NCBI GenBank assembly: GCA_016935095.1
Contig: JAFGRO010000002.1
Location: forward strand, 3,306-67,305
Origin: Candidatus Woesearchaeota archaeon
Lineage (GTDB): Archaea > Nanobdellota > Nanobdellia > Woesearchaeales > GW2011-AR15
Reading direction: 5' to 3'
DNA length: 64,000 nucleotides
Part shown: one piece after another, positions 1 to 64,000 of the stretch
How the letters are laid out: each line of letters starts with the position of its first letter
Position numbering within the stretch: the stretch's first letter is position 1
Translations under genes and position numbers: made by a program
The notes under the pieces: model-generated
The model's input: the letters and a program-made list of their open reading frames with translations, nothing else
Told to the model about the DNA's origin: nothing
Databases searched by the model: none

Positions 1-220
1 TAACTCCTGTTTTTTCAATGACCTGTTTTATCTCATTGATTCCGTCTCTATTAAAAACAGGGTTTTGCGAGATATCTTCTTCAAAAATCCATTCTATGCA
101 ATCAAGGCCAACTTTATTTGCTGAATAAAATTCATTTTTCCAGCTATCTTTAGGAAATGCCTGTATCCTGTTATTTACTGGCGGAGAAAGCCTTCCCTGC
201 ATCACACCAATTCTGTTCAT
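1..220 (-). CDS. Partial CDS (N-terminal 73 aa; continues beyond the window start). Xylose-isomerase-like TIM-barrel sugar phosphate isomerase/epimerase family; last gene of the nonulosonic acid operon.
   Basis: Reverse-complement translation starts MNRIGVMQGRLSPPVNNRIQAFPKDSWKNEFYSANKVGLDCIEWIFEED. The GxMQGRL N-terminus is typical of AP_endonuc_2/TIM-barrel sugar isomerases. Its start codon at 218-220 overlaps the upstream stop (ATGA), indicating translational coupling. Confidence 0.5.
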   Translation of the reverse strand, partial: MNRIGVMQGRLSPPVNNRIQAFPKDSWKNEFYSANKVGLDCIEWIFEEDISQNPVFNRDGINEIKQVIEKTGV

Positions 221-936
221 TTTTTATGACCTGTAGCTAAAAGCATTTTTTCTTTTGCGAATCTTATTAATTTTCTTTGTGAAGTTTCATTTCTGTCTTT
301 CCATTTTAAATAATCAGGCAATAAGCTTATTATTTTCGGAATAAAGTTTAAACAAGGATATTCCCAGATAAAAGGCAACTGCAGGAAATATTCACAGCTT
401 ACCTCTGAAAAACCATTTATCCTCATTGCATTCTGCAGTCCTTTTCTTGTAAAAGCCTTTACATGTGTGTAATCATCCCAGTAATTTTTAAACTGGCTTT
501 TCCAGTCAGGAGTCATAATAACGGCAATTCCTCCTGGTTTTAAAACCCTAAGAGCCTCTTTTAAAATATTTTCTGTATTGGATATATGCTCAATAACAGA
601 TTTTGAAAAAACAAAATCAAAGAAATTATCTTTATAAGGAAGTTTGTCTTTTTCAAGATCACAAGATTCAATCGTGAAATTTTTTAATATTTCAACACAT
701 TCTCTTCTCTTATCAATGCCATAAGCCTGGAGACCGCATCTTGAAAAACCGACCAGGTGATTGCCTTTTCCGCTGCCTATATCCAGAATCCTGCATTTCT
801 TTTTGTTTTTAATTGCATAATGCTTAAAAAATCTTTTGAAAATATAATTACATATTTTTTGGGGATAATCTCTTTTTCCGTACTCTTTCCTGAAATAATT
901 AGTTTCAAGATAGCTTGGCATTCTATAAGACCTCAT
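217..936 (-). CDS. Class I SAM-dependent methyltransferase
   Basis: SAM-binding motif I LDIGSGKGNH is followed by an acidic residue (GIDKRRE) and then a VLKPGG motif. Co-directional with and overlapping the neighbouring genes. Confidence 0.8.
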   Translation of the reverse strand: MRSYRMPSYLETNYFRKEYGKRDYPQKICNYIFKRFFKHYAIKNKKKCRILDIGSGKGNHLVGFSRCGLQAYGIDKRRECVEILKNFTIESCDLEKDKLPYKDNFFDFVFSKSVIEHISNTENILKEALRVLKPGGIAVIMTPDWKSQFKNYWDDYTHVKAFTRKGLQNAMRINGFSEVSCEYFLQLPFIWEYPCLNFIPKIISLLPDYLKWKDRNETSQRKLIRFAKEKMLLATGHKK

Positions 937-1678
937 TAACCTTTTTTCTTAATTCCCTGAATTCATCATTATTTAAAATCTTTTCAGCGTATTTTAAATC
1001 TTCAATTATATCTAAATCTGCTGTTTTATCTGTAATAAAAGCATGTATGAATTTTCCATGGAGCATGTTTGTTCTTTTAATTGTTTCTGGTTTTATTATA
1101 TCAATATATCCATTTGGTTTGAATGTAACAGGAAATTTTTGTCTTGGATAATTATGGTATTCTTCATCTTCTTTAAATTCCTGTTTACAGAAAAAGTCAT
1201 AATAGCCTCCTGCTTTTTTGAATAATTTATAAGGTGTTTCTTTTAGTATATGCGAGCTTCTCAGAGAAGTTGCTTTTTTATCAGTAATCATCTCTTCAAT
1301 TGCCTTATCTATTAGTCTGAAATCCCTGAGCGGTGTTGTAGGTCTTAGGTGTACAATCAAGTTAGGGACATAATTCTCATTTTCTTTGAGAAAATCCAGT
1401 GCATGCATTACCCATTCCCTGTCAGTTGAATAATCACCAGATATATCTACTGGTCTTAAAAAAGGAACTTCAGCTCCATATTTTTCCGCAATCTTCGCAT
1501 ATTCTTCACTGTCAGTGGAGACAATGATCCTGTTAATAAACTTAGATAATTTGGCAGCCACAACTGAATACGCAATTAATGGATGTCCTCCTAAGTTTAT
1601 GATGTTTTTATCAGTGATTCCCTTTGAGCCGCTTCTTGCGGGAATCAGTGCAAGTATTTTTAGATTTGTTTCTTTCAT
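923..1678 (-). CDS. Acylneuraminate cytidylyltransferase family (CMP-nonulosonate synthetase, NeuA/LegF-like), copy 1
   Basis: N-terminal ALIPARSGSKGITDKNI and the following fold are characteristic of CTP_transf_3 CMP-NeuAc/CMP-Kdo synthetases. Sits directly downstream of a NeuB-like synthase. Confidence 0.85.
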   Translation of the reverse strand: MKETNLKILALIPARSGSKGITDKNIINLGGHPLIAYSVVAAKLSKFINRIIVSTDSEEYAKIAEKYGAEVPFLRPVDISGDYSTDREWVMHALDFLKENENYVPNLIVHLRPTTPLRDFRLIDKAIEEMITDKKATSLRSSHILKETPYKLFKKAGGYYDFFCKQEFKEDEEYHNYPRQKFPVTFKPNGYIDIIKPETIKRTNMLHGKFIHAFITDKTADLDIIEDLKYAEKILNNDEFRELRKKVNEVL

Positions 1679-1682
1679 TTAA

Positions 1683-2714
1683 TTATAGATTATCCACTCT
1701 TCTTAGTTTTTTAATTATCGGCTTTTCCGACTCAAATATCTTTTTATTGCCGTCGCCTAAATATAAAGAGAGGAATTCAGCTTCTCTGGTAATATATTCC
1801 ATTCCCTTTTTTTCAAGGCTTGCTGCCTGGTCACTTCCATACATAGACCTGTCCAGGGTAATATGCCTTTCAACTACGCATGCTCCTAATGCGAGTGCAA
1901 CAACCGAAGGCATTATACCTGTTTCATGGCCGCTGTACCCTATAGGGCAGTTAAAGTATTTCCTGAATGTTTTTATAACATTAAGGTTCAGCTCTTCCAG
2001 CTTTGTAGGATAAGTTGATGTGCAATGCAGAATCACAAGATTTTCCTCGCCTAATATACTTAATGCTTTTTTGATTTCCTCCATTGAAGACATGCCTGTA
2101 GATAATATAACCGGCTTGCCTGTTTCTTTTATTTTATTCAGCAATGATTTATTCGTTAGAGTGGCTGAAGCAATTTTATAACATGGCACATCAAATTTTT
2201 CAAGAAAATCAACACTGCCGACATCCCAGGGAGAAGCGAACCACATTATGCCTTTTTCTTTGCAATACTCATCAATCTCTTTGTATTCTCTCTCTCCGAA
2301 TTCCAGTGCCCTTTTTAAATCACCGTTTGTAGTGCCAAAAGGACTTTCCCTTGCTCTTTCTAAGTCCTCTTTTGAATAAACAACATCAACATTCCTTTTT
2401 TGGAATTTAACAGCATGCCATCCGCAATTTACTGCCAGATCAATTAATTTTTTTGCAATATTTATATCACCGTTATGGTTAATACCTATTTCAGCAATTA
2501 AAAAAACGGGCTGCTTATGACCTATTAGCCTGTTGCCTATTTTTACTGGTTCCGGGTTTTTAATATCCAGGAATATTTTTTCATAAAAATTCCAAGCCTG
2601 GATAACTGCCTGGGTCTTATTCAGAATTAGCCCGCTGCTTTCATTGACATAGCTGCTGATCTTTTCATTTAATTCTTCAGGTATTGTTAAAGACATATAA
2701 CCTTGTTTTGGCAT
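1683..2714 (-). CDS. N-acylneuraminate-9-phosphate/nonulosonate synthase family (NeuB/LegI/PseI-like), copy 1
   Basis: FLIAEIGINHNGDINIAKKLIDLA is the NeuB TIM-barrel signature. A C-terminal SAF-like domain (LRRVDNL) is present. Same strand as and adjacent to the cytidylyltransferase. Confidence 0.9.
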   Translation of the reverse strand: MPKQGYMSLTIPEELNEKISSYVNESSGLILNKTQAVIQAWNFYEKIFLDIKNPEPVKIGNRLIGHKQPVFLIAEIGINHNGDINIAKKLIDLAVNCGWHAVKFQKRNVDVVYSKEDLERARESPFGTTNGDLKRALEFGEREYKEIDEYCKEKGIMWFASPWDVGSVDFLEKFDVPCYKIASATLTNKSLLNKIKETGKPVILSTGMSSMEEIKKALSILGEENLVILHCTSTYPTKLEELNLNVIKTFRKYFNCPIGYSGHETGIMPSVVALALGACVVERHITLDRSMYGSDQAASLEKKGMEYITREAEFLSLYLGDGNKKIFESEKPIIKKLRRVDNL

Positions 2715-2816
2715 TTTCCCACCTCTGTGTTATGTACAGTACCTTTTTTTATTTATTTAAATAATTTTCTGTCATAAATTAGTTTGTACAGTACAAGTAC
2801 CGTAATAGTTAAAGAA

Positions 2817-4454
2817 TTATCTCTTTTTTAATATGCTATTTATTGCTTTAATTAATCTGTCATTAGCTTTTCCATCTGTTTTATAACAATATTCATAAGT
2901 CTCATTTTTTCTTTTTTCATTAATAGATTCTCTGAAGTTTTCATCAAATAGCATTTTTTTAATCAATTCATTTAATTTGTCACCGTGCTTAACAATAAAG
3001 ATAGAAGATATTCCATCAAACATATTTTCAAATAAATTCTCTCCGGACTCAAATTTCAGCAAGATACAGGGCCTGTTTAAGATCATTGCCTCAATCAAAG
3101 CAGTTGAGCCGAAGCTAATTACCAAGTCAGATTCCAGAATGGAATTATATAATATATCAGCGTTTTTATTACTTAGTGAGCCAAACCTGAATCTAATGTT
3201 TTTAATCCCAATCTTTTTGATTATTTTTTTATGCAAAGATATGTCTTTTTCAAGAGGATGTGTTTTAATGATAATCTCGGAATCAGGAAACTCTTTTAAA
3301 TTGGAAAACAGATAAAATAAATATTTTTCAAACTTTTCTTTAGGAAGAACTTTAAACTGCACTAGCGGTGAAGATAAGATTAATATTTTTTTTTTCCCTT
3401 TCTTTTTTTCTTTCTTTTTTATATAATTGCAGATACGCTCATTAATAAAAGAGCCAGTAACAAATATATTTTCAGGTTTCCATTCAGAGTATTTGATCAG
3501 TCTTTTTTTATCATTCGGGCCCCATACAGCAATCTTCGAGCTTGGAAAAAATTCAAAATTTATTCCTGTTAAATTATATGCATGAACTAAAAATAAAGAA
3601 GGTATTCCAGAAGAATGGGCAGCAGCAACCGCACACCTTTCCTGCAGACCGGAAACAACCAGTACAAGATCCAGTTGCTCTTTTTTAATAATATCTTTGA
3701 TTGTGTAATAATAAAGCAGGTAAATGAACAATATTTGTTTTGAGAATAATAAATCCAGTTCTTCATTCACAAACTTCAATAAGGATTCTTTTTTATAAGC
3801 AAATAGTCTCTCTTTAATCTTTTTATCTAATCTTTTCCATTTCCCGGAATATTTTTTTGCTTCTTTTAATGAGCGATAAAATGTTTCTTTGGAAATATAC
3901 TTATCAATCCAGTGATAATACCCTGAGGAAAGAGGCTTTTCAAATGGATTAGTGATTCTTGTTCCGATTACAGGAATTAATTCAATTTTATTGTCCTTTT
4001 CAAGTCTCCTGAATAATTCTCCAATTCTGAAAATATCAATTATTTTTCTTTTTTCATCCAGTTTAATCTGGTCAGTATGCGCTAGAAGCATGACCCTTTT
4101 CTTTTTTGTCTTTTTGCTTTTTTTTTTAACATCCTTTTTTTTAATTAACCTGATATAGTATGTGAAAATAATCACGCTAAGAAAGATTCTGAGGCTGAAT
4201 GAGGCTAGTTTCATCATAAGCCTATGAAAAAAAGAATAATCTCTTTTATCTAAAATTGCATTAAACCGTTTTGTGATTTCAAAGAAAGGAAGCGGAAAGC
4301 AGCCGGCATTAAACCTGAATGAATGAAACCACCAGATTGGGATGTTATCATCAATTTTAAAGGAGTCATCAAAACTCTGTTTATTGTTGATTTTTTTTTT
4401 TGACCAAACAAGTAGTGTCTCTTCAATGTTTTTTAAGGTGTCTCTTGTTTTCAT
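2817..4454 (-). CDS. Membrane-anchored GT-B-fold glycosyltransferase-like protein (TagF/KpsS 'capsule polysaccharide biosynthesis'-like). Candidate CMP-nonulosonate transferase. Paralog of 15985..17610.
   Basis: Hydrophobic helix near residue 90 (LASFSLRIFLSVIIFTYYIRLI). Poly-Lys linker KKKDVKKKSKKTKKKR. CAVAAAHSSGIPSLFLVHAYN motif. C-terminal GT-B-like nucleotide-binding region (VISFGSTALIEAMILNRPCILL). Family assignment not confirmed. Confidence 0.5.
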   Translation of the reverse strand: MKTRDTLKNIEETLLVWSKKKINNKQSFDDSFKIDDNIPIWWFHSFRFNAGCFPLPFFEITKRFNAILDKRDYSFFHRLMMKLASFSLRIFLSVIIFTYYIRLIKKKDVKKKSKKTKKKRVMLLAHTDQIKLDEKRKIIDIFRIGELFRRLEKDNKIELIPVIGTRITNPFEKPLSSGYYHWIDKYISKETFYRSLKEAKKYSGKWKRLDKKIKERLFAYKKESLLKFVNEELDLLFSKQILFIYLLYYYTIKDIIKKEQLDLVLVVSGLQERCAVAAAHSSGIPSLFLVHAYNLTGINFEFFPSSKIAVWGPNDKKRLIKYSEWKPENIFVTGSFINERICNYIKKKEKKKGKKKILILSSPLVQFKVLPKEKFEKYLFYLFSNLKEFPDSEIIIKTHPLEKDISLHKKIIKKIGIKNIRFRFGSLSNKNADILYNSILESDLVISFGSTALIEAMILNRPCILLKFESGENLFENMFDGISSIFIVKHGDKLNELIKKMLFDENFRESINEKRKNETYEYCYKTDGKANDRLIKAINSILKKR

Positions 4455-4478
4455 ATTATTATTTCAAATATTCTTTTG

Positions 4479-6227
4479 TTAATGATATTCATTATTCTTC
4501 AATATTGAATCCAGAAACTTTGAATTATTATAGATGGCATTAGTAAAATCATCTATTTTTCCGGAATTAAATGCTTCAATAATCTCAAGAATTCCCTGTT
4601 CAGCCTTTAGTTTAGTCCTGAAATTTAATTCTTTTTTAATTTTATCAAAATTCACTCTATAGTCTCGTTTATCAACATCTTTAAGCGAAATGTTCATCTT
4701 TGAGCTGGGAATTAATTCTTTTATTTTTTCTCCTATTTCAATAATTTTATAATTCTCTTCATTAGAGCCAACATTAAAAATTTCTCCTTTTACTTTGTTA
4801 ATAGGCGCTTCCAGAACTTTGATGTATGCGTCAGCAGCATCTTTTACATGAAGCAAGGGTCTCCATTGCTCTCCTCCGAAAACTGAAAATTCTCCTTTTT
4901 TTATGGCCAACGCTGTCAATATGTTCAAAACCAAATCAAATCTTGGCCTGTGAGAGAATCCGTAAAGTGTGCCCATCCTCATGATTGTAGGAGAAAAGTT
5001 TTCATCAGTTAATTCAAATAAACCTTTTTCACTGTTAATCTTGTCTCTTGCATATAACGAGACAGGGCTTAATTCTGAGTCTTCTGTTAAAATATCCTGG
5101 CCCTGCCCATAGACACTGCAGCTGGAGGCAAAAATAAACCTGTTAATCTGGTTGTATTTGCATATCTGAGCTAAATTTAAGGTTGCAAGATAATTCTGCT
5201 CAATTGTTTTTAAGGGGGATAAACCACATGCAGGATCTCCCACTATTCCTGCCAGATGAATCACAGCATTAACATCTCTTATTGATTTTGTGATATCTTC
5301 AATATGCCTTACATCACCTGTAACCAACCTGAAATTCGGATGATTTTCCAATTCACTGAGAGACTCTTTCCCGTATAATAATCTGTCCAGAACAACAACC
5401 CAGTATCCTCTTTTTAGGAGTTTTCTGACCAAGACCGAGCCCAAATACCCTGCGCCTCCTGTCACAAGAACAGAATTTATTTTTTTGTTTTTATAAGTTG
5501 AATAATTACTAAGATAATCATAGTAACCTTTGTTATAAACCTGTTTAAGTGCAGTTACCCTGGCTTCTTTATCTAAAACAGGGATTTTAAGAAATTTATT
5601 ATGGGGGATTAATCTAATTAGCTCTTCATTATCCATATTTTCTGTTCCGGTGACTGGATTTTTATTCATAATTTTGCCAATAGGCTCTTCATGACTTACT
5701 CCGGACAGAATTCCCTCTCTTATATCATTATCTGTAACAAGTCCTTTTAACCTTTCATTATCATCAACAATTAATCCAATCCCTAACCCGGATAAATCAA
5801 TCTTTTTCATTACAGATTTTAAAGAGTCATTTTTATTTACAAACACTTTCTCAAGTTCTTTGCCTTTTATTGAAACAGGCAACTCACTAAACTTGATAAA
5901 AATGTCAGCAACTTTATTGTCATCATCCACTAGGATAAGTTTTCCGACAATATCTCTTTTTTCAGTTAGTTCAATAAGTTCCTGTTTAGAAGAATTAATG
6001 TGGGCTGTAACTGGATTAAAATTAGCAATGCTTTTCAGCTTTTTGTTAATGTCATTATCTTTTATAAGGCCTCTTCTTAAATCCCCTGCGCTTACAATGC
6101 CTTTTAGCTTTTTATCCTGGTCAACTAATATGAGAATGCCTAACCCTGTCTCATTTAATATGCCTAGTCCTTTTTCAATAGTTTCATCCTCATTAACAAG
6201 AAGGGAATCTATAATGCCCTCATTCAT
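4479..6227 (-). CDS. Fusion protein: N-terminal tandem CBS domains plus C-terminal NAD-dependent sugar-nucleotide 4,6-dehydratase/epimerase (PseB/LegB/CapD-like)
   Basis: The N-terminal ~240 aa carry repeated CBS-like segments (VTAHINSSKQELIELTEKRDIVGKLILVDDDNKV; LKGLVTDNDIREGIL). The C-terminus has the Rossmann motif VLVTGGAGYLGSVLVRKLL and an SDR extended-family fold. Confidence 0.85.
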   Translation of the reverse strand: MNEGIIDSLLVNEDETIEKGLGILNETGLGILILVDQDKKLKGIVSAGDLRRGLIKDNDINKKLKSIANFNPVTAHINSSKQELIELTEKRDIVGKLILVDDDNKVADIFIKFSELPVSIKGKELEKVFVNKNDSLKSVMKKIDLSGLGIGLIVDDNERLKGLVTDNDIREGILSGVSHEEPIGKIMNKNPVTGTENMDNEELIRLIPHNKFLKIPVLDKEARVTALKQVYNKGYYDYLSNYSTYKNKKINSVLVTGGAGYLGSVLVRKLLKRGYWVVVLDRLLYGKESLSELENHPNFRLVTGDVRHIEDITKSIRDVNAVIHLAGIVGDPACGLSPLKTIEQNYLATLNLAQICKYNQINRFIFASSCSVYGQGQDILTEDSELSPVSLYARDKINSEKGLFELTDENFSPTIMRMGTLYGFSHRPRFDLVLNILTALAIKKGEFSVFGGEQWRPLLHVKDAADAYIKVLEAPINKVKGEIFNVGSNEENYKIIEIGEKIKELIPSSKMNISLKDVDKRDYRVNFDKIKKELNFRTKLKAEQGILEIIEAFNSGKIDDFTNAIYNNSKFLDSILKNNEYH

Positions 6228-7417
6228 TTGCAGGCCTCTTTAACTTCAGTTTTGAATTTATGTATCCTGATAATAGCTTTACATATTTTGTTAATTGTCT
6301 CTTCATCCATGAAATTATAGATAGGAAGACAAATCACATTATTTGAAACAAGTTCAGTATTTTTTAAATCATTATATTCTGCTTTTTCTTTATAAGCATC
6401 AAGTTTATGCATCGGAGGATAAAAATAAAATTTTGTCATAATATTTTCAGCATTCAATGCTCTTGCTAATTCATACCTGTTTAATCCAAATTCATTTTCA
6501 TTGACAGTAAATCCAAAATCCTTGTGTGTGGAAACATTTCCCTCTTTAATAATCTGGAAATTGATGCCCTGAATGTTTTTTAGTTCCTTTTTAAATTTAT
6601 CAACATAACTGTTCCTGTTTTCAACATATTTATCTAAATCTTTTAATTGGTGCAATCCTGTGACTGCGTTGATTTCGCTCATCCTTGCATTTAAACCAGG
6701 CCTCTTGCAGGAATAATCAGGATAATTGCCATAGTTCCTGTCAATTTTTAACATTTCAGCTAATTCAGTGTTATTTGTGGCTACTATTCCTCCTTCTATT
6801 GTCGTCAAAAGCTTTGTCGGGCTGGCACTGAAAACCTCAACATCACCAAACTGCCCGATTTTTTTTCCCTGATAAGATGAACCTAATGCATGGGCACAGT
6901 CAAAGATTAATTTTAAGTTATGTTTGCTGGCAATTTCCTGTAATCTCTCAATATAACAAGGGTTTCCATACATATGTACAGCAATAATTGCCTTTGTTTC
7001 AGGACTGATATTTTTTTCAACTTCTTCAGGTGAAATAGTAAATGTTTCCCTGTCAATATCAACAAATCTGATTTTGCAGTTATTCCAGTATGCGGCATGG
7101 ACTGTTGCAGAAAAGGTAAATGCAGGAACTAGCACTTCTGAATTTCTTAAACCAAGTGCCTGCATACTTAAAATTAAGCCGGATGTACAGGAAGAAACGC
7201 CTATAACATGTTTAACACCAATATAGTTTTCCAGTTCCTCTTCAAATTTCTTTAGTTTAATATCAACAGAAGTAAGCATATTGCTGTTTAAAACAGCGCT
7301 AATGTCTTTCAGCAATTCTTTTTCAACATATTTATCAACATTGGGCCTTATAATCGGCAGTCTTTTATCAAAAACAGCTCTCCCATTTAAAATTGCAGGT
7401 TTATTGTCCATTTTCAT
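6224..7417 (-). CDS. DegT/DnrJ/EryC1/StrS-family PLP-dependent sugar aminotransferase (PseC/LegC-like)
   Basis: Aminotransferase class V-like fold with the PLP-lysine context FSASPTKLLTT. The ORF track starts it at 7477, but the MKMDNK start at 7417 avoids a 77-nt overlap with the upstream gene. Confidence 0.85.
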   Translation of the reverse strand: MKMDNKPAILNGRAVFDKRLPIIRPNVDKYVEKELLKDISAVLNSNMLTSVDIKLKKFEEELENYIGVKHVIGVSSCTSGLILSMQALGLRNSEVLVPAFTFSATVHAAYWNNCKIRFVDIDRETFTISPEEVEKNISPETKAIIAVHMYGNPCYIERLQEIASKHNLKLIFDCAHALGSSYQGKKIGQFGDVEVFSASPTKLLTTIEGGIVATNNTELAEMLKIDRNYGNYPDYSCKRPGLNARMSEINAVTGLHQLKDLDKYVENRNSYVDKFKKELKNIQGINFQIIKEGNVSTHKDFGFTVNENEFGLNRYELARALNAENIMTKFYFYPPMHKLDAYKEKAEYNDLKNTELVSNNVICLPIYNFMDEETINKICKAIIRIHKFKTEVKEACK

Positions 7418-8075
7418 TATCTCCTTTAAAAATAAATTTATTTCCATATACTTCCAGGTAAGGTAAATCCCTTGCATTTGGAAAATATGTTGCTTTTAAT
7501 CTTCTTTTAATTTCATTTTCATCCATATCAAGGCTTAATTTACATAGTTCCTGCAAATCTTTTCTTGTATATGGTCTTCTTAACCATTTCTCATCTGACC
7601 TGGGTAAGGGTTTCTCTTTTTCAATGAATTTGAGAATATCATAAAATAAGGTGAGCATATAATCCATGGTTCTTTCTTTTAAAGATTGTACTGTATCTGT
7701 ATCCTGCATCTGGAATTTGATGGTTTTCACAATTTTTCCAGAATCAACTTTTTCCAGCATATAATGACATGTGGCGCCAAATTCCTTTTCCTGATTATAA
7801 ATTGCAAAATTATAACAGCCGATGCCAGGATATTTTGGGGATGCGGGATGGAAATTTATTGAAAACTTGGCTTTATTCAATAATTCTTTTGGAACAATCC
7901 AAGGTGAAAGATACGAGATAATATAATCACCTTCCCATTCAATATTGGGGAGAGGGTCACCGCTTTCACCTTCAAATATTTCTGTATTCGGAATTTTATT
8001 TTTAATACAATCCTGAACAATTTTGCAGTATTTTGATTTTTTTGTTAATAATAGGATTTTCATTTTTAATAACAA
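7401..8075 (-). CDS. Sugar N-formyltransferase (Formyl_trans_N family)
   Basis: FHPASPKYPGIGCYNFAIYN...GATCHYMLEKVDSGKIV matches the formyltransferase SLLPxYRG/HxxxxxxDxG catalytic-core pattern. Sits between the aminotransferase and the 2-epimerase, in the slot usually filled by an N-acetyltransferase. Confidence 0.75.
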   Translation of the reverse strand: MLLKMKILLLTKKSKYCKIVQDCIKNKIPNTEIFEGESGDPLPNIEWEGDYIISYLSPWIVPKELLNKAKFSINFHPASPKYPGIGCYNFAIYNQEKEFGATCHYMLEKVDSGKIVKTIKFQMQDTDTVQSLKERTMDYMLTLFYDILKFIEKEKPLPRSDEKWLRRPYTRKDLQELCKLSLDMDENEIKRRLKATYFPNARDLPYLEVYGNKFIFKGDNENGQ

Positions 8076-9217
8076 ATCTGCTTTTGGATTATATCTTTTG
8101 AAATTTTGATTTCACTTAATACTTTACAGATTTTAACTGAAGCAGTCCCTTCTCCATAAGGGTTTTTTATGTTTTTTAATAAATCTTTAAAATTTTCATC
8201 ATATAATGCTTTATTAATCGCTTTAATAATATCAGATTTGTCAAACTCAACATCAATCACGTTATTGCTTCTTTCTCTTAGCTTTTGCCTTATGCCAATA
8301 TTTACCACAGGTATCTTAAAAGAGGGAGCTTCTATTATACCTGAGCTTGAATTTCCGATTAAAACAGAACCATATTTTAATAATGAGAGATATTCTCTGT
8401 GCTTTAAATTTTTAAAAATTCTTAAAAATTTTTGATTCTTATTTCCCTCAATTATTTTAATTATCTGAAGAGTCCCAGAATCAGCATTGGGATAAATCAA
8501 TACTGTTGGCAAATCAAATTCTTTAATTGCATCAAGTGTTATTTTAAATTGTTTTCCTGAAGACCCGATTTCAGTTGTGACAGGATGCTGTAGAAGTATT
8601 AAAAAAGGCATATCCGGATCAATATTGAATCTTTTTTTGAAATCTTGTTTTGACATTAATTCTTCATGCAAAGCAGTATCTAGTCCTGAAGAACCCACAT
8701 TAAAAACATAATCCGGATTTTCTCCCATTTTAATTATTCTCTGTTTACTTTTTTCTGTAACTGCAAAATGAATATGGCTGAATTTTGTTATGGCATGTCT
8801 TGTGCATTCATCAAGACCTCCTGAAACATCCCCTCCGTGAATATGGGCAATAACCTTATTCATAAATGCTCCTGAAACAGCAGCAGCCAACGGCTCTGTT
8901 CTGTCACCTAAAATCAATATAATATCAGGATTTAAGTCTTTGAAAGCATTGGTTAAATTAATAATGCCTTTACCAACAGACCTGCTCATAAATTCTCCGC
9001 TGTCTCCGACTTCAGTCATTGGGACTTTTTTATCAATTGCAAAACCGTCTTTAATAATGTCTTCATAGGTATTACCGTATTCTTCCAAAAGGTGCATGCC
9101 CGTTGCAATTAACTGTAATGTGATTTTGTCATTTTCAGCTAGTCTTTTTATAATTGGCCTTAAAAGCCCGTATTCTGCTCTGGTTCCGGTCACAACACAA
9201 ATCTTTGTTTTTTTCAT
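8066..9217 (-). CDS. UDP-N-acetylglucosamine 2-epimerase family, hydrolysing type (NeuC/LegG-like)
   Basis: KICVVTGTRAEYGLLRPIIKRL and HIHGGDVSGGLDECTRHAITK are Epimerase_2 (WecB/NeuC) signatures. Confidence 0.85.
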   Translation of the reverse strand: MKKTKICVVTGTRAEYGLLRPIIKRLAENDKITLQLIATGMHLLEEYGNTYEDIIKDGFAIDKKVPMTEVGDSGEFMSRSVGKGIINLTNAFKDLNPDIILILGDRTEPLAAAVSGAFMNKVIAHIHGGDVSGGLDECTRHAITKFSHIHFAVTEKSKQRIIKMGENPDYVFNVGSSGLDTALHEELMSKQDFKKRFNIDPDMPFLILLQHPVTTEIGSSGKQFKITLDAIKEFDLPTVLIYPNADSGTLQIIKIIEGNKNQKFLRIFKNLKHREYLSLLKYGSVLIGNSSSGIIEAPSFKIPVVNIGIRQKLRERSNNVIDVEFDKSDIIKAINKALYDENFKDLLKNIKNPYGEGTASVKICKVLSEIKISKDIIQKQICY

Positions 9218-9228
9218 TTATTCCACTC

Positions 9229-10365
9229 TTATTCCAGCATCTCAAATGTAATTAAAGTGTCTTTTTTAATATCCTCTTTTGCTTTTCTTCCAATGATTTT
9301 TTCTAAAAATCTCGGGTGCAGACCCATGCCCGGTCTTTTAATTATTAAATCTTTCTTTTCTATTAACTTGCCTTTATTGATGTCTTTATCTGAGATTATG
9401 CTTTTTCTTGTAATTTTTGCAATTCGTAACTCTGCGTCATATGGTTTTTTTTCAGGTGACCCGAGGATTTTTTCAATATTATCTAATTTCAGATTCTCAC
9501 CAAATTGTTTATTAATCTCTTCAAAAGCCTGTTTTGGAGAGAGAATCTTATTATTAAAAATAAATCTTGAATATTTCATTATTTTTTCAATTTCATCAGG
9601 TTCAGCAGAAGCTTTGTGGTCAGGGCCATACATTTTTTTATCAAGTGTAAAATGTTTTTCAATTACATTAGCGTTAAGACATGCCGCTATTACAGATGCT
9701 TCAATTCCCTCACTATGATCCGAGAATCCGACCAGACAATTAAATTCATTTTTAAGTGTAAGCATTGCTCTCAGGTTAATTTTATCAAGAAGCGTTGGAT
9801 AATTAGTAGTGCATTGCAGTAATATGAGTTGGTCATTATTTTTCTTAATCACATCTACAGCTTCTCTGACTTCCTGTAAATTAGCCATTCCCGTACTAAG
9901 AAAGATTGGTTTGCCTAATCTTGAAACATAATCTAAAAACGGCAAATTAGTCAAATCTCCTGAACCAATTTTAAATCCGGGAATTCCAATTTTATCAAGA
10001 ACATCAGCACTCCATTTGCCGCAGTGAGGTGTTGATAAAAAAATAATCCCCTTCTTGTCACAGTACTCTTTCATGATTTTGTGTTGCTCTTCTGTTAATT
10101 CTATCCTTTTTAATAATTCAAGATAACTTTCATCACTTCCTGTGTTTTTTTTTGAATACTCGACCTGTTCTGTTTTTTCTGTTACAAGCAGTTCTGCTTT
10201 AAAAAGCTGGAACTTAATACTATCAACACCGATTTCCAGGGCTTTGTCAACTAATTCCTTTGCAATTTTAATATCTCCGTTATGGTTGACTCCGGCTTCA
10301 GCAATAATAAAGCAGGGATGATTTTGTCCGATTATTTTGTTGCCAATCTTAATTTTATCTTTCAT
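9229..10365 (-). CDS. Nonulosonate synthase (NeuB/LegI-like), copy 2, with C-terminal SAF domain
   Basis: CFIIAEAGVNHNGDIKIAKELVDKALEIG is the NeuB signature. The C-terminal ~60 aa look like a SAF antifreeze-like domain (LIIKRPGMGL). Confidence 0.9.
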   Translation of the reverse strand: MKDKIKIGNKIIGQNHPCFIIAEAGVNHNGDIKIAKELVDKALEIGVDSIKFQLFKAELLVTEKTEQVEYSKKNTGSDESYLELLKRIELTEEQHKIMKEYCDKKGIIFLSTPHCGKWSADVLDKIGIPGFKIGSGDLTNLPFLDYVSRLGKPIFLSTGMANLQEVREAVDVIKKNNDQLILLQCTTNYPTLLDKINLRAMLTLKNEFNCLVGFSDHSEGIEASVIAACLNANVIEKHFTLDKKMYGPDHKASAEPDEIEKIMKYSRFIFNNKILSPKQAFEEINKQFGENLKLDNIEKILGSPEKKPYDAELRIAKITRKSIISDKDINKGKLIEKKDLIIKRPGMGLHPRFLEKIIGRKAKEDIKKDTLITFEMLE

Positions 10366-11582
10366 TTCTCAGTCTCCCATATTGGGTGTCTCAGCTTCCA
10401 TTCTCCTTTTTCCTTTTTCCATAAATGAGGCGACCTGAATTTATCCGCTGTCTCAAAAAATTCATCTTTGCTCATATCCAGATACTCTAAAAATTCTTTG
10501 AAATATCGTTTTGGAAATTCTGAATCAAATTTCTTTACTAATGCAATCCCTTCATCCCTTGTGATCTTTTTATTCCTTATCTCCTGGGATGCATCATAGG
10601 TTGCTCTTCCAATCCCGAATTTGATAAGAGTTGTCCAATAATGATAAGGGTCTGTCTTGTCATCAATACTGTTATATTTTGAATAAGTTCCTTCGGTTCT
10701 CTGGTCATTTGGCTGAAACCCTATCTTTTCAACAGCAAAATAATAAGCTTCCTGGGGATCCCATTTCTCATAATAGCCGACGTAGTGTACATTGATTTCT
10801 TTATTATTTGCACTATCCGGATCAAGAGGAAGATAAGGATCAAGGTCAGTCATAGTTAATCCGTATTTTTTAATAAGCTCTCTGACCTGCACTCCTCCAA
10901 GGAATAAATTCATATAATCTCCATGTAAATGAAATTTTTTTTCTCTGAGAGAAGAAAGAACATCTTTTTTTGGGTTGCCGTATTCTGCTTCATTTTCACC
11001 GTAAAATACTAGAGGGACATCATACTTTAATGCAAATTTAGCCCCAATGTTTTTTTGTCCGAGAATAAACGGCTGGAATGGGTGAAGTAAATTGACAAAT
11101 GCTAATCTCGTTAATAACCTGTGTACCTTGCCATTTGGTGTAAACAGTATATTGTCAAATCCCCCTTTTTGAGTCCATGCGCGGAAATTACGCCACCCGT
11201 AAGGTGTAAATAAATGAGGTGCCCATGTAACAGTAAGAGGGTTCATATTGTATTTGTATTTTAACAGCCATGCTGCCATTGTGCTATCCTTGCCTCCGCT
11301 TCCCGGCACTATGCAATCATACCTACCCTCTGTTCTTCTGTATTTGTCACATAATCTTTTTAATTCTTTTTCTCTTTTTTTCCAGTCGATTTTCTCTTTT
11401 AATTCTGAAACTCTGCATGCATCGCAGATTCCTTCTTCATCAAAGTTGATGGTGTGTTTTTTGGATTTAACTGTATGTCTGAATTCCAGTGAAGAAGAAG
11501 GTCTTTGATTTGAAATAACACAATGTTTGCAGTATTTCACTTCTTTTGGTAATCCATAATATGCTTCTACGTTATTGTTCAT
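10362..11582 (-). CDS. N-acetyl sugar amidotransferase (WbuX/PseA/AglX family; PP-loop ATP pyrophosphatase)
   Basis: N-terminal Zn-ribbon cysteines (CKHCVISNQRP...GICDACR). PP-loop SGGKDS. Immediately upstream of a HisF/HisH paralog, as in the WbuXYZ / AglXYZ systems. Confidence 0.8.
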   Translation of the reverse strand: MNNNVEAYYGLPKEVKYCKHCVISNQRPSSSLEFRHTVKSKKHTINFDEEGICDACRVSELKEKIDWKKREKELKRLCDKYRRTEGRYDCIVPGSGGKDSTMAAWLLKYKYNMNPLTVTWAPHLFTPYGWRNFRAWTQKGGFDNILFTPNGKVHRLLTRLAFVNLLHPFQPFILGQKNIGAKFALKYDVPLVFYGENEAEYGNPKKDVLSSLREKKFHLHGDYMNLFLGGVQVRELIKKYGLTMTDLDPYLPLDPDSANNKEINVHYVGYYEKWDPQEAYYFAVEKIGFQPNDQRTEGTYSKYNSIDDKTDPYHYWTTLIKFGIGRATYDASQEIRNKKITRDEGIALVKKFDSEFPKRYFKEFLEYLDMSKDEFFETADKFRSPHLWKKEKGEWKLRHPIWETEK

Positions 11583-11592
11583 TTTTTCACCT

Positions 11593-13026
11593 TTATAAAG
11601 AACTAAAATATTGTATTATACTCATACCCAATGCTCCGCTTTTTTCCGGGTGGAACTGTGTTGCAAACAGACTGTCTCTTCTTAATATTGAGCAGAATTT
11701 CTGCTCACCGTATGTTGTTATTGCAACAATATTTTTCGGGTTTTCAGGATAAACATAATATGAATGAATAAAATAAGCTTCTGAGCAAGAAGACTTATTT
11801 GAAATAAACTCATTAAAGAATCCATTATTAGGTGTTAACTTATTCCAACCCATGTGAGGGATCCTGTAATATGTGTCCTTAACCTCTTTTTTAGGTTTAA
11901 AAGGAACTACTTTTCCCTGTATAATATCAAGCCCTTTATGATGTCCGAACTCAAAGCTTTCACTCATCAATACCTGCATTCCGAGACAGATTCCTAAAAA
12001 AGGTTTATTGTTCTTAATATATTTTTTAATCGGTTCAATAAAACCCCTGTTTTTAAGCTCCTGCATAGCATAACCAAATGCCCCGTCCCCTGGTAAAACC
12101 AAAAGGCTTGACTTTAGGATCTCTTCAGGATTTTCAATAATCTTTACTTTGTTCCCAAAAAACCTGAAAGCATTTACAACACTTTGTAAATTGCCTGCTC
12201 CGTAATCAATAACAGAGAGGGTCTTTTTATTATTGATATTTGGCTGTTCAACTTGCCATTCATTTTTTTCTCTCATTAAAAAATTATTTTTTTTAAGGTA
12301 AGCTTTTACTTGGTCTATAGATGTTTCATTATAATGTAAGATTGTACCAAAAGCAACAGCATCACATCTGGTTACTTCAAGACAATTCAGTATATCTGCT
12401 TCATTAGAAGCTCCTCCGCAAGCTATAACCGGCACATCAACCACAGATGAGATCTTTTTTATTAGTTCAACATCATATCCTTTTCTTGTCCCTTCCTTAT
12501 CCACAGAAGTAACAAGCAATTCTCCTGCACCTAATTCAACTAATTTTTTTGCCCATTCAATAGCATCTAGATTTGTTCTTTCCCTTCCGCAGTCAATATA
12601 GTTCTCCCATTTATCTTCTCCATGATATTTTGCTTCAATAGAGCCTACTATACACTGTGATCCGAACATTCTTGAAGCCTGATTAATAAATCCGGGATTT
12701 CTTATTGCAGCAGTATTAATTGCAACTTTATCTGCTCCTGCTCTCAGCAGTTTCTTAATATCTTCTATGGTCCTTATACCTCCTCCGACAGTGATAGGAA
12801 TAAAAATCCCGTTAGAGGTTGTATTTTCAACTACCTCAAGAAGATTGTTTCGCTCGTATAAACTGGCAACAATATCAATATAAATTATTTCATCAGCTCC
12901 TGACTCATAATACTTCTTAGCAAGCAAATCAGGCTTGCCTACAACTCTTAAACCTTCCATTTGTATTCCCTTGACAACATTAGGTCCCTTTACATCCAGT
13001 CTTGGAATAATTCTGATTTTCTTCAT
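11593..13026 (-). CDS. Fused imidazole-glycerol-phosphate-synthase-like protein: HisF-like cyclase domain (WbuZ) at the N-terminus and HisH-like class I glutamine amidotransferase (WbuY) at the C-terminus
   Basis: N-terminus IIPRLDVKGPNVVKGIQMEGLRVVGKP plus a second half-barrel (VTSVDKEGTRKGYD) give a HisF fold. C-terminus LSVIDYGAGNLQSVVNAFRFFG...GICLGMQVL...FHPEKS carries the GATase Cys-His-Glu triad. Confidence 0.85.
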   Translation of the reverse strand: MKKIRIIPRLDVKGPNVVKGIQMEGLRVVGKPDLLAKKYYESGADEIIYIDIVASLYERNNLLEVVENTTSNGIFIPITVGGGIRTIEDIKKLLRAGADKVAINTAAIRNPGFINQASRMFGSQCIVGSIEAKYHGEDKWENYIDCGRERTNLDAIEWAKKLVELGAGELLVTSVDKEGTRKGYDVELIKKISSVVDVPVIACGGASNEADILNCLEVTRCDAVAFGTILHYNETSIDQVKAYLKKNNFLMREKNEWQVEQPNINNKKTLSVIDYGAGNLQSVVNAFRFFGNKVKIIENPEEILKSSLLVLPGDGAFGYAMQELKNRGFIEPIKKYIKNNKPFLGICLGMQVLMSESFEFGHHKGLDIIQGKVVPFKPKKEVKDTYYRIPHMGWNKLTPNNGFFNEFISNKSSCSEAYFIHSYYVYPENPKNIVAITTYGEQKFCSILRRDSLFATQFHPEKSGALGMSIIQYFSSL

Positions 13027-13721
13027 TTTATCTCCATTAATTTTTCAGCTATCTTCCAGTCAATAGGCTCATCAATATCTATAGAACTGATCTTATCCAT
13101 AGGAAAGGGGAATACCCTTTTTCCATAGCCATAATTACCTGATTTAAAAATTACATCTGATGTGTAAATATAAATAGCCCCGTTTATTTCATAGGTTTCT
13201 TCTTCATCCTGTGTTCTTAAGACATTAAAATCATTCTCAAAAAGAAATCTTACTTGATTTTTCTCTTTTTTTAAAATCCACTGCGGACCAAGATGTCTCT
13301 TTGTCACAGAAAACAATGTGTCTGCATTATTGTCAGCAAATATTTTTATTGCAGAATCAATATGCTCGGCTTTTCTTAATGGAGATGTTGGTTGCAGCAG
13401 GACAACAATATCCGGAATATATTTCTCATTTGCATTCAGATAATTTAAAACATGCTTTAATACATCAATTGATTTAGACGTATCTTCTGCAAGTTCTTTT
13501 GGTCTGTCGATAATCTCCGCTTTGTATAGCAATGCACTGGCTTTTATTTCAGGGTCTTCAGTAGATACTATTGTCCTGTCAATATATTTTGAGTTTAGGG
13601 ATTGCTCAATAGAATAAGCAATTAACGGCCTGCCTTTTAATAATCTAATATTTTTTTTTTTAATTCTTTTAGAGCCGCCTCTGGCAGGAATTATTGAGAT
13701 AATCTTTCTCTTACCATACAT
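13023..13721 (-). CDS. Acylneuraminate cytidylyltransferase family (CMP-nonulosonate synthetase), copy 2
   Basis: IISIIPARGGSKRIKKKNIRLLKGRPLIAYSIEQS is a CTP_transf_3 signature. 4-nt overlap with the downstream gene. Confidence 0.85.
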   Translation of the reverse strand: MYGKRKIISIIPARGGSKRIKKKNIRLLKGRPLIAYSIEQSLNSKYIDRTIVSTEDPEIKASALLYKAEIIDRPKELAEDTSKSIDVLKHVLNYLNANEKYIPDIVVLLQPTSPLRKAEHIDSAIKIFADNNADTLFSVTKRHLGPQWILKKEKNQVRFLFENDFNVLRTQDEEETYEINGAIYIYTSDVIFKSGNYGYGKRVFPFPMDKISSIDIDEPIDWKIAEKLMEIK

Positions 13722-14220
13722 AAGGATCTACCCTGTCTTTATCATCATATTCCTTCAGTTTAAGCAGGTCATATGTTTCGAATTTGTATGCTACAGTTGT
13801 AAGTGATTCAGACCACTCGCTGATAAGATTGCTGTTCTTCTTTTTAATCTCGTCACTTACCCTTGCCAAATCCTCATGGTTTTTGGCAATTATGACAAGT
13901 GTGAAATCATATTCACCTGAGATTGAAAATACTTCTGCAATTCGCGGGTGTTTTACTACAAATTCTATGAATGATTGTACTTTTTTATGGTCATAGTTGT
14001 GCAACTTTACTTTTATGTCTACAATATAGGGATATCCAAGAATCCTTGGTCTCAGCTGGATTTTCGGGTTAAAAATCTTTTCTTTTCTCATCTTTTCAAT
14101 TCTTTTTTTTACTGAGTCAACAGAAAGCCCGACCTTTTTAGCTATGTCAGTCAGTGACATCCTGCAGTCTTCCTGAAGCAGATTCAGAATAAGACAGTTT
14201 TTTTTGTCTAAATCAACCAT
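13711..14220 (-). CDS. lrp: Lrp/AsnC-family transcriptional regulator (HTH plus RAM domain), first gene of the 14-kb operon
   Basis: N-terminal HTH LLQEDCRMSLTDIAKKVGLSVDSVKKRIEKM. C-terminal RAM/AsnC_trans_reg-like domain. 169 aa is typical for archaeal Lrp. Confidence 0.85.
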   Translation of the reverse strand: MVDLDKKNCLILNLLQEDCRMSLTDIAKKVGLSVDSVKKRIEKMRKEKIFNPKIQLRPRILGYPYIVDIKVKLHNYDHKKVQSFIEFVVKHPRIAEVFSISGEYDFTLVIIAKNHEDLARVSDEIKKKNSNLISEWSESLTTVAYKFETYDLLKLKEYDDKDRVDPYVW

Positions 14221-14324
14221 CGATTGAAAACCTCCGTTTTTTTGACAAATTATTGTGCCTTCGCTTATTTTTTAGTATCAATTGTTATATTTAAATTAAG
14301 CAAAGGCTTTTCATATATGTAATT

Positions 14325-14403
14325 AAAATTTAAGATTCATATTTATATTTTTCGTATTTTTTCGTATTTTTTCTGGTTTTTATCTTAAAATTTAAGATTT
14401 CAT
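14325..14403. promoter_or_regulatory. Divergent promoter/operator region. Two 16-17-nt direct repeats (AAAATTTAAGATT(T)CAT at 14325-14340 and 14387-14403) flank a tandem 10-bp repeat (TTCGTATTTT x2 plus a degenerate third copy, 14351-14380) and an A/T-rich TATA-like element (ATTTATATTT).
   Basis: Read directly from the sequence. Lies between the divergently transcribed lrp (minus) and a B12-radical-SAM gene (plus). The 10-bp period matches one helical turn. Confidence 0.5.
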
Positions 14404-14507
14404 TAAATAAATTAGAGATAAAATCGGCTTAAGTATATAAAAAAGGATATTTCAGGTACTTTTTTAAATTAAACTTAATTTTCAGGATTAGAAAAAGTGA
14501 TGTAGCA

Positions 14508-15953
14508 ATGTTCACAAAAAAAAACAAAGTATTGTTTATAATTCATGATGTATACCAGGAAGATAATCAGTTTCCATTAGGTCCAGGTTATCTTGCTGCT
14601 GTTCTTAATGATAAAGGAGCTTATGTTGAATCATACTGTATGGATATATTTCATTATACCCATGAGCAGCTGGCAGAGCATTTGCAGAAAAACGAGTATG
14701 ATTTAATATGTCTGGGCTTTTTAGCTGCCAGGTTCAAGGAAACAGTTCTTGATTTAAGCAGAGTTATTAATCAGAATAAGAAAAATGCATGGCTTGTTTT
14801 AGGTGGTCACGGTCCCTCTCCGATTCCTGAATATGTGCTAAAAACCACACAGGCAGATGTTATTGCTATAGGCGAGGCAGAAAACACTATTGTTGAATTA
14901 TTAAAATGCAAAATATCAGATGGTGATTTATCAGAAGTGCATGGCATTGCTTACCCTGAAAATAATGAAATAAGAATAACGCAAAAAAATAATATTGTTA
15001 AAAATCTGGACAACATCCCTTTTCCCTTGTGGGATATATTTCCAATGGCTAAATATACTACTTGTTTACAATTATTTAATCAGGAGTCAAATGAAAAAAG
15101 TTTTGTATTCCTCACGAGCAGGGGCTGTGTAAACAGGTGTAATTTCTGCTACAGGCTTGAAAAAGGGCTGAGATTAAGAAGTATATCAAATATTATTGAA
15201 GAATTCAGACAATTATATGACAGATATGGTTTGAATTGTTATTTTTTCATGGATGAATTATTTGTATTAAATAAAAAACGGTTATTGGAATTTGAAAAAG
15301 CACTTAAAGATGCAAATCTGAAAATAAAATTCTCCTGCAATGCAAGAGTTGACATTATGGATGAAGAAATGGTGAGGATTCTTAAAAGATGCGGCTGCCA
15401 ATTTATAAATTTCGGTTTTGAATCAAGCGATGATAATGTGCTTAAACTCATGAATAAAAATGCGACTGTTGAACAAAATATAAGGACGCTTGAGGTTGTT
15501 AAGAAGGTAGGAGGAATAGGGATGGGTCTTAATTTTCTCTGGAATAATTTAGGTGATAGCGAAAGAACCCTGAAGCAGAATGTTGCATTAATAAAGAGAT
15601 ACAACACATATGACCAATGCCGTACAATCAGACCTGTTACGCCTTATCCCGGATCTGATTTATATTATAAATTGATTGAGCTAGGGAAACTAAAAGGTCC
15701 TGAAGATTTTTTTAACAGGTTTATAAATTCAGATTTAATTTTAGTTAACCTTATGGATATGCCAGATAAAGAAGCATATCAGCATTTGTTAAAAGCAAAC
15801 ACAGAGCTTATTCTTGACCATTATAAGCATACCCAAGGAGATATGGAAAAGGCAAATGCGCTTATCCGGAAATTCAAAGACTTGTATGAGGGCAGGATAA
15901 CTAATTTTCGTGGTGCCAGGCATTATAACAAAAACGAGCAACAGAGTAAATAG
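14508..15953 (+). CDS. Cobalamin-binding (B12) radical SAM protein, class B radical-SAM family
   Basis: N-terminal B12-binding-like Rossmann domain (KVLFIIHDVYQ...LGPGYLAAVL...DLICLG). Radical-SAM cluster motif RGCVNRCNFCY (CxxxCxxC). Confidence 0.85.
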   Translation: MFTKKNKVLFIIHDVYQEDNQFPLGPGYLAAVLNDKGAYVESYCMDIFHYTHEQLAEHLQKNEYDLICLGFLAARFKETVLDLSRVINQNKKNAWLVLGGHGPSPIPEYVLKTTQADVIAIGEAENTIVELLKCKISDGDLSEVHGIAYPENNEIRITQKNNIVKNLDNIPFPLWDIFPMAKYTTCLQLFNQESNEKSFVFLTSRGCVNRCNFCYRLEKGLRLRSISNIIEEFRQLYDRYGLNCYFFMDELFVLNKKRLLEFEKALKDANLKIKFSCNARVDIMDEEMVRILKRCGCQFINFGFESSDDNVLKLMNKNATVEQNIRTLEVVKKVGGIGMGLNFLWNNLGDSERTLKQNVALIKRYNTYDQCRTIRPVTPYPGSDLYYKLIELGKLKGPEDFFNRFINSDLILVNLMDMPDKEAYQHLLKANTELILDHYKHTQGDMEKANALIRKFKDLYEGRITNFRGARHYNKNEQQSK

Positions 15954-15984
15954 ATTATTTAAATGCAATCATGTTCGTCTTAAA

Positions 15985-17610
15985 TCAGGTTCCGGCAATT
16001 CTGTAAATCTCTTTTACAATATTTTCTGTCCCGTTAAAAGGCTGATATAAATATTTTTCAATCTCTCTCCGGTTTTTATTAAGGACTTTTGTGAGTTTAT
16101 TTTTATTATTCACAATCCTGGCTACCTTTGAAAAATCATCTTTTATTCCCTGTTTTATAATGGTTTCTAGTTCATTGTATTCATAACCGCCGATTTGCTC
16201 ATATCCCGGAACAACAAAATAAACAACCAGTTTGTTCATCAGGATTGTATCAATCATACAGGTTGATCCGAAAGAAATGCAGAACAGGCTGTTCTTTATT
16301 AAATTGTGCAGTATTTTCTGGTTATTGTGATCACTTTTAGACCTTATTATCTCAATATCCATATCTTTGAATCTGTTCTTGAAGTTGTAATATGAATTAA
16401 TCAGCTTTTCAGCCGGGTGCAGTTTAATTTTAACCTTATTAAATCCTCTGTTTTTGAGGTTTTTCAGTATGGTCTCAATAATGGATGAATATTGCTTTTT
16501 GCTAAAATAATTATCTTCAACAACAGGCTGGGTAAATAAGAGAACATATTGTCCTGAAATATCCTGATTCTGCTGTATCTCAAATTTAAGATCTTCAAAT
16601 AAATTAGTTCCTGTTGCAATTATTCGTTTTAAAGCTTCCTTGTTTTGGTATTTGGCAATAATCTTTCTTTGGGGTTTTCCGAATGTAAAATAATATTGCT
16701 TTTCCAAAAGATAAAGATACTCCAATTCAAATAATGGTCCGTGCTGGATTATAACAGAAGGAATATTTCCTGTATGTGCAGCGGCATGCGCACATTCATC
16801 TAAAAGGCCCCAGGTAGAAAATATCAGCTTGATCTTCCTTTGCTTTATGATTTTTTCAAATGTATAATAATATAAAAAGACAATACTTAACCACTCTTCT
16901 GAAAACAGGAAATTAAATTCTTCTTCAATATAGGGATAGAATGATTTGTTTTTGAGAGCAAGTATCTTTTTTATTTTATTTTTACTGAGCCTTTTCCATT
17001 TGAAATTATACTCCCTGGCTTTACGCAGGGATTTTTTAAACAGGGTATCATCAAAAAAATCTTCTGCCCTTAGAAAATCCATGCTTGGCTTAATATTTGA
17101 GAAATATGATAAGGGTTGTATCGAAACTAAATTGCATTCAAATTTATTATCTTTTTTTATTTTTTCAATGATGCTGCTCAGCCTGTAGGCAGTTACTTTG
17201 TCATTTATTGTCCGGATCTGGTCTGCATATGTCTGGAACAATATCCCTTCTCTGCTGCAATTAGTTGTCTCGGGCCTGTTCAATTTCCAGGTAAACCACC
17301 TGAAATAAAAAACAAATTTTAGATACATTAAGACAAGGCCAAATGCAATCTTCTTATTTATTTTATATAAAATGCTTCTCTTCTTATTCTTCAGGTATGC
17401 ATTAATATTGTCCTGTAAATTCCAGGATCTTATATTAAACGGCGTTCTGATTAATTTATCCTTTAGAAACCAAAATAAGGGAATTCCATTAAAATCAAGA
17501 AATTTGCCGGTTTCTATATCCTTACCTTTATATTCCGCAAATTTATAAATTAAATATCTTACCTTTTCCAGAATTTCATTACTCATTTGTATGGACCTTT
17601 GATTATTCAT
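15985..17610 (-). CDS. Membrane-anchored GT-B-like glycosyltransferase-like protein, paralog of 2817..4454
   Basis: Shares with 2817..4454 its architecture and the CAHAAAHTGNIPSVIIQHGP motif, a hydrophobic helix near residue 100 (FGLVLMYLKFVFYFRWF), and a C-terminal GT-B-like segment (FCISFGSTCMIDTILMNKLVVYF). Confidence 0.5.
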   Translation of the reverse strand: MNNQRSIQMSNEILEKVRYLIYKFAEYKGKDIETGKFLDFNGIPLFWFLKDKLIRTPFNIRSWNLQDNINAYLKNKKRSILYKINKKIAFGLVLMYLKFVFYFRWFTWKLNRPETTNCSREGILFQTYADQIRTINDKVTAYRLSSIIEKIKKDNKFECNLVSIQPLSYFSNIKPSMDFLRAEDFFDDTLFKKSLRKAREYNFKWKRLSKNKIKKILALKNKSFYPYIEEEFNFLFSEEWLSIVFLYYYTFEKIIKQRKIKLIFSTWGLLDECAHAAAHTGNIPSVIIQHGPLFELEYLYLLEKQYYFTFGKPQRKIIAKYQNKEALKRIIATGTNLFEDLKFEIQQNQDISGQYVLLFTQPVVEDNYFSKKQYSSIIETILKNLKNRGFNKVKIKLHPAEKLINSYYNFKNRFKDMDIEIIRSKSDHNNQKILHNLIKNSLFCISFGSTCMIDTILMNKLVVYFVVPGYEQIGGYEYNELETIIKQGIKDDFSKVARIVNNKNKLTKVLNKNRREIEKYLYQPFNGTENIVKEIYRIAGT

Positions 17611-17664
17611 CCTATAAACTTTTCTAAGTAAACTATTTAAAAACCTTTTCTTTCTTTTTAAAAG

Positions 17665-18687
17665 ATGATTAATTTAATTAAACAAAAATTTCAGTCTTTT
17701 GCAAATAATAACCTGTTATTCAAAAAAACCCTTTTCTTTTTAATAAATACCTTCCCTTTTGATAAAGTTTACGATTTTTTGTATAAAAATCAGATTAAAA
17801 AAATAGCTACAAAAATAAAAATTCCAGGTTATATCCTTATTGAGCCGTACAATGTCTGCAATGCCCGCTGCACAATTTGTCCTTATAAAAAAATGACCAG
17901 GAAAAAACAGCTCATGCAGATGAAATTGTTCAAAAAAATCATTGATGACTGTAAAAATAACAATATTAAGACAATTGATTTAACGTTTTATAATGAGGCT
18001 TTTTTAGACCCGCTTCTGTTTGAGAGGATAAAGTATGTTAAAGACAACAATCTGAGGATTTATCTTTTTTCAAATGGTTCTGTTTTAAATAAACAAAATA
18101 TTGACAGAATTCTTGAGATGGAAGTAGATGATATCAGTTTCAGCCTTGATGGTGCAGCTAAAAAAACATATGAAAAAATCAGAAAAGGCCTGAATTATGA
18201 TACAGTTAAGGAGAATATTCTGAATTTAATAAAAGAAAGAGATAAGAGGAAACTCAAGAAACCAAGAATCGAGCTGAATTATGTAATCACAAATGAGAAT
18301 TTAGCTGAAATTGAAAAATTTAAGGGACAATGGAAAAATCTTGCTGATAATATAAGGTTTAGTGTTGTTGACACCCGGGAACAGGAAAACAAGCTTCCGA
18401 AAAAATATAAAGTAAAAAAATCAAAAAAGCCATGGCCATGCACGAGAATCTGGGAAGCAATGCAGGTAATGAGCAATGGAAAAGTAGTGATGTGCTGTGT
18501 TGATTATGATGGTGAAGTTATTGTAGGTGATTTAAATAAACAGACCATTAAGGAAATATGGGACAGTGATAAATTTAAAAGATTAAGATTGCTGCATTTA
18601 AAAAATAAAGCAGATAAAATCCCCCTATGCAGGAAATGTTCCTGGCTTTACAGGCACAACAGGGTTAACTGGTGGTTTTTTAATTAA
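17665..18687 (+). CDS. Radical SAM protein with C-terminal SPASM/twitch-type auxiliary Cys cluster
   Basis: CNARCTICPY (CxxxCxxC) near the N-terminus. C-terminal cysteines WPCTRIW...MCCVDYDG...CRKCSW fit a SPASM auxiliary 4Fe-4S domain. Confidence 0.8.
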   Translation: MINLIKQKFQSFANNNLLFKKTLFFLINTFPFDKVYDFLYKNQIKKIATKIKIPGYILIEPYNVCNARCTICPYKKMTRKKQLMQMKLFKKIIDDCKNNNIKTIDLTFYNEAFLDPLLFERIKYVKDNNLRIYLFSNGSVLNKQNIDRILEMEVDDISFSLDGAAKKTYEKIRKGLNYDTVKENILNLIKERDKRKLKKPRIELNYVITNENLAEIEKFKGQWKNLADNIRFSVVDTREQENKLPKKYKVKKSKKPWPCTRIWEAMQVMSNGKVVMCCVDYDGEVIVGDLNKQTIKEIWDSDKFKRLRLLHLKNKADKIPLCRKCSWLYRHNRVNWWFFN

Positions 18688-20542
18688 ATTTTTTATAGTT
18701 CTCTTTTTTAATATAAATCTTATACCACAATCCGAAACTCAATAATGTGTTTAACTGATAGCGGTAGTCTTCTCTCTTATTCAGATGCTCATTAAATAAT
18801 TTGCTGACTGATTTTAAATTTAATAATGGTTTTAATTCCCTGTCAAAAATAATCTCTTCTGTGAATTCTCTTAATTCTTTTCTGAACCATTCGCCTGTAG
18901 GAAGATTAAACCCGTGTTTTTTCCTGTAAATAATCTCTTTAGGCAGTCTGTCTTTCATTGCAAGCTTTAAAATATGCTTTGTTTCAAAGCCGTTTACCTT
19001 GTGTTTAACAGGAATACCGGCTGCCAGTTCTGTAATATTATGATCAAGAAAAGGGACTCTGGCTTCGAGGGAATTCATCATGCTCATCTTGTCAACCTTA
19101 AACAGGGCATCATCAGGCAGCCATGTTTTTATCTCTGTATAGAGATTTTTATTCAGTTCAGCGTAGTTTTTGATTTTGGGATTATATCTGTCTAAAATAT
19201 TTTTTTCAGAACCAATATAATCTTTTAATTTATATGAATAAATCTTTTTTTTTAAGTCATTATCAATAAACATATTCCAGGAAAGGCTTCTTAAAGCATC
19301 ATTGTTAATAGAGTAATTCTTCAGGGCTCTTAATTCATTACCTGTTTTGTTTAGAAAATTCTTACTTAAATTTAGAATTGAATTTTTAATAACTCCGGGC
19401 AGTTTGCTATAAAATCTTCCATGATGCTGGAATAAAGCCTGCCTATACCCTATAAAGGATTCATCACCACCATCACCTGATAGTGCAACCGTAACTTTTT
19501 TTCTTGCAAACTCGCTGACCATGTGCGTTGGAATACATGCAAAATCCCCAAAAGGCTCATCCAGATGCCATGTGATTTTTGGCAATAGCTCCCTGATATG
19601 ATTGAAATCCATAATAATTTCATGATGATCAGTTTCATATCTCTCAGAAATTTTCCTTGCAAAAGGCAATTCATTATAAGAAGCTTCTTCAAAACCAACT
19701 GAAAATGTTTGTACAGGCTCTTGAGAAAATTTAGACATTGTGGCAACAACCGCACTTGAATCAATTCCCCCGCTTAAAAAAGCTCCTATCGGCACATCAG
19801 AAATTAATCTTCGCTTCACAGATAAATCCAGTTCATGCTGAATCTTTTTTACAAAATAGTCTTTTGATTTTTTTAGTGGGTTATAGTTTAAATCATACCA
19901 TTGTTTTATTATTAATTTATTATTTTTTAGTTTTAGAAAATGGCCAGGCTGGAGCTTGTAAATGTTTTTAAACAGGGTCTTTGGCCCCAGAGAGAATTTG
20001 TATGTAAAATAATTATTTAATGCTTCTAAATCAATTTCCCTATTGATACCTGTTTCAAGAATAGCCTTGATCTCAGATGCAAATATGAATTTAGTTTTGT
20101 CCCAATAATAATATAATGGTTTTATACCATACCTGTCCCTTGCAATAAACAATTCTTTTTTGTCATCATCCCATATAGCAATTGCAAACATGCCGTTTAA
20201 TAAATCAAGGCACTTTTCCTGTAGCTCTTCATATAGATGAAGAATCACTTCTGTATCTGTTCTAGAAATGAACTTATGCTTTTTTTTAAGTGCAGCTTTC
20301 AGTTCATTATAGTTGTATGTTTCACCATTATAATTTATCCATAGATTACCTTCTTCATTGCACATCGGCTGGTTGCCTTTAACAGAAGTATCAATTATAG
20401 CGAGTCTTCTCTGTCCAAAAGAAACACCTTTTGATGTATAATAGCCTGCAGCATCAGGCCCGCGGTGCTTTAAAATATTTGTGCATTTTCTGATTAATTT
20501 TTGATCTTCCCAGTTAAAGCCGATAATGCCGCACATAATCAT
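18680..20542 (-). CDS. Asparagine synthetase B-family glutamine-dependent amidotransferase (AsnB/WbpS-like)
   Basis: N-terminal MCGIIGF carries the Ntn catalytic Cys2. PP-loop SGGIDSS. Length 620 aa. Confidence 0.9.
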   Translation of the reverse strand: MIMCGIIGFNWEDQKLIRKCTNILKHRGPDAAGYYTSKGVSFGQRRLAIIDTSVKGNQPMCNEEGNLWINYNGETYNYNELKAALKKKHKFISRTDTEVILHLYEELQEKCLDLLNGMFAIAIWDDDKKELFIARDRYGIKPLYYYWDKTKFIFASEIKAILETGINREIDLEALNNYFTYKFSLGPKTLFKNIYKLQPGHFLKLKNNKLIIKQWYDLNYNPLKKSKDYFVKKIQHELDLSVKRRLISDVPIGAFLSGGIDSSAVVATMSKFSQEPVQTFSVGFEEASYNELPFARKISERYETDHHEIIMDFNHIRELLPKITWHLDEPFGDFACIPTHMVSEFARKKVTVALSGDGGDESFIGYRQALFQHHGRFYSKLPGVIKNSILNLSKNFLNKTGNELRALKNYSINNDALRSLSWNMFIDNDLKKKIYSYKLKDYIGSEKNILDRYNPKIKNYAELNKNLYTEIKTWLPDDALFKVDKMSMMNSLEARVPFLDHNITELAAGIPVKHKVNGFETKHILKLAMKDRLPKEIIYRKKHGFNLPTGEWFRKELREFTEEIIFDRELKPLLNLKSVSKLFNEHLNKREDYRYQLNTLLSFGLWYKIYIKKENYKKFN

Positions 20543-20620
20543 ATAAAAAATGAGATTGTTTAATAAGATTTTGAATTATAAACGATAAATTTATTAAGAT
20601 TTTAAAAAACAGAAAATTAG

Positions 20621-21685
20621 ATGAAAAAGAAACTATTGAAATATCTTGTTTGTCCTCTCTGCAAAGAAAAACTTTCTTTGACTATTTTTAAGAAAAAGTC
20701 AGAGATTCAGGACGGACTTCTAACTTGTGCAAACCAGCACTGGTATCCAGTAATCAACGGAATCCCGAGAATATTAAATGATTCTCTTAAAGAGCAGATA
20801 TTGTTTTCAAAAAACATGGACTTTTTTAATAAATATAAATCAAGAATTCCCGGAATCTCCAAAACAAAAGAAAACTTCCTGAGGGATAAATCAGAAACAG
20901 CAAAGATTTTCGGATATGAATGGAAAGAATTTCCAGAGCTTCATAAAATCTATGAATCTCAATTTAAAGAATGGCTTTATCCTATAAAAAAAGGATTCTT
21001 CAGGGGAAAATTTATCCTTGATGCTGGATGCGGCACTGGAAGGCATATTTACTATTCCAGGAAGTATGGCGCTAAGGAAATAATAGGTATAGATTTAAGT
21101 GAAGCTGTTGAAGTTGCATATATTAACAACAAAAAAAATAATGTCCATATTATCCAGGCAGATATTTATAATCTCCCTTTTAAAAAAGACATATTTGACT
21201 TTATTTATTCAATAGGTGTACTGCACCATCTTCCGGATCCAAAAAAAGGGTTTTTAAGTTTGTTGAAATTCGGTAAAAAAGGAAGTACAATTGCTATATG
21301 GGTTTACGGGCAACCCACAAAACTATTGAAATATATAATTGACCCGTTGCGAAAACATGTTATTACCAAGCTGCCTACACCCATGATAAAAACACTTGCT
21401 TTTTTTAATACACTTATTGTGTTTTCACTTGCGAAATTCATTTACATGCCATTAAATAAATTAACAGATAAGGCTAAATATTTGCCATTGAATTTTACAT
21501 TCAATTATTTTTCAAAATTCAATTTCAGGATTATTTTTTCAATGATGTATGATATAATTTCACCTCCTCACCAGGTATACCTGAAAAAAGAAGATATTAA
21601 TGACTGGTTCCATAGAACGGAATTAGAAAAAGTTAAGATTTCCAGAATGAAACACAGCTGGGGAGCAAACGGAATAATAAAATGA
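20621..21685 (+). CDS. SAM-dependent methyltransferase with N-terminal Trm112-like zinc-ribbon
   Basis: LLKYLVCPLCKEKLS...LTCANQHWYPVINGIPRIL gives a Trm112-type ribbon. The later ILDAGCGTGRH is class I methyltransferase motif I. Confidence 0.75.
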   Translation: MKKKLLKYLVCPLCKEKLSLTIFKKKSEIQDGLLTCANQHWYPVINGIPRILNDSLKEQILFSKNMDFFNKYKSRIPGISKTKENFLRDKSETAKIFGYEWKEFPELHKIYESQFKEWLYPIKKGFFRGKFILDAGCGTGRHIYYSRKYGAKEIIGIDLSEAVEVAYINNKKNNVHIIQADIYNLPFKKDIFDFIYSIGVLHHLPDPKKGFLSLLKFGKKGSTIAIWVYGQPTKLLKYIIDPLRKHVITKLPTPMIKTLAFFNTLIVFSLAKFIYMPLNKLTDKAKYLPLNFTFNYFSKFNFRIIFSMMYDIISPPHQVYLKKEDINDWFHRTELEKVKISRMKHSWGANGIIK

Positions 21686-22578
21686 AAGTTTCAGCAGTTG
21701 TATGTCCGCTAAACCAGGAAAAATTCATTAAAAGATGCATAGATTCAATACTGCCGCAGGTAGATGAAGTAATAGTAGTTGATGCAAGTTCAGATGACAG
21801 GACCCTTGAAATAATAGATAAGAGATATAAAAAAAACAGTAACATTTCAGTTTATATAATCCCAAGAAAAGAGCCTCTTGCATATGCAAGGAATTACGGC
21901 GCCAAGAGGGCAAAGCACGAACTTATTTTATTTGCGGACAGCGACATTATCCTGAATAAAAACTGGATAAATATAGCAAAAAAAACATTAATTAAAGAGA
22001 ATCTTGCAAGTGTTGGCGGCAGGACAAGGGTTGAAGGCAATACATTTAATAAAAGATTTTTAAGGATTCTTAGGGATAAAGAAACATTTGACAGCTGTCC
22101 TTATCCGAGCAGGGTTATATTGATGAGGAAAGGTATATTTAATGAACTTAACGGATTTAATGTGAAGAACAAAATGGGTGAGGACGAAGAGCTCTATAAA
22201 AGAGTCCTGAAAAAAGGGTATAAATCAAGGAATATATTGACAATCTATGAGACACATCTTGGAGAGCCTGATTCTTTTTCAAGGGTTTTGAAAAGGCAGG
22301 CAAAATACGGCAGGTTCTCTTATCTTGAAAGAAACCCGGCATATAGTCTTTCAAATATACTTTTATCATTGCTGATGATATCTCCTCTAAGCATATTATA
22401 TTCACTAAGGCTTTATTATTATATCTTTAAAAATAAGCTAGAGGGAACAAAGAATATTTTATTTCTCTTTATACTGCCTTTAATGAGCTATTTATTTTAT
22501 GCTGTTTATTTTTATAATAATCTGGTTGCCATGATAACAAAAAACAGGAATGTGAAATGGCATGAGCTGAAGTGGTAG
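21682..22578 (+). CDS. Family 2 glycosyltransferase (GT-A) with C-terminal membrane helices
   Basis: VVCPLNQEKFIKRCIDSILPQ...VIVVDASSDD...DSD resemble GT2 DxD-type motifs. Hydrophobic C-terminus. 4-nt overlap with the upstream methyltransferase. Confidence 0.8.
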   Translation: MKVSAVVCPLNQEKFIKRCIDSILPQVDEVIVVDASSDDRTLEIIDKRYKKNSNISVYIIPRKEPLAYARNYGAKRAKHELILFADSDIILNKNWINIAKKTLIKENLASVGGRTRVEGNTFNKRFLRILRDKETFDSCPYPSRVILMRKGIFNELNGFNVKNKMGEDEELYKRVLKKGYKSRNILTIYETHLGEPDSFSRVLKRQAKYGRFSYLERNPAYSLSNILLSLLMISPLSILYSLRLYYYIFKNKLEGTKNILFLFILPLMSYLFYAVYFYNNLVAMITKNRNVKWHELKW

Positions 22579-22652
22579 CTACTTGAAATAGATAAAAAGA
22601 ATAGGAAATAGAAAATTTAATAAATGAAATATCTTTATTTGGAAAGATTAAA

Positions 22653-23381
22653 ATGAATGATCTTTTTATCAATGAGGTTATTACAAAAAATAAATTTATT
22701 AATTATATAAATAAAATTGATGGTTTGATATCCGATATAGAGGCTGAGTTACTATTTTCTCTTGCAAAAAAGTGTAAAAACAAGGGCGTTATTGTTGAAA
22801 TAGGCTCATGGAAAGGCAAATCTACAGTATGTTTGGCGCTGGGTTCAAAAAAAGGTTCAAAAAACAAAATTTATGCTGTTGATCCACATATAATAGAAGG
22901 ATTTAATTCAACATATAATGAATTCATTACAAACATTAAGAAAGCAAAAGTAGAGGATGTAGTAATTCCTCTTGTAAAAACATCAAAAGAAGCATCAAAA
23001 AATTTCAAAGAAAAAATTGAACTGATTTTTATTGATGGAGATCATTCTTATCAAGGGGTAAGAGAGGATTTTGAACTATGGTTTCCAAAGGTTATTGATG
23101 GAGGTATTGTAGTATTTCATGATACAATTGGGCATAAAGGTCCAAAAAAATTAGTTGAAAAGGCATTGTATAAGTCAAGATTCTTTAAAAATGTACAGTT
23201 TGTAGGAAGTATCTCTTTTGGTCAAAAAGTTAAAAAAAATTCAATTATTGATAAGATAAGAAACAGATATGTTCTCTTATTAAAAGAGCTATATGAACAA
23301 ACAGGGAACTTATGTGTAAAATTAAAAGTTCCAAAGTCAATTTATTTAATTGGAAGAAAGATTGTGAAGATATTTCAATAA
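22653..23381 (+). CDS. Class I SAM-dependent methyltransferase (TylF/CmcI/O-methyltransferase family 3-like)
   Basis: GVIVEIGSWKGKSTVCLA is motif I. IFIDGDHSYQGVREDF is typical of the CmcI/MycF-type sugar O-methyltransferase fold. Confidence 0.7.
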   Translation: MNDLFINEVITKNKFINYINKIDGLISDIEAELLFSLAKKCKNKGVIVEIGSWKGKSTVCLALGSKKGSKNKIYAVDPHIIEGFNSTYNEFITNIKKAKVEDVVIPLVKTSKEASKNFKEKIELIFIDGDHSYQGVREDFELWFPKVIDGGIVVFHDTIGHKGPKKLVEKALYKSRFFKNVQFVGSISFGQKVKKNSIIDKIRNRYVLLLKELYEQTGNLCVKLKVPKSIYLIGRKIVKIFQ

Positions 23382-23416
23382 ATATCTAAATTTATAAAAT
23401 TTAGTAAACTCTCTTT

Positions 23417-24067
23417 TTATCTTTTTTTAAACTCTTCCCAGTTGTCCAGAAATTCCTGGATTGTGCTCTCTGTTCTCGGGTTCCAGGGCAGTTTCATTAA
23501 AATAGGAGTTGGTATTGTTAGAATATGAGCTCCGCTAAGCATTGCCCTGTTTATATGCGAAACCTGCCTGAAGCTTCCCAAGATGATTTCTGATTTGATT
23601 TTATGCCTTTCAAAAATCTCAACAGTTTCACAAACAATTTGTTCGGCATTATAGCCCATATCCTCTATCCTTGCCCAGAATAAGCTCACGAATGTGGCAC
23701 CTGCTTTTGCCGCTAAAACCGCCTGCTTTGTACACATGCATGCAGTAACATTGGTTTTTATGCCTTCTTTATTAAGTATGTTCACTGCTTTGAGGCCTGT
23801 AATCCCCATTGGAATTTTTACATTAACGTTATTACCCCATTTTGCAAATTTCCTGGACTGTCTAATCATTTCATCTAAATCATTTGAAGTAACCTCAATG
23901 CTTATCGGTCCTTTCACAATCTCAATAATCTCTTTCATTCTGGTTTCAAAATCAATGCCTTTTTCTTTTGATACAATGCTGGGATTAGTTGTACAGCCGT
24001 CAATAATACCCCAGCTTAAAAGTTCTTTTAATTCATCCAGATTTGCAGTGTCTGCAAATATTTTCAT
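23417..24067 (-). CDS. tal: Transaldolase / fructose-6-phosphate aldolase family (short archaeal-type Tal/FSA)
   Basis: MKIFADTANLDELKEL..GIIDGCTTNPSIV is the Tal/FSA N-terminal signature. 216 aa. Confidence 0.85.
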   Translation of the reverse strand: MKIFADTANLDELKELLSWGIIDGCTTNPSIVSKEKGIDFETRMKEIIEIVKGPISIEVTSNDLDEMIRQSRKFAKWGNNVNVKIPMGITGLKAVNILNKEGIKTNVTACMCTKQAVLAAKAGATFVSLFWARIEDMGYNAEQIVCETVEIFERHKIKSEIILGSFRQVSHINRAMLSGAHILTIPTPILMKLPWNPRTESTIQEFLDNWEEFKKR

Positions 24068-24131
24068 TTTAAATCACCCTTTTTATTATATATATTTAAA
24101 ATGAAAACTACGAACATGAGTGAGTTTGTTT

Positions 24132-24692
24132 TCATTTTTTTCCCTCCAGCTTTTTAATGATAGTTACAGCATCTTTAAGATTTTTTGCAAAATAATCAGG
24201 GTTAATCTTTTTTTCATGCATTATTTTACACAGGGCGCATTTTAATTCGGATAACATAATTGTGGTTTTGCATACTTTTCCAGCTTCAATATCTGACAAT
24301 AAATCTCCTATCATATATGATTCTTTTAAATCAATGTTGTGTTCTTTAGCAGCTCTCAGCAGCATTCCTGATTTTGGTTTTCTGCATTCACATTCTCCAG
24401 TATATTTCGGATGATGAATGCAATTGTAAATAAAATTGATTCCAAGCTCGCTTTTCATATATTCATCAATTTTTTCTAAATCCTGTTTTTTAATATAGCC
24501 AAATGCAACCCCCGGCTGGTTTGAGACTACAATTATTTTGAATCCTACTCTTTTAATTTCAGCAATTGCTTCTTTTACATCCTGCAGGATTATAAACTCA
24601 TCAAGGTTTTTTGCACTGTATATTCCTTTGTCATCATGATACATCAATTTATTAATTACACCGTCCCTGTCCAGAAAAACAGCTTTATTCAT
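24132..24692 (-). CDS. gmhB: HAD-superfamily D,D-heptose 1,7-bisphosphate phosphatase (GmhB-like)
   Basis: VFLDRDGVIN is HAD motif I of the HisB/GmhB subfamily. Cys-rich insert (CECRKP). 4-nt overlap with upstream gmhA. Confidence 0.75.
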   Translation of the reverse strand: MNKAVFLDRDGVINKLMYHDDKGIYSAKNLDEFIILQDVKEAIAEIKRVGFKIIVVSNQPGVAFGYIKKQDLEKIDEYMKSELGINFIYNCIHHPKYTGECECRKPKSGMLLRAAKEHNIDLKESYMIGDLLSDIEAGKVCKTTIMLSELKCALCKIMHEKKINPDYFAKNLKDAVTIIKKLEGKK

Positions 24693-25290
24693 TGTAATTT
24701 TGTATGAGTTCTTTTAACCTGAAAATTATTAAGTGTTGCAATACAACATGGAATGCCTCAACATGAGGTGTTGCATTAAACGGCACAACAACACATGCAT
24801 CGCAGATCTGTTTCATAGCACCGCCGTCAAACCCTGAAAACCCTATTGTTGTGCCTTTATTATCAATTACATACTGGTAAGCTTTTGTCAGGTTTTGGGA
24901 CCAATTGCCTGCGTTTCCTTTTCCAGAGCCTCCGTGAACACTAAATCCTATGAGTATATCTCCTTTTTCAAACAGGTTTTCTAATTGGCCAAGATACAGG
25001 TTTTCCCATCCCTCATCATTAACCCATGCGCTCATCAAAGGAATATTATCATTAAGACAGATTGCTTTGAACCTTTTCCTGCCTTTAGTCATTGTTGTTT
25101 TTGCAAGGTCAGCAGTGAAATGCGTTGCAGTGGAGGCTGATCCGCCGTTTCCCATTAGAAAAATCTGTTTTCCCTGTTTCCATGCATTGAACAGTAGTTC
25201 AATTACTTTGTTTATATCTTCTTTATTAACTTCATCTATGATTGTTTTACATTCTTTGAAAAAAGTATTTATGTATTCTTTGTGCACCAT
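24685..25290 (-). CDS. gmhA: Phosphoheptose (sedoheptulose-7-phosphate) isomerase, SIS domain (GmhA)
   Basis: QIFLMGNGGSASTATHFTADLAK is the canonical GmhA SIS-domain motif. Confidence 0.85.
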   Translation of the reverse strand: MVHKEYINTFFKECKTIIDEVNKEDINKVIELLFNAWKQGKQIFLMGNGGSASTATHFTADLAKTTMTKGRKRFKAICLNDNIPLMSAWVNDEGWENLYLGQLENLFEKGDILIGFSVHGGSGKGNAGNWSQNLTKAYQYVIDNKGTTIGFSGFDGGAMKQICDACVVVPFNATPHVEAFHVVLQHLIIFRLKELIQNYNE

Positions 25291-25301
25291 TTTTTTCAGC
25301 C

Positions 25302-26288
25302 TTACCTTGAATTGAATATTATCTTTGTGCCGTCAAAGTCAAATCTAAACGGCATTTCAATTAGATCTTTGCTTATCATAAACTCCCTAAATTTTTTTTG
25401 ATGCTGGTTTTCAACATAAAACATAAAAAAACCACCGCCTCCTGCGCCAATAATTTTACCTCCGATAGCTCCGTTTTTTAGTGCTGAGTTATACCACTCA
25501 TCTATTTCAGGGGTTGTCATTTTATTTGTAAATGTTTTTTTAGTATCCCAGTGAATCTTAAGCCATTCCCCAAATCTTCTTGGATTATCTTTTTCAAGTG
25601 CTTTTTTGATTTCATAGCCAATCTCTTTTGTCCTTGTTAAGTATTGCATTTTTTGTTCATCTTTTTCAGCTTCACTTTTTTGTTCTGATAAAACTTCACT
25701 TGCACTTCTTGTTATTCCTGTATAAAACAAAAGAATATTGTTTTCAAGCTCTCTTATTGTATCAAAGCTTAGATTCAAAGGAGTAACCAGCACATTCCCT
25801 TTTTGGTTGATGTTCAGGTTAATGATCCCTCCAAAAGCAGCAGCATACTGGTCTTGTTTGCCGACTGGCTCTTTAAGAACATCCATTTCAAGGTAGCATG
25901 CTTCCTCTGCGAGAGTCTTTTTTGAGACATATTCTCCTTTATATACATGAAGTGCATGAAGCAACCCGACTGTAAATGAACTTGAGCTTCCGAGACCTGC
26001 TTTTGAACTAACATCTCCAATAGAAGTAATTTCAAGATTATCATGTATCTTTAAAAATTTCAGTGCCTCTTTAACAATAGGGTGTTCTATTTCATTATTA
26101 TTATTAACAATTTCAGTCTTTGAATAACTGACACGGGTCCCTTTATGGAATCTTTTGTTAACAGAGATATACATGTATTTATCAATTGCAGCGGTTACTA
26201 AAGAGCCTTTATGTTTCTTGTAATAAAAAGGCAAATCAGTTCCCCCGCCTCCAATAGAAATCCTAAACGGTGTTTTTGATATAATCAT
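25302..26288 (-). CDS. hddA: GHMP-family sugar kinase, D-glycero-alpha-D-manno-heptose-7-phosphate kinase-like (HddA)
   Basis: GHMP ATP-binding loop (PVGKQDQ..., GLGSSSS). Glycine-rich ISIGGGGTD. Position within the gmh/hdd operon. Confidence 0.8.
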   Translation of the reverse strand: MIISKTPFRISIGGGGTDLPFYYKKHKGSLVTAAIDKYMYISVNKRFHKGTRVSYSKTEIVNNNNEIEHPIVKEALKFLKIHDNLEITSIGDVSSKAGLGSSSSFTVGLLHALHVYKGEYVSKKTLAEEACYLEMDVLKEPVGKQDQYAAAFGGIINLNINQKGNVLVTPLNLSFDTIRELENNILLFYTGITRSASEVLSEQKSEAEKDEQKMQYLTRTKEIGYEIKKALEKDNPRRFGEWLKIHWDTKKTFTNKMTTPEIDEWYNSALKNGAIGGKIIGAGGGGFFMFYVENQHQKKFREFMISKDLIEMPFRFDFDGTKIIFNSR

Positions 26289-26362
26289 CCCAAGATATAA
26301 ACAAAAATAACCGCTATATAAAGCTTTCGCCGAAAAATTTATAAAGAGAAAATCTCATAAAT

Positions 26363-27103
26363 CTAATTTGTATTTAATCCTGAGTGTTTTATCTCTTCCT
26401 CAAACTCTTTTATCCTTTCTATCTTGCCAAGCTCTTTCCAGAATCCTTTTACAGGGAAACCCATTAGTTTTTTGTTTTGTTTTAGCAACAAAGGGAATAG
26501 ATCATATGCAAAATCAAATTTCCTGTTTTCAGGAATATAATCTAAAACATCTTTATTAATAACATATATCCCGGAATTAACCCAGTTTTTTTTTCCCTGT
26601 TTTAGAAAACCCTCTAAAAATTCTGGAGAGGGCCTTTCAATAAATTCAATAATCTGAAAATCAGGCTTTACATTAATTAAACTTGAGCCAATTTTGTCTT
26701 TTATTCTCATTAAAATTGTTGCTGCTGAATTATTTGCATTATGAAACTCAAGCATATCCTTAAAAGTTAAATCGGATATAATGTCTCCGTATAAAACTCC
26801 GAAAGTATCTTCAATCAAATCAGGATTAATATTTTTAACAGCACCTGCTGTCCCAAGTAATTCTTTTTCCTGGCTGTAAGTTAAATTAACACCAAGTTCT
26901 TTCCCTTCTTTAAAATAATCTTTGATTCTTTCTGATAAGTGGCCTACACATAAAATAATATCTGTAATGCCTTGTTTTTTCAATAACTGTAATTGATACC
27001 AAAGAAGCGGCTTTTCATTGACCTCAATCATTGATTTTGGCATCTTTTCTGTTAAAGGATGCATCCTTGTTGCCAGACCGCCGCAGATAATAACAACTTG
27101 CAT
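26363..27103 (-). CDS. hddC: Sugar-phosphate nucleotidyltransferase, D-glycero-alpha-D-manno-heptose-1-phosphate guanylyltransferase-like (HddC)
   Basis: MQVVIICGGLATRMHPLTEKMPKSMIEV is the NTP_transferase G-x-G-x-R signature. Operon context. Confidence 0.8.
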   Translation of the reverse strand: MQVVIICGGLATRMHPLTEKMPKSMIEVNEKPLLWYQLQLLKKQGITDIILCVGHLSERIKDYFKEGKELGVNLTYSQEKELLGTAGAVKNINPDLIEDTFGVLYGDIISDLTFKDMLEFHNANNSAATILMRIKDKIGSSLINVKPDFQIIEFIERPSPEFLEGFLKQGKKNWVNSGIYVINKDVLDYIPENRKFDFAYDLFPLLLKQNKKLMGFPVKGFWKELGKIERIKEFEEEIKHSGLNTN

Positions 27104-27104
27104 T

Positions 27105-28040
27105 TTATTTGTTTAACAGAATATTTACTGTTTTATTTACAGCCTCTTCAGAATTAAATTCAGGCTTCCAGCCTAGATTACAGATTTTTCCAGCAGATAA
27201 ATATGAAACAGGGACGTCTCCTTTCCAGCCCTGTTTTGAGCCTGTATATTTTAATTTTACATTTTTTAGTTCCATTCCTTTAATGACTGATTTTGCAATA
27301 AAGTTCACATCACAAGTCCCCTCAGAAGCAAGATTAAAAATATTCAGCTGTTCTTTGGAATTATTCAACCCGAAAAAAATTCCTTTAATGCAATCTTCCA
27401 CATATAAATAATGCTTGGTCTGGTGGCCATCCCCTAATATCAATAACTCATCGGGATTTTTTTTAAGCTTTTTAATAAAATCAAAAATCACGCCATGAGT
27501 TTGTCTTTTCCCGATAATATTTGCAAACCTGAATATCCATGCCCTGAAATTGAAAATATGGCAAAACGCACTGATTAAATTTTCAGAATAGACTTTGCTT
27601 GCAGCATATAGTGAGATAGTTAATTTTCCGCTGTAATTTTCATCAGCAACATCTTTACCGGTATTGCCATAGACTGTGCCGCTGGATGAAAACACAATTT
27701 TATTAATATTATTTAATCTCATGGCTTCAAGGACATTATATGTTGCTACGGCATTTTGCTTTAAATCCAGATTAGTCTCTTTTAAGCCGCGTAAAACATC
27801 AGGGTTGGCTGCAAAATGAAAGACAACATCATGCTCTTTAATAGAATCTTTGAGCTTTTCAAAATCCAGTATATCTGCATGAATAAACTTGAATTTATCA
27901 TTTTCAAAATAGTGCTTTAAAAAATCCTTTTTTCCAGAGCTTAGATTATCATAAACAGTTACAGTATGACCTTCTTCAATTAGCATGTCAACTAAATTAC
28001 TTCCAATGAATCCGGCTCCTCCTGTGATAAATGCTTTCAT
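27105..28040 (-). CDS. NAD-dependent nucleotide-sugar epimerase/dehydratase (SDR extended family)
   Basis: MKAFITGGAGFIGSNLVDMLIEEGHTVTVYDNLSSG. YxxxK is expected at YAASK. First gene of the heptose operon. Confidence 0.8.
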   Translation of the reverse strand: MKAFITGGAGFIGSNLVDMLIEEGHTVTVYDNLSSGKKDFLKHYFENDKFKFIHADILDFEKLKDSIKEHDVVFHFAANPDVLRGLKETNLDLKQNAVATYNVLEAMRLNNINKIVFSSSGTVYGNTGKDVADENYSGKLTISLYAASKVYSENLISAFCHIFNFRAWIFRFANIIGKRQTHGVIFDFIKKLKKNPDELLILGDGHQTKHYLYVEDCIKGIFFGLNNSKEQLNIFNLASEGTCDVNFIAKSVIKGMELKNVKLKYTGSKQGWKGDVPVSYLSAGKICNLGWKPEFNSEEAVNKTVNILLNK

Positions 28041-28387
28041 ATTATAATTCTTCTACAATGTAAATATTAGATTTCTATAAATTGGGAATATATTTAAATA
28101 TTGTGAAACCTTTTTTAAGATTAAATGGGACTAAAATTAGAAAAATCCTGTTAAATCAATGTCTACTTGTGTTTTTTCTTCTCTTTTCAGCAACATTTGT
28201 CACATATGATAGCATAGCTACACGTGTGCAATATCAGATTTTTTACAATTAAAAAAAGAAAGTCCTTTTGTTAAACAATCTGTTTTTATGCTCTCATTTA
28301 TATTTGCACAGATGCTTGTTACAAATACAGTTATACGGGCTTTCTTTTTAACCTGACTTGTTATAATTACACGGGCATTGTACTGTG

Positions 28388-29935
28388 TTAAGGAATTGAA
28401 GTAAGTATAGAACTTTTGACAGTATTTATACTTGTATTATCTTTTTTTGGGACTAAAATATTAGCTACAACTTTTGGGAGCCCGCTAACATCCTGCTTTC
28501 TGATATGTTCAATACCACATCTTAACAGAAATAATATCTGATTTATTGTAAATAACATCTTTGGAATCTTAATATTGCCTTTTTTATTATATACTTTAAG
28601 TAGAATTCGTGAAAGGGTTTTATTCTGCGTACTCTGTATGACAGTGAGAATGTAATTTAACAATTTGTAGTTTGGATTAAACATACTATCGTTGTAATAT
28701 TTTTCAAGTAAGTTCAGCTCTTTTGCTTTATTGTATAATTCTGTACCAGGATAAAATCGAAGGGAGTATAAGAATAATGTAAATTTTCCCTTTAAATTCA
28801 GCAAAAACTTAATTGTGGAGAGCAAATCTTCTTCATTATTAACTAAAGGATTATCCATGATAATATCATAATAGGGAAATACTAAATTATTATAACTATT
28901 AATCATATCATTAACTTCAATAATTTTTGATATATTGGTAGGTCTCCTGTATAGTTTTAAGGTTTTCAAATCAGCTGATTGTATACCCATCCTTGTTCTC
29001 TTCATTCCCGCATTAACAAGAATGTCCAGTTTTTTTTTTGTGACAAAAGAAGGCATAAATCCCATTATTCCAAAAGGTATTTTTATCTCCTTTTTGTATA
29101 TTTTAGCAAATTGTTCAAGTGTTTCTTCTTTCATTGCTATGAAACCATCATCTGAAAAATTAATATATCTTATATCACGTGAAAGTGATAGGGCATATTT
29201 AATTTCATCAATTATATAATTAACACTATGGAATCTGAACTTCTCATATCCTTTTCCGATTTGTTTGTATTTGCTGTTTACACAATATGAGCAAGAATAT
29301 GGGCAACCTAAACTGGCAAAAATATGATACACAGAACCTATTAATTTTCTTCTGATCTTTTTATCTACTCTAATTATCTTATTTTTTTTAAGAATAAATT
29401 GATGACTAATTCCATAATCCGGAAAGGGCATATTATCAATGTTTTGTATTACAGGCCTAATCTTATTTTTTATAATTTTTCCATTTTGATTCATACTCCA
29501 AATATTCTGAATATTTGTTCTTGTTGGTTCTCTACAATACTCCAACAGGGAGTCAAACCCTTCTCCAATATTAATGAGGCCAGATATTTTTATTGCATCT
29601 TCAGGGAAGATAGTCGGATGAATCCCTCCCAAAATAATCGGTTTTTTTAGTTTTTTCAATGATTTGTACAATGAAGCAACTCTTTTCCTATCCATACTCA
29701 TCATTGTAATTCCAATTAAATCACACTCTTTTATTATTGAGTTTATTTGTTTAATTATGTTATTACTATACTCAGAAAAAGATTGTCTAAAAAATAATTG
29801 CCACATTTCTGAATACGTAGTTAAGAAGATAAGTTTTGTTTCAATTTTATTTTTTCTTAAGTAAGAAGACACCAACCTCAGACCATATGCCCTATAACTA
29901 TCTAATGGACTGATTAAGGCTACTTTTTTTATCAT
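28388..29935 (-). CDS. Cobalamin-binding radical SAM protein (second paralog)
   Basis: N-terminal B12-binding-like domain (VALISPLDS...DLIGITMM...ILGGIHPT). Radical-SAM motif SLGCPYSCSYC. Confidence 0.8.
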   Translation of the reverse strand: MIKKVALISPLDSYRAYGLRLVSSYLRKNKIETKLIFLTTYSEMWQLFFRQSFSEYSNNIIKQINSIIKECDLIGITMMSMDRKRVASLYKSLKKLKKPIILGGIHPTIFPEDAIKISGLINIGEGFDSLLEYCREPTRTNIQNIWSMNQNGKIIKNKIRPVIQNIDNMPFPDYGISHQFILKKNKIIRVDKKIRRKLIGSVYHIFASLGCPYSCSYCVNSKYKQIGKGYEKFRFHSVNYIIDEIKYALSLSRDIRYINFSDDGFIAMKEETLEQFAKIYKKEIKIPFGIMGFMPSFVTKKKLDILVNAGMKRTRMGIQSADLKTLKLYRRPTNISKIIEVNDMINSYNNLVFPYYDIIMDNPLVNNEEDLLSTIKFLLNLKGKFTLFLYSLRFYPGTELYNKAKELNLLEKYYNDSMFNPNYKLLNYILTVIQSTQNKTLSRILLKVYNKKGNIKIPKMLFTINQILFLLRCGIEHIRKQDVSGLPKVVANILVPKKDNTSINTVKSSILTSIP

Positions 29936-30169
29936 ATTTTTTTAAATAAGTAAATTCTATTTAAAACCTTCGATATCTGAGTTTCACTTTAAAAATAATA
30001 ATTTTTGACCAACAAAATTAATGACCAATAACCCAAATATTTTATCAGATATATTAAGAAACTTCACAAAAAAGATTAGACTTAAAATACTAATTACTCA
30101 TGAAAGGCCATATACTGAAAAAATCCCATGATTTTTTTATTTTGAGATTATCTCTATTCTTTGATATTT

Positions 30170-30916
30170 TCAGGGTTTTTGGTAAACAAAAAACAGAGAT
30201 AAACCCACTGGAAAATGAAAAGAATGTTTAATTAAAAAATTTTCAAAATTCAGTATCCTGTATAAAATCCAGTTAAAAAGAGGATTAAGGTTAATTAATT
30301 CGGATTTTTCATCTTTAACAAAAATCTTAAGAATTAATTTTCTGAAAGCCATAGGAAAAAATAAAATACAATTCCAATAATAAATGTAAACCTTTTTAAA
30401 TTTTTTAAATAATCTTTCAATGTCTCTTTTTGAATATCTCCTATAGTGTTTTTCATATAGGTCCATGGGTCCAAATAAAACCTTATGTGCCGGAACAGTG
30501 CCAATAAACAGACCTCCTTTTTTTAAGATTCGAAAAGCTTCTTTTACTGTTTTTTTATCATCTTTGATATGTTCAAGAACATCTGAACAAATTACAATAT
30601 CAAACTTTTTTTTAAAATCCAGCTTGTTGGCATCCATTAATAAAATCTTTTTTTGTTTTTTTTTTAATATATTAACTATTTTTATGGAAATGTCAATAGA
30701 AGTTACATCTCCGTATTTTTCATATGATTCAATATCTTCACCGACACCTACTCCTTCATTTAATATTATAACCTTCTTTTTGTTTTTCTTAAGAACCAGC
30801 ATTTCAAGGAATTTTGCAATTAATTCTCTTTTTGCACGAAACCACCAGTAATCTTTCTGATAGCCTAATGTTTTATAATCCTGATAATCCATTTTTTTCT
30901 TTAAACTTACTGTCAA
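30170..30916 (-). CDS. Class I SAM-dependent methyltransferase
   Basis: VIILNEGVGVGED is motif I. DIVICSDVLEHI and LKKGGLFI resemble motifs II and III. Confidence 0.7.
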   Translation of the reverse strand: MTVSLKKKMDYQDYKTLGYQKDYWWFRAKRELIAKFLEMLVLKKNKKKVIILNEGVGVGEDIESYEKYGDVTSIDISIKIVNILKKKQKKILLMDANKLDFKKKFDIVICSDVLEHIKDDKKTVKEAFRILKKGGLFIGTVPAHKVLFGPMDLYEKHYRRYSKRDIERLFKKFKKVYIYYWNCILFFPMAFRKLILKIFVKDEKSELINLNPLFNWILYRILNFENFLIKHSFHFPVGLSLFFVYQKP

Positions 30917-31595
30917 GTCTTCTTTTTAAAACTATTAAATCAAATGCCATTTTAAAGGGATCATAAATACTCATTTTGCTATTATCCTTGTGTTCCCATT
31001 CAATAGGAATATTTGTTAAAGTAAAATTTAATTTATTAATCCTGTAAAATAATTCAACATCAAAAATCCACCCTGTTGAATCTAATGAACTGAATAATTT
31101 TCTTGCCACATCTGATTTAAACCCTTTAAATCCACAAAGATTATCTTCAATCCCTAAACCGAAGATTAAATTAACATATGGGTTAAACAAAGAGGAGGTA
31201 AATTTTCTTAATAAAGGTTGATTTATACTTGATTCTTCTAATGACCTGTTTCCGACAACAACATCATACTCCTCCAGTTTTTCAATCATTTTCGGAATCT
31301 CTTTTGGCTTAATTGAGCCATCTGCATCAATAAACATGACTTTTTCTGCCTTTGAGCTGAATATTCCTTTTCTTATTGCATATCCTTTCCCGCGGTTTTT
31401 TGAGTAGGTAATTATTCTGCAGTTATTATTCTGCACTTTTTTAAGTTTAGATAATGTTCTGTCAGTGCTGCCGTCATTGACTAATATAATCTCATAATCT
31501 TCTAATCCTTCTTTACAAAAAGAGATGAGTTCATTTAAGAAAGGAAGAGCCCTTTTCTCTTCATTGTACAAAGGAACTATTATTGAACAATCCAT
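30873..31595 (-). CDS. Family 2 glycosyltransferase, polyprenol-phosphate sugar synthase-like (GtrB/DPM1-like, soluble form)
   Basis: CSIIVPLYNEEKRALPFL..EIILVNDGSTDRT...FIDADG are GT2 signature motifs. Confidence 0.8.
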   Translation of the reverse strand: MDCSIIVPLYNEEKRALPFLNELISFCKEGLEDYEIILVNDGSTDRTLSKLKKVQNNNCRIITYSKNRGKGYAIRKGIFSSKAEKVMFIDADGSIKPKEIPKMIEKLEEYDVVVGNRSLEESSINQPLLRKFTSSLFNPYVNLIFGLGIEDNLCGFKGFKSDVARKLFSSLDSTGWIFDVELFYRINKLNFTLTNIPIEWEHKDNSKMSIYDPFKMAFDLIVLKRRLDSKFKEKNGLSGL

Positions 31596-31601
31596 TCTAT
31601 T

Positions 31602-32531
31602 TCATCTGTTTTTTTCAAGTGTTTTTATCTCCATCAGCGCACTAGGGATTAAGATGTTATAAGCATACAACATGTATCTAAAAACAGAGTTACCTATAAA
31701 AAGTTGTGCAAGTATTAAAAAAATCAAAGGAAATGCTTTTTTTACAAACCGCGGAGCTATCTTATAATTTTTTAAAGCAAATATCCAAATACTTGAATAA
31801 ATTATTATTACAATTAAAAGATAATAGGGTCTAGTAAGCAGCATTCTTAAACCAAACCAGTTATCCTTTAAATTAGCATAAAATATGGGATCTCCAACTT
31901 CGGTTCCACCTAAATTAAACTTTATTAAATAAACAGTTATTATTATTAAAGCAATTAACAAACCGGTTCTTACTAATTTTTTTTTTTGAAGAAAATAAAA
32001 AACAGGGCAAAATAAAATTTGAATCTTGTTTAATGCACCAATTACACATACTAAACAGAGCCACATAAAATGTGCATTAATAAGCATTAAATAAAAAAAT
32101 AATGTTTGCAGAAAAATTGAAATTGCATCTGCTTTTACCCATACTAAATAATGAGTTGAGGGATTAAGCAAAAAAAGCAACACTCCAATAAATGCAATAA
32201 TTCTGGAAAAACCTAGCTTTTTTAAATAATAAAAAAACACAATAGTTGTAGAAATAACAAAAAAAGAATTTAATATAAAAAAGTTAATATGAACATTAAA
32301 GGGAAGAAACTTGACTAACAAGGGAGTTAATATCCTGTATTTCATATTTGTATTTTCCTGGAGTAACTTTCCTTGACTCATCTCAATATAAGTCTTGCTG
32401 TCCCATGACTCTTCCCAGTACTGGTGGTAGAATCTATAGCTTATTCCGGACCAGAGAGTTGCACAAGCCCCTAAAATAAGAATAATTATAATTAAATCTT
32501 TTTTCAATTCTTTAGATAAAATCAAAACCAC
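31602..32531 (-). CDS. Polytopic integral membrane protein (about 9 predicted TM helices), unknown function. Possible glycan polymerase or GT-C-like component.
   Basis: Hydrophobic throughout with regularly spaced ~20-aa apolar segments. No recognisable soluble domain. Confidence 0.45.
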   Translation of the reverse strand: MVLILSKELKKDLIIIILILGACATLWSGISYRFYHQYWEESWDSKTYIEMSQGKLLQENTNMKYRILTPLLVKFLPFNVHINFFILNSFFVISTTIVFFYYLKKLGFSRIIAFIGVLLFLLNPSTHYLVWVKADAISIFLQTLFFYLMLINAHFMWLCLVCVIGALNKIQILFCPVFYFLQKKKLVRTGLLIALIIITVYLIKFNLGGTEVGDPIFYANLKDNWFGLRMLLTRPYYLLIVIIIYSSIWIFALKNYKIAPRFVKKAFPLIFLILAQLFIGNSVFRYMLYAYNILIPSALMEIKTLEKNR

Positions 32532-32534
32532 CTG

Positions 32535-32888
32535 CTACTTTTTCATTCTCATTAAACAAACTCCAAGACCCCCTAAAAATACTAATAGAGGAATTAATAT
32601 ATATATAAATTTATTCAATGGGACACCGATCATTGATAAGATAAACCACAAAGTCGGACAGACAACCAGGCCGATAATATTGCAGATAATAAATTTTTCA
32701 ATAAATGAGAGATCTAAAAGAGAGGTCCATGTAAGATATGGAAAAAAGAACAAATACCAATAAACAACTCCGAATTTCAATGCTTTTAAAATATCATTGA
32801 AAACAGCACCAATAATTAACCAGACAATTAATCCGGAGATGCCTAAATAAATCATGTCTTTATTTCTTTTATCTCTTTGTTTTTTCAT
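32535..32888 (-). CDS. Small 4-TM membrane protein, GtrA-like (polyprenol-linked sugar translocation family)
   Basis: 117 aa with four hydrophobic helices. Neighbours a GtrB-like GT2 and a UbiA-family enzyme. Confidence 0.45.
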   Translation of the reverse strand: MKKQRDKRNKDMIYLGISGLIVWLIIGAVFNDILKALKFGVVYWYLFFFPYLTWTSLLDLSFIEKFIICNIIGLVVCPTLWFILSMIGVPLNKFIYILIPLLVFLGGLGVCLMRMKK

Positions 32889-34485
32889 TTTTCAGTATAA
32901 CAATATTGTTCTGCTCATAAATTTTCGTAAAATTATTTATGTTTATGAGAATATCATTAATTATAAACTGGTTCAGTTGCCAGATGTTCTGGTTTAGATG
33001 CTCAAAAATAATATAATCAAAGTCTATGAACCGTTTAGGACAAAATCCAATTTCCTGTTTTTCATAATTAAAAAGAGACAGCTCTTTTTCAAACCTGATA
33101 ACAAAACTGCTTCCTTCCGGGCAAAAATCAATCTCAGGGAGTTCTCTGTTTTCTGCAATATATTGTGCTGCTTCCGGAAGTCTTTCAACTTCTAAAATAT
33201 AGTTTGCCCTTTTAAGGAACATATTTGCTCCCTGGTAAAACCCGTCAAAAAAGAAAATTAAGTCATCTTCAGTGGTTATACTGTTCAGCCAGTTCAGCAA
33301 ATCAAACTTCTCTTTTGTTATATGCTGGTATTGTAGCCTGTTTTTTAATTCAGTATAATGAGGGATTCCCGCTGCAATAAATATTAAACAAACAGCTAAA
33401 ACTATAATTGTTTTATTCAGGTTGATTAAATTTGCAATATTTTTTACAAGGAGAGAATAAATAATATAAGCTGCTATCGGATAAACAAAAAAAGGCAAAA
33501 TTGCCTTATGTCTTAAGATATAAGTCGGAACTATAAACATTGCGCCTATGTAAATATAGGCAAAGAAATAACCTTCTAATAAAATAAAATCCTTGTATTT
33601 TTTCCAGTTTAGTAATACCTGAATTAAGCCTGTTATTGCCAAAATCAATATTATTATTGACAAATCACTTAATTCCGGAAAAAGCAGGGGAATCTTTTCA
33701 GAAGGTATATGGAATTTAATACTGTTTTTGCCCCTGTTTTCAAACCACATTAATACCCTTGGTATGTAAAGTACAAACGGGATTATTGAAATGAGACCCA
33801 TGATCAGGATTCTCCTGGATATCTGGATTATATTTTTGCATTTGATGATCTTAATTAGAACAATAAACAGTAATGGAATAAAAGCAGCAAGCTCAGAAAA
33901 ATGGCTTAAGTAAATCCCTGTTAATGCTAATGTTAAAACAATTGTTTTCCAGAACTTTTCTTCAATTACGTAATCATAGAAGATATAATATGAAAATATT
34001 AATAACAGATTGCCCAGTGCCTGGATGCTCATGCCAATGTATGAGTTATAGATCCATACGTCTATATTAAATGGGAGAACAAACATGCTCCCTGCAATCA
34101 ATCCGATTTTTTTTGAATTAAAAATCTTTGATGCAAAAATATATATTATCAATATCTGGAATGCATTGTAAACCATCCCGAAAATAGCCGAAATATTCCA
34201 TGTCTGCAATCCTGTCACTTTTCCTGTTGCTGCAACATGAATATAAAATAAGGGGGGAAGTACATTGATAATATCTGCTTTATTATACACAAAATAAGGC
34301 GGCATATTTTTATAGGATCCTGTATTGATGATATTATCTGCAACAAGCTGATGATTAAATGCATCTGCTGCCTTAAGGTTTCCTGGATAATCAAAAATAC
34401 CTACCGTTGAAATTCTGAGAATTAAACCCAAAACAAATAAAATAAGGATTATCCAGTCTTCATTGATTATTATTTTATTTTTCAT
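32869..34485 (-). CDS. Large polytopic membrane protein (about 11 TM helices) with a C-terminal soluble domain of roughly 160 aa. Candidate GT-C-type glycosyltransferase.
   Basis: Topology inferred by eye from the hydrophobic profile. The C-terminal ~160 aa (LKNRLQYQHITKEKF...) are hydrophilic. Confidence 0.45.
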   Translation of the reverse strand: MKNKIIINEDWIILILFVLGLILRISTVGIFDYPGNLKAADAFNHQLVADNIINTGSYKNMPPYFVYNKADIINVLPPLFYIHVAATGKVTGLQTWNISAIFGMVYNAFQILIIYIFASKIFNSKKIGLIAGSMFVLPFNIDVWIYNSYIGMSIQALGNLLLIFSYYIFYDYVIEEKFWKTIVLTLALTGIYLSHFSELAAFIPLLFIVLIKIIKCKNIIQISRRILIMGLISIIPFVLYIPRVLMWFENRGKNSIKFHIPSEKIPLLFPELSDLSIIILILAITGLIQVLLNWKKYKDFILLEGYFFAYIYIGAMFIVPTYILRHKAILPFFVYPIAAYIIYSLLVKNIANLINLNKTIIVLAVCLIFIAAGIPHYTELKNRLQYQHITKEKFDLLNWLNSITTEDDLIFFFDGFYQGANMFLKRANYILEVERLPEAAQYIAENRELPEIDFCPEGSSFVIRFEKELSLFNYEKQEIGFCPKRFIDFDYIIFEHLNQNIWQLNQFIINDILININNFTKIYEQNNIVILKNEKTKR

Positions 34486-34488
34486 TAT

Positions 34489-35361
34489 CTATAAAAAGTA
34501 TACCGAAATAAATGCAATTACTGCCCAGAGCAGGATTCCGGAAAAAATCTTTTTGTCCTTGTATATCAAATGGGGATGCCTTGTAATTTTTGAGCCTGAT
34601 TCCACAAGGTAAAGATACCTGAAAATCACATACAAGGAAACAGGCAGGCTAAACAAAAGATAAGTGAATTCACTAAAAAAGATATACAGGCTGTAAACAA
34701 TAATCAATATTGTAGTTGAGATTACTGTTAATGCCTTAGTCAGGCTCAGATTATAATAGCCCAGAACTTTTTTATGGGAGACAGATTTTTTTCCTAACAG
34801 CTTCAAGTCAGATTCCCTTTTGCTGACAGATAAAAACAATGATAAAAAAAAAGGACAGAAAATCAGCCATTGGCTTACTTTTACATAAGGGAGGTTGCCC
34901 TGTGAAATTACAAAAGCGCCGCTTACAGCCCTTATTACAAAATTTATTGCAATAATGACAACATCAATAAATGGCTCATTTTTTAATATCAGTGAATAAA
35001 AAGTCCCGGTTATAAAAAGGCTTAAAACAAAAATAAAAAACATTAATGATAAATTAAAACTGCTTAAAAAAGATACTATTAATAATAATGATGCTATAAT
35101 AACTGCACTTAGTTTTGTAATTCTTCCGGATGCCAGCGGTCTTGTCCTTTTTTCAGGGTGTGCTTTATCCTGCTTAATATCAATTAAATCGTTAATTATA
35201 TAATTCACAGAAGAAACCAGGCATAATATAAAGAACCCGTAAACTGTTTTCTGGATTGCAGATAAATTAAATAATTGTTTAGCAAACACCAGAGGAAGAA
35301 ATATTACCAGATTTTTATAATACTGGTGAGGTCTTGCGAGCTTTATTAAATCTTTAATCAT
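34489..35361 (-). CDS. UbiA-family prenyltransferase, decaprenyl-phosphate phosphoribosyltransferase (DPPR synthase)-like
   Basis: LARPHQYYKNLVIFLPLVFA plus the Asp-rich motif NDLIDIKQDKAHPEKRTRPLASG (NDxxDxxxD) typical of the UbiA/DPPR-synthase clade. 8-9 TM helices. Confidence 0.8.
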   Translation of the reverse strand: MIKDLIKLARPHQYYKNLVIFLPLVFAKQLFNLSAIQKTVYGFFILCLVSSVNYIINDLIDIKQDKAHPEKRTRPLASGRITKLSAVIIASLLLIVSFLSSFNLSLMFFIFVLSLFITGTFYSLILKNEPFIDVVIIAINFVIRAVSGAFVISQGNLPYVKVSQWLIFCPFFLSLFLSVSKRESDLKLLGKKSVSHKKVLGYYNLSLTKALTVISTTILIIVYSLYIFFSEFTYLLFSLPVSLYVIFRYLYLVESGSKITRHPHLIYKDKKIFSGILLWAVIAFISVYFL

Positions 35362-35435
35362 TCAATTAAATAAATATTGATTTTTTATAAATTTTTCTGG
35401 CAATAAAGAAAATTTTTTTAAACTGGGCTGAATTC

Positions 35436-36518
35436 ATGGAAAATATGGCTAAGTCAAAAGTCATAGTTTTAAAAACAAAACCAGGCAATGTGCTCAATGA
35501 TTACAAAAAGCTGATGGAACTTGCTGATTTTAAAAAACACATTCCTGTTAATGAAGAGACTTTAATCAAATTGAATTTGTCCTGGTCATTGTATTTTCCC
35601 GCATGCTCAACAGAACCATGGCAGCTCGAGGGAGTTCTCAAAACATTGATTGGCTCAAATTATAATCCAAAAAAACTGCATGCAGTTGAAAATAAGACTG
35701 TTGTTACAAATGTCTGGAAAGGGGCAAAAGGCAATAAATGGCTGCCCTTATTAAAAAAATATAATGTTGAATATGAGCCGCTGACAGAAGTAAAATGGGT
35801 TAAGTATAAGCCAAAAGCAAAACTAGATGCAATTCCACAGCTTTATCCTGAAGGTCATTTGATTCCTGAGATGTTTATTGGAAAGAACATTATACATCTT
35901 CCTACAGTCAAAACACACGGCCATACAACAATTACCGGCTCTATGAAAAATGCATTCGGCGGCCTGATTACAGAAAGAAGACATCATTCCCATAAGCTTA
36001 TACATGAGGTATTGGTTGATTTATTAAAAATCCAGAAGGAAATTCACCCGAATATATTTACTGTAATGGATGGCACTGTCTGTGGAGAAGGTGCAGGACC
36101 GCGCACAATGGAGCCGGTGATTAAAGATTATATTTTAGCCAGCTCTGACCCAGTGGCAATTGATGCTGTCTCTGCAAAAATGATGGGTTTTGAGCCATTG
36201 AAAATTAAATTTATAAAAATGGCTAATGATTACGGTCTCGGCAAAGGAGATTTAAGCCAGGTTGAAGTTATTGGTGAAGATATTTCAAAAATAAATTTCG
36301 GGTTCAAAACAAAAAAATCACTTGTGGTTTTTTTTGACCAGATATTGAGGACAAAATATCCTGTCCTGGAGCCAATCCTTTTTCATACGCCTCTATTTAA
36401 GATATGCATATTCGGCAGTGCATTTTATCATGATTATTTATGGTACCCGGTTGTTGGCAAAAGAAAAATCAGGAAATTCCTGAAAACAGAATGGGGGGAA
36501 TTATTCAGTAAATATTGA
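35436..36518 (+). CDS. DUF362-domain protein (COG2006-like; uncharacterised)
   Basis: The KTHGHTTITGSMKNAFGGL region and overall length fit DUF362. Assigned from memory of the family pattern; moderate certainty. Confidence 0.55.
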   Translation: MENMAKSKVIVLKTKPGNVLNDYKKLMELADFKKHIPVNEETLIKLNLSWSLYFPACSTEPWQLEGVLKTLIGSNYNPKKLHAVENKTVVTNVWKGAKGNKWLPLLKKYNVEYEPLTEVKWVKYKPKAKLDAIPQLYPEGHLIPEMFIGKNIIHLPTVKTHGHTTITGSMKNAFGGLITERRHHSHKLIHEVLVDLLKIQKEIHPNIFTVMDGTVCGEGAGPRTMEPVIKDYILASSDPVAIDAVSAKMMGFEPLKIKFIKMANDYGLGKGDLSQVEVIGEDISKINFGFKTKKSLVVFFDQILRTKYPVLEPILFHTPLFKICIFGSAFYHDYLWYPVVGKRKIRKFLKTEWGELFSKY

Positions 36519-36563
36519 TTAATTTCCAAAAATAATATATATTGTTCTTTATTTTTCCGGGTT

Positions 36564-37241
36564 ATGGATAAAACATACATTGTTATTCCTGCATATAATG
36601 AGCAGAACTCGATCAAAAAAGTAATACAGGATTTAAAAAAGCAGGGGTACATGAATATTATCGTAGTTGATGACGGGAGCATTGATAAAACAGGTAAAAT
36701 CGCAAAACAACAGGGAGCCATTGTTTTAAGTCATTTAATCAACCGCGGCCAGGGTGCAGCACTGAAAACAGGAATAGACTTTGCTTTAATGAAAAAAGCA
36801 GATATAATTGTGACATTTGATGCAGACGGACAGTTCCTTGCAAAGGACATAAAAAAAGTAATTATGCCTGTAAAAAAAGGCAACGCAGAGGTTGTTTTAG
36901 GCTCAAGATTTCTAGGAAAGGCAAAAAATATCCCTCTTTTTAAAAAGATTGTCTTGAAGTTAGGCGTATTACTTGTGTTTTTTTTATATGGGATTAAAGT
37001 AACAGACTCGCAAAATGGGTTCAGGGCATTTTCCAGGCATGCTGCGTCACAGATTGAAATCAGGAGCAATAAAATGGAACATGCCGGAGAAATCTTCCAT
37101 GAAATTAAAAAAAATAATCTGGCTTTTAAAGAGGTTCCTGTTACTGTTTTATATACAAGATATTCATTACAGAAAGGACAATCATGGTCAAGAAGCATTA
37201 TGCTAGGCTTAAAAATGATATTAAAAAAATTAATGGTGTAA
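36564..37241 (+). CDS. Family 2 glycosyltransferase (Dpm1/GtrB-like, soluble)
   Basis: YIVIPAYNEQNSIKKVIQDL...IIVVDDGSIDKT...TFDADGQF are GT2 signature motifs. Confidence 0.85.
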   Translation: MDKTYIVIPAYNEQNSIKKVIQDLKKQGYMNIIVVDDGSIDKTGKIAKQQGAIVLSHLINRGQGAALKTGIDFALMKKADIIVTFDADGQFLAKDIKKVIMPVKKGNAEVVLGSRFLGKAKNIPLFKKIVLKLGVLLVFFLYGIKVTDSQNGFRAFSRHAASQIEIRSNKMEHAGEIFHEIKKNNLAFKEVPVTVLYTRYSLQKGQSWSRSIMLGLKMILKKLMV

Positions 37242-37580
37242 ATGAAAATGAATATAATCCAATTATTTGCAATATTATTCAGCTTATTTGCGGCAAGCAG
37301 GGTTTTTTTAAGGACAAAAGACAAAAAACTTACAATACCTGAATTTGTTTTCTGGATGTTTATATGGGGCTCGTTGATAATAACTGCATTTATTCCTGAT
37401 GTGACTAGCATGATAGCTAATTTTGTAGGTATAGGAAGAGGCGTGGATATTATTATCTACATGAGTATAGGAACAGTATTTTATCTCATTTTCAGGCTTT
37501 ATGTTAAATTAGAGGATGTAGAGCGGGAACTCACTGTTGTTATAAGAGAGCTGGCTTTTATGAAGAAAAGGAAAAAATGA
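37242..37580 (+). CDS. Small membrane protein, DUF2304-like (commonly paired with GT2 enzymes)
   Basis: 112 aa with 3 TM helices and a charged C-terminal tail. 1-nt spacing from the upstream GT2 and 4-nt overlap with the downstream GT4. Confidence 0.55.
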   Translation: MKMNIIQLFAILFSLFAASRVFLRTKDKKLTIPEFVFWMFIWGSLIITAFIPDVTSMIANFVGIGRGVDIIIYMSIGTVFYLIFRLYVKLEDVERELTVVIRELAFMKKRKK

Positions 37581-38719
37581 AGATTCTGTTTATCACTGAG
37601 TATTTTCCAAGTAGCTCAAAACTTAATATTAGAGGAGGAATAGAAGCAAGAATATATTTAATTGCAAAAGAGCTCGCGAAAAAACACAATATCTCAATAA
37701 TATGTTCAAGAGAGAAAAACACTAAATCATTTGAGGAAATAGATAAAATAAATATATTTCGTGTTGGCAGTCCAAGGGATTATATACAATCTGGTTCAGT
37801 ATTCTCCAGAATGGAATTTATGATTTCAGCATTTATTGAAGGGAGAAAAATTGATTTTGATATTGTTGAAGGGCAAAATTTTTTTTCATATTTACCTGCT
37901 TATATGCTCTCAAAAGTAAAAAGGAAGCCAGGTATCTCAATGTATGCAGACACTATTAAAAATAATTGGCTGAAATATCTTGGGTTTTTTGACGGGCTTG
38001 TAATGGAGATTTTTGAAAGAATCCTGTTCTTGTTTAAAAATAAGTATTTTATTACAATAAGTAATCATGTTAAAAATAAATTAATTAAATCTAGGATAAA
38101 TAAAGAAAAAATTAAGGTTGTATATTGCGGCATTGACCTAAAAAAATACAAATTCAAGGATAAAAAATACCCTCAGAAAACAATATGTTGTGTTGCAAGA
38201 CTTGCGAAGCATAAAAGAATAGATGATTTATTAAAAGCAATAAAAATCCTGAAAAAACATTACCCTGAAATCAGGTGCAGGTTAATCGGAACTGGCCCAG
38301 AAAAAAGCAAACTTGAAAAAGTAGTGAATGAACTTAAGATTAAAAAAAATGTTAAGTTTTTAGGCTTTCTAAAAAATCATAAAGAAGTAATAAGAGAGAT
38401 TAAAAAATCACATCTGGTTTGTCTGCCTTCATTAACAGAGGGATTCGGCATTATTACAATAGAAGCCATGGCATGTAATGTTCCTTATGTGAATTCAGAT
38501 ATTCCTGCAACAAGGGAAATTACCAAAGCAGGGCAGGGCGGCCTGCTCTTTAAACCTGGAGATTACAGGGATTTGGCAGAAAAGATTATATACTTGCTGA
38601 GCAATAAAAAAATATATGCAGAAAAAGCAAAACAAGGGAAGGAATTTGTGCAAAAATATGATATAAAAAATATTGCAGATGAGCTTGAGAGGATATATTT
38701 AAATTTGGTTGAAAAATGA
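37577..38719 (+). CDS. GT-B glycosyltransferase, family 4-like (Glycos_transf_1)
   Basis: C-terminal LVCLPSLTEGFGIITIEAMACNVPYVNSD is the EX7E-type GT4 motif. Confidence 0.85.
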   Translation: MKILFITEYFPSSSKLNIRGGIEARIYLIAKELAKKHNISIICSREKNTKSFEEIDKINIFRVGSPRDYIQSGSVFSRMEFMISAFIEGRKIDFDIVEGQNFFSYLPAYMLSKVKRKPGISMYADTIKNNWLKYLGFFDGLVMEIFERILFLFKNKYFITISNHVKNKLIKSRINKEKIKVVYCGIDLKKYKFKDKKYPQKTICCVARLAKHKRIDDLLKAIKILKKHYPEIRCRLIGTGPEKSKLEKVVNELKIKKNVKFLGFLKNHKEVIREIKKSHLVCLPSLTEGFGIITIEAMACNVPYVNSDIPATREITKAGQGGLLFKPGDYRDLAEKIIYLLSNKKIYAEKAKQGKEFVQKYDIKNIADELERIYLNLVEK

Positions 38720-39984
38720 AAGTATTATTAGTTACAGAATACTTCCCTCCGAAAATCTTTGGGGGAGGAGAAATCTCTGCTGAAATACTTGCGGAATCCT
38801 TAGCAGAAAAAGGCATTGATGTAAGTGTTCTGACTTCTTATTTTGAAGGCTCAAATGAGTTTCAAAAAAAAAATAAAGTGAATATTTACAGGTTATTGAA
38901 AACAGGAGATTCTCCTGATAATTTAAAAGAAAATCTTAGAAGAGTTTTCGTATTCAATAATTCAGTCAGGAAAGAGGTTATTAAATTAGATGGAAAGGAG
39001 AATTTTGATATTATTCATTGCTTAAATATAACTTCAACAACAGGAGTTGCAAACGCAAAACTGAATAAAAAATTAGTTGCCACAATAAACAGCTATGCGC
39101 ATTTGTGCCCAAAGGCAAATCTTTTTTATAAAGAAAAAAAAATATGTTCAGGCTGCGGGTTTTTTAAATTTATTGAGTGTATGTCTGTTTCAGATTATGT
39201 CGGGAAGCAGAAAATTACTTCATTTATTAAATATAACCCTATTTTTCTTAAGCTATTATACTTGGAATATTTAAGAAAAAAAAATTCATTGAAAAACTTT
39301 AACTTATTCTGCCGGAGCAAATTTATTTCATGGTTTGTAAAAAACAACAGAATAGCAAAGAAGAGGATTGGAATAGAATATCCCTTATATGAGCCGAAAA
39401 AGAAAATAATCAAAATGAAAGATATTGAAAAAAAAACAGAGAACACAACGACAATTTCATATATCGGTTCATTAGAAAAAATCAAAGGCGTGGATTTATT
39501 ATTAAGGGCATATGCAAAAATCAAGGAAAAACTTAATTCAATTTTAATTATAGTTGGAGAGGGCTCTCAGAAAATCTATCTTGAAAATTTAGCAAGGGAC
39601 CTTACCATAAAAGACAGGGTTCTGTTTACAGGAGATATAGATTATAAATATATTCCCCATATTTATGATATAAGCAGTATAATTGCGTTTTTGCCAAGAT
39701 GGCCGGAGCCTTTTTCAAGGACACTTTTAGAGGCATTGTATTATGGCAAACCAATTATTGCAACTAAATCTGGCGGGAATTTTGATGCTGTTTTTGAAGG
39801 CAAAAACGGCATTCTGGTTTCAACAAATGTCAATGAAATCTCTGAAAAACTGGAAAAATTAATCTGGTATAACAAGTTAAGGAAAAAGATGGGCGAAGAA
39901 TCCAAAAAATTATTTCAGAAGAAGTTTGGGAAAGACAAGATAATTGAGAGTATAATTGATTTCTATAAAAAAGCAGAGCAATAG
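38716..39984 (+). CDS. GT-B glycosyltransferase, family 4-like
   Basis: N-terminal KVLLVTEYFPPKIFGGGEISAEILAESLAEKG is a Glyco_trans_4 N-domain. C-terminus FLPRWPEPFSRTLLEALYYGKPIIATKSGG. Confidence 0.8.
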   Translation: MKVLLVTEYFPPKIFGGGEISAEILAESLAEKGIDVSVLTSYFEGSNEFQKKNKVNIYRLLKTGDSPDNLKENLRRVFVFNNSVRKEVIKLDGKENFDIIHCLNITSTTGVANAKLNKKLVATINSYAHLCPKANLFYKEKKICSGCGFFKFIECMSVSDYVGKQKITSFIKYNPIFLKLLYLEYLRKKNSLKNFNLFCRSKFISWFVKNNRIAKKRIGIEYPLYEPKKKIIKMKDIEKKTENTTTISYIGSLEKIKGVDLLLRAYAKIKEKLNSILIIVGEGSQKIYLENLARDLTIKDRVLFTGDIDYKYIPHIYDISSIIAFLPRWPEPFSRTLLEALYYGKPIIATKSGGNFDAVFEGKNGILVSTNVNEISEKLEKLIWYNKLRKKMGEESKKLFQKKFGKDKIIESIIDFYKKAEQ

Positions 39985-40028
39985 ATTTTGGAAAAAAATA
40001 TAAAGAACATAGTTTAAATGGTTTTATA

Positions 40029-40457
40029 ATGATAGTTTTTAATGAGAGTTTGTTAATTATAATTTCAGGGATTATAGGTGTTGTTATTGTCTTTGTTTTC
40101 TTTATTGTTGAGAAATATTTAATTAAAAAACGCCAGGTTAAAATGACTTCAGCAGATTATGGACTAATGTCTGCTGAATTAAAGACTTTTAAGCGATCCG
40201 CAGCAAAAAAAAAGGCAGCAGCAAAAATTAAAAAAACAACTCCATCAGAAACTCCTGAAATAATACATAAAGATCCATTCCATACCTTCCTTGCAATAGG
40301 AATTGCTATATTTGCGTTCATAATATTGATATTCTCTGTTATTGAGCTTTTCCAGGGAAAAGAATATAGTGCACATCTTCTCTTAGGTTTGTCATTGATT
40401 GCGAATGCAATGCTTGTATACAAAGGCAAACCTCCCACAACAACACCAAGTCCATAA
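40029..40457 (+). CDS. Hypothetical small membrane protein (2 TM) with Lys/Ala-rich linker and Pro/Thr-rich C-terminal tail
   Basis: Sequence only: two hydrophobic segments, KKKAAAKIKKTTPSETPE, and C-terminal KGKPPTTTPSP. Confidence 0.4.
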   Translation: MIVFNESLLIIISGIIGVVIVFVFFIVEKYLIKKRQVKMTSADYGLMSAELKTFKRSAAKKKAAAKIKKTTPSETPEIIHKDPFHTFLAIGIAIFAFIILIFSVIELFQGKEYSAHLLLGLSLIANAMLVYKGKPPTTTPSP

Positions 40458-40478
40458 AAAACAGAAACAAACTATCTT

Positions 40479-41237
40479 TTATCTCTTCTCATTCCACTCT
40501 TTATTTGCAAACTGTTCTTTTCTTATATTCTCAGCAAGGGCAAATTCTTCTTTTGTTATCTCGCTTATTTCAAATTCAATTTTGAAATATTCTTCAAAAC
40601 CTTTTTTCAGAGCATCGCATAATTCCTGATAGCTTACTTCTCTTCCAAGCTCTTTTTTTAGAGAGGTTACCCTCTCTTTTACGTTCTGGATTAATTTATC
40701 TCTTATCTTTTCATTTGGAACTAATAAAACAGAGAACATCCTATCAACATCAACATCCATTATCAGTGTGCCGTGCTGGAGAATTGTTTTTTCTTTTCTT
40801 GTCTGCGCGCATCCTGATATTTTTTTGCCGTTGACAATCAGGTCATTTAATGGAACATACTTAGCTTCAATACTAATCTGTTTTAAGCCGTTAATAATTG
40901 CGCCGCAAATAGCTTCATATGATTTATTTATATCCTTAGGAATAAATTCATTCTGTTCTTTTATTGTTACGCTGTATGTTAATTCTTTTTCATGAAAAAC
41001 AGCTCCTCCTCCAGTAATCCTCCTTACATAGTCTATGCCGAGTTCTTTGCACTTTGCAATATCAACTTCTTCTTTTAAGGACTGGAAATAACCGATAGAG
41101 ACAGCAGGAGGAATCCACTGGTATAATCTCAGTGCCGGAGCTTTATTTAATTTAAGCAGAGCATAGTCAATTGCCATGTTAGTAAAGGCATCCCTTTTTT
41201 TATCAATTATTAATCTCCATTTCATTTTCAGAATCAA
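40479..41237 (-). CDS. lplA: Lipoate-protein ligase A catalytic domain (BPL/LPL family; archaeal split LplA-N type)
   Basis: NMAIDYALL...GKKISGCAQTRKEKTILQHGTLIMDVDVD is the BPL_LplA_LipB catalytic-domain pattern, including the conserved K in GKKISG. 252 aa, with no C-terminal LplA domain. Confidence 0.7.
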   Translation of the reverse strand: MILKMKWRLIIDKKRDAFTNMAIDYALLKLNKAPALRLYQWIPPAVSIGYFQSLKEEVDIAKCKELGIDYVRRITGGGAVFHEKELTYSVTIKEQNEFIPKDINKSYEAICGAIINGLKQISIEAKYVPLNDLIVNGKKISGCAQTRKEKTILQHGTLIMDVDVDRMFSVLLVPNEKIRDKLIQNVKERVTSLKKELGREVSYQELCDALKKGFEEYFKIEFEISEITKEEFALAENIRKEQFANKEWNEKR

Positions 41238-42241
41238 AACAACCTGTTTTTCCAGGTTTTGGGTGTTAATTCATTGACAATCTCCAGATCAATATGGTAT
41301 TTAAACGGCTTAACACCACGTTTTTTAATCCAGTCAATCATCTCTTTTAATCCTTTTTCAAGGCTGTATTCAGTTTTATACCCGAGCAGTTTCCTTGCCT
41401 TATTTGCTGAGCAGTTTGCTAAAAAAACTTCCTGCGGACGGTCTTTAAAATACCTTGGCTTGATTTTAAAATCCAACAGCCTGCCTATTGTGTAAGCCAA
41501 TTCGTTTATTGTAACAAATTCTTCATCCGGTCCGATATTGATTGTCTCTCCTGCAACATCATCCTGAAAGCCGAGTTTTATAAGGCACTGCAGGCAGTCC
41601 TGGATAAAGCTGAAGCACCTTTTCTGCTCTCCATTGCCGTAAATTATAGGTTGTTTGCCCTGCAGCATCAGGTTTATCATGATGCTGGCAACATTCCTGT
41701 AAGGGTCATCATATTTCTGCCTTGGCCCGATAATATTATGCGGCACGGCAATTACATATTCCATGCCGTGTATTTCACATAAGTTTTTGATTAACTGCTC
41801 GCTGGCATATTTTCCTATCCCGTAAGGGTCCTGCGGCTTTGGAGTCATGTCTTCTGTAAAAGGGATTTGATTCTCTCCGTAACGCGCCATGCTGCTTGTA
41901 AAAACAAATCTTTTTACATTATTGGAAATGGCCGCACTTAATACAGATGCTGTGTTCTGCTGGACATTTTTATTAATATAATAAGGTGAGAATACAGATA
42001 ATCCCTCATAAGCAGCAGCTGCACAATGATAGACAATGTCAACATCCTTTGTGATTTTTTTCATTGAATTCAGGAAATTGCAGTCATACTGGTAGAATTC
42101 AACCTCTGCAGGCACATTATCAAGATATCCTCCAATCAGGTTGTCGCAGCCGACAACATGATGCCCGAGCTCAATCAATGCTTCTGCCAAATGGCTGCCA
42201 AGGAATCCTGCAACACCTGTGATAAATATCTTTTTTTTCAT
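41234..42241 (-). CDS. NAD-dependent nucleotide-sugar epimerase/dehydratase (SDR; UDP-glucuronate decarboxylase/4-epimerase-like)
   Basis: MKKKIFITGVAGFLGSHLAEALIELGHHVVGCDNL. The ORF track extends to 42295, but the MKKK start at 42241 is more plausible. Confidence 0.85.
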   Translation of the reverse strand: MKKKIFITGVAGFLGSHLAEALIELGHHVVGCDNLIGGYLDNVPAEVEFYQYDCNFLNSMKKITKDVDIVYHCAAAAYEGLSVFSPYYINKNVQQNTASVLSAAISNNVKRFVFTSSMARYGENQIPFTEDMTPKPQDPYGIGKYASEQLIKNLCEIHGMEYVIAVPHNIIGPRQKYDDPYRNVASIMINLMLQGKQPIIYGNGEQKRCFSFIQDCLQCLIKLGFQDDVAGETINIGPDEEFVTINELAYTIGRLLDFKIKPRYFKDRPQEVFLANCSANKARKLLGYKTEYSLEKGLKEMIDWIKKRGVKPFKYHIDLEIVNELTPKTWKNRLF

Positions 42242-42293
42242 ATAAATTTCACAAAACTTAAAAAAAAGACAGTAATTTAAATAATTTACTGGC

Positions 42294-43430
42294 ATGGGAA
42301 AGAGAATTAAAGTTGTTTATTTAGGAACCTGGGAAAAGAAATATTCAAGAAACAGGATAATTATAAATGGTTTAAAGCGAGCAAATGCAGATGTTGAATT
42401 ATTTCACATTGAGACAGTATGGAATAAGAAAACACATAAAACAAAACTTTCAAAAATCCGGATTATACTTGATCTAATTAAATCTTATTTTTTGATGATT
42501 TATTATTTTTTTAAGATTAGAACTTATGATTACATTGTTATTGGCTATCCTGGCTGGTTTGATGTTCCTTTAACATGGCTGCTGAATAAATTCAGGCCAG
42601 GAAAATTAGTTTTTGACTCTTATTTTTCTATTTATGATTCAATAGTCAATGACAGGAAATCAGTAAGAGCAAAGTCTCTTTACGCGAGATTATTGTTCTT
42701 TACTGATAAGATCTGCTGCAGGCTGGCAGATATAATCTTGCTGGACACAGATGAGCACATAAATTACTTTGTTAATACTTTTAAAATCAGAAAAAACAAA
42801 TTTATCAGGGTATTTATAGGAGCTGATGACAAGATATTTTATCCGAAAAAAAGAAAAAAGAAGAATAAAAGATTCAAGGTTATTTTTCACGGCAAGTTTA
42901 TACCTTTGCAGGGTCTTTCCTATATAATAGAAGCGGCAAAGCTTCTTGAAAAACAGGATATTGAATTTGAGATTATCGGGGATGGCCAGTTAAAAGAGGA
43001 TATTGTTAAATTAAGTAAAAAACTAAATACAAATAATATCCATTTTACAGATTTTGTTCCGGTTACAGAATTACCCGGGCTTTTATTTAAAGCAGATGTT
43101 GGTTTGGGTATATTCGGAGATACAGAAAAAGCAAAGCGTGTAATCCCCAATAAGGCATTTGAAATCCTGGCAATGAAGCTGCCATTGATTACAGGAGATT
43201 CTCCTGCTGCCAGAGAAGTCCTTGAGAATAAAAAGCACTGCATACTCTGCAAGATGGCTGATCCGGATGCACTGGCTAAATCCATTTTATTATTGAAAAA
43301 TAACCCTTTGCTGAGAAAAAAAATCAGTATAAACGGGCACAGGTTATTCAGAGAGAGATTTTCAGTAAATGCAATAGGCAGAGATTTAAAAAAAACCCTG
43401 GTTTGTCTTTGCAATAAAAAAGATTTATAA
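42294..43430 (+). CDS. GT-B glycosyltransferase, family 4-like
   Basis: C-terminal half VGLGIFGDTEKAKRVIPNKAFEILAMKLPLITGDSPAAREVL is Glycos_transf_1-like. Divergent from the epimerase. Confidence 0.75.
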   Translation: MGKRIKVVYLGTWEKKYSRNRIIINGLKRANADVELFHIETVWNKKTHKTKLSKIRIILDLIKSYFLMIYYFFKIRTYDYIVIGYPGWFDVPLTWLLNKFRPGKLVFDSYFSIYDSIVNDRKSVRAKSLYARLLFFTDKICCRLADIILLDTDEHINYFVNTFKIRKNKFIRVFIGADDKIFYPKKRKKKNKRFKVIFHGKFIPLQGLSYIIEAAKLLEKQDIEFEIIGDGQLKEDIVKLSKKLNTNNIHFTDFVPVTELPGLLFKADVGLGIFGDTEKAKRVIPNKAFEILAMKLPLITGDSPAAREVLENKKHCILCKMADPDALAKSILLLKNNPLLRKKISINGHRLFRERFSVNAIGRDLKKTLVCLCNKKDL

Positions 43431-43454
43431 ACAGTTATAATTTATTCTGAGATA

Positions 43455-45146
43455 ATGCCAAAACAGAAAAAAAAGAAAACATCTGATGAAGTTGAGATTA
43501 CACTACCAGATTTTTTTAAAAAATATAAATTTAAGATTTCCCATTTGATACTTTTGTTGATTCTTATTTATGGCTTATATTTGAGATACTATCATGTAGA
43601 TTATCCTGTAATAGGTTATCATAACTGGAAAGAGATGCATTATCTGACAGAAGCAAGAAATTTTGCAAGAGACGGTTTTTTCAAACATGGTTTTTTTATT
43701 CCTTCTACAAATATATTCAACACTTATGTTAATCAGTATGGCGCGCATTCAGATACATTCCCCTTAACGTCCATAATAACAGGAATGGCATTCAGGATTT
43801 TTGGCAACAGCCTTAAGATAGCCAGATTAATCAGTATATTTTTTTCACTCGGCTCTGTGGTATTTTTCTATCTTATTGTAAAAGAACTGTTCAAAAATGA
43901 AGAGCTTGCTATTGTTGGAGCTATGCTAATGTCTTTAAATCCTTTATTAGTGTTTTTTGGGAGACAGGTTCAATTAATAAATGCTTCATTATTTTTTTGC
44001 CTTGCAGGAGTGTACTTTTATCTTGGCTGGATAAAAGATTTTTCCTGGAAAAACACAATTTTGTTTTCCTTTTGCACTGTGCTGGGAATCATAACCAAAT
44101 ATTCATTTTTCTTATTTTTAGTTCCTATGTTGTTTATATTTCCTTTTAAAAAACTTCTTGACAGGGGCTTATGGAAAAAGTACCTAGCTGCATTTTTAAT
44201 TGGATTGGTTATATCTTTATGGATACCTTATACAATGTTTATTTATAAACAGCCGGGCGGGGATTCTTCAATCGAAAAGGAAGTCACTTCTGTAAATCTC
44301 AATAAAATTTTTGAAAAATCTTTTTGGGATACCATGAAATCTTATGCAGCTGATAATTATTCATTAACAGGGGTTGTGTTTGCTGTTCTTGGCTTGTTAT
44401 TATCTATACTGATCTTTACCAGTAAAACAACTCATGCTGGATACAGGTTTTTCCTGTTTTATTTTATTGCTTCTATTCCCTGGTTTGTCTTAATGAGTTT
44501 CAAGCTTTCCGGGCATAATTATCACCAGTATCCGATATTGCCATTAGTAGTATTTTTTATAGCATATCTGTTTGTTATTGTTGCCAATTCAATAAAGAAA
44601 TTTATTTCTTCAAGGTCATTGCAGCTTATTATCTTTGTTATAGTTGTCGGAATATTTTTTGCAATACTTTTGCCGCCTTCAATTGAAGCTAAAAACAGGA
44701 TGTTTGACACACAGTTCCAGGGACTGGATATTGCAGGCGAGTATGTAAACCAACATAAACTTCCCGGTGAGAGTTTAATGCATAGCAGCCATCAGGCACA
44801 GGGCATAGTGTGGCATTCAGATACAATGGGCACTGGCGGGATTCCCGGCAATATCTCTCTGCAGGAGGAAGCAAGAAATGCAAACTGGCTGTTTATTTAT
44901 AGTTGGGACTTTAATATTTTAAATGACGATCCGAGATCAGAGTATATAAAAAATAATTATAGGATTGTCCAATTTGGATTTTATTTAATAAATAATAATC
45001 AGGTCATGCCGGTTTATTTCCTTTTGAAAAAAGGAGGTAATTTTAATGAAACTGAGCTAAATGAGGCGCTTCAATCAAAAGTGCAGTTCAAAGACTATGA
45101 GTTGACCGGGGGGTTGAGAAGGCTTTATTATGTAAATTTGGAATAA
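43455..45146 (+). CDS. GT-C-fold polyprenol-phosphate-sugar-dependent glycosyltransferase (ArnT/PMT family 39/83-like), about 12 TM
   Basis: N-terminal TM bundle with the conserved extracytoplasmic loop (YHNWKEMHYLTEARNFARDGFF). Many TM helices. C-terminal soluble domain. Confidence 0.65.
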   Translation: MPKQKKKKTSDEVEITLPDFFKKYKFKISHLILLLILIYGLYLRYYHVDYPVIGYHNWKEMHYLTEARNFARDGFFKHGFFIPSTNIFNTYVNQYGAHSDTFPLTSIITGMAFRIFGNSLKIARLISIFFSLGSVVFFYLIVKELFKNEELAIVGAMLMSLNPLLVFFGRQVQLINASLFFCLAGVYFYLGWIKDFSWKNTILFSFCTVLGIITKYSFFLFLVPMLFIFPFKKLLDRGLWKKYLAAFLIGLVISLWIPYTMFIYKQPGGDSSIEKEVTSVNLNKIFEKSFWDTMKSYAADNYSLTGVVFAVLGLLLSILIFTSKTTHAGYRFFLFYFIASIPWFVLMSFKLSGHNYHQYPILPLVVFFIAYLFVIVANSIKKFISSRSLQLIIFVIVVGIFFAILLPPSIEAKNRMFDTQFQGLDIAGEYVNQHKLPGESLMHSSHQAQGIVWHSDTMGTGGIPGNISLQEEARNANWLFIYSWDFNILNDDPRSEYIKNNYRIVQFGFYLINNNQVMPVYFLLKKGGNFNETELNEALQSKVQFKDYELTGGLRRLYYVNLE

Positions 45147-46085
45147 TTAATTTTTAGAATAATTAATAGTTTCTCTTATTTTATAACTTTGTATGTTTTC
45201 TTTTTTTGAAATAACCAGTTCGCCAATTAGACCAATGCCGGTTAGCTGCACTCCAAGAATAATTAACAATACACCAAGAATTAACATTGCAAGGTGAGTT
45301 GCAAAAGCTTCTTTGAGGAAAATATTACAATATAAAACATAGAGTTCAGCAATAAAACCAAGAATAAATGAAAACATTCCCAAACCTCCAAATAAATGAA
45401 GGGGCCTTTGATTAAAATTTGTTAAAAATTTAACTGTTAAAAGATCTAATGCGCCTGTAATAATTCTTTTTGAACCATATTTGCTTTTGCCGAATCTTCT
45501 TTCATGATGCTTAACCTTTGTTTCACCTACTGAAAAACCGTCCCTTGAAACAATTGCAGGGATATATCTATAAAGATCACCGTAGATATTAAGGCTTTTT
45601 GCCACTTTTGCTTTCATTGCTTTGAAACCAGAATCATGGTCATGTAATTTAAGACCAAAAAACAGATAATTAAGAAAATTAAAGATCTTTGAGGCAATTA
45701 TCTTATGCAATGGGTCTTTTCTTTCAAATTTCCAGCCCATTACAAGGTCATATTTTTTTATACCTTCCAGGAATTTCGGAATCTCTCTGGGATCATCCTG
45801 TAGATCAGCATCCATTGTAATTACAATATCCCCTTTGATGGCATTAAAACCGGCCATATATGCAGCTGATTTTTTAAAATTCCTTAGAAAACTTATGCAC
45901 TTTACTTTTTTGTCTTTTTTAGCTATCCTTTTTATTAATTCAAAAGAATTGTCTGTTGAACCGTCATCAACAAAAATAATCTCATAATCTTTCCTGATTT
46001 TAGATAAAACACTGTTTAGTTTATTATATAATAAATCAATATTTTTTTTTTCATTATATACGGGAATAACAACTGAAAGCTCCAT
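45147..46085 (-). CDS. Family 2 glycosyltransferase with C-terminal TM helices: dolichol/polyprenol-phosphate hexose synthase-like (DPM1/ArnC/AglD-like)
   Basis: LSVVIPVYNEKKNIDLL..EIIFVDDGSTDNS..TMDADLQDDP are ArnC/DPM1 motifs. Two C-terminal TM helices. Confidence 0.85.
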   Translation of the reverse strand: MELSVVIPVYNEKKNIDLLYNKLNSVLSKIRKDYEIIFVDDGSTDNSFELIKRIAKKDKKVKCISFLRNFKKSAAYMAGFNAIKGDIVITMDADLQDDPREIPKFLEGIKKYDLVMGWKFERKDPLHKIIASKIFNFLNYLFFGLKLHDHDSGFKAMKAKVAKSLNIYGDLYRYIPAIVSRDGFSVGETKVKHHERRFGKSKYGSKRIITGALDLLTVKFLTNFNQRPLHLFGGLGMFSFILGFIAELYVLYCNIFLKEAFATHLAMLILGVLLIILGVQLTGIGLIGELVISKKENIQSYKIRETINYSKN

Positions 46086-46133
46086 TTTTAAATAAGAATT
46101 GTTATTTTTATTATAAATCTTTTTGAAAATATT

Positions 46134-47309
46134 CTAATTACATTTATCTAGAAGCCTTTTATAGACTTTAATCGTTTCAAGACACATTCTTTTTATTGTA
46201 TAAAACTCAGCTGTTTTTTCTCCTTGTTTAATAATCTTTTTCCTTAATTTATTGTTATTTATTAATCCAAGTGTATATTCTGCAAATTTATTATAATCTC
46301 CTGGATCAACAACAAAACCGTTTATGCTGTTTTTTATCAGCTCTTTTGTGCCGCCCACATTTCCTCCGATACATGGAATCTTCGAGACCATTGCCTCTAG
46401 GAACACAATGCCGAATCCCTCTATCAGAGAGGGCATAGCAAATATATCTGATCTTTGGAAGTAACTCAGGGTTTTTTCATATTCCTGCAGGCCTAGAAAC
46501 TCAAATTTGTCCAGAACATTATACTTCCTGCATAAATCCTTCAGTTTATTTTCATTCGGATCTTTTCCAATAACATAGACTTTAATATCCGGAATACTCT
46601 TTTCAATTAATGGAACTGCTTTTATTATTGTAGGAAGGCCTTTTCTCTGATAATTCCCGCCTACAAATAATATTCTCTTGCCAGATTGCTTTATTTTTTT
46701 GAGTTTTTTAATCCTATTTAAATTGATTCCATAGTAGATTGTTCTTAGCTTATTTTTGCTGATTTTGTATACTTTGTTCATTATATTACCAATATAATCT
46801 GTGTTGGTAATAACATAGTCTAATCTCGGAAGGGAAATTCTTTCCATAAAATTTACAAAATTATAATAAGCCCATCTTTTTATCCAGTCTCTATAGAATC
46901 TTTTATAGTAAAAAGGGTTTAAGCTTGCACTGGCAAAATAATAGTCATTCATCGTGCCAATGACCTTTGTTGAGTTTTTTTTCCTGCATAAGTTATAGAA
47001 CAGAGATTCTCTTGCATCAGTAAAATGAATTATGTCAAACTTTCCTTTTTTTTCAAGTTTTTTTAATAACTTAGCGAATTCATATGAAAGGCTGAACCAA
47101 GAACCGTGAGTTATATCAATCCTGGATTTTTTTACTCTATAAATGCATATGTTTTTTTCTTTTTTGAAAACCGAATCATCCGGGCAGATGACTGTTTTTT
47201 TAAATGAATCATTTGAAAGATTATTTATCAGATTAGTAGAATACGTTCCGATGCCTGATCTATTTACACCGTATTGCTGGGTAACAAAACAGATTTTTAT
47301 TTTTTTCAT
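46134..47309 (-). CDS. GT-B glycosyltransferase, family 4-like
   Basis: FAMPSLIEGFGIVFLEAMVSKIPCIGGNVGG is the EX7E motif. Confidence 0.8.
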   Translation of the reverse strand: MKKIKICFVTQQYGVNRSGIGTYSTNLINNLSNDSFKKTVICPDDSVFKKEKNICIYRVKKSRIDITHGSWFSLSYEFAKLLKKLEKKGKFDIIHFTDARESLFYNLCRKKNSTKVIGTMNDYYFASASLNPFYYKRFYRDWIKRWAYYNFVNFMERISLPRLDYVITNTDYIGNIMNKVYKISKNKLRTIYYGINLNRIKKLKKIKQSGKRILFVGGNYQRKGLPTIIKAVPLIEKSIPDIKVYVIGKDPNENKLKDLCRKYNVLDKFEFLGLQEYEKTLSYFQRSDIFAMPSLIEGFGIVFLEAMVSKIPCIGGNVGGTKELIKNSINGFVVDPGDYNKFAEYTLGLINNNKLRKKIIKQGEKTAEFYTIKRMCLETIKVYKRLLDKCN

Positions 47310-47359
47310 AGTTCTTTTCTTTATTAAATCTTGACTCTGGAAAACAGGTTGAGTTTTTT

Positions 47360-47380
47360 TTCATATTTTTTCATATTAAT
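47360..47380. promoter_or_regulatory. Tandem 10-bp repeat TTCATATTTT/TTCATATTAA about 55 nt upstream of the third B12-radical-SAM gene. Same motif as at 14351-14370.
   Basis: Direct sequence comparison: TTCGTATTTT x2 upstream of 14508 against TTCATATTTT x2 upstream of 47431. Confidence 0.45.
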
Positions 47381-47430
47381 TTTGAAAACTATAAAAAACT
47401 ATTTAAAAAACAATCTGTTTCTTATCAATC

Positions 47431-49164
47431 GTGATTTTAGTGAGGGGAACTATTAAAAATAAAACTACAAAAATTCTCCTGGTTAAAGCCCCGGATGTAT
47501 ATACAAAATACGGCCGCGGAGGCGAGATATGGCTTCCTATAGAGTTAGCCGAGTTAGCTGCGTATGTTTTAAAACATAATAAAAATGTGAATATTGAGAT
47601 ATTTTCCCCCCATCTGGAAAAACTGCCTTTTAGAAAAGTAGTTAACAAATGCTGTTCTGGAAATTATGATATAATAGGCATTTCATATATGACGGTGTCT
47701 GCAGATTATGCTTACCAGCTCTCTTCTTTTATAAAAAAATTTACCAAGTCCCTGCTTGTTCACGGAGGCACACATGTAACTTTATGCCCTAATGAAGTAA
47801 TTGAACATTGCGATATAGGCATTATTGGCGAAGGCGAATTGACTTTTTCGGAGATAATTGAAAAATATCAGCAAAAAGCATTAACTCTTTCAAAGATAAA
47901 AGGAATTGTTTACAAGGAAAATAATAATATAAAAATAACCCCTTCAAGGGAATTTATTAAAGATATGGATGAAATGCCCTTTCCAAGATATGACCTTCTG
48001 CCAATGGATAAATATGATAAGCCGCTGCATTATACCGGTGAGAGGATGATTGATATTATGGAATCCCGCGGTTGTCCCTATAATTGCTCATTTTGCGTTT
48101 CACCAACACACTGGAGAAGAAGATTAAGAATGCACTCTCCACAGTATATTATAAACCATATTAAATTGTTGATTAAGAATTATAATATAACTAATTTCCA
48201 TTTCCACGGAGATAATTTCATGATTCAGCCCGGATTTGTGAAAAGATTATGCGACTTGATAATAAAAAACAAACTAAAAATCAAATGGTGTGCATTAACA
48301 AGACCCGAGCATGTTATTAAACATAAAAATTTATTACCTTTAATGAAAAAAGCCGGTTGTTTTGGCATTGAAATCGGAATAGACAGTGCAGAAGAAAACG
48401 CACTGGCTGCAACAAATAAGGGACAGGATTTAAGCACAGCATTAAATGCCTTAAAAATTCTTAAAAAAAAGGGAATGATTCTGTTATATACCTTAATGGG
48501 CTTTAATCCGGAAGAAACAATCTATGGCTATTATAAGCAGCAGATAGTTGTTTTCAAAAAAATATTTGGCTTTGATACTATTAAGGGCGGGCAGGCATCT
48601 ACGCCGTACCCTTCAACGGATTATGGAATAAACTATGGCAGATATGGTGTTTTATTGGCTCATACATGGGATGAATATGACCATTCTCTAATCCCTTTTA
48701 TTCCTAATTCATTATTAGACGGAAAACCCCTGAGAACCAAAAAAAAGTTATGGTTAAACGATTATTATATAATTATAGGTGGTTATTATAATTGGAGGGT
48801 TGATATATTCCCTGTATATAATTCATTGTTTACAAGATTCTTTCTATCATTGGATTATATGAGGAGACTAAAGAGATTTTACTCGCTTTGTTTTGGCAAG
48901 TATACTCTTAGGGAGATTGCAACAATTATTGAAAACCACACCGGAATGAAACATGAAGAATCTATGAGATTCTGTGGGTTCTGTACTTTAATTCTTGCTA
49001 AAATGGGCCTTATAACTGATGCTAACCTTGACCCAATAAAAAGAGCTGAAATAAAGCCGATTTATAAGGGATTTTCTGGAAATTTGAAATCCTTGTTCAT
49101 CTACATATTAATGGCAGTGAGATTTTATTTCGGGAATAAGGAAAGGATTAAAGGAAGAATGTAA
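47431..49164 (+). CDS. Cobalamin-binding radical SAM protein (third paralog); GTG start per ORF track
   Basis: B12-binding-like N-terminal domain (ILLVKAPDV...DIIGISYMT...LLVHGGTH). Radical-SAM motif SRGCPYNCSFC. Paralogous to 14508..15953 and 28388..29935. Confidence 0.8.
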   Translation: MILVRGTIKNKTTKILLVKAPDVYTKYGRGGEIWLPIELAELAAYVLKHNKNVNIEIFSPHLEKLPFRKVVNKCCSGNYDIIGISYMTVSADYAYQLSSFIKKFTKSLLVHGGTHVTLCPNEVIEHCDIGIIGEGELTFSEIIEKYQQKALTLSKIKGIVYKENNNIKITPSREFIKDMDEMPFPRYDLLPMDKYDKPLHYTGERMIDIMESRGCPYNCSFCVSPTHWRRRLRMHSPQYIINHIKLLIKNYNITNFHFHGDNFMIQPGFVKRLCDLIIKNKLKIKWCALTRPEHVIKHKNLLPLMKKAGCFGIEIGIDSAEENALAATNKGQDLSTALNALKILKKKGMILLYTLMGFNPEETIYGYYKQQIVVFKKIFGFDTIKGGQASTPYPSTDYGINYGRYGVLLAHTWDEYDHSLIPFIPNSLLDGKPLRTKKKLWLNDYYIIIGGYYNWRVDIFPVYNSLFTRFFLSLDYMRRLKRFYSLCFGKYTLREIATIIENHTGMKHEESMRFCGFCTLILAKMGLITDANLDPIKRAEIKPIYKGFSGNLKSLFIYILMAVRFYFGNKERIKGRM

Positions 49165-49200
49165 ATAGTTTTTAAAACAACTTACCTTTCCTATATTAAT

Positions 49201-49866
49201 ATGCTAAATCCAGGAACAGATGCAATTAAGAAATTAATTGACAATTATTACCCTAATTTAAATATGCTCTATGGTCCTGCTGCTTCAGGAAAAACAACCT
49301 GCTGTTATCTTGCATCAATTGAATGCGCCAAACTTGGAAAAAAAACAATCTATATTGATACTGAAAATGGTTTTAACACAGAAAGATTTGCTCAGCTGGC
49401 CGGAGATGATTCTACAGGGTTTCTGAAAAATATTTTCCTGCTCAAAATTAATTCTTTTAATGAGCAAAGGGATTTTTTCAGAAAGCTTCCAGAATTAGCA
49501 TCTAATAAAAAAATAAAACTGATTATAGTAGATACAATCGGAAAACATTACAGGCGAGCTTTAAAAGAAAACCATTACATGGCAAATAATGCAATGCTCA
49601 AGGAGTTGAGAATCTTAAAAGAAATATCAGCTAAGAACAAAATAATCTTAATTGCAAACCAGGTCTATCAGAACATTGAAAAATATAATGAAGTTAACAT
49701 GGTTGGCGGAAATCTGGTAAAAGAAAAAATGGACTGCCTGGTTGAGCTGCAAAAAACAGTCTATAATAACAGGTATGCGGTTTTAAGAAAATATTTTGAT
49801 GAAAATTTTAAATTAAATGAAAAGATTAAGTTTGAGATAACTGAAAAAGGTATTTTTAATTTATGA
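49201..49866 (+). CDS. radB: RadB, archaeal RecA/RadA paralog
   Basis: Walker A LYGPAASGKTT and YIDTENGFNTERFAQLAG closely match archaeal RadB (YGPYASGKTT...YVDTEGGFSPERL). 221 aa. Confidence 0.8.
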   Translation: MLNPGTDAIKKLIDNYYPNLNMLYGPAASGKTTCCYLASIECAKLGKKTIYIDTENGFNTERFAQLAGDDSTGFLKNIFLLKINSFNEQRDFFRKLPELASNKKIKLIIVDTIGKHYRRALKENHYMANNAMLKELRILKEISAKNKIILIANQVYQNIEKYNEVNMVGGNLVKEKMDCLVELQKTVYNNRYAVLRKYFDENFKLNEKIKFEITEKGIFNL

Positions 49867-50703
49867 TTATTTTTTCTCTCCTGTGACGCCATTGAACACT
49901 TCTTTTAATGAAGAAAATCCTGCAATCCCTAATCTTTTGATTACGTTTTTCTTTAAATCAATGTTCCTGTGTTTGGCTCCGGGGTTGCCTGTGTAATGGA
50001 ATAATTTTCCATGTTTTTTAATTACCCTGAATAGTTCATTATAGAATTCCTGAGAATAAAGTAAATTAGCTAAGCTTAATCTAGGGGGATCATGAATAAT
50101 CCTGTCAAAAAAATCATTTTTTAATTCTTTTATATCCTGAAATATGTCTCCTTTTTTTCTTATTATTTTTTTATTGTCAAACAAATCTTCAGACCAGGGA
50201 TTTATCTTCTCGAGTTCAATGACTGCATCGTCTCTTTCAAAAGTATGGACCGAATCAGCAGTTTCTGAGGCCATTATTGCAGTATAACCAAGACCGGTGC
50301 ATGTATCAAGGACATTGCCAATGCAGGGTTTGATAAAGCTTATTTTTTTAATAGTATCCTGCTTAGGCGTAATGTCTTTCACACAATGCATCCTTATACC
50401 TGAGATTTCAATTGTGGGCCATGATTTAGTCGGAAATAACTTATAGTATTTGTTGGTTTTTTCAGAAAAAAACTCAATCTTTTCAATGCCGTTATTTTTT
50501 ATGAAAAAACAGCTTGTGTCTTTTTTAATGATTTTTTTGACTATTTGTTCTTCAATAAATTGATTATCCGGGAAAATAAATCTATTGGATTTTATGATTA
50601 TATTATTTTGCGTTTTTCCTAAATCTAAAGATATATTTACAGAAGAAGCTCCTGTTTTCTTTGCCTGCAGAAGCTGGTTTGCCTGAAAATAAGAGATTAT
50701 CAT
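49867..50703 (-). CDS. Putative SAM-dependent methyltransferase (N-methyltransferase-like D-P-P-R motif)
   Basis: VLDTCTGLGYTAIMAS is motif I-like. IIHDPPR resembles the (D/N)PP(Y/F) motif IV of amino-methyltransferases. Confidence 0.55.
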   Translation of the reverse strand: MIISYFQANQLLQAKKTGASSVNISLDLGKTQNNIIIKSNRFIFPDNQFIEEQIVKKIIKKDTSCFFIKNNGIEKIEFFSEKTNKYYKLFPTKSWPTIEISGIRMHCVKDITPKQDTIKKISFIKPCIGNVLDTCTGLGYTAIMASETADSVHTFERDDAVIELEKINPWSEDLFDNKKIIRKKGDIFQDIKELKNDFFDRIIHDPPRLSLANLLYSQEFYNELFRVIKKHGKLFHYTGNPGAKHRNIDLKKNVIKRLGIAGFSSLKEVFNGVTGEKK

Positions 50704-50704
50704 T

Positions 50705-51568
50705 TTAACCAGAAATCCGTAATGCAGAAAAGATCATAATGAATGCAGCAGCAAATCTGATTGCATAAACCTTTAGTGAATGTTTCTCAAGTAAATCAGG
50801 CTTAAAAAGAGATACTAAAAAGACAATGAACATTGAAAAAGGCAAGGAAATTATTGAGGTTGAGATACTTACATTTGAAGCATAGGCAAGGTTTGCAGAG
50901 ATATTTCCAAGGGCAATGCAAAGAGCAGCAATACCAACACTGCCAATCTGTTTTATATTTATTTTAAAAACTTCTTTATAAAATAAAGGAAGTGTAAAGA
51001 GTAATATAATTTGTGTAATCAGTGGATTAAATAAATTTGTTTCCCAATAGCCAGTATCTGCAACTGCTTTGTTTATGTATATCCCTGTCAAAGCTAAAAA
51101 TAAAGCCATAAGCAATCCATAAAGAACTGATTTTCTGAAAAATGATTTTAAATTAAACTTTTCATCAAGACTCACAAAAAATCCAGCAAAAATTATTAAT
51201 ATAATGAATACAATTTGGTTAAAAGTTAAGACTTCTCTTAAAATAATAAAACTTAATAATACAGCAAATACTGTCCTGAAATTAAACAGAGGACTCATAA
51301 CAGTCACATCAAGATGATAAAATGATAAAATATAAAAAATTAGGAACAGGGCATTAAATACAGCAGATAAAATCAGATTTTCCCAACTTATTGGGATTCC
51401 AACATTATTCTTTATTGCTAATGGAATTGTAAAAATAAGTGAAAAAAGCGCAAAAAGGAAATTAAACAACCAGAAATTCTTAATTGTATATTTGCTTGTA
51501 AGTTTTCCTATTACATTTGTAAGGCCATATAAAATAGCAGCCAACCAGGCGTATATTACATATGACAT
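50705..51568 (-). CDS. EamA/DMT-superfamily transporter (10 TM, two EamA repeats)
   Basis: Two 5-TM halves with the typical start LAAILYGLTNVIGKL. 287 aa. Confidence 0.7.
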   Translation of the reverse strand: MSYVIYAWLAAILYGLTNVIGKLTSKYTIKNFWLFNFLFALFSLIFTIPLAIKNNVGIPISWENLILSAVFNALFLIFYILSFYHLDVTVMSPLFNFRTVFAVLLSFIILREVLTFNQIVFIILIIFAGFFVSLDEKFNLKSFFRKSVLYGLLMALFLALTGIYINKAVADTGYWETNLFNPLITQIILLFTLPLFYKEVFKINIKQIGSVGIAALCIALGNISANLAYASNVSISTSIISLPFSMFIVFLVSLFKPDLLEKHSLKVYAIRFAAAFIMIFSALRISG

Positions 51569-51633
51569 AAACCAAGGATTATAATTCAGTATTAATATAA
51601 TTTACTAATATTTAGAATAATAAATAAAAAAAA

Positions 51634-52233
51634 TTATTCAGGAGTAAAGTCTTCAATTGTATATTTGAACTCTTTTTCCTTGAATTGTCCTTTTGCTTTT
51701 AGGAATTCTTTGGTCAATATATAGAATAATAATCCAAGGCTTTTCTTTCCTTTATTGTTGCAAGGGACAACCAGGTCAATGTTATTGCTTTGGTTGTTTG
51801 TGTCACATAATGCAATGATAGGAATCCCTATTTTTAATGCATCCAGTACAGCATTCCTGTCAGGCCATGAGTCTGTTACAACAAGGACCTTTGGCTCAAT
51901 AAAATTCTTAAGCTGTGGGTTTGTAAGCATTCCCGGAGGATATCTTCCTGCAACTATCTGTGCGCCTGTTATTTTTCCGAACATCTTTACTGGAAGCCAT
52001 CCGTTTTCACGCCTGCTTACAATGAGAATATCTTCTGGCTCGTACTGTGCTAAAAAATTTGCCATTATTTTTGTTCTTTCATTGATTTTTTGCACATTCA
52101 ATACGCTTAGACCGTCTGGTCTTGTCTTGTAAATGAATTGCTCCATGTACTTTGTCTTGAATTTAGTTCCGATATGGATTCCTGCTTTTAGATAAACATC
52201 ATTTGGAACCAGTAGTTCTTCTTCTTTTGCCAT
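51634..52233 (-). CDS. rps2: 30S ribosomal protein S2 (uS2), archaeal type
   Basis: LLVPNDVYLKAGIHIGTKFKTKYMEQFIY...RPDGLSVLNVQKINERTKIMANF matches archaeal uS2. About 200 aa with no bacterial-type extensions. Confidence 0.9.
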   Translation of the reverse strand: MAKEEELLVPNDVYLKAGIHIGTKFKTKYMEQFIYKTRPDGLSVLNVQKINERTKIMANFLAQYEPEDILIVSRRENGWLPVKMFGKITGAQIVAGRYPPGMLTNPQLKNFIEPKVLVVTDSWPDRNAVLDALKIGIPIIALCDTNNQSNNIDLVVPCNNKGKKSLGLLFYILTKEFLKAKGQFKEKEFKYTIEDFTPE

Positions 52234-52566
52234 ATTGAGTCACCTTTAGTTTTGATTACTGCACAGAATAAAGAAACAATCTATTCCTGCTTCTTTATCG
52301 CCCAAGCAGCACGATACAAGTCCCTTTGAGCTAACCTTGTATCAAGGCAATGTATGCATGAAAACATAAGTGATTTATAAAAGTTGCCATAACTTTTATA
52401 TATAAGTTTAGGTTCTCATTAGAACTATGTCTGGCAGAATAAACAAAAAATTTTTAATTTTTGCTAGTTTAAGTTCTCTAATTATTATTGCTATTATATA
52501 GAATTGCCCTAGTCTTTTTTTTACTAGGGTTATTAAATTCATAGATTAGAGAATAAGAGAAAAAAA

Positions 52567-53691
52567 ATGTATATTTGCGGAGTAGGAAGGACAAAATTCG
52601 GGAAACTTGAACTGGAATTACCAGAGATTATGACAGAGGCAGTTACAAAAGCATTAATAGATGCAAAATTAAGATTAAAAGATATTGATGCAATATTTAT
52701 TTCAAATAATCTGGCTGGGTTAAACCAGGGGCAATTGCACCTTAACTCTTTGTTAGCAACTATTTTGAAAATTGATATACCTATATTTAGACTAGAATCA
52801 ACATGCGCTTCAGGAGGCGCTACATTTTACAATAGCTTGTTTTCACTTTCTAAATTCAAGAATATACTTGTTTTAGGCGTGGAAAAGATGACAGGCCTTG
52901 CATCAGATTTGCTTTCAACAAATATTGGCACAACATCTGACCTGAACCTGGACCAGGAACAGGGTTTTATTTTTCCTGTTGGCGCAGCTATGATTATTGA
53001 AAGATATGAAAAAAGATTCGGGAATGTGATGGATGACCTTGCTTTAATCTCTTTAAAAAACCATGAAAACGGAAACTTGAATGAGTATGCCCATTTCTAT
53101 GGAAAAGAAGTCACTCTTGAAAAAATCAAGGGTTCAAGGACAATAGTTGGAAAATTGAGATTATATGACTGCTCTCCTGTTTCAGACGGTGCAGTTGCCT
53201 TGGTTGTATCCAAACAAAAAAGAGATAGACGCTCAATAAAGATTCAGGCTTGTGAAATGGCGACAGGACCTATCTCTTTAAGTTTAAATCCCAGAACAAG
53301 CATGCCTGCTGTTAAAACAGCATGTAAAAGAGCATTAAGCTCTGCAGGAATGAAGATTTTAGATATGGACTTAATTGAGATTCATGACGGCTATACAATC
53401 ATTGAATTGATTACAATGGAAGATCTTGGATTATGCAAACCAGGACAAGCAGGTAAACTTATAAGAGAAGGTAAAACAAAACTCAATGGAAAAATTCCTA
53501 TTAATACTGATGGCGGCTTAAAAGCAAACGGCCATCCGATTGGTGCGACCGGATTAGCACAGATTTATGAAATAGTCACACAGTTGAGAGGAGAAGCAGG
53601 CAAAAGACAGGTAAATGCAAAAACAGGTCTAGCACATAATATCGGAGGAATGGTTGGAAGCTGTGTTGTCAGCATATTTAAGAGAGATTAA
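52567..53691 (+). CDS. Thiolase-like protein (archaeal acetyl-CoA acetyltransferase / SCP-x-type thiolase)
   Basis: MYICGVGRTKFGK. Nucleophile-Cys region ESTCASGGATF. C-terminal GHPIGATGL...NIGGMVGSCVV. Followed by a DUF35 partner, as in archaea. Confidence 0.85.
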   Translation: MYICGVGRTKFGKLELELPEIMTEAVTKALIDAKLRLKDIDAIFISNNLAGLNQGQLHLNSLLATILKIDIPIFRLESTCASGGATFYNSLFSLSKFKNILVLGVEKMTGLASDLLSTNIGTTSDLNLDQEQGFIFPVGAAMIIERYEKRFGNVMDDLALISLKNHENGNLNEYAHFYGKEVTLEKIKGSRTIVGKLRLYDCSPVSDGAVALVVSKQKRDRRSIKIQACEMATGPISLSLNPRTSMPAVKTACKRALSSAGMKILDMDLIEIHDGYTIIELITMEDLGLCKPGQAGKLIREGKTKLNGKIPINTDGGLKANGHPIGATGLAQIYEIVTQLRGEAGKRQVNAKTGLAHNIGGMVGSCVVSIFKRD

Positions 53692-53692
53692 A

Positions 53693-53941
53693 ATGCCTTA
53701 TAAATGCAATAAATGCAAAAAACAATGGATGCATAAGATAGGAAAATGCATATTCTGTGATGGAGAGCTGCATGAAATTATCCCTGAAAACCTTGAAGTA
53801 ATGCATTGTATAGAGGTAAATATACCTTCAAAACAACATCCTGAGGTTCCTTATTATGTTTTGCAGGTCAAAGATAAATCAGGCAATATCTATTTCAGAA
53901 AATCCAAAACACAAAAAAAACCAGGTGAAAAATGGGCTTAA
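53693..53941 (+). CDS. DUF35-family Zn-ribbon/OB-fold protein (thiolase partner). Start chosen at MPYKC.
   Basis: CNKCKKQ...CIFCDGE is a four-Cys ribbon, followed by an OB-like segment. Sits immediately after the thiolase. Confidence 0.7.
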   Translation: MPYKCNKCKKQWMHKIGKCIFCDGELHEIIPENLEVMHCIEVNIPSKQHPEVPYYVLQVKDKSGNIYFRKSKTQKKPGEKWA

Positions 53942-54687
53942 TCAATATAGAGACAAACGGAAAAATCTGTACAATAGCTCTTAACAGAGAGCAAAGGCTG
54001 AATGCATTGAACACAGAATTGATTAATGAATTAGCTAATGCAATACAAAATCTAAAGGATGAAAGAATTGTTATTTTTAAAGGAAAGGGAAAAGCATTTG
54101 CAGCAGGTGCTGATGTTAAAGAAATGAGTGAAATGGATAATTCCAAACTAAAGGAATTTTCTAAAAAAGGCCAGCAGCTTTTAAATAGAATTGAAGACCT
54201 TGATAAACTGACAATTGCTGTTATTAATGGATTTTGTTTCGGAGGAGGTCTTGAACTTGCATGTGCATGCGATTTAAGAATTTCTTCAAAAATCTCAAAA
54301 TTCGGTCTTCCTGAATTAAAGCTGGGAGTGATTCCCGGATTCGGCGCTTTTTTCCGTGTGCAGAAATTAATCGGCAATTCCGGATTAAAAAATATTCTTT
54401 TCACAGGAAAAATAATTAATGCTGAAGAGGCAAAGGCAATTGGATTAGTTAATGAAATTGCAGAAGATGCTGAAAAAGAAGCTGAAAAAATAATTAATAA
54501 TTTTTTAGAGAATATATCATTTACTGCTTTTGTAAAAGCAAAGACAGTTCTTAATAAAAATCGGTTAAAGAACAGGAATGAATTATTAGAGTTGGAAAAT
54601 AAAACTTTTTCAGATGTCTGCACGCATAATGATAAAAAAGAAGGGATACGTGCTTTTTTAGAAAAAAGAGAACCAAAATTTGAATGA
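53932..54687 (+). CDS. Enoyl-CoA hydratase/isomerase (crotonase superfamily)
   Basis: ICTIALNREQRLNALN...AFAAGADVKEM...AVINGFCFGGGLELACACDLRI are crotonase oxyanion-hole motifs. Confidence 0.85.
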   Translation: MGLINIETNGKICTIALNREQRLNALNTELINELANAIQNLKDERIVIFKGKGKAFAAGADVKEMSEMDNSKLKEFSKKGQQLLNRIEDLDKLTIAVINGFCFGGGLELACACDLRISSKISKFGLPELKLGVIPGFGAFFRVQKLIGNSGLKNILFTGKIINAEEAKAIGLVNEIAEDAEKEAEKIINNFLENISFTAFVKAKTVLNKNRLKNRNELLELENKTFSDVCTHNDKKEGIRAFLEKREPKFE

Positions 54688-55535
54688 GGAAAAAAATGAA
54701 AGTTGCTGTTATCGGCGCAGGCACAATGGGGCATGGGATTGCCCAGCTATTTGCTATGAATGGCTATGAAGTTTTTTTGGTTGATGTTAATGAAGAAGTA
54801 GTAAGAACAGCTTTGCAAAAAATTGAAAAAAGCCTTGATAAATTCGTAAAAAAACAGATGATTACAGGCAAAGAATCTGTCTTGGAGAAGATTAAAACTT
54901 CTACAAACTTTAATGATGCAAAAGATGTTGATCTTGTTGTTGAAGCAGCATCTGAAAAACAGGAAATAAAAAAAAAGATTTTTGAAAATTTAGACCAGAT
55001 TTGCAAAAAAGAGACAATCCTTGCATCAAATACATCTTCCATACCGATAACTAAACTAGGAAATTTTACAAAAAGGCCTGAAAAAGTTATAGGTTTGCAT
55101 TTTTTCAATCCCCCACAGATAATGAAACTTGTTGAAGTGATTTTAGGAGAGAAAACATCTCCTGAAACAAAAAATAAAGTAATTGAAATTTCAGAAAATC
55201 TTGGGAAAACTCCAGTTACTGTGATAGACAGCCCTGCCTTTGTGACTAGCAGGCTAATCATGATTATGATTAATGAAGCTGTGCAATGCTTATATGAAAA
55301 AATTGCAACAAAAGAAGATATTGATACTGCGATGAAGCTCGGCATGAACCATCCGATGGGTCCTCTTGAGCTGGCGGATTTAGTCGGATTAGACATTGTG
55401 CTTGCAATTGTAAACACAATGTATGAAGGATTTAAAGATGAAAAATATAAGCCAAGCCCTTTATTAGTTGAAAAAGTAGAGAAAGGAGAACTCGGAAGAA
55501 AAACAGGAAAAGGGTTTTATGATTATGAAAAATGA
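54684..55535 (+). CDS. 3-hydroxyacyl-CoA (3-hydroxybutyryl-CoA) dehydrogenase, NAD-binding
   Basis: MKVAVIGAGTMGHGIAQLFAMNGYEV gives the Rossmann fold. The C-terminal 3HCDH_C domain has HFFNP. Confidence 0.9.
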   Translation: MRKKMKVAVIGAGTMGHGIAQLFAMNGYEVFLVDVNEEVVRTALQKIEKSLDKFVKKQMITGKESVLEKIKTSTNFNDAKDVDLVVEAASEKQEIKKKIFENLDQICKKETILASNTSSIPITKLGNFTKRPEKVIGLHFFNPPQIMKLVEVILGEKTSPETKNKVIEISENLGKTPVTVIDSPAFVTSRLIMIMINEAVQCLYEKIATKEDIDTAMKLGMNHPMGPLELADLVGLDIVLAIVNTMYEGFKDEKYKPSPLLVEKVEKGELGRKTGKGFYDYEK

Positions 55536-56101
55536 AACAAGATAAGAAAAAAAATAAAGTATTTATAATTCATGGAATTAACGGGCATCCTAATAAAAAC
55601 TGGTTTCCGTGGCTTAAAGATAAGCTTGAAAAAACAGGGTGCACTGTAGTAGTGCCTGAATTTCCAATAGGTGAAAACCTTTCATTTAGGAATTGGATAA
55701 ATACATTTAATGATTATAAAGAGCTACTTAATAAAGATACTATTGCAATAGGTCATAGTTTAGGTGTTGTTTTTCTTTTGAATATATTAGAACTCTATCA
55801 ACTCAAATGTGCTTTTTTGATTGCTGGATTTATCTCTCCATTAGAAAATGAACCTATTGATACAAGAATTAAGTCATTCATTAAAAAAAAATATAACTGG
55901 AAAAAAATAAAAAAAAATTGTGAAAAATTCTATATTATTCATTCAGATAATGATCCTGTTGTTGACTTGAAAAAAGCATATGAACTTTCTGAATTATTGG
56001 ATACAGAGGTTAAAATAATAAAAAATGTAGGGCATTTTAGCCAGAAAACCGGATTTTTTAGATTTGATTATTTATACAATGAAATAATTAAAATCATTTA
56101 A
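55532..56101 (+). CDS. Alpha/beta-hydrolase-fold serine hydrolase (YdeN/RBBP9-like)
   Basis: VFIIHGINGHPNKNWFPWL then the nucleophile elbow GHSLG. Later HSDNDPVV and GHF fit Asp and His of the triad. Confidence 0.65.
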   Translation: MKQDKKKNKVFIIHGINGHPNKNWFPWLKDKLEKTGCTVVVPEFPIGENLSFRNWINTFNDYKELLNKDTIAIGHSLGVVFLLNILELYQLKCAFLIAGFISPLENEPIDTRIKSFIKKKYNWKKIKKNCEKFYIIHSDNDPVVDLKKAYELSELLDTEVKIIKNVGHFSQKTGFFRFDYLYNEIIKII

Positions 56102-56114
56102 AACAAGATTTAAA

Positions 56115-56309
56115 ATGAAAAAAAAATTTAAGGTACTCATCAACAACAAATGGTGCAAATGCTGCAGCTTGTGCATTAAGTTCTGTCCTGTAAAAAACCT
56201 TACAATGACTGAGCAGGGAGTAAAAGACAGCGGCAAATGCATTGGCTGTAAATTATGCGAGAGATACTGTCCTGATTTTGCGATTGAGGTTCAAGAGATA
56301 AAAAAATGA
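56115..56309 (+). CDS. 2x[4Fe-4S] ferredoxin, delta subunit of a 2-oxoacid:ferredoxin oxidoreductase (PorD/VorD-like)
   Basis: Two CxxCxxCxxxCP motifs (CKCCSLCIKFCP, CIGCKLCERYCP). 64 aa. Upstream of OFOR alpha, beta and gamma subunits. Confidence 0.8.
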   Translation: MKKKFKVLINNKWCKCCSLCIKFCPVKNLTMTEQGVKDSGKCIGCKLCERYCPDFAIEVQEIKK

Positions 56310-57229
56310 CAAACAAAATAGCTATAATGGGTGCTGGTGCAGTTGGAAGTTATTATGGGGCTCTTTTAATTAGAGCAGGATTTGATGTGATTCTTATTGC
56401 AAGAGGTAAACATCTTGAAGCAATGAAAAAAAATGGACTTTCAATTAAGAGCTTTAAAGGAGATTTTCGTGTTGATGTAAATGCTACTGATAATCCTGAA
56501 GAAATCAGTCCTGTAGATTTTATCTTATTTACAGTAAAATCATATGACACAGAAACAGCTATTTCTCAAATAAAACCAATTATTCATGAAAATACACTTG
56601 TTATGTCTTTACAAAATGGTATTGATAATGACGAAAAAATTGAAAAAGTTGTTGGAAAAGGAAAACTTATTCCAGCTTTAACAAAAATAGGTGTATCAAT
56701 ACCTGAACCAGGAATAATAAACCATAGCGCAAAAGGAATAATTATTTTTAATGAATCAAATGGAGAAAAAACTAAAAGAATAAAGCAAATTGAAGATATT
56801 TTTAAGAAGGCAAATATTGAATATAATATACCTAAAGACATTCTACTTGAGAAATGGAAAAAATTTCTATGGAACTCTTCATTTAATGTGATTACTGCAA
56901 TAACAAAAAAAACACTTACTGAATTACTAAATTCTGAAATGAGTAATGAATTAATAAATCGGAGTATGAAAGAGGTTATTGCGATTGCACAAAAAAAGAA
57001 TATTTTATTAGGTCATGAAATTATTCAAACCCAGATTGATTTTTCCAGACAATTGGGGAATTTTAAGACTTCTATGCTTCAAGATATTGAAAAAGGAAAA
57101 AGAATTGAAAGCTGGGCATTAAGCGGTATAATCTCAAAATTAGGAAAAGAATTGGGCATAGATACTCCTGTTAACGAAACATTATATTATTTGTTAAAAA
57201 TAATTGGTCCAAAAGATGAAACTGACTAA
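56306..57229 (+). CDS. 2-dehydropantoate 2-reductase family (PanE/ApbA) NAD(P)H-dependent 2-ketoacid reductase
   Basis: KIAIMGAGAVGSYYGALL gives the Rossmann fold. KTSMLQDIEKGKRIE is the canonical ApbA/PanE active-site motif. Confidence 0.85.
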   Translation: MTNKIAIMGAGAVGSYYGALLIRAGFDVILIARGKHLEAMKKNGLSIKSFKGDFRVDVNATDNPEEISPVDFILFTVKSYDTETAISQIKPIIHENTLVMSLQNGIDNDEKIEKVVGKGKLIPALTKIGVSIPEPGIINHSAKGIIIFNESNGEKTKRIKQIEDIFKKANIEYNIPKDILLEKWKKFLWNSSFNVITAITKKTLTELLNSEMSNELINRSMKEVIAIAQKKNILLGHEIIQTQIDFSRQLGNFKTSMLQDIEKGKRIESWALSGIISKLGKELGIDTPVNETLYYLLKIIGPKDETD

Positions 57230-58250
57230 TGGTAATACTGCAATTGTGCTCGGAGCATTAAAAGCCGGATGCAGGCTTTTTGCAGGTTATCCTATAACAC
57301 CTGCTTCCAGTATTTTAGAAGAAATATCTGCAACTAAAATCAAGGTAATGCAGATGGAAGACGAAATTGCAAGCATTAACTGTGCAATCGGTGCAAGTCT
57401 TGCAGGAGTAAAATCAATGACCGCTACATCCGGCCCGGGATTTTCACTGATGCAGGAAGCAATAGGATATTCAAACATGATTGAAGTTCCGCTTGTTATT
57501 GTTGATGTGCAGAGGGTTGGTCCCGCAACAGGAATGCCTACAAAGCCATCTCAGGGAGATATTATGCAATCCCGTTTTGGAAGCCACGGGGATTATTGCC
57601 CTCTGGTATTTTATCCGAATTCTGTTGAAGAGCTCTATAAGTACACGATTAAGGCATTTAATAATGCTGAAATAGGAGAAATGCCTGTTGTACTGTTAAG
57701 TGATGCTTTTCTTGCTAACCTGTATGAAACAGTAAATCTGGATGACAATATTGAAATAAAAAAAAGGAAATTAAAGCCACTGGGAAAAGCAGCAAGACAC
57801 ATAACAGGGCTTGCACACCAGAGAAATTCTCCCAAGCCGCAGAGCCCGAAAGAGTACAGGAGCTTTATCGACAGGATTTTTAAAAAAACTTATGTTACTG
57901 CCAAAGAAAATAATGATTATGAATTTTCAGGTAAAAAAAACTCAGATACATTAATAGTTAGTTATGGATGTGTTTCAAGGTTTTTATCTGATTTAAAAAA
58001 TAAATATGCCTTTTTCCGCCCGATAAGGATATGGCCTTTCCTGAAAAAAGAGCTTGGACTGATTGCCAAAAATTACAAAAAAGTGGTTGTTGTTGAGATG
58101 AACAACGGCCAGTACAGGCATGAAGTTGAAAGAGTGATTAGAAAACGGCTGTTCTTTTTCAGGGTGCTTGGCGGAGAAATTGATATTAAAAAAATAGAAA
58201 AAAATATTGAAAAATTAAAATGCAAGACTACCTCACTTTACTCAAATTAA
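57204..58250 (+). CDS. 2-oxoacid:ferredoxin oxidoreductase, alpha subunit (PorA/VorA/KorA family), operon 1
   Basis: LFAGYPITPASSILEEIS...SMTATSGPGFSLMQEAIGY resemble POR domain I motifs. Confidence 0.85.
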   Translation: MVQKMKLTNGNTAIVLGALKAGCRLFAGYPITPASSILEEISATKIKVMQMEDEIASINCAIGASLAGVKSMTATSGPGFSLMQEAIGYSNMIEVPLVIVDVQRVGPATGMPTKPSQGDIMQSRFGSHGDYCPLVFYPNSVEELYKYTIKAFNNAEIGEMPVVLLSDAFLANLYETVNLDDNIEIKKRKLKPLGKAARHITGLAHQRNSPKPQSPKEYRSFIDRIFKKTYVTAKENNDYEFSGKKNSDTLIVSYGCVSRFLSDLKNKYAFFRPIRIWPFLKKELGLIAKNYKKVVVVEMNNGQYRHEVERVIRKRLFFFRVLGGEIDIKKIEKNIEKLKCKTTSLYSN

Positions 58251-58954
58251 AAAAACTGCCTACAACATGGTGTCCCGGTTGCGGCAACGGCCTAGTTGTT
58301 AAAGCATTAGCACAGGCTATGCATGAATTAAAGATGAATAAGCATAATACAGTTATTGTTTCGGGCATCGGATGCAATGGAAGAAGCGCCGGTTATTTTA
58401 ATTTGGAGTCAATCCACACATTGCATGGCAGGGCGATTCCTGTTGCTGAAGGCATTAAAACTGCTAATCCAAAACTTAATGTTATTGTGCTTAGCGGGGA
58501 CGGTGATTTACTTGCAATCGGAGGCAATCACCTGCTTCATGCATCAAGAAGAAAAACAAACATAACAGTTATCTGTGTAAATAACAGGATTTACGGGATG
58601 ACAGGCGGTCAGGCATCTCCAACCACACCTCTGAATGCAAAAACAGCATCCACTCCTTTCGGGAATGAGTTTCCAGAGATAGATGTACAGCCGGTTGTGC
58701 TTGCGAATAATAATCTTTATGCAAGATCAACTGTATATCATTTTGATCATCTGAAACAGGTAATAAAAAAGGCTCTTTTAGATAAAGAGTTTTCATTTGT
58801 TGAAGTGATGAGTAACTGTTATCAGGGATACGGCAAAAAAGCAGGATATATGCACCCTTATGAGATAATCATGGACTTTAAAAAAAATTATAATATGAGC
58901 AGGAGCCATAAAAAAGAGCTTAAAAAAAATGAGATTGGTTTTGTGAAAAAATGA
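58220..58954 (+). CDS. 2-oxoacid:ferredoxin oxidoreductase, beta subunit (TPP-binding), operon 1
   Basis: WCPGCGNG Cys-motif. TPP fold GDGDLLAIGGNH. Confidence 0.9.
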   Translation: MQDYLTLLKLKKLPTTWCPGCGNGLVVKALAQAMHELKMNKHNTVIVSGIGCNGRSAGYFNLESIHTLHGRAIPVAEGIKTANPKLNVIVLSGDGDLLAIGGNHLLHASRRKTNITVICVNNRIYGMTGGQASPTTPLNAKTASTPFGNEFPEIDVQPVVLANNNLYARSTVYHFDHLKQVIKKALLDKEFSFVEVMSNCYQGYGKKAGYMHPYEIIMDFKKNYNMSRSHKKELKKNEIGFVKK

Positions 58955-59403
58955 AAATAAAGCTGATAGGAAATGCAGGGCAGGGAATTAAAACAATCTC
59001 TCTTATACTATCTAAAATATTTACTGAAAACGGAAAATATGTCTGCTTTAGTCTTAATTACGGCACAAATGTGAGATCCGGCATTATAACATCAGATATA
59101 ATTTACTCGGATGAAAAAATTGAAAATCCCAAAATCATAACTCCTGATATTGCAGTTATACTTTCAAATGCCAATAAAACGGATTTTAAAAACTCAGAAG
59201 TCATAAGTTATGAAGAAACCGATTTTGAAAAAATATCTTTTAACGCTTTTAAAAAGGCGAGATTTGCAAACATGATTGCAATGGGAAAATTATTAAGGCT
59301 GTTAAAATTTGATTTTAAAAAAATCAATTTCAAAGATAAATTGCCGGAAAAATTCCAGGAAAAGAACATAGAAGCAATAAAACTAGGGTATGATTTAAAA
59401 TGA
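58951..59403 (+). CDS. 2-oxoacid:ferredoxin oxidoreductase, gamma subunit, operon 1
   Basis: MKIKLIGNAGQGIKTISLILSKIF is the gamma-subunit G-x-G-G-Q-G motif. Confidence 0.8.
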   Translation: MKIKLIGNAGQGIKTISLILSKIFTENGKYVCFSLNYGTNVRSGIITSDIIYSDEKIENPKIITPDIAVILSNANKTDFKNSEVISYEETDFEKISFNAFKKARFANMIAMGKLLRLLKFDFKKINFKDKLPEKFQEKNIEAIKLGYDLK

Positions 59404-59594
59404 TTAAAATAAACAAAGAATATTGTAAAGGATGTAAGCTGTGCATTGAAAACTGCCCGAAAAAATGCATTTCATTATCAAAAGAAGTAAATGACAAAGG
59501 TTATTTTTATGCAGTCTATAAAGAAGGATGCACCAGCTGTAAATTCTGTGCTTTGATATGCCCTGATGCATGCATTGAGGTTATTAAAGAATGA
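59400..59594 (+). CDS. 2x[4Fe-4S] ferredoxin delta subunit, operon 2
   Basis: CKGCKLCIENCP and CTSCKFCALICP. 64 aa. Confidence 0.8.
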   Translation: MIKINKEYCKGCKLCIENCPKKCISLSKEVNDKGYFYAVYKEGCTSCKFCALICPDACIEVIKE

Positions 59595-60712
59595 AAAATA
59601 TAACAAATTATTATTTACCAACAAGAATTGTATTTGGGAATAATTCAATTGAGAGAATTCCTGAACTAGTTACAGAATTTAATCCAAAAAACATTGCTTT
59701 GGTTACTGGAAAGACAGCAATGAGAAAATTTGGTGTGACAGACAGAGTAATTAAATTATTAGATAGATATAATGTAGTAGTTTTTGACAAAGTAGAAGAA
59801 AATCCGTGTTGTGAGACAGTAGATTTATGTGTGGAGTTCTTGAAACAAAATAATTGTGATATTGTTATTGGATTAGGAGGAGGGTCTGCAATGGATGTTG
59901 CTAAGTCAGCTGCAGTCCTTGTAAATAATCCCGGGGAAACATTGGATTATCACATGCAGAATCAAATGATAAAAAAAACAGGATTACCTTTTATAGCAAT
60001 TACAACCACATCAGGAACTGCATCTGAAGTAACTAAATTTGCAGTGCTTACCAATGCTTCATTGAAATTAAAAAAGGCACTGGTCCATGATTTTCTTTAT
60101 CCGGAAATTGCACTTATTGACCCACTATTAACAAAAACAATGAATAAAGATATTACTTATTCAACTGGATTAGATGCATTAAGCCATGCAGTTGAAGCAT
60201 ACTGGTCAAAAAATACAAATCCAATCTCTCAGATTCATTCTCTAGAATCAATAAAGCTTGTGTTTGAAAACCTAAAAGGAGCATGTGAAACTCCTGATGA
60301 TTTAAAATACAGAGAAGGAATGGCAAAAGCAAGCCTTTTTGCGGGTCTTTCATTCAGCAATGCAGGTACAAATGTATTGCATGCAATATCTTATCCTCTT
60401 ACAGTGCATTATAATGTTTTGCACGGGATCGCATGTGCAGCTGCAATGAAGGAATTTTTCAAAGTTAATAAAGATGCAATAGACTTACAAAGAATAATTA
60501 AAACAACAAACTCACCAGATTTTGATGATTTTCTTAACAAATTAGATGAGTTGCTTAATATAAATGAAAAATTAGATTTATCAAAGTTTGGCTTAAAAAA
60601 AGAAGATATGAATGATTTTGTTGAAAAAGCATATCTTCCAAGTAAATTTAAAAATAATCCTGTAGAAATATCAAAAGAACAATTAAAAAAAATATTATCT
60701 GAAATCTTATAA
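59591..60712 (+). CDS. Iron-containing (group III) alcohol dehydrogenase
   Basis: GLGGGSAMDVAKSAA is the Fe-ADH signature. Metal-binding His region HAISYPLTVHYNVLHG. Confidence 0.85.
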   Translation: MKNITNYYLPTRIVFGNNSIERIPELVTEFNPKNIALVTGKTAMRKFGVTDRVIKLLDRYNVVVFDKVEENPCCETVDLCVEFLKQNNCDIVIGLGGGSAMDVAKSAAVLVNNPGETLDYHMQNQMIKKTGLPFIAITTTSGTASEVTKFAVLTNASLKLKKALVHDFLYPEIALIDPLLTKTMNKDITYSTGLDALSHAVEAYWSKNTNPISQIHSLESIKLVFENLKGACETPDDLKYREGMAKASLFAGLSFSNAGTNVLHAISYPLTVHYNVLHGIACAAAMKEFFKVNKDAIDLQRIIKTTNSPDFDDFLNKLDELLNINEKLDLSKFGLKKEDMNDFVEKAYLPSKFKNNPVEISKEQLKKILSEIL

Positions 60713-60715
60713 AAA

Positions 60716-61765
60716 ATGACAAATAAAAAAGTCTTGAAAAAAGGAAACCATGTAATTGGTGCAGCAGCAATTGAAGCCGGCTGTGAATTTTATGCAGGCT
60801 ATCCTATAACCCCACAGAATGAATTAACTGAGTACATGGCAAAGCACATGGTCCTGAATAAAAGGCCGTTTGTTCAGGCAGAGTCAGAAGTCTCTGCAAT
60901 TAACATGGTTTTTGGTGCAAGTGCAGCAGGGGCACGTGCAATGACTTCCTCTTCCTCGCCTGGAATCAGCTTAAAGCAGGAAGGAATTTCATATATTGCA
61001 GGAGCAAACCTTCCATGTGTAATTGTAAATATGGTGCGAGGAGGCCCCGGTTTAGGCAATATTGCGGGTGCTCAATCAGACTATTTCCAGGCTACTCGCG
61101 GCGGAGGTCATGGTGATTACAGGTTAATAGTTCTTGGTCCGAATTCTGTGCAGGAGCTTTATGATTATACTATGAAATCTTTTGATCTTGCAGATAAATA
61201 CAGAATTCCTGTAATGATTTTAGGAGACGGCTACCTGGGCCAGATGATGGAATCCCTTACATTGCATAAATATGCTAAACCAAAAAATTTGCCGAAAAAA
61301 ACCTGGGCACTGACAGGATGTAAAGGAAGGAATCCCAATGTTATTAAAACACTTTACTTAACACCTGAAGATGCTCTTGAAAAGCATAATCTTGAATTAA
61401 ATGTAAAATATGAAAAAATCAAAAAAGAGCTGCAGCTATTTGAGACAATCAATGTGCAGAATGCCGAGCTTGTTATAGTAGCATATGGCACAGTTTCAAG
61501 AGTTGTTAAGAATGTTATTGAATCTTCTGATAAAAAAATAGGTTTATTCAGGCCGATAAGCCTATGGCCATTTCCTGAAAACGCTTTGAGAAATTTAAAA
61601 TGCAAAAAATTCCTAGTAGTGGAGATGAGCCTTGGCCAGATGGTTGAGGATGTTAAATTGTCTTTGTTTGGAACAGATGCAAGTGTTGATTTAATTGCGA
61701 GACCCGGCGGAATGATTCCAACCGAAGAAGAGATACATAAGAAGATTAAATTGATGCTGAAATGA
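60716..61765 (+). CDS. 2-oxoacid:ferredoxin oxidoreductase alpha subunit, operon 2
   Basis: FYAGYPITPQNELTEYM...AMTSSSSPGISLKQEGISY. Confidence 0.85.
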   Translation: MTNKKVLKKGNHVIGAAAIEAGCEFYAGYPITPQNELTEYMAKHMVLNKRPFVQAESEVSAINMVFGASAAGARAMTSSSSPGISLKQEGISYIAGANLPCVIVNMVRGGPGLGNIAGAQSDYFQATRGGGHGDYRLIVLGPNSVQELYDYTMKSFDLADKYRIPVMILGDGYLGQMMESLTLHKYAKPKNLPKKTWALTGCKGRNPNVIKTLYLTPEDALEKHNLELNVKYEKIKKELQLFETINVQNAELVIVAYGTVSRVVKNVIESSDKKIGLFRPISLWPFPENALRNLKCKKFLVVEMSLGQMVEDVKLSLFGTDASVDLIARPGGMIPTEEEIHKKIKLMLK

Positions 61766-62010
61766 AAAAAAATTTATTGTTTGCCGAAGTTATTGGATGG
61801 TATGGGGCATTTGCAATACTTATAGCATATGCGCTGAATACTTTGTTGATTGTTACTGCGGATTCATTAGTTTATCAACTGCTTAATTTAACAGGATCAT
61901 TTGGGTTGCTTGCAATTGCTTTTGTGAAAAAGGTTTATCAATCAGTTTTAATTAACGGGATATGGATTCTTATTGCGGTTATCGGGCTTATTAATATAAT
62001 TATAAATTAA
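61762..62010 (+). CDS. Small hydrophobic protein (82 aa, about 3 TM) embedded in the OFOR operon
   Basis: Start overlaps the alpha-subunit stop (ATGA). The beta subunit starts 14 nt after its stop. Entirely hydrophobic sequence. Confidence 0.45.
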   Translation: MKKNLLFAEVIGWYGAFAILIAYALNTLLIVTADSLVYQLLNLTGSFGLLAIAFVKKVYQSVLINGIWILIAVIGLINIIIN

Positions 62011-62024
62011 TAAATGATGTTAAA

Positions 62025-62765
62025 ATGAAACTCTATCAAAGACCAAAATCATTGAAAAATGTGCACACTCACTTTTGCCCGGGATGCGGGCATGGAATTA
62101 TCCATAAATTAATCTGCGAGGTAGTTGATGAACTTAAGATAAGAGAGAAAATGATTGCAATTGCTCCTGTTGGCTGCGGTGTTTTTGGCTATAACTACTG
62201 GGATTTTGATGTAAGTGAGGCAGCTCACGGAAGAACACCAGCTGTTGCAACCGGAATCAAAAGAGTGCATCCTGATAAAATTGTATTGAGTTACCAGGGA
62301 GATGGAGACTTAGCTGCTATCGGCACTGCAGAGATAATCCATGCTGCTAACCGAGGAGAAAATATAACTGTTATTTTTGTGAATAATGCAATCTATGGAA
62401 TGACAGGCGGCCAGATGGCTCCCACAACACTAATGGGCCAGAAATCAACAACAACGCCTTTTGGCAGGGAAAAGAATTTAGGATATCCTATAAAAGTATG
62501 TGAATTGCTTGCTCAGCTAGAGGGCACAACTTATTTAGAGAGAACATCTGTTAATTCTCCATTAAATGTGATGAAAACAAGAAAAGCAATAAAAAAAGCA
62601 TTTGAGCTGCAGATTACAAATAAAGGTTTTTCTTTGATTGAAGTACTTTCAATGTGTCCTACAAACTGGAAAAAAGATGCAATTGAATCATGTAACTTTG
62701 TTAAAGAACAGATGATGAAAATATTTCCATTAGGCGTAATAAAGGATACGACAAAGACAAAATGA
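62025..62765 (+). CDS. 2-oxoacid:ferredoxin oxidoreductase beta subunit (TPP-binding), operon 2
   Basis: FCPGCGHG. TPP fold GDGDLAAIGTAE. Confidence 0.9.
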   Translation: MKLYQRPKSLKNVHTHFCPGCGHGIIHKLICEVVDELKIREKMIAIAPVGCGVFGYNYWDFDVSEAAHGRTPAVATGIKRVHPDKIVLSYQGDGDLAAIGTAEIIHAANRGENITVIFVNNAIYGMTGGQMAPTTLMGQKSTTTPFGREKNLGYPIKVCELLAQLEGTTYLERTSVNSPLNVMKTRKAIKKAFELQITNKGFSLIEVLSMCPTNWKKDAIESCNFVKEQMMKIFPLGVIKDTTKTK

Positions 62766-63301
62766 AAACACAAATAATTGTTGCAGGTTTTGGAGGCCAG
62801 GGTGTTTTAACTCTCGGAGTTATATTAGCTAATGCTGCTGTTTTAGAAGATAAAAATGCAACATGGCTTCCCAGTTATGGCCCTGAGATGAGAGGCGGAA
62901 CTGCAAACTGCCATGTAATAATCTCTGAAGAAGATATTGGAAGCGCTGTTATCTCCCAGCCGGATATATTAATTGCATTTAATCATCCCAGCTTGGAGAA
63001 GTTCCTTCCAAGATTAAAAAAAAACGGGCTTTTGATAATAAATTCTTCTTTAATTAAAGAAGAGATTATCAGGAAAGATATTAAATTAGTTTCTTTGCCT
63101 TTGGTTGAGCTTGCTGCAAAAATTCAGAATCAAAAAACAATAAATATTATTGCCATGGGCGCGTTGCTTGAACTAACTGAATTAGTAAAAACTTCTTCAG
63201 TTGTTGATTCAATAAAACAAAATTTCAAGGACAAACAGGATATAATTGAATTAAATAAAAAAGCTCTTGAACTGGGTAGAGAACATGTCAAAAAAAATTA
63301 G
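62762..63301 (+). CDS. 2-oxoacid:ferredoxin oxidoreductase gamma subunit, operon 2
   Basis: IIVAGFGGQGVLTLGVILANAA. Confidence 0.8.
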   Translation: MKTQIIVAGFGGQGVLTLGVILANAAVLEDKNATWLPSYGPEMRGGTANCHVIISEEDIGSAVISQPDILIAFNHPSLEKFLPRLKKNGLLIINSSLIKEEIIRKDIKLVSLPLVELAAKIQNQKTINIIAMGALLELTELVKTSSVVDSIKQNFKDKQDIIELNKKALELGREHVKKN

Positions 63302-63677
63302 GATTCTAATTGCTAAGCCAGGGCTGGATGGCCATGACAGGGGCGCAAAAGTAATGGCAAATGCATTCCGTGATTCTGGTGTAGAGGTAATTTATACTGG
63401 GTTAAGGCAGACACCTTTGCAAATAGTAAATGCAGCTATCCAGGAAGATGTCTTGGTTATTGGGTTGAGTGTTCTTTCAGGGGCGCATATGCACCTCTGC
63501 AAAGAAGTGCTTAAATTACTGAAAGAAAAAAAAGCTTTTGATATTAATGTTGTTGTCGGCGGGATAATCCCTGAGAAAGATATCAAAGAGTTGAAAAGGA
63601 TCGGAATTAAATCAGTGTTTGGTCCTGGGACATTTATGAAAGATGCTGTTGAATTTGTTAAAAAGTTGGTAAAATGA
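63267..63677 (+). CDS. Methylmalonyl-CoA mutase small subunit / B12-binding domain (MCM C-terminal domain homolog). Likely true start at MSKK (63285).
   Basis: IRILIAKPGLDGHDRGAKVMANAFRDSGVEVIYTGLRQTP contains the DxHxxG B12-binding signature. Confidence 0.85.
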   Translation: MNWVENMSKKIRILIAKPGLDGHDRGAKVMANAFRDSGVEVIYTGLRQTPLQIVNAAIQEDVLVIGLSVLSGAHMHLCKEVLKLLKEKKAFDINVVVGGIIPEKDIKELKRIGIKSVFGPGTFMKDAVEFVKKLVK

Positions 63678-64000
63678 ACTCTCGGGAAATTGCAAAGACA
63701 ATCTCAAAAATAGAGAATAATGAGCTTAAAGTAAACTCAACTAGAAATTATAATGCTCATGTAATTGGAATTACAGGTCCTCTTGGGGTGGGAAAATCAA
63801 CTCTTGTTTTTCAGATTGCAAAACATTATGCAGATGCAGGAATTAAGCTTGGAATTATATTAAATGACCCTTCCAGCGAAAACGGAGGCTCTTTTTTAGG
63901 AGACAGAATCAGGATGCAGAAACTTTGCGAGTATGATAATGTTTTTATAAGGAGCCTTTCTGCAAAAGATTCCGGAGGAGTTGCTAAAATCTCAGGAGAA
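63674..64000 (+). CDS. meaB: MeaB/ArgK-family G-protein (methylmalonyl-CoA mutase chaperone), N-terminal 109 aa; continues beyond the window end
   Basis: Manual translation from the ATG at 63674, which overlaps the upstream stop as ATGA: MNSREIAKT...HVIGITGPLGVGKSTLVFQIAKHY...GIILNDPSS. P-loop as in MeaB. Confidence 0.8.
   Translation, partial: MNSREIAKTISKIENNELKVNSTRNYNAHVIGITGPLGVGKSTLVFQIAKHYADAGIKLGIILNDPSSENGGSFLGDRIRMQKLCEYDNVFIRSLSAKDSGGVAKISGE

What the first reader, a model, noticed from the sequence alone, without database searches (positions are those of the whole stretch)
1..14220. 14-kb co-directional archaeal operon encoding a complete legionaminic-acid-type nonulosonic acid pathway with N-formyl and acetamidino tailoring
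Fourteen consecutive minus-strand genes run from the Lrp regulator to the TIM-barrel isomerase. Spacing is tight and many junctions are 4-nt ATGA overlaps.

The operon encodes every step expected for a 5,7-diamino-3,5,7,9-tetradeoxy-nonulosonic acid: 4,6-dehydratase, DegT aminotransferase, N-acyltransferase slot, NeuC-like hydrolysing 2-epimerase, NeuB-like synthase and CMP-transferase. The NeuC-like epimerase is the LegG type, not the PseG type, which points to a legionaminic-type sugar rather than a pseudaminic one.

The N-acyltransferase slot is filled by a formyltransferase. There is also a WbuXYZ-type amidotransferase and a terminal methyltransferase. Together these predict an unusual N-formyl / acetamidino (possibly N-methyl-acetimidoyl) nonulosonate.

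A second NeuB/NeuA pair suggests either two distinct nonulosonic acids or bifurcated tailoring.
Basis: partly seen in the sequence, partly recalled or inferred. Interest (0 to 1): 0.8.

Follow-up and report, generated by a model that had tools for sequence, protein, structure and literature searches.

The report
DPANN archaeal nonulosonic-acid sugar gene cluster
A tiny (Woesearchaeota) archaeon carries a tightly packed gene run for making a sialic-acid-like surface sugar, probably N-formylated and amidinated. The kind of cluster is already known, but its first enzyme is unusual and a second, separate sugar-acid module sits next to it.

Summary
Window 1-14220 carries 13 complete and 1 truncated minus-strand genes, with four ATGA overlaps. 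The content is Lrp, CMP-transferase, HisF-HisH fusion, WbuX, NeuB+SAF, NeuC, formyltransferase, DegT, CBS-SDR, GT-B-like protein, second NeuB, second CMP-transferase, methyltransferase and an AP_endonuc_2 TIM barrel. The source is a Candidatus Woesearchaeota MAG.

NeuC (LegG type), WbuX, the DegT fold, the NeuB fold and an Asn-His-Asp formyltransferase are all confirmed. No acetyltransferase exists anywhere in the 64 kb.

The "4,6-dehydratase" is not LegB, PglF or PseB. It is a CBS-fused SDR with an invariant S/T-C-S motif and no Asp/Glu pair. Its closest structure is Cj1427, a C4-dehydrogenase. Context (a fusion to DegT, and being the sole SDR in complete Leg-like sets) places it in the LegB slot, but 6-deoxygenation is unproven.

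The second NeuB/CMP-transferase/methyltransferase/TIM set is an independent module conserved in DPANN and CPR. It probably has its own promoter, so the N-methyl-acetimidoyl idea is unsupported.

N-formyl legionaminic clusters are already known (Halorubrum, Kuenenia, PseJ). I rate this a new variant of a known kind, of moderate interest.

The parts
13711..14220 (-). Lrp/AsnC-type transcription regulator, first gene of the run
   Evidence: Pfam HTH_AsnC-type 51 bits plus AsnC_trans_reg 38 bits. An Lrp/AsnC gene also accompanies the homologous clusters L005 (52% id) and MGII L085.
13023..13721 (-). CMP-nonulosonate synthetase A (CTP_transf_3)
   Evidence: Pfam PF02348 98 bits. Best NCBIfam hit is PseF at 157 bits, below the 205.7 cutoff. 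54% identical to the L005 copy that sits next to NeuB/NeuC.
11593..13026 (-). HisF-HisH fusion (WbuZ-WbuY type glutamine amidotransferase / ammonia-channel partner of WbuX)
   Evidence: His_biosynth 218 bits plus GATase 82 bits. WbuZ TIGR03572 scores 276 (cutoff 299.7), hisF 285 (cutoff 294.6) and HisH 188 (cutoff 105). The same fusion lies next to WbuX in L003, L005 and L006.
10362..11582 (-). WbuX/PseA/PtmG-type N-acetyl sugar amidotransferase (PP-loop SGGKDS motif)
   Evidence: TIGR03573 374.6 bits against a cutoff of 203.2. The SGGKDS motif is visible in the translation.
9229..10365 (-). NeuB-A: nonulosonate synthase with C-terminal SAF domain (LegI/NeuB type)
   Evidence: Pfam NeuB 278 bits plus SAF 41 bits. 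TIGR03569 scores 399.2 against a cutoff of 399.65; PseI scores only 255. Best PDB hits are SpsE at 201 bits and NmNeuB at 185 bits.
8066..9217 (-). Hydrolysing NDP-HexNAc 2-epimerase (NeuC/LegG type)
   Evidence: TIGR03568 455 bits against a cutoff of 235.9. The non-hydrolysing WecB model scores only 114.
7401..8063 (-). Short (220 aa) sugar N-formyltransferase of a distinct clade
   Evidence: Formyl_trans_N 47 bits against a cutoff of 26. N70, H72 and D107 are invariant in family alignment A1. In L003 the homologue is followed by SHMT and FolD. 30 of the 80 genome loci with this family carry NeuB and NeuC nearby. PDB hits are WbkC at 36 bits and PseJ at 21 bits.
6224..7417 (-). DegT/PLP sugar aminotransferase. 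The likely start is 7417, which has an AGGAG ribosome-binding site; the longest ORF reaches 7477.
   Evidence: Pfam DegT 349 bits. NCBIfam DesI 282, PseC 244 and LegC 211, all below their cutoffs. Ribosome-binding site shown.
4479..6227 (-). Two Bateman (CBS-pair) modules fused to an extended SDR. It is the supplier of the 4-keto sugar and occupies the LegB slot, but it is not LegB.
   Evidence: CBS and Epimerase domains. LegB model 98.5 bits against a cutoff of 475. The family invariants are (S/T)369-C370-S371-VYG, Y392, K396 and GDPAC. Model pLDDT is 87. The best fold match is Cj1427 (6VO6/6VO8), TM 0.91-0.95 at 32% identity. A homologue is fused to DegT in P0227. It is the sole extended SDR in the MGII Leg-like set.
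2817..4454 (-). 545-aa membrane-anchored GT-B-like protein, candidate nonulosonate transferase
   Evidence: TIGR04396 surf_polysacc 55 bits and BFO_1060 family GT 54 bits, both below cutoff. Weak Epimerase_2 and Capsule_synth hits. Analogous proteins flank NulO genes in L005, L004, L084, L088 and L090.
2715..2816 (-). 102-nt intergenic region: probable internal promoter/operator for the second module
   Evidence: Two exact TGTACAGTAC copies flank TTTAAATA, and GAGGTG lies before the ATG. The motif occurs 5 times in the window against 1.0 expected.
1683..2714 (-). NeuB-B: SAF-less NeuB-family synthase with a conserved ~50-aa N-terminal helix-helix extension
   Evidence: Pfam NeuB 269 bits with no SAF domain. 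60-70% identical across DPANN and CPR. Best PDB hit is the SAF-less Leptospira enzyme 6NCS at 171 bits. A homologue is fused to SIS_2 in P0267. Structure model.
923..1678 (-). CMP-transferase B (CTP_transf_3), partner of NeuB-B
   Evidence: PF02348 85 bits. It lies adjacent to NeuB-B homologues in L088, L089 and L090.
217..936 (-). SAM-dependent methyltransferase, part of the second module
   Evidence: Methyltransf_23 77 bits. It is homologous (E 8e-12) to the methyltransferase domain fused to the CMP-transferase in L089.
1..220 (-). 5' part of an AP_endonuc_2 / xylose-isomerase-like TIM-barrel gene, truncated by the window edge
   Evidence: The frame is open from the ATG at 220. 55% identical over 71 aa to the PF01261 protein of L088.

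Best explanation
The run is made of two biosynthetic modules for CMP-activated ulosonic acids that decorate the archaeon's surface glycans.

Module A (13721 to 2817, with the Lrp regulator at 13711-14220) makes a legionaminic-type 5,7-diamino nonulosonate by the following route:
1. An NDP-GlcNAc is oxidised at C4, and probably 4,6-dehydrated, by the CBS-fused SDR. Its two Bateman modules plausibly give allosteric (end-product or nucleotide) control of this first committed step.
2. DegT aminates C4.
3. The formyltransferase N-formylates the new amine with N10-formyl-tetrahydrofolate. It takes the place of the LegH/PglD acetyltransferase, which is absent.
4. NeuC removes the nucleotide and epimerises C2.
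5. NeuB-A condenses the product with PEP.
6. CMP-transferase A activates the sugar.
7. WbuX (ATP/PP-loop) and the HisF-HisH fusion (glutamine-derived ammonia) convert the remaining 5-acetamido group to acetamidino. The result is a Leg5Am7Fo-like sugar.
8. The 545-aa GT-B-like protein transfers it.

Module B (2714 to beyond the window start: SAF-less NeuB-B, CMP-transferase B, methyltransferase, TIM barrel) is a separate unit conserved in DPANN and CPR. It makes a different, probably methylated, ulosonic acid from a precursor that does not come from NeuC or DegT.

What is shown: domain families, catalytic motifs, gene order and conserved synteny. What is inferred: substrates, order of steps, position of the formyl group, 6-deoxygenation, stereochemistry and the acceptor.
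For: Families and cutoffs:
- NeuC 455 against 236, WbuX 375 against 203, NeuB-A 399.2 against 399.65 plus SAF, DegT Pfam 349 bits, two CTP_transf_3.

Formyltransferase:
- The Asn-His-Asp triad is invariant.
- SHMT and FolD sit directly after the homologue in L003.
- The family co-occurs with NeuB and NeuC in 30 of 80 loci. There it sits with true LegB (482-509 bits, TSTSEVYG).
- No hexapeptide or GNAT acetyltransferase was found anywhere in the 64-kb window.

CBS-SDR in the LegB slot:
- It is translationally coupled to DegT by an ATGA overlap.
- A homologue is fused to DegT in P0227.
- It is the only extended SDR in the complete MGII set AsnC-GFO-CMPt-adh_short-HisF-HisH-WbuX-NeuB-NeuC-Hexapep-DegT-CBS-SDR and in L005/L006.
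- Its CBS-less relatives sit next to a bona fide LegC-family aminotransferase (461.6 against 420).

Precedents:
- Halorubrum sp. PV6 legC-legB-legF-legG-formyltransferase-neuD-legI makes N-formyl-Leg (PMC6137143).
- The Kuenenia Leg cluster carries a formyltransferase (bioRxiv 10.64898/2026.04.20.719630).
- PseJ formyltransferase structures exist in the PDB.

Module B:
- Searches show its independent conservation.
- Searches show its own promoter-like region.
Against: - The SDR fails the LegB (98.5 against 475), PseB and RmlB models. It lacks the Asp/Glu pair of canonical 4,6-dehydratases.
- Its nearest characterised relative, Cj1427, oxidises C4 without dehydration (PMC10680097).
- DegT is below the LegC cutoff and scores best on DesI.
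- NeuB-A is a hair below its cutoff.
- In several related loci the formyltransferase co-exists with an acetyltransferase (L002, L004, L019; Halorubrum). Its target nitrogen (N7 or N5) is therefore not fixed by family membership.
- No folate C1 genes are in the window.
- Bacteroidota loci have formyltransferase, the same SDR type and LegC without NeuB or NeuC. That trio can therefore work outside NulO synthesis.
- There are no chemical data for this organism.
Confidence: 0.55

Rival explanations
1. The pathway is the same, but the CBS-SDR is a Cj1427-like C4-dehydrogenase that does not remove the C6 hydroxyl. The product is then a 5,7-diamino-3,5,7-trideoxy-nonulosonate that keeps its 9-OH, that is, a 7-formamido-7-deoxy-neuraminic-type sugar rather than a legionaminic (9-deoxy) one.
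For: - The best sequence and fold match is Cj1427 (148 bits; TM 0.91-0.95). Cj1427 releases a 4-keto sugar without dehydration (PMC10680097).
- The family has invariant S/T-C-S in place of T-D-E or T-S-E.
- True LegB enzymes in sister loci all carry TSTSEVYG.
Against: - Identity to Cj1427 is only 32%.
- The family has two invariant residues that Cj1427 lacks: Cys370 and Asp331 of GDPAC. These could form an alternative acid/base pair.
- The SDR type partners with LegC-family and PseC-like aminotransferases and with LegG/LegI-type enzymes, whose characterised members use 6-deoxy substrates.
- It replaces LegB or PseB in otherwise canonical sets.
- No such 9-hydroxy diamino NulO is known to me.
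Confidence: 0.25
2. Two unrelated sugar pathways are interleaved. SDR, DegT and the formyltransferase make an NDP-4-formamido-hexosamine (an N-formyl-bacillosamine-like sugar) that is used directly as a glycan building block. NeuC, NeuB-A, CMP-transferase A and WbuXYZ make Neu5Ac or 5-acetamidino-neuraminic acid straight from UDP-GlcNAc.
For: - Bacteroidota loci carry formyltransferase, acetyltransferase, the same SDR type and LegC with no NeuB or NeuC within 10 kb.
- Half of the formyltransferase loci have no NulO genes nearby.
- NeuB-A scores on the NeuB/NnaB model, which also covers Neu5Ac synthases.
Against: - The three genes are wedged between NeuC and the NulO-type GT, with 2-nt, about 17-nt and ATGA junctions.
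- The same SDR-DegT-(formyl or acetyl transferase)-NeuC-NeuB block recurs in L005, L006, L084 and MGII L085.
- Module A has no dedicated glycosyltransferase or phosphoglycosyl transferase for an NDP-hexose.
- Halorubrum gives a direct precedent for a formyltransferase inside a Leg pathway (PMC6137143).
Confidence: 0.12
3. The sugar is pseudaminic-type (L-glycero-L-manno) rather than legionaminic-type.
For: - Both CMP-transferases score best on the PseF model. DegT scores higher on PseC (244) than on LegC (211).
- A CBS-SDR homologue sits in a Pse-like set with GNAT and Glyco_tran_28_C genes in Nitrospinae L087.
Against: - A strong hydrolysing 2-epimerase is present (TIGR03568, 455 bits). No PseG (Glyco_tran_28_C) or PseH (GNAT) is in the window.
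- NeuB-A scores 399 on NeuB/LegI against 255 on PseI.
Confidence: 0.05

Closest known systems
Campylobacter jejuni / Tannerella forsythia CMP-legionaminic acid pathway (LegB, LegC, LegH, LegG, LegI, LegF; PtmG amidotransferase, PtmH methyltransferase)
   Same: Same logic and the same families for aminotransferase (DegT), hydrolysing 2-epimerase (TIGR03568), NeuB-type synthase with SAF, CTP_transf_3 activation and a WbuX/PtmG-type acetamidino-forming enzyme (PMC5378307).
   Different: - No LegB: a CBS-fused S-C-S SDR stands in its place.
- No LegH/PglD acetyltransferase: a formyltransferase stands in its place.
- No PtmE, PtmA or PtmF genes in the run, so the nucleotide carrier is unknown.
- HisF and HisH are fused.
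- The methyltransferase is linked to the other module, not to the amidotransferase.
Halorubrum sp. PV6 legionaminic acid cluster (HrrPV6_1046-1053), which makes N-formyl-legionaminic acid on the S-layer N-glycan
   Same: Archaeal. The legG (NeuC) gene is directly followed by a predicted formyltransferase. legC and legB are adjacent. The N-formyl product was shown by MS (PMC6137143).
   Different: - Halorubrum also has NeuD/LegH acetyltransferases, and its product was assigned as 5-N-formyl.
- It has no WbuXYZ genes.
- Its LegB is annotated as an ordinary epimerase/dehydratase.
- Sequence relatedness of the two formyltransferases could not be tested here because the sequences were not retrievable.
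PseJ (Anoxybacillus) sugar N-formyltransferase of a pseudaminic acid pathway (PDB 6CI2/6CI4)
   Same: A small formyltransferase placed in a nonulosonate pathway. It has the same Formyl_trans_N catalytic core.
   Different: Only a marginal sequence match (21 bits, E 0.0015). The window enzyme belongs to a separate, very widespread clade (more than 590 genome loci) and sits in a NeuC-type, not a PseG-type, pathway.
[quoted passage not shown]
   Same: It is the best sequence and structure match of the SDR domain (148 bits; TM 0.91-0.95; 32% identity). Both lack the dehydratase Asp/Glu pair.
   Different: Cj1427 has no CBS modules, carries T-N-S instead of S/T-C-S, lacks the GDPAC Asp, acts on a heptose and is not linked to an aminotransferase. 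The window enzyme is coupled to DegT, and in P0227 a homologue is fused to it.
Kdo / Kdn-9-P type ulosonic acid routes (SIS isomerase, PEP-condensing synthase, HAD phosphatase, CMP-transferase)
   Same: Module B homologues are linked or fused to a SIS_2 isomerase and flanked by a HAD phosphatase and a CTP_transf_3. This mirrors the KdsD-KdsA-KdsC-KdsB logic.
   Different: The synthase is a SAF-less NeuB, not KdsA. Its substrate is unknown. A methyltransferase and an AP_endonuc_2 TIM barrel are added.

Membership tests
Legionaminic acid biosynthesis (Leg pathway) | LegB: NAD-dependent NDP-GlcNAc 4,6-dehydratase (TIGR04180, cutoff 475; T-S-E catalytic motif) | tested here: not met
   The SDR scores 98.5 bits. 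Its motif is S-C-S. True LegBs in sister loci score 482-509 with TSTSEVYG. Only the slot is occupied, and that is shown by context alone.
Legionaminic acid biosynthesis (Leg pathway) | LegC-family PLP aminotransferase (TIGR04181, cutoff 420) | tested here: not met
   211 bits. The best hit is DesI at 282. DegT Pfam membership is clear at 349 bits.
Legionaminic acid biosynthesis (Leg pathway) | LegH/PglD-type N-acetyltransferase acting on the 4-amino sugar | tested here: not met
   tblastn with three hexapeptide acetyltransferases and one GNAT found no homologue in the 64-kb window. The formyltransferase is the only candidate acyl-transfer enzyme.
Legionaminic acid biosynthesis (Leg pathway) | LegG: hydrolysing NDP-sugar 2-epimerase (TIGR03568) | tested here: met
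   455.1 bits against a cutoff of 235.9.
Legionaminic acid biosynthesis (Leg pathway) | LegI/NeuB synthase with SAF domain (TIGR03569, cutoff 399.65), scoring above PseI | tested here: inconclusive
   399.2 bits, 0.45 below the cutoff. PseI scores 255. Pfam NeuB and SAF are present. The model does not separate LegI from Neu5Ac synthase.
Legionaminic acid biosynthesis (Leg pathway) | CMP-activating cytidylyltransferase | tested here: met
   PF02348 98 bits for copy A. No Leg-specific model exists in the libraries used.
Legionaminic acid biosynthesis (Leg pathway) | Product is 9-deoxy with D-glycero-D-galacto configuration | not testable with these tools
   This needs MS or NMR of the sugar, or enzyme assays.
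WbuXYZ / PseA / PtmG acetamidino-forming system | WbuX-type PP-loop N-acetyl sugar amidotransferase (TIGR03573) | tested here: met
   374.6 bits against a cutoff of 203.2. The SGGKDS motif is present.
WbuXYZ / PseA / PtmG acetamidino-forming system | HisF-like WbuZ and HisH-like WbuY partners | tested here: inconclusive
   The fused protein scores WbuZ 276.1 (cutoff 299.7), hisF 284.7 (cutoff 294.55) and HisH 188 (cutoff 105). Adjacency to WbuX is conserved in L003, L005, L006 and L085.
N10-formyl-THF-dependent sugar N-formyltransferases | Formyl_trans_N core with the catalytic Asn-His-Asp triad | tested here: met
   PF00551 47.4 bits against a cutoff of 26.1. N70, H72 and D107 are invariant in 18 family members. 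Best PDB hits are the sugar formyltransferases WbkC, VioF and WlaRD.
N10-formyl-THF-dependent sugar N-formyltransferases | Acts on the C4 amine of the NDP-hexosamine, which becomes N7 of the NulO | not testable with these tools
   Only context speaks to this. There is no acetyltransferase in the window, but the formyltransferase co-exists with acetyltransferases in other loci.
Cj1427-type NDP-sugar C4-dehydrogenases | Releases a 4-keto sugar without dehydration; tightly bound NADH recycled by 2-oxoglutarate | not testable with these tools
   Fold TM is 0.91-0.95 at 32% identity. The catalytic neighbourhood differs: S/T-C-S and GDPAC against T-N-S and GAPLC.
Pseudaminic acid pathway | PseG UDP-sugar hydrolase and PseH GNAT, with no 2-epimerase | tested here: not met
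   There are no Glyco_tran_28_C or GNAT genes in the run, and a NeuC-type 2-epimerase is present.

The most novel reading that the evidence does not exclude
The CBS-fused S/T-C-S SDR family has more than 3500 members. It is the only first-step enzyme in the nonulosonate clusters sampled here: a marine Group II archaeon, several DPANN archaea and a Nitrospinae bacterium. The novel reading is that it is not a 4,6-dehydratase but a Cj1427-like C4-oxidase. These organisms would then make a previously unrecognised class of 9-hydroxy 5,7-diamino nonulosonic acids, here N7-formyl and N5-acetamidino.

A second, independent possibility concerns the SAF-less NeuB module. It is fused to a GmhA-like isomerase in relatives and sits near a heptose pathway here, so it might condense PEP with a heptose phosphate to give a 10-carbon ulosonic acid.
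Probability: 0.25. Interest if true: 0.75.

Novelty: new variant of a known kind. Interest (0 to 1): 0.45.

Why it matters
Sialic-acid-like sugars shape cell-cell and virus-host recognition. DPANN archaea live attached to hosts, so a formylated and amidinated (charge-neutralised) nonulosonate on their surface is a plausible interaction determinant. None of the 8.0 million papers searched combined 'nonulosonic' with 'DPANN'.

The finding also isolates two uncharacterised and very widespread enzyme families that can be tested directly:
- A CBS-regulated SDR that replaces LegB/PseB. It is either a new dehydratase chemistry or the entry to a new sugar class.
- A SAF-less NeuB module shared by DPANN and CPR.

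The general concept, an N-formyl/acetamidino legionaminic-type cluster, is already established in Halorubrum, Kuenenia, Campylobacter and Tannerella.

Tried and rejected
- Sequences beyond the window start: look-ups of the methyltransferase and of P0001 returned nothing or only an 11-kb Logan contig. The 3' end of module B remains unseen.
- Halorubrum PV6 sequences: the paper's supplement holds only an S-layer alignment. Direct comparison of the formyltransferases and LegB was therefore impossible.
- Literature: searches for 'CBS domain' with legionaminic or nonulosonic, and for 'nonulosonic' with 'DPANN', gave zero papers. The Cj1427 structure papers are not held; the PDB identity was confirmed through the fold-search description instead.
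- Pfam on the NeuB-B N-terminal 69 aa and on the 73-aa TIM fragment gave no hits. The TIM identity was settled by BLASTP to L088. The RHH idea for the extension rests only on a helix-helix model.
- The idea that the 311-aa SDR at 27105-28040 is the missing dehydratase was considered and rejected. It lies in the GDP-heptose operon behind the HddC-like gene.
- The idea that HisF-HisH is housekeeping histidine biosynthesis was considered and rejected, because it is conserved next to WbuX.
- tRNA scan: none found.
- The sigma-70 promoter scanner was not used because the host is archaeal.

Full report
OBSERVATION

The region 1-14220 contains 13 complete minus-strand ORFs and a 14th that starts at 220 and runs off the window. 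The next gene, at 14508, is on the other strand. GC skew is negative over the run and flips at 14-16 kb. Four junctions are exact ATGA overlaps (CMPtA/HisFH, WbuX/NeuB-A, DegT/SDR, MT/TIM). The others are overlaps of 11-17 nt or gaps of 2-24 nt, plus one gap of 102 nt before the second NeuB.

SOURCE

The formyltransferase, SDR and NeuB-B proteins are identical to NCBI proteins of a 'Candidatus Woesearchaeota archaeon' MAG on a 75,770-bp contig. That lineage is Archaea; Nanobdellati (DPANN). The same DNA is assembled from run SRR13394437. The whole 64-kb window is a glycan island with GT2, GT4, PMT_2, UbiA, methyltransferases and radical-SAM enzymes.

GENE CONTENT

In transcription order:
- Lrp/AsnC regulator.
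- CTP_transf_3 (copy A).
- A HisF-HisH fusion: WbuZ 276 against 299.7; HisH 188 against 105.
- WbuX: TIGR03573, 374.6 against 203.2, with a PP-loop SGGKDS.
- NeuB with SAF: TIGR03569 399.2 against 399.65; PseI 255.
- NeuC: TIGR03568, 455 against 236.
- A 220-aa formyltransferase.
- DegT: Pfam 349 bits; DesI 282, PseC 244, LegC 211, all below cutoff.
- A 582-aa protein with two Bateman modules and an extended SDR.
- A 545-aa GT-B-like protein, weakly matching TIGR04396 and the BFO_1060 family that flanks the Tannerella Leg locus (PMC5378307).
- After the 102-nt gap: a SAF-less NeuB, a second CTP_transf_3, a class-I methyltransferase and the start of an AP_endonuc_2 TIM barrel (55% identical to L088).

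THE FORMYLTRANSFERASE

Its family is large, with more than 592 loci in the genome collection, bacterial and archaeal. It conserves the Asn-His-Asp triad of N10-formyl-THF transferases. Within 10 kb, 30 of the 80 best loci carry NeuB and NeuC, and 41 carry a DegT. In those loci the accompanying SDR is a bona fide LegB (TIGR04180 482-509 bits, motif TSTSEVYG).

In the Woesearchaeota locus L003 the gene is followed by serine hydroxymethyltransferase (612 bits) and FolD (293 bits), that is, by the enzymes that make the formyl donor. A PseC-like aminotransferase and a PseB-like dehydratase come next.

The window holds no hexapeptide or GNAT acetyltransferase and no SHMT or FolD. The formyltransferase is therefore the only N-acylating enzyme available to the pathway here.

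The target nitrogen is still an inference. In L002, L004, L019 and Halorubrum the formyltransferase co-exists with an acetyltransferase (PMC6137143). Relation to the structurally known PseJ is marginal (21 bits).

THE 'DEHYDRATASE'

- The SDR domain scores 98.5 bits on LegB (cutoff 475), 109 on RmlB and 48 on PseB; its top NCBIfam hit is GalE at 138.
- In an alignment of 18 family members the residues at the RmlB Thr133-Asp134-Glu135 positions are invariantly (S/T)-Cys-Ser, followed by VYG. The Tyr-x3-Lys pair is intact, and a GDPAC motif is invariant. The assignment of the RmlB, GMD and GalE motifs is from my own knowledge.
- The best PDB sequence match (148 bits, next best 108) and the best fold match (TM 0.91-0.95, 32% identity; model pLDDT 87) is Cj1427. 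Cj1427 is the GDP-heptose C4-dehydrogenase that releases a 4-keto sugar without dehydration (PMC10680097).

Context, however, puts the protein firmly in the first-step slot.
- It overlaps DegT by ATGA.
- A homologue is fused to DegT (P0227, in a cluster with PglD-like, CTP_transf_3, NeuB+SAF, NeuC and AglB).
- In marine Group II archaea it is the only extended SDR in a textbook set: AsnC, GFO_IDH_MocA, CTP_transf_3, adh_short, HisF, HisH, WbuX, NeuB, NeuC, Hexapep, DegT, CBS-SDR.
- In a Nitrospinae locus it sits in a Pse-like set.
- CBS-less relatives (41-45% identity, STCSNYG/GDPAC) lie next to a true LegC-family aminotransferase (461.6 against 420) in Bacteroidota.
- Across formyltransferase-plus-NulO loci, LegB-type, PseB-type and CBS-SDR-type enzymes appear to replace one another.

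I conclude that it supplies the 4-keto substrate. Whether it also removes the C6 hydroxyl is open. The invariant Cys370 and Asp331, both absent from Cj1427, could be an alternative acid/base pair; this is inference.

The CBS pairs resemble those of KpsF/GutQ (73 bits). That fits allosteric control of the committed step, again by inference. Most family members have one Bateman module, whereas this one has two.

MODULE B

NeuB-B lacks the SAF domain. It is 60-70% identical across Woese-, Pace- and Nanoarchaeota, and about 67% identical to 293-aa forms in CPR bacteria. Its best PDB match is the SAF-less Leptospira enzyme 6NCS.

In three contexts it sits next to a CTP_transf_3, with no NeuC, DegT or formyltransferase nearby. 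The neighbours are SIS_2, HAD, methyltransferase, adh_short, GFO_IDH_MocA, AP_endonuc_2 and Capsule_synth-like genes. In L089 the SIS_2 domain is fused to NeuB-B and the methyltransferase to the CMP-transferase.

In the window, the 102-nt gap upstream holds two exact TGTACAGTAC copies around a TTTAAATA box and a GAGGTG ribosome-binding site. The second pair is therefore a separate pathway for another ulosonic acid, and the methyltransferase belongs to it.

MECHANISM AND RIVALS

Best reading (0.55): NDP-GlcNAc is converted to a 4-keto(-6-deoxy) sugar by the CBS-SDR, then to a 4-amino sugar by DegT, then to a 4-formamido sugar by the formyltransferase. NeuC then gives a 2-epimerised free sugar, NeuB-A with PEP gives the nonulosonate, and CMP-transferase A activates it. 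WbuX with HisFH converts the 5-acetamido group to acetamidino, and the GT-B-like protein transfers the sugar. The product is a Leg5Am7Fo-like sugar.

Rivals:
- The same route without 6-deoxygenation, giving a 9-hydroxy diamino sugar (0.25).
- Two interleaved pathways: an N-formyl-bacillosamine-like NDP-sugar plus a Neu5Ac/Neu5Am route (0.12).
- A pseudaminic-type product (0.05). This is contradicted by NeuC and by the absence of PseG and PseH.

COMPARISON WITH THE KNOWN, AND NOVELTY

- N-formyl legionaminic acid and a formyltransferase gene directly after legG are documented in the archaeon Halorubrum sp. PV6 (PMC6137143).
- A Leg cluster with a deacetylase and a formyltransferase was reported for Kuenenia (bioRxiv 10.64898/2026.04.20.719630).
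- PseJ is a solved Pse-pathway formyltransferase.
- Acetamidino-Leg and the PtmG/PtmH logic are cited in that preprint and in PMC5378307.

The cluster is thus a variant of a known kind. The new elements are the DPANN host, the CBS-SDR replacing LegB, formyl-only acylation combined with WbuXYZ, and the adjacent SAF-less module. Interest is 0.45.

Noticed in passing
window 23417-28040 (minus strand): A complete-looking GDP-D-glycero-D-manno-heptose route: transaldolase/FSA, GmhB-like HAD, GmhA-like SIS_2, HddA-like GHMP kinase (162 bits), HddC-like nucleotidyltransferase (113 bits) and an RmlB/GalE-like 311-aa SDR. Relatives of NeuB-B are fused or adjacent to the same kind of SIS_2 isomerase, which hints at a link between heptose phosphate and the second ulosonic acid.
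   Followed up: partly
window 2715-2816: Two exact copies of TGTACAGTAC lie 52 bp apart around a TATA-like TTTAAATA box, just upstream of NeuB-B. The motif occurs 5 times (up to 1 mismatch) in the window against 1.0 expected. This looks like a candidate operator and internal promoter.
   Followed up: partly
window 2565-2714 (N-terminus of NeuB-B): A ~50-residue extension is conserved in the DPANN 343-aa forms and absent from the 293-aa CPR forms. It models as an extended segment followed by two helices, which is ribbon-helix-helix-like. It has no Pfam hit. It may be a DNA-binding or oligomerisation add-on to an enzyme.
   Followed up: partly
window 14508-15953, 17665-18687, 28388-29935, 47431-49164: Three B12-binding radical-SAM enzymes and one radical-SAM/SPASM enzyme are embedded among glycosyltransferases, methyltransferases and an AsnB-type amidotransferase (18680-20542). 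B12-rSAM genes also flank the NeuB-B module in L089. They may methylate or otherwise modify sugars.
   Followed up: no
L003 11303-13367; L004 7808-9215; L002 11238-12065: Serine hydroxymethyltransferase and/or FolD genes sit directly beside the formyltransferase in DPANN nonulosonate clusters. The operon thus encodes its own supply of N10-formyl-THF.
   Followed up: partly
P0227 (L084 10001-12547); P0267 (L089 6623-8230); L089 8236-9612; L003 7127-8869; L004 11076-12710: Several gene fusions tie pathway steps together: DegT+CBS+SDR, SIS_2+NeuB-B, CTP_transf_3+methyltransferase, CMP-transferase+NeuB and Hexapep+DegT.
   Followed up: partly
L027, L037, L046, L053, L065, L076, L078 (Bacteroidota), around 9.9-13.4 kb of each locus: A conserved block (formyltransferase, hexapeptide acetyltransferase, CBS-less S/T-C-S SDR, LegC-family aminotransferase) has no NeuB or NeuC within 10 kb. 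This suggests an N-formyl/N-acetyl diamino-hexose made by the same unusual SDR.
   Followed up: partly
window 4479-5210 (N-terminal half of the SDR protein): This copy has two Bateman (CBS-pair) modules, whereas most of the more than 3500 family members have one (about 470 aa). No function is known for the duplication.
   Followed up: no
window 15985-17610, 31602-32531, 32869-34485: Three sizeable ORFs (541, 309 and 538 aa) inside the glycan island have no Pfam match apart from one marginal GT4 hit.
   Followed up: no

Follow-up and report, generated by a model that had tools for sequence, protein, structure and literature searches.

In Haloferax volcanii, the final mannose of the N-glycan is added after AglB by the AglD/AglR/AglS system, in which a cytoplasmic GT2 glycosyltransferase attaches one sugar to dolichol phosphate; after flipping of this lipid-sugar, a polytopic Dol-P-sugar-dependent transferase adds the sugar outside, onto the glycan that has already been transferred (PMC3871713). 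The DUF2304 proteins GacJ of S. pyogenes and Rv3632 of M. tuberculosis stimulate a GT2, and a GT-C enzyme transfers HexNAc from lipid phosphate outside the cell (bioRxiv 10.1101/180810). The legionaminic acid pathway has been characterised in the archaeon Halorubrum (PMC6137143). We compared these systems with a 64-kb stretch of a Woesearchaeota contig (hereafter the window), which carries a chromosomal cluster of surface-sugar genes that is large but in essence ordinary.

Extent and gene content of the cluster

ORF calls on the window place 46 genes across positions 217-49164, nearly without spacer (Table 1). By profile, 33 of these encode enzymes of sugar activation, tailoring or transfer, with a glycosyltransferase tally of five GT2, five GT-B enzymes of GT4/GT1 type and three GT-C. 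Eight more encode methyltransferases or radical-SAM enzymes, whose link to glycans is by position only, and five have no evident role in glycan synthesis: the Lrp/AsnC regulator g13, LplA g40, the DUF362 protein g34 and the small membrane proteins g31 and g39. The first-pass annotation, which had counted about 45 consecutive genes devoted to sugars, was therefore slightly too generous; the nonulosonate, heptose and lipid-linked-pentose modules that it named are all present (Pfam, NCBIfam), and the abrupt end that it saw at radB and rps2 is a genuine boundary, with g47 matching Rad51/RadB and g50 Ribosomal_S2, followed by thiolase, ECH, 3HCDH and OFOR genes (Pfam). Position 1 marks no such limit and is simply where the window starts. 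An ORF there is cut off, and a Logan contig (L017) that is 100% identical over 1-1479 carries AP_endonuc_2, GFO_IDH_MocA, SDR (adh_short) and SIS_2 genes in the 3.2 kb further left; the cluster thus extends at least 3.2 kb beyond.

Table 1. Features of the cluster and its flanks, with coordinates in the window
Feature	Position	Strand	Basis
Further sugar-pathway gene, 5' part (xylose-isomerase-like TIM barrel, AP_endonuc_2)	1..216	-	ORF reaching window end
Nonulosonic-acid block g01-g12	217..13721	-	Pfam, NCBIfam
Lrp/AsnC-family regulator g13	13711..14220	-	HTH_AsnC-type, AsnC_trans_reg
Tailoring block g14-g20	14508..23381	.	Pfam
GDP-D-glycero-D-manno-heptose-type block g21-g26	23417..28040	-	Pfam, NCBIfam
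B12-binding radical SAM enzyme g27	28388..29935	-	Pfam, NCBIfam
Operon g33-g28	30170..35361	-	Coordinates, Pfam
g29, soluble GT2 of AglJ/ArnC/PgfS type	30873..31595	-	NCBIfam
g30, 8-TM protein, tentative small GT-C	31602..32531	-	Homologues, AF2, Foldseek
g31, orphan 117-aa protein, 3-4 TM helices	32535..32888	-	TM prediction
g32, WWDYG-less GT-C glycosyltransferase of STT3/PglB/AglB-like fold	32869..34485	-	Family profile, AF2, Foldseek
g33, UbiA-family polyprenyl-phosphate phosphoribosyltransferase-like	34489..35361	-	NCBIfam, PDB 8j8j
Operon g35-g38: PpgS/GacI-like GT2, DUF2304 (GacJ/Rv3632-like), two GT4	36564..39984	+	NCBIfam, Pfam
g40, lipoate-protein ligase LplA, no glycan gene	40479..41237	-	Pfam LplA-B_cat, BPL_LplA_LipB
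g41 SDR epimerase/dehydratase (LegB/GalE-like) and g42 GT-B (WcaI-like)	41234..43430	.	NCBIfam
g43, GT-C of PMT/PMT_2 (ArnT/Pmt-like) type, at least 10 TM helices	43455..45146	+	Pfam PMT and PMT_2, TM prediction
g44 ArnC/PgfS-like GT2 with two C-terminal TM helices, and g45 GT4	45147..47309	-	NCBIfam
g46, B12-binding radical SAM enzyme, final cluster gene	47431..49164	+	Pfam, NCBIfam
Right flank: RadB-like recombinase g47, methyltransferase-like g48, EamA/DMT transporter g49, ribosomal protein S2 g50	49201..52233	.	Pfam

Within the 33-gene set, the nonulosonate block supplies two sets of NeuB-type synthase (g03, g09) and CMP-transferase (g02, g12), a NeuC-type hydrolysing 2-epimerase (g08), a CBS-SDR dehydratase/epimerase (g05), a DegT aminotransferase (g06), a formyltransferase-like protein (g07), a WbuX amidotransferase (g10) and a WbuZ/AglZ-type HisF-HisH fusion (g11); the block also holds a methyltransferase and a candidate nonulosonate transferase, g04, whose C-terminal half matches the BFO_1060-family glycosyltransferase and TIGR04396 (NCBIfam). 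NCBIfam scores here reach 455 bits for NeuC (cutoff 236), 375 for WbuX (cutoff 203), 399.2 for NeuB (cutoff 399.65), 276 for WbuZ, 188 for HisH, and 125 and 157 for the PseF-like matches. The tailoring block consists of a B12-binding radical SAM enzyme (g14), a paralogue of g04 (g15; 25% identity over 502 aa, E 5e-42), a radical SAM/SPASM protein (g16), an AsnB-type amidotransferase (g17; 498 bits on the AsnB profile), a Trm112-methyltransferase (g18), a GT2 with two C-terminal TM helices (g19) and a Methyltransf_24 protein (g20).

The 33 genes further include a DPPR-synthase-like UbiA protein and a five-gene GDP-heptose set. The heptose block encodes an FSA/transaldolase, a GmhB-like phosphatase, a GmhA-like SIS isomerase, an HddA-like GHMP kinase, an HddC/ManC-like nucleotidyltransferase and an SDR epimerase/dehydratase. 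Although the best NCBIfam scores (FSA 227, GmhB 134, GmhA 94, HddA 162 and HddC 113 bits) all lie below equivalog cut-offs, the heptose gene set is contiguous and complete. Sugar identities are approximate throughout, since most pathway enzymes of the cluster score below these cut-offs.

Membrane enzymes and the search for an exporter

Profile, motif and tblastn/phmmer searches of the window agree with the earlier description of a very large glycan-biosynthesis cluster that lacks MOP flippase, Wzy, AglB and mobile-element genes. No gene of the window matched Pfam Polysacc_synt, MurJ, MatE, Wzy_C, STT3, integrase or transposase; the motif W[WFY]D[YWFN]G occurs in no frame of the 64 kb; and AglB, MOP-flippase and YfhO probes from related loci returned nothing below E 0.5 in the window by tblastn and phmmer. 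The only polytopic proteins of at least 400 aa are g32 and g43, both GT-C. The first-pass annotation had listed export and transfer components as missing, yet g43, which matches Pfam PMT and PMT_2, is a transfer enzyme in plain view. It had also suggested that the missing parts were hidden in the polytopic proteins g32 and g30 or encoded elsewhere, which proves half right: g32 is predicted to supply transfer, but neither protein is clearly Wzx or Wzy, and neither is an exporter, g32 being a GT-C and g30 tentatively one as well.

The case for g32 is chiefly structural. Its AF2 model (pLDDT 92) retrieves OST catalytic subunits at ranks 1-19 of a Foldseek search of the PDB (E down to 8.5e-9, TM-score 0.50-0.61 on query), the top 26 fold matches are all GT-C enzymes, and MATE, MurJ and ABC transporters have probabilities below 0.15. 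The model thus identifies g32 as a GT-C glycosyltransferase, not an exporter. Its family is small and archaeal (143 clusters among 1.84 billion representatives), with D41, P77-P78, H195 and R426 near-invariant; of 50 members, 15 match Pfam PMT_2, six DUF6541 and one STT3. At the level of sequence, the tie to AglB is weak: g32 itself matches neither Pfam STT3 nor STT3-PglB_core and gives 0 matches in NCBIfam, including the named Agl models; the family profile reaches E 4.6e-8 against A. fulgidus AglB in a match with high compositional bias; and in hhalign the probability of a match to the Methanosarcinales AglB of a related locus is 0.65%. Homologues of g32 coexist with a true AglB in relatives, which indicates that g32 is a distinct enzyme.

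The operon containing g32 encodes, in order, the UbiA protein g33, g32, the small membrane protein g31, the 8-TM protein g30, the GT2 g29 and a methyltransferase, g28, with intergenic gaps or overlaps of at most 44 nt. The three best NCBIfam matches of g33 are all DPPR synthase (197 bits, full length; cutoff 234), and residues 3-279 align with 15-291 of decaprenyl-phosphate phosphoribosyltransferase (PDB 8j8j; E 1.4e-24); its predicted product is a lipid-linked pentose phosphate. For g30 we found only eight homologues, all archaeal or metagenomic, which share D44 and a YRILTP motif and adjoin PMT_2 and AftA_N GT-C genes. The model of g30 has a pLDDT of 65.5, and its Foldseek matches with probability of at least 0.9 are all GT-C, none at E <=1e-3; g30 is therefore only tentatively a small GT-C. 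No family match and no homologue besides itself was found for g31, which may be an accessory or flippase-type subunit.

Each GT-C of the cluster lies near a predicted GT2 polyprenyl-phosphate-sugar synthase, one of them in a GacI/GacJ-like pair, and together with the DPPR-synthase-like UbiA this arrangement points to transfer on the outside of the membrane being encoded in the cluster. The synthases include the candidate g29, the candidate g44, with full-length scores of 173 bits on ArnC and 161 on PgfS, and g35, which is full-length on PpgS (189 bits, cutoff 370; next AglJ, 115 bits) and is followed by g36 (85 bits on DUF2304).

Assembly, related loci and origin

The best explanation, which we consider moderately probable, is a native chromosomal supercluster in a Woesearchaeota genome for cell-surface glycan synthesis with a three-component membrane assembly. 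Cytoplasmic modules would make CMP-nonulosonates of legionaminic/pseudaminic type with formyl and acetamidino tailoring, GDP-heptose and phosphoribosyl-polyprenyl-phosphate. On the cytoplasmic face, the GT2 enzymes (g29, g35 with its DUF2304 partner g36, g44 and possibly g19) and g33 would charge polyprenyl or dolichyl phosphate with single sugars; given the archaeal context, the carrier is presumably dolichol phosphate. The lipid-linked monosaccharide would then be flipped, perhaps by the small membrane proteins g31, g36 or g39 or by EamA g49; no flippase of a known family was found in the window, so this step is one that we infer outright. Finally g32, g43 and probably g30 would move the sugar onto an acceptor outside, each presumably served by its neighbouring GT2.

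Related loci support these pairings. The block from 30.9 to 46.1 kb recurs in Woesearchaeota and Methanosarcinales genomes, and in eight of nine related loci the g32 homologue has a g29-like GT2 gene directly upstream, making g29 a conserved partner of g32-family genes. Orthologues of g43 (39-46% identical), g35 and g36 are neighbours in three loci (L009, L014, L015), in one of which (L009) the g41 and g42 orthologues also adjoin each other. The UbiA protein g33, g30 and g31 have no counterpart in any of the related loci, so their functional tie to g32 rests on operon structure in one genome.

A native origin is part of the favoured explanation. The first-pass annotation spoke of an island, implying acquisition, and clusters for surface glycans are textbook examples of flexible islands. 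An island gained recently, or one that varies between strains, exchanged horizontally and kept under phage or host-recognition pressure, would suit the near-orphan status of g30, g31 and g32, the occurrence of a cassette in both Woesearchaeota and Methanosarcinales MAGs, with 30-60% identity at the amino-acid level, and the branching of the source run's short-read unitig graph within the cluster at 1450-1479 and 41711-41740. However, GC is 0.321 in the cluster and 0.336 in the 14.8-kb flank, neither gene GC nor GC3 differs between the two (Mann-Whitney p = 0.33), and tetranucleotide use is not clearly unlike that of the flank (chunk permutation p = 0.055, with three flank chunks only), so that nothing in the composition marks a recent acquisition. 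Nor did searches of the window find an integrase, transposase, tRNA, Rfam match, or flanking or direct repeat. About 15 kb is a cassette conserved across two archaeal lineages, and its GC of 0.42-0.55 in relatives against 0.32 here implies that any transfer was old and is fully ameliorated. We regard a recently acquired or strain-variable island as unlikely.

Under the native-cluster explanation, an oligosaccharide would still require a flippase and AglB, both of which are probably encoded elsewhere in this genome; placement of these genes away from such clusters is common in archaea. In five of nine related loci, the g32 homologue has a true aglB (Pfam STT3 and STT3-PglB_core, WWDFG motif) less than 10 kb away, and in L009, L014 and L015 this aglB directly adjoins the g44 orthologue (43-61% identity). 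Alternatively, glycans could be built solely by sequential outside transfer from lipid-phosphate monosaccharides, with no canonical OST or MOP flippase, and the g32 family or g43 could glycosylate protein (O-linked or non-sequon) or lipid directly. In bacteria and eukaryotes, GT-C enzymes of PMT type carry out protein O-glycosylation, the cluster holds three GT-C and four or five predicted lipid-phosphate-sugar synthases, and neither the 64 kb nor the 3.2 kb further left contains an AglB or MOP gene. However, the five enzymes of GT4/GT-B type and the two putative transferases for nonulosonates act cytoplasmically and would require export, the same cassette adjoins aglB in relatives, and the sequence covered is part of one contig of the genome. 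To our knowledge, aglB is nearly universal in archaea and often unlinked from agl genes. An AglB-independent route thus seems improbable.

Least plausible is a capsule or exopolysaccharide locus of Wzx/Wzy or ABC-transporter type with the polytopic proteins as polymerase and exporter: in its size and its combination of GT2 and GT4 the cluster is reminiscent of bacterial cps and O-antigen loci, and profile searches notoriously struggle to detect Wzy proteins, but the GT-C fold of g32, which lacks a transporter or Wzy/WaaL match, largely refutes its reading as polymerase or exporter, the better g30 matches are GT-C (MurJ probability 0.07 in Foldseek), and ABC transporter, PCP, OPX and initiating phosphoglycosyltransferase families are absent from the window (Pfam).

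Comparison with known systems

The first-pass view that glycans of this complexity were unreported was an argument from silence, since characterised counterparts exist for every module, several from archaea (Halorubrum legionaminic acid, AglXYZ-type acetamidino enzymes and Haloferax AglD/AglR/AglS). Unlike the known nonulosonate, acetamidino and GDP-heptose pathways, most members here are sub-equivalog, the synthases and CMP-transferases are duplicated, and the dehydratase has an N-terminal tandem CBS region. Nevertheless, relative to legionaminic acid synthesis in Halorubrum PV6 and AglXYZ/WbuXYZ, NeuC and WbuX score above their cut-offs, NeuB is at its cut-off, and the HisF/H fusion matches both WbuZ and AglZ. 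The GmhA/HddA/GmhB/HddC-like set is complete relative to the HddA/HddC GDP-heptose route, and the BFO_1060 match of g04 recalls the Pse/Leg transferase of Tannerella forsythia.

Among the membrane enzymes, g32 lacks the WWDYG motif of AglB/STT3/PglB and is 538 aa long, compared with 669-983 aa for the AglB ORFs of related loci. It shares with them a conserved Asp in the first external loop, which in g32 is accompanied by a PPL motif, and a short alpha/beta domain that follows the final TM helix, and its "W..W..NTP" stretch aligns to A. fulgidus AglB. The mycobacterial Rv3806c (PDB 8j8j) and AftA/Emb-type arabinofuranosyltransferases offer a parallel for g33, which aligns full length and is the first gene of an operon that also encodes two polytopic proteins of GT-C type; the fold matches of g32 include AftA (E 2.9e-4), and g30 relatives adjoin AftA_N-domain proteins. 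Unlike in that system, no DprE1/DprE2-type epimerase or PAP2 phosphatase was seen, so that ribose is a possible pentose in place of arabinose; g33 also falls short of its cutoff.

Although g35 scores well below its equivalog cut-off and no Wzx-like GacK was found, the succession of a ~225-aa GT2 with PpgS as best match (g35) and a 112-aa DUF2304 protein (g36) mirrors GacI/GacJ and PpgS/Rv3632, and the presence of a g43-like GT-C beside their orthologues in orthologous loci extends the likeness to GacL. Finally, whereas the window contains neither an AglR/Agl15-type MOP protein nor aglB, the g29/g32 pair, found near aglB in five of nine related genomes, fits the logic of Haloferax AglD/AglR/AglS.

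Gene content and limits of the cluster

Our results best support a model in which the large glycan gene cluster of this Candidatus Woesearchaeota contig is a native surface-glycan supercluster. The 64-kb window (about 32% GC) contains 63 defined genes, numbered here in order, and the first 46 of these make up the cluster, which profile matches divide into nonulosonic-acid, tailoring, heptose and membrane-assembly blocks. A first-pass annotation had described about 45 consecutive sugar genes with no export, oligosaccharyltransferase (OST) or mobile-element genes among them. The observation is real, as judged by profile, motif and probe searches, but no glycan role is evident for 5 of the 46: g13 (an Lrp/AsnC regulator), g40 (LplA), g34 (DUF362) and two small membrane proteins, g31 and g39. 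Both g13 and g40 sit inside the glycan cluster, and g13 is a possible regulator of the operons of g12 and g14, which are divergent. Operon 1 (g33, g32, g31, g30, g29 and g28) is packed, and operon 2 comprises g35-g38.

On the right, the cluster ends at housekeeping genes as had been stated: a RadB-like gene (g47) is followed by EamA and ribosomal protein S2, and these by thiolase, enoyl-CoA hydratase (ECH), 3-hydroxyacyl-CoA dehydrogenase (3HCDH) and 2-oxoacid:ferredoxin oxidoreductase (OFOR). The flank, which holds two OFOR sets as well as a ketopantoate-reductase-like protein, an Fe-alcohol dehydrogenase and a B12-binding mutase subunit, is by predicted function a gene set for fermentation of the butyrate type, here in a DPANN genome. 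The left end at position 1, in contrast, is merely the window edge: a 100% identical Logan contig (run SRR13394437) carries the cluster on for at least 3.2 kb, adding AP_endonuc_2, GFO_IDH_MocA, SDR and SIS_2 genes. Two pairs of ORFs overlap at their starts; gene calls on the Logan contigs start later for g06 (407 aa), g07 (220 aa) and g28 (240 aa), and these later starts are probably the correct ones.

Features of the glycan cluster and its flank, in window coordinates
Feature	Genes	Position	Strand	Remarks
Glycan cluster	g01-g46	217-49164		46 genes
Nonulosonic-acid block	g01-g12			profile matches
Tailoring block	g14-g20			profile matches
Heptose block	g21-g26			profile matches
Membrane-assembly block	g27-g46			profile matches
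Unitig ends		1450-1479; 41711-41740		30-nt overlaps
Candidate nonulosonate transferase	g04	2817-4454	-	about 540 aa
CBS-SDR fusion	g05	4479-6227	-	
Overlapping ORFs		6224-7477 / 7401-8075		77-nt overlap
Lrp/AsnC regulator	g13	13711-14220	-	
B12-binding radical SAM enzymes		14508-15953; 28388-29935; 47431-49164		
Candidate nonulosonate transferase	g15	15985-17610	-	about 540 aa
SPASM radical SAM enzyme		17665-18687		
Overlapping ORFs		30170-30916 / 30873-31595		44-nt overlap
Tentative small GT-C	g30	31602-32531	-	
Predicted STT3-like GT-C	g32	32869-34485	-	
LplA	g40	40479-41237	-	
Predicted PMT/PMT_2 GT-C	g43	43455-45146	+	
EamA/DMT-family transporter		50705-51568	-	10 TM helices; two genes past the cluster
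Housekeeping flank		52567-63677	+	

A NeuC-type hydrolysing epimerase (455 bits; cutoff 236), two NeuB-type synthases (399.2 bits, against a cutoff of 399.65, and 272 bits) and two PseF-like CMP-transferases (157 and 125 bits, under the cutoff of 206) occur together, a combination that points to a nonulosonic acid of Leg, Pse or Neu type. The nonulosonic block also encodes a CBS-SDR dehydratase, a DegT aminotransferase and a formyltransferase-like protein. Another of its proteins matches WbuX (375 bits; cutoff 203), and a fusion of HisF and HisH also matches the archaeal AglZ model. Each NeuB/CMP-transferase set is adjoined by one member of a paralogous pair, g04 and g15 (25% identical across 502 aa; E 5e-42). 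Because the C-terminal half of g04 matches TIGR04396 and the BFO_1060 family of Tannerella forsythia pseudaminic/legionaminic-acid derivative transferases, and g15 is its paralogue, both are candidate archaeal nonulosonate transferases. The heptose block holds a full FSA/GmhA/HddA/GmhB/HddC-like set plus an SDR, all scoring under the equivalog cut-offs, and the tailoring block holds B12-binding and SPASM radical SAM enzymes, an AsnB-type amidotransferase, methyltransferases and a GT2 glycosyltransferase with two C-terminal TM helices.

Two further features of these modules were observed. In g05, a KpsF/GutQ-like tandem CBS region (residues ~17-227) is fused N-terminally to an SDR dehydratase/epimerase domain (252-554), an architecture that is unusual among LegB/PseB-type enzymes. 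Radical SAM enzymes are dispersed in the cluster, three of them B12-binding and one of the SPASM type; their best matches, all far under cut-off, are lipid- or hopanoid-modifying or C/P-methylating enzymes, and they could modify sugars or the lipid carrier.

Predicted membrane-bound transferases and lipid-phosphate donors

Only two polytopic proteins of at least 400 aa are encoded in the cluster, g32 and g43. No Pfam family matches g32 at E values up to 5, and no NCBIfam model matches it. An exhaustive HMMER scan found its family to be small (143 clusters among 1.84 billion representatives, mostly 530-560 aa), and the nearest homologue is 45% identical. Among 50 aligned members, 15 match PMT_2, 6 match DUF6541 and 1 matches STT3, and the family profile matches Archaeoglobus fulgidus AglB (E 4.6e-8), a match that carries strong compositional bias. 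For the AF2 model of g32 (pLDDT 92; pTM 0.91), PDB matches ranked 1-19 are all OST catalytic subunits (STT3A/B, yeast Stt3, PglB and AglB; E 8.5e-9 to 8e-6), followed by ArnT, DPY19, AftA and ALG12, with transporters at probabilities below 0.15. The protein has 9-11 TM helices, a near-invariant D41 (at least 90% conserved) just after TM1, near-invariant P77-P78 and a conserved PPL at 77-79. GT-C enzymes usually place the catalytic Asp in the first external loop, which is where D41 of g32 lies. Thus, a polytopic N-terminal domain, a conserved acidic residue in the first loop and several GT-C fold matches place g32 in the GT-C superfamily, and its model has an STT3-like TM core.

We rejected the identification of g32 as a true AglB: it has no WWDYG (the aligned region reads F..G...Q) and no STT3 profile match, hhalign against the genuine AglB of a related locus gives a probability of 0.65%, and its homologues co-occur with AglB in relatives. 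A Wzx or Wzy identity was rejected on fold. By its predicted structure, g32 is instead a GT-C glycosyltransferase of STT3-like architecture, neither an OST nor a flippase. The first-pass annotation had sought the missing export and transfer parts either among the polytopic proteins or elsewhere in the genome; the first option appears correct in that g32 is a transfer-type GT-C by fold, but not as to a flippase or polymerase.

The g43 protein matches Pfam PMT and PMT_2 only, and on this match its predicted class is plainly that of a PMT/PMT_2 GT-C; a sequence search against the PDB returned nothing significant. Eight homologues of g30 were found, in archaeal glycan clusters next to PMT_2 and AftA_N proteins, and a first-loop D44 and a YRILTP motif are invariant across seven sequences. 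Its AF2 model is weak (pLDDT 65.5), and the matches at a probability of at least 0.9 are all GT-C proteins (PglB, PIG-U, Pmt4, ALG9 and ALG3; best E 0.046), with PimE at a lower 0.72, so that g30 may tentatively be modelled as a small GT-C. For g30 a Wzx or Wzy identity is unlikely, since its better fold matches are GT-C proteins and no WaaL or Wzy structure is listed among them, a weak result for this model. A homologue search with g31 returned nothing besides g31 itself, which makes it an orphan.

Several genes would supply lipid-phosphate sugars. The g33 protein aligns over its full length (residues 3-279; E 1.4e-24) with the solved decaprenyl-phosphate phosphoribosyltransferase PDB 8j8j. 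Its top three NCBIfam matches are DPPR synthase models (197, 147 and 111 bits), with the named UbiA prenyltransferase subfamilies at 59 bits or less and the generic UbiA family prenyltransferase model NF006088 at 169 bits; its best score, 196.9 bits, is under the DPPR equivalog cut-off of 234. Three GT2 proteins, g29, g35 and g44, align at full length with lipid-phosphate-sugar synthase models, yet under the equivalog cut-offs: g35 matches PpgS best (189 bits, full length), with AglJ next (115 bits); g44, which has two C-terminal TM helices, matches ArnC (173 bits) and PgfS (161 bits); and g29 matches AglJ, PgfS and ArnC. Starting 1 nt past the end of g35, g36 matches DUF2304 (84.9 bits; cutoff 25.5), and the g35/g36 pair is conserved in three related loci (L009, L014 and L015). 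This arrangement resembles GacI/GacJ and PpgS/Rv3632, in which a GT2 also adjoins a DUF2304 protein. In these systems, the small protein (GacJ or Rv3632) stimulates a lipid-phosphate-HexNAc synthase whose product is used outside the cell by a GT-C (GacL) (bioRxiv 10.1101/180810). Two features of a three-component lipid-phosphate-sugar system (a GtrB/GacI-type GT2, a small membrane partner and a GT-C) are thus predicted from profiles, a polyprenyl-phosphate GT2 and a DUF2304 partner beside it; for a dedicated flippase (GtrA, GacK/Wzx or ArnE/F), no GtrA, MOP or SMR-type match was found in the window. The remaining candidates are the unassigned small membrane proteins g31 and g39 and, two genes past the cluster, g49, an EamA/DMT-family transporter for which the related loci showed no orthologue. 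ArnE/ArnF-type subunits of lipid-sugar flippases belong to the EamA/DMT superfamily, as do nucleotide-sugar transporters.

Searches for the flippase, OST and polymerase bear out the reported lack of a MOP flippase, Wzy, AglB, integrase or transposase in this stretch. No window gene matches the Pfam models for Polysacc_synt, MurJ, MatE, Wzy, STT3, integrases or transposases, whereas the AglB proteins of L009 and L015 score 99.9 bits on STT3. EpsG, Wzy_C and WaaL likewise match no gene in Pfam, and no WaaL or Wzy structure is found among the fold matches of g30 and g32, which reach MATE and MurJ folds at probabilities of at most 0.07; Wzy proteins are hard to detect. The motif W[WFY]D[YWFN]G is absent from all six frames of the 64-kb window, and in five related loci the same search detects WWDFG. 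By tblastn or phmmer, probes from related loci for AglB, the MOP flippase and YfhO gave nothing below E 0.5 against the window (the L004 MOP probe had a best E of 0.52). On the motif scan and these probes, a hidden aglB or a flippase remnant in the window was rejected.

Related loci and the origin of the cluster

Searching 185,579 species genomes for the g32 family (with seven closer sequences) yielded 10 archaeal loci, assigned to Woesearchaeota, GW2011_AR15, unclassified archaea and "uncultured Methanosarcinales", with GC contents of 0.26-0.55. When all window proteins were compared with them by tblastn, a recurrent cassette emerged, made up of g44-like GT2 (43-61% identity), GT4, g43-like GT-C (39-46%), g35-like (48-54%), g36-like (36-40%), g37-like, g29-like GT2, g32-like GT-C, GT2, g38-like, g42-like (about 40%) and g41-like. 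In 8 of 9 loci, the gene immediately upstream of the g32 homologue is a g29-like GT2; g33, g30 and g31 were found in none. About 10 genes of the cassette are common to Woesearchaeota (L007, L011 and L014) and Methanosarcinales-labelled MAGs (L008, L009 and L015), at 30-60% amino acid identity and with blocks of gene order kept; either an ancient horizontal transfer involving DPANN archaea and methanogens or mis-binning might account for this. Also near the cassette, in L013 (18429-20804) and L014 (947-3364), are YfhO-type GT-C proteins of about 800 aa, a further lipid-phosphate-sugar-dependent transferase type in these archaeal clusters.

The orphan genes, the sharing of the cassette across phyla and the two unitig breaks with 30-nt overlaps would fit a flexible or acquired island, as the region had been named. 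We consider this unlikely. GC content is 0.321 in the cluster and 0.336 in the flank, with no difference in GC or GC3 gene by gene (p = 0.33), and a permutation of tetranucleotide chunks, of which the flank supplied only three, yields p = 0.055; against a 14.8-kb flank these comparisons have low power. No tRNA, Rfam match, or integrase or transposase family was found in the window, and no long repeats flank the region. Since the composition of the cluster is close to that of this small reference, nothing marks it as a recent acquisition. RadB, used as an anchor for sister genomes in JGI metagenomes, recovered 41 loci at no more than 44% identity whose neighbourhoods share nothing with the window, the housekeeping side included, and no close sister genome was found (best g32 homologue 45% identical, best RadB 44%). 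The Logan unitigs that end inside the cluster indicate branching of the assembly graph, and strain variants may occur at these points.

In relatives, the cassette is closely associated with aglB. A protein of about 980 aa directly upstream of the g44 orthologue in L009 (335-3286) and L015 (355-3291) is a true AglB, with STT3 (99.9 bits) and STT3-PglB_core matches, and ORFs bearing WWDFG are also found in L008 (~20312), L010 (~21330) and L014 (~21011). Overall, 5 of 9 loci have aglB no more than 10 kb away from the g32 homologue, three of them directly beside the g44 orthologue, so that elsewhere the cassette is an agl-type N-glycosylation neighbourhood. The window has no aglB at the equivalent place; in the source genome it is either no longer adjacent or missing. 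A bolder proposal is that the g32 family is an undescribed class of STT3-fold GT-C enzymes of about 540 aa, confined to archaea across the 10 recovered genomes. This class would have lost WWDYG, the sequon-reading motif, and would always have a dedicated GT2 lipid-phosphate-sugar synthase as its partner; it would often travel with aglB but here operate in a 50-kb cluster without it. In the strongest form of the proposal, the genome lacks AglB and g32 or g43 attaches glycans to surface proteins or lipids independently of an OST. We regard this proposal as quite improbable, and an AglB-independent system as such as highly improbable. Genes for AglB and flippases are commonly unlinked, and unlinked genes most simply explain their absence from the window. 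A Wzx/Wzy capsule locus is largely refuted by the profile and fold searches and is extremely improbable. The claim of missing machinery therefore holds for the flippase and AglB genes, which are absent from the window, but not for transfer enzymes, which are present as GT-C proteins (g32 and g43, and tentatively g30), and with aglB and flippase genes commonly unlinked the puzzle largely dissolves.

A proposed route for glycan assembly

On the model of a native supercluster for surface glycans, the cytoplasm would be where nucleotide sugars and lipid-phosphate monosaccharides are made, GT-B enzymes would assemble a lipid-linked oligosaccharide, and GT-C enzymes would add several sugars outside, from flipped lipid-phosphate donors. 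The sugars named here and their acceptors are putative, and a flippase and aglB are presumably encoded elsewhere in the genome. The cluster provides a gene-level prediction of glycan content (nonulosonate, heptose and a lipid-derived pentose) and predicts that GT-C enzymes add much of the glycan outside the membrane. DPANN archaea such as Woesearchaeota are attached to or dependent on other cells, and their surface glycans therefore likely mediate recognition; we know of no surface glycan characterised from DPANN archaea.

No new type of system emerges from the cluster. What is moderately new is g32 as the representative of an uncharacterised, aglB-associated, WWDYG-less STT3-fold family; the gain is a modest one, a fold and a likely role for an unannotated archaeal membrane-protein family tied to aglB and a dedicated GT2, together with a glycosylation cassette of about 10 genes common to Woesearchaeota and Methanosarcinales genomes. 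In Haloferax, AglD, AglR and AglS act after AglB, and sugars are added outside from flipped lipid-phosphate donors (PMC3871713). The external GT-C addition proposed here resembles both this AglD/AglR/AglS pathway and the GacI/J/K/L system.

Follow-up and report, generated by a model that had tools for sequence, protein, structure and literature searches.

A candidate GT-B CMP-nonulosonate transferase encoded in a nonulosonic acid operon of a Woesearchaeota archaeon

The presence of an operon for CMP-activated nonulosonates (NulO) in an archaeal genome raises the question of which enzyme transfers these sugars onto a glycan. Few transferases for the bacterial-type sialic acids (pseudaminic acid, Pse, and legionaminic acid, Leg) are known, namely the Maf proteins, GtfS and KpsS1/GT118, and to our knowledge no archaeal NulO transferase has been identified so far. 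For the Leg-containing archaeal N-glycan of Halorubrum sp. PV6, only generic glycosyltransferases are listed (PMC6137143). Here, we analyzed a stretch of 64,000 nucleotides from a Candidatus Woesearchaeota archaeon (hereafter the window), in which the gene at 2817..4454 on the minus strand (the target) is embedded in such an operon. Our results favor, on balance, the assignment of its product as a GT-B CMP-nonulosonate transferase. With a confident structural model, a small set of invariant residues, and a clear setting within an operon, this candidate family makes the archaeal NulO-transfer step testable. If the assignment is correct, the family would offer new catalysts for Leg/Pse conjugates in chemoenzymatic glycobiology and would probably constitute a new CAZy family, and DPANN episymbionts would coat themselves with sialic-acid-like sugars. 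Should it prove incorrect, a large and inconsistently annotated family would remain that merits a proper name. A literature search combining DPANN and nonulosonic retrieved nothing.

The target is an uninterrupted ORF with an ATG start, encoding 545 aa plus the stop codon, and its product is identical to the NCBI entry [quoted passage not shown]. As stated in the preliminary description of this DNA, it belongs to the NulO operon, a co-directional array of 13 genes with gaps of -77 to +102 nt. Directly downstream of it are a NeuB-family nonulosonate synthase without SAF domain (1683..2714, minus) and a CMP-nonulosonate cytidylyltransferase (923..1678, minus; CTP_transf_3, PseF-like but below the cut-off). 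The upstream part of the operon (4479..13721, minus) encodes a CBS-fused SDR dehydratase, a DegT aminotransferase, a formyltransferase-like protein, a NeuC-type hydrolyzing 2-epimerase (455 bits, above the curated cut-off), a NeuB with SAF domain, a WbuX amidotransferase, a HisF(WbuZ)-HisH fusion, and a second cytidylyltransferase. With two NeuB, two cytidylyltransferases, one NeuC-type epimerase, and the acetamidino machinery, the array already holds every NulO biosynthetic step; therefore, no biosynthetic step is left for the target. Another gene of the surrounding glycan island was also considered as the NulO transferase and rejected, since Pfam scans of the larger ORFs at 1-51 kb gave only GT2, GT4, and PMT_2, and no gene of the GT38/42/52/80 or Maf families. 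As glycan genes cluster, co-location with NulO genes would equally be seen for an ordinary UDP- or GDP-sugar GT-B enzyme adding another sugar to this glycan, for instance the one to which the NulO is subsequently attached. We regard this alternative as unlikely: the 49-kb island already contains four GT4 and four GT2 genes, and no other candidate for the NulO step.

The AF2 model of the target (pLDDT 93.4, pTM 0.92) displays a complete GT-B fold behind a 118-residue helical extension. Strands alternate with helices at residues 119-332 and 355-545, giving two beta/alpha/beta domains of the Rossmann-like type that are separated by a cleft, and the C-terminal helix crosses back. The GT-B-like character previously proposed for the C-terminal half is thus borne out by AF2 and Foldseek, but it extends to both Rossmann-like domains and not to the C-terminal half alone. 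The N-terminal extension (residues 1-118; 4101..4454, minus), delimited by AF2 secondary structure and conservation, has two motifs that are conserved across the family, I-P-(I/L)-W-W-F and P56, and a Pfam scan matched it to no family. It includes a hydrophobic stretch, LMMKLASFSLRIFLSVIIFTYYIRLI (residues 79-104; 4143..4220, minus), located within a long predicted helix (75-105) and exceeding a Kyte-Doolittle (KD) value of 1.6 over 19 residues, followed in the sequence by the poly-Lys linker KKKDVKKKSKKTKKKR (residues 105-120; 4095..4142, minus). The N-terminal Rossmann-like domain (residues ~119-335; 3450..4100, minus; from AF2 and conservation) has a helical insertion at 183-258 and contains the motif CAVAAAHSSGIPS (residues 274-286, nt 3597-3635) together with E272, H291 (nt 3582-3584), and G334. 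The linker between this domain and the C-terminal one is a second K-run (residues 345-355). The C-terminal, nucleotide-binding domain (residues ~336-545; 2820..3449, minus; from AF2 and profile matches) is the part matched by the NF046086, TIGR04396, and Epimerase_2 profiles, and includes K397-T-H399-P400-L-E402 (nt 3249-3266), S450-T451...E455 (nt 3090-3107), and D527-G-K-A-x-x-R533 (nt 2856-2876).

The window encodes one paralog of the target at 15985..17610 (minus), with a longest ORF of 541 aa (NCBI JXB41_00205, there 533 aa), and tblastn within the window found only these two copies. The two proteins, rightly described before as paralogs of about 540 aa, share 25% identity across ~500 residues (BLASTP, E 5e-42). 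Their common CA(V/H)AAAH(S/T)xxIPS motif was likewise correctly recognized, as CAVAAAHSSGIPS of the target aligns with CAHAAAHTGNIPS of the paralog. The latter shares the fold-defining motifs (CAHAAAH at 273, QHG at 289, HP at 398, and FGST at 447). The hydrophobic helix and the poly-Lys linker had been attributed to both proteins, and they hold for the target; the paralog has WKLNRPETTNCSRE in place of the linker, and the hydrophobicity of its helix (1.56) is slightly under the threshold.

An exhaustive HMM search (E<=1e-30) showed that the family comprises at least 231 clusters at 50% identity. All members assignable to a taxon are archaeal, from Woesearchaeota, Nanoarchaeota, Aenigmatarchaeota, and Methanosarcinales MAGs. 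Word-indexed protein searches gave merely 2, 1, and 9 matches, probably because K-rich low-complexity words crowd the candidate list, hence the need for the exhaustive search; tblastn against plasmids gave no match. The NCBI names of the members are inconsistent: hypothetical protein, glycosyltransferase, and, in one case each, CDP-glycerol glycerophosphotransferase family protein and UDP-N-acetylglucosamine 2-epimerase. Conservation was assessed in an alignment of 103 sequences, hydropathy in 136 full-length members, and profile matches in 60 members. Within the N-terminal 140 residues, a KD of 1.6 is reached in only 4/136 full-length members, and across the family the columns of the "hydrophobic helix" are polar or amphipathic (K/L). 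A bitopic membrane anchor as a family trait was therefore rejected, and anchor plus poly-Lys linker, proposed earlier as a shared architecture, are peculiar to the target and a few relatives. In the target copy alone, LMMKLASFSLRIFLSVIIFTYYIRLI may be a monotopic or transmembrane anchor. A true bitopic anchor seems unlikely even there, as relatives that look soluble conserve the segments flanking the helix and AF2 yields one compact model.

The alignment contains no conserved stretch of 7-10 columns. The K-x-H-P-x-E motif is kept almost throughout (K397 in 100/103, H399 and P400 in 102/103 each, and E402 in 92/103 members, with Asp in 10 others), as are S450 (93/103), E455 (99/103), and H291 (99/103), while G334 is invariant (103/103). 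The target copy itself deviates at the near-invariant positions Y408 (H), G292 (A), and Q290 (V). At a conservation level of at least 60%, no alignment column corresponds to a D/E-D/E-G or DXD motif. Instead of D/E-D/E-G, a (Q/V)-H-G motif lies 108 residues upstream of HP, at a place that may be comparable to the D/E-D/E-G site of sialyltransferases.

In Foldseek searches with the whole model, many GT-B proteins were retrieved with a probability of 1.0. UDP-GlcNAc 2-epimerases came first (E 6e-12; on the target, TM 0.66) and were followed by GT4 enzymes and MurG; TarL came at rank 50. The isolated C-domain was also modeled and searched, but CMP/CDP-dependent enzymes did not move to the head of the list. 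Its best matches were GT4 enzymes of the generic GT-B type (BshA, PimA, TarM, and WaaG); TagF ranked 27th, and the best 50 included no sialyltransferase. Since these are generic GT-B C-domains, the fold does not discriminate the donor class. The proximity to GT4 would nevertheless suit an ordinary glycosyltransferase, as would the matches to Glycos_transf_1 (14/60 members) and Glyco_transf_4 (5/60), the latter being also the sole Pfam match of the paralog (E 0.017). In addition, the FGSTxxxEAMxxxKP segment of the family presumably resembles the GT4 FGxxxxEAMAxGxP segment, which we counted in favor of this alternative. In contrast, the family lacks the initial Glu of the EX7E motif of GT4 enzymes, position 447 being N, H, S, or T, and the near-invariant K-x-H-P stands in what we take to be the place of the GT4-typical G-x-G/Lys-Arg diphosphate-binding segment. 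Moreover, the BFO_1060 and TIGR04396 profiles match far more members than the GT4 families do, and with much better E-values.

None of the curated Pfam or NCBIfam thresholds is passed by the target protein. Its best single HMM match is TIGR04396, "surface carbohydrate biosynthesis protein" (E 5.8e-15; 55.4 bits, cut-off 125), which is also matched by 49/60 members; the match covers only the C-terminal 170 residues, and this family is itself uncharacterized, a literature search for it having found nothing. The match to NF046086, the BFO_1060/GtfS family, is comparable in the target (E 1.5e-14; 53.9 bits, cut-off 200) and extends to 59/60 members (best E 5.4e-24). Both profile matches fall within residues 336-544 of the target. 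Residues 336-543 align with profile positions 170-365 and, as only these are matched, the N-domain of the target is unrelated to GtfS at the sequence level. GtfS (Tanf_01245/TFUB4_00887, ortholog BFO_1060) of Tannerella forsythia, genetically established as a transferase of Pse or Leg derivatives, has a described HP motif (PMC5420450), and deletion of gtfS leads to the loss of the terminal Pse5Am7Gra from the O-glycan while CMP-Pse5Am7Gra is still made (PMC5420450, PMC6120980). Both proteins are thus of the GT-B type, with a homologous C-terminal nucleotide-binding domain and an HP motif, and both genes adjoin CMP-NulO biosynthesis genes in clusters for acetamidino-modified NulO. They also differ: the target has 545 aa and an N-terminal helical extension, compared with 445 aa and no predicted transmembrane segment in GtfS; neither D/E-D/E-G nor DXD, both reported in GtfS, is conserved in the archaeal family; and GtfS is from Bacteroidota, whereas the target family is archaeal.

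The same HP motif binds CMP-Neu5Ac in GT38/52/80 enzymes (PMC2169525). These sialyltransferases and polysialyltransferases share with the target the GT-B fold and, in the assignment proposed here, the donor class (CMP-nonulosonate); they differ by D/E-D/E-G, absent from the target family. Weak matches of 20/60 members to the polysialyltransferase family PF07388 also count for this donor class. Other GT-B-like enzymes with CMP- or CDP-activated donors are KpsS/KpsC (PF05159, GT107), KpsS1 (the GT118 pseudaminyltransferase), and TagF/TarL (PF04464), and the K-x-H-P segment of the target family is the region aligned with KpsC. However, all these scores are sub-threshold and weaker than the GtfS, TIGR04396, and epimerase matches. 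The target reaches 16.2 bits with PF05159 Capsule_synth (residues 382-465; gathering threshold 20) and has no PF04464 Glyphos_transf match at E<=10, while the family profile searched against solved structures gave E 0.015 for TarL and 0.86 for KpsC (6mgb). The earlier resemblance to TagF/KpsS "rather than GT2 or GT4" holds insofar as the protein is not a GT2; these scores and a fold nearer to GT4 do not sustain the remainder.

We consider it very unlikely that the target is a TagF/TarL-like phosphotransferase using CDP-glycerol, CDP-ribitol, or CDP-inositol to add or polymerize a phospho-alditol on a glycan. This would fit the weak PF04464 matches of 19/60 relatives (best 1.9e-8), the appearance of TarL in the profile search and of TarL and TagF in both fold searches, and the one member carrying the corresponding NCBI name. 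However, beyond the missing PF04464 match of the target itself, the BFO_1060 matches are stronger and more general (59/60), and the operon has no CDP-alcohol synthesis gene adjoining the target but two CMP-NulO synthetases. Accepting a CMP-NulO donor, the enzyme could also be the polymerase of a NulO homopolymer (poly-legionaminic acid, in the manner of polysialyltransferases) instead of performing a single terminal addition. The polysialyltransferase family PF07388 is indeed matched by 20/60 members (best 7e-9), and PF07922 by 1/60. The WbuX and HisF/HisH fusion genes imply an acetamidino-type NulO, and a sugar of this type makes up the poly-legionaminic acid O-antigen of Legionella. On the other hand, the target itself matches neither PF07388 nor PF07922 in Pfam, no export genes of the ABC-transporter or Wzx/Wzy type were identified adjoining the operon (two polytopic membrane ORFs in the island are unannotated), and GtfS, the closest characterized relative, adds a single residue. 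This polymerase alternative thus appears quite unlikely.

The closest solved structures and sequences are the UDP-GlcNAc 2-epimerases (PF02350; 4neq, 6vlc, and 1f6d), 4neq being found by profile search at E 7e-15. This raises the alternative of an epimerase- or hydrolase-like enzyme with a nucleotide-sugar substrate, namely a divergent analog of LegG/NeuC/PseG serving a second NulO pathway, which could be expected from an operon with two NeuB and two NeuA genes and a single NeuC-type epimerase. The target scores 28.2 bits with PF02350 Epimerase_2 (gathering threshold 30.6), 54/60 relatives match it at E<=0.01, one member is so named by NCBI, and hhalign gives a probability of 92% between the family profile and the NeuC-type enzyme of the operon. 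The second His of the epimerase HIHGG aligns with H291, and the two groups share an H-P-R-type motif (as in the M. jannaschii enzyme), the C-terminal DG-x-A-x-x-R, and the ribose-binding Glu. In contrast, the catalytic acids are unconserved in the target family: the GD(T/R) Asp is replaced by Q, S, or N, the HVEAG Glu (E117) by Q (V in the target), and the PEE region by a gap, so that neither the GD-motif Asp nor the E131-region acids have a conserved counterpart. These columns argue against the target as an epimerase. Family proteins are also ~170 residues longer, with the N-terminal extension and the helical insertion, and T. forsythia makes CMP-Pse without the related GtfS (PMC5420450). We therefore judge an epimerase-like function highly improbable.

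The genomic context of relatives elsewhere agrees in part with NulO transfer. Using a 3-sequence alignment as query, 7 genome loci and 2 metagenome loci were recovered, and among 16 independent related loci, inspected over at most 10 kb on either side, 10 contain a NeuB homolog. In one of them (L017), a pseB-like gene, a DegT-NeuB-cytidylyltransferase fusion, an acetyltransferase, and a PseG-like gene precede the family gene. The T. forsythia locus has the same pse gene set (pseB-C-F-H-G-I), followed by gtfS (PMC6120980). As L017 possesses a complete Pse set, including the PseG-like gene, besides the family gene, it also argues against an epimerase-like role. No NeuB is found nearby in the other 6/16 loci, a point in favor of an ordinary glycosyltransferase. 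In 9/16 loci, the family gene is paired with a conserved gene upstream of it, a partner of the nucleotidyltransferase/dTMP-kinase-like type that is lacking in the window; two of these loci (L019 and L020) also carry CDP-OH_P_transf and NTP-transferase genes, a point for a TagF/TarL-like activity. Together, the loci without NeuB and those with the partner gene suggest that the family may have more than one donor. In a neighbor-joining tree of 18 context-labeled members, the topology was star-like and NulO-linked and partner-linked members were not separated. If the family does transfer NulO, this dedicated nucleotidyltransferase/NMP-kinase-like partner would act alongside the transferase in roughly half of the lineages, possibly in the recycling or removal of the CMP product.

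For the target as a CMP-nonulosonate transferase, we propose that a cytoplasmic, probably membrane-associated GT-B enzyme uses as donor the CMP-activated NulO supplied by its own operon. This sugar is presumably of the legionaminic acid type, bearing acetamidino groups, formyl groups, or both; the acceptor would be a surface or S-layer glycan that is still being assembled, probably on a lipid carrier. By analogy with the GT38/52/80 sialyltransferases and GtfS, CMP would be bound by the C-terminal Rossmann domain, with E455 holding the ribose, while H399 of K-x-H-P-x-E and S450/T451 at a helix N-terminus would hold the phosphate and stabilize the CMP leaving group. The acceptor hydroxyl could be activated by a base in the N-domain cleft, either H291 or E272. 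Through the hydrophobic and Lys-rich helix of its N-terminal extension (118 residues), the enzyme may be tethered to the membrane on the cytoplasmic side, beside the acceptor.

The paralog could have the same role for a second NulO, as suggested by the two NeuB and two cytidylyltransferase genes of the operon, or could serve a different acceptor or linkage. More tentatively, and with somewhat less confidence than in the function of the target, both paralogs might be the founders of a new glycosyltransferase family for CMP-Leg/Pse-type transfer, so far restricted to archaea, and the first archaeal NulO transferases. The paralog gene is flanked by a B12-radical SAM gene on one side and a radical SAM/SPASM gene on the other.

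The target ORF (2817..4454, minus strand) is uninterrupted, begins with ATG and encodes a protein of 545 aa identical to the GenBank entry 'hypothetical protein JXB41_00150 [Candidatus Woesearchaeota archaeon]', and its paralog (15985..17610, minus strand; 541 aa) is the deposited JXB41_00205. The two align over ~500 residues with 25% identity (BLASTP, E 5e-42), bearing out the preliminary description, which had reported two paralogs of ~540 aa; tblastn searches of the whole window (~32% G+C) with both proteins did not retrieve a third copy. By these deposited identities the window derives from a DPANN archaeon. The features quoted for the target are likewise present, namely the motif CAVAAAHSSGIPS, which aligns with CAHAAAHTGNIPS in the paralog, the poly-Lys run KKKDVKKKSKKTKKKR (residues 105-120) and a hydrophobic stretch (residues 79-104). 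The poly-Lys linker and the hydrophobic helix had been attributed to both proteins; the paralog lacks the former, and its helix has a hydropathy of 1.56, slightly below the usual threshold of 1.6.

In the AF2 model of the target (103-sequence alignment; pLDDT 93.4, pTM 0.92), residues 1-118 form a helical extension at the N-terminus that closes with a single long helix (75-105). Two Rossmann-like domains follow, an N-domain (119-335) into which a helical segment (183-258) is inserted and a C-domain (336-545). The GT-B fold is confirmed, yet it is not confined to the C-terminal half, as had been proposed, since both Rossmann-like domains are present. Foldseek searches against the PDB retrieved UDP-GlcNAc 2-epimerases first (E 6e-12; TM 0.66 on the target structure), followed by GT4 enzymes (MshA, BshA) and MurG. 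Similarly, the profile of the family (the archaeal homologs of the target and its paralog) matched the M. jannaschii epimerase 4neq with E 7e-15, and hhalign related the family to the NeuC-type epimerase of the operon with 92% probability. The alignments to epimerases show no conserved counterpart of the GD-motif Asp and the following acidic residues, H291 aligning with or beside the HVEAG Glu position or the second His of HIHGG, and an epimerase- or hydrolase-like biosynthetic enzyme seems to us highly improbable. Modelled separately (pLDDT 92.8), the C-domain matches generic GT-B C-domains, and the fold therefore proves a GT-B protein without identifying its donor class. GT4 enzymes came first in this C-domain search, as would suit an ordinary NDP-sugar glycosyltransferase of the same glycan, a rather unlikely reading; epimerases occupied ranks 11, 37, 44 and 45, and no sialyltransferase was among the top 50. 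The earlier placement among TagF/KpsS-like enzymes must be corrected, as TarL ranked 50 in the full-length search, TagF ranked 27 in the C-domain search, and the family profile matched KpsC (6mgb) with only E 0.86.

The membrane-anchored architecture must also be revised, because only four of the 136 full-length members contain a segment of KD>=1.6 within their N-terminal 140 residues, including the target and its closest relative, P0025. In the family columns aligned to the helix, Lys alternates with Leu and an N-E-x-x-K is conserved. It seems unlikely that the helix spans the membrane and thereby parts residues 1-78 from the catalytic domains, given that its flanks are conserved in soluble-looking relatives and that AF2 yields a single compact model; more plausibly it would lie within the cytoplasmic leaflet or dip into it, with the Lys-rich linker as backing.

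The target is a member of no curated family among those tested. It scored 28.2 bits against Epimerase_2 (cut-off 30.6) and 16.2 against Capsule_synth (cut-off 20) in Pfam, without a match to Glyphos_transf, and 55.4 bits against TIGR04396 'surface carbohydrate biosynthesis protein' (cut-off 125) and 53.9 against NF046086 'BFO_1060 family glycosyltransferase' (cut-off 200) in NCBIfam, the latter two matches covering residues ~336-544; its single sequence matched no PDB chain. When 60 family members were scanned, NF046086 matched 59 (best E 5.4e-24), Epimerase_2 54 (5.8e-15) and TIGR04396 49 (1.5e-16). Polysialyltransferase PF07388 matched 20 (7e-9), and a variant acting as a poly-NulO (nonulosonic acid) polymerase is very unlikely. 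Glyphos_transf and Capsule_synth matched 19 each (best E 1.9e-8 and 3.7e-6), and we give little credence to a TagF-like CDP-alditol phosphotransferase, which appears as improbable as the epimerase-like enzyme; Glycos_transf_1 matched 14 (1.6e-6). In strain 92A2 of Tannerella forsythia, BFO_1060 is the ortholog of Tanf_01245/TFUB4_00887, the Pse/Leg transferase GtfS; when GtfS is deleted, the O-glycan loses its terminal Pse5Am7Gra or Leg derivative (PMC5420450; PMC6120980). As the deletion mutant still contains CMP-Pse5Am7Gra, GtfS is a transferase and not a biosynthetic enzyme (PMC5420450; PMC6120980).

Queried with the two paralogs and one homolog, an exhaustive HMM search retrieved 4863 cluster representatives at E<=1e-3, of which 1787 remained at E<=1e-10 and 231 at E<=1e-30; almost all of the best matches are full-length (480-585 aa). 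Members that could be placed belong to Woesearchaeota, Nanoarchaeota/Nanoarchaeia, Aenigmatarchaeota and Methanosarcinales MAGs, and the databases name them inconsistently (hypothetical protein, glycosyltransferase, CDP-glycerol glycerophosphotransferase family protein, UDP-GlcNAc 2-epimerase). In the family alignment of 103 sequences, G334 is invariant (103/103), followed by H399 and P400 (102 each), K397 (100), H291, Y408 and E455 (99 each), D527 and G528 (96 each), R533 (94), S450 and G292 (93 each), E402 (92, plus 10 Asp) and E272 (82, plus 12 Asp). The target retains most of these residues, but has His in place of Y408 and Ala in place of G292, as well as Val at position 290 (Gln in 68/103). 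The paralog keeps Q-H-G and Tyr where the target departs, and the target may therefore be a more specialised or relaxed copy.

The target is the tenth of 13 genes in a co-directional array (intergenic gaps of -77 to +102 nt). An AsnC-type regulator is followed, all on the minus strand, by a cytidylyltransferase (13023-13721), a HisF(WbuZ)-HisH fusion (11593-13026), the N-acetyl-sugar amidotransferase WbuX (10362-11582; 374.6 bits, above cut-off), a NeuB with a SAF domain (9229-10365), a NeuC-type hydrolysing UDP-GlcNAc 2-epimerase (455 bits, cut-off 235.9), a formyltransferase-like gene (7401-8075), a DegT aminotransferase and an SDR dehydratase (4479-6227; 582 aa). Downstream of the target lie a second NeuB, NeuB1, without a SAF domain (1683-2714), a second cytidylyltransferase (the two spanning 923-2714) and a methyltransferase. 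Together these genes make up a full pathway of the legionaminic acid type, in which the sugar receives acetamidino and perhaps also N-formyl groups. The formyltransferase-like gene, WbuX and the HisF-HisH fusion together suggest N-formyl and/or acetamidino legionaminic acid, for which Legionella offers a likeness. The suggested sugar also recalls Halorubrum sp. PV6, whose N-glycans carry N-formyl-legionaminic acid and in whose cluster a formyltransferase candidate adjoins LegG (PMC6137143). Because the TTG start called for the formyltransferase-like ORF gives a 77-nt overlap with the DegT gene, translation probably begins further downstream. The SDR 4,6-dehydratase/epimerase (LegB/PseB-like, below cut-off) carries two CBS pairs at its N-terminus, a fusion that looks regulatory and is unusual for an enzyme of NulO synthesis, and the NeuB domain of NeuB1 begins only at ~residue 70-90. 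NeuB and CMP-cytidylyltransferase genes are each present twice, but the NeuC-type epimerase, the aminotransferase and the dehydratase only once; the operon likely leads to two NulO products or a branch point, which would match the two GT-B paralogs.

Sixteen independent related loci were compared, considering up to 10 kb on either side. A NeuB homolog lies within this DNA in ten of them (L001, L002, L003, L005, L008, L009, L010, L013, L017, L019) and was not seen in the other six, some of which are short or truncated. L005 and L013 carry the cytidylyltransferase, HisFH, WbuX, NeuB and NeuC set of the window, while in L017 a pseB-like gene, a DegT-NeuB-cytidylyltransferase fusion, an acetyltransferase and a PseG-like gene directly precede the family gene; the same pse gene set stands ahead of gtfS in T. 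forsythia, there in the order pseB-C-F-H-G-I (PMC6120980). The fusion, from a Woesearchaeota MAG (L017:4320-8456; 1378 aa; aminotransferase, NeuB with SAF and CMP-cytidylyltransferase), joins three Pse pathway steps in one product. In 9/16 loci, a partner gene of 410-463 aa with NTP_transf_5 (PF14907) and dTMP-kinase-like P-loop domains lies immediately 5' of the family gene, often overlapping it by ~18 nt (L002:8703-9953, L003:8483-9838, L004:8578-9957, L007:8316-9680, L012:394-1740, L015:3051-4442, L019:8626-9984, and more distant versions in L001:8677-9915 and L008:99-1301; L004 and L020 are the same contig). The pair looks like a conserved two-gene module, and one may speculate that an NMP-kinase-like partner fits a transferase releasing nucleoside monophosphate. 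The partner was not found in the window (tblastn, E 1e-5). Partner-linked and NulO-linked members do not fall into separate groups in our tree; the target groups with L013, which is NulO-linked and lacks the partner.

Taken from homology and gene context, the target is somewhat more probably than otherwise a CMP-nonulosonate:glycan transferase, and the earlier functional guess was a reasonable one, in view of the complete NulO operon, the GtfS-family match and the recurrent NeuB. The operon covers every step to the CMP-sugar and the island offers no other candidate for transfer, as no recognisable sialyltransferase or Maf family was found in its 49 kb; the only functionally tested enzyme to which the target is linked is a Pse/Leg transferase; the NeuB association recurs across phyla; and K-x-H-P-x-E and S-T...E match the elements with which GT38/52/80 enzymes hold CMP (PMC2169525). 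By analogy, H399, S450 and T451 would contact the phosphate and E455 the ribose, with H291 or E272 as putative catalytic base. In mode of action the target would be most like GtfS and the GT-B sialyltransferases, from which it differs in its N-domain, its N-terminal extension and a His-Gly element in the place of the D/E-D/E-G of GT-B sialyltransferases. It belongs to an unnamed GT-B family, so far archaeal, that is probably NulO-specific. Our literature search brought up no publication dealing with TIGR04396, with nonulosonic acids in DPANN or with an archaeal NulO transferase, and the target, on the grounds of homology and context, provides archaeal glycobiology with a testable candidate for this step.

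A single large glycan island occupies the first 49 kb of the window, with four GT2, four GT4, a PMT_2-type GT-C (43455-45146, plus strand), a UbiA prenyltransferase and a heptose-like nucleotide-sugar module; across the whole 64 kb there are no tRNA genes or Rfam families at the gathering threshold, and AglB was not recognised among the scanned ORFs. The paralog sits 1.8 kb past the regulator gene, flanked by a B12-binding radical SAM gene (14508-15953, plus; others at 28388-29935, minus, and 47431-49164, plus) and a radical SAM/SPASM gene (17665-18687, plus), after which come an AsnB-type amidotransferase (18680-20542, minus), methyltransferases and one GT2. These radical SAM and AsnB-type genes probably encode sugar-modifying enzymes. 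In both L009 and L013, a homolog of the first B12-binding radical SAM protein (50-66% identity) adjoins the family gene and the NulO genes; L007 has a more remote homolog (21%), and L010 an AsnB homolog. The row of transaldolase-like, HAD phosphatase, SIS isomerase, GHMP kinase, NTP-transferase and SDR epimerase genes (23417-28040, minus) resembles a pathway to a nucleotide-activated heptose of the glycero-manno-heptose type. Adjoining the UbiA gene (34489-35361, minus) are two polytopic membrane ORFs without Pfam match, of 309 aa (31602-32531, minus) and 538 aa (32869-34485, minus), the latter being GT-C or polymerase-like, with ~9-10 hydrophobic segments and a soluble tail of ~160 residues.
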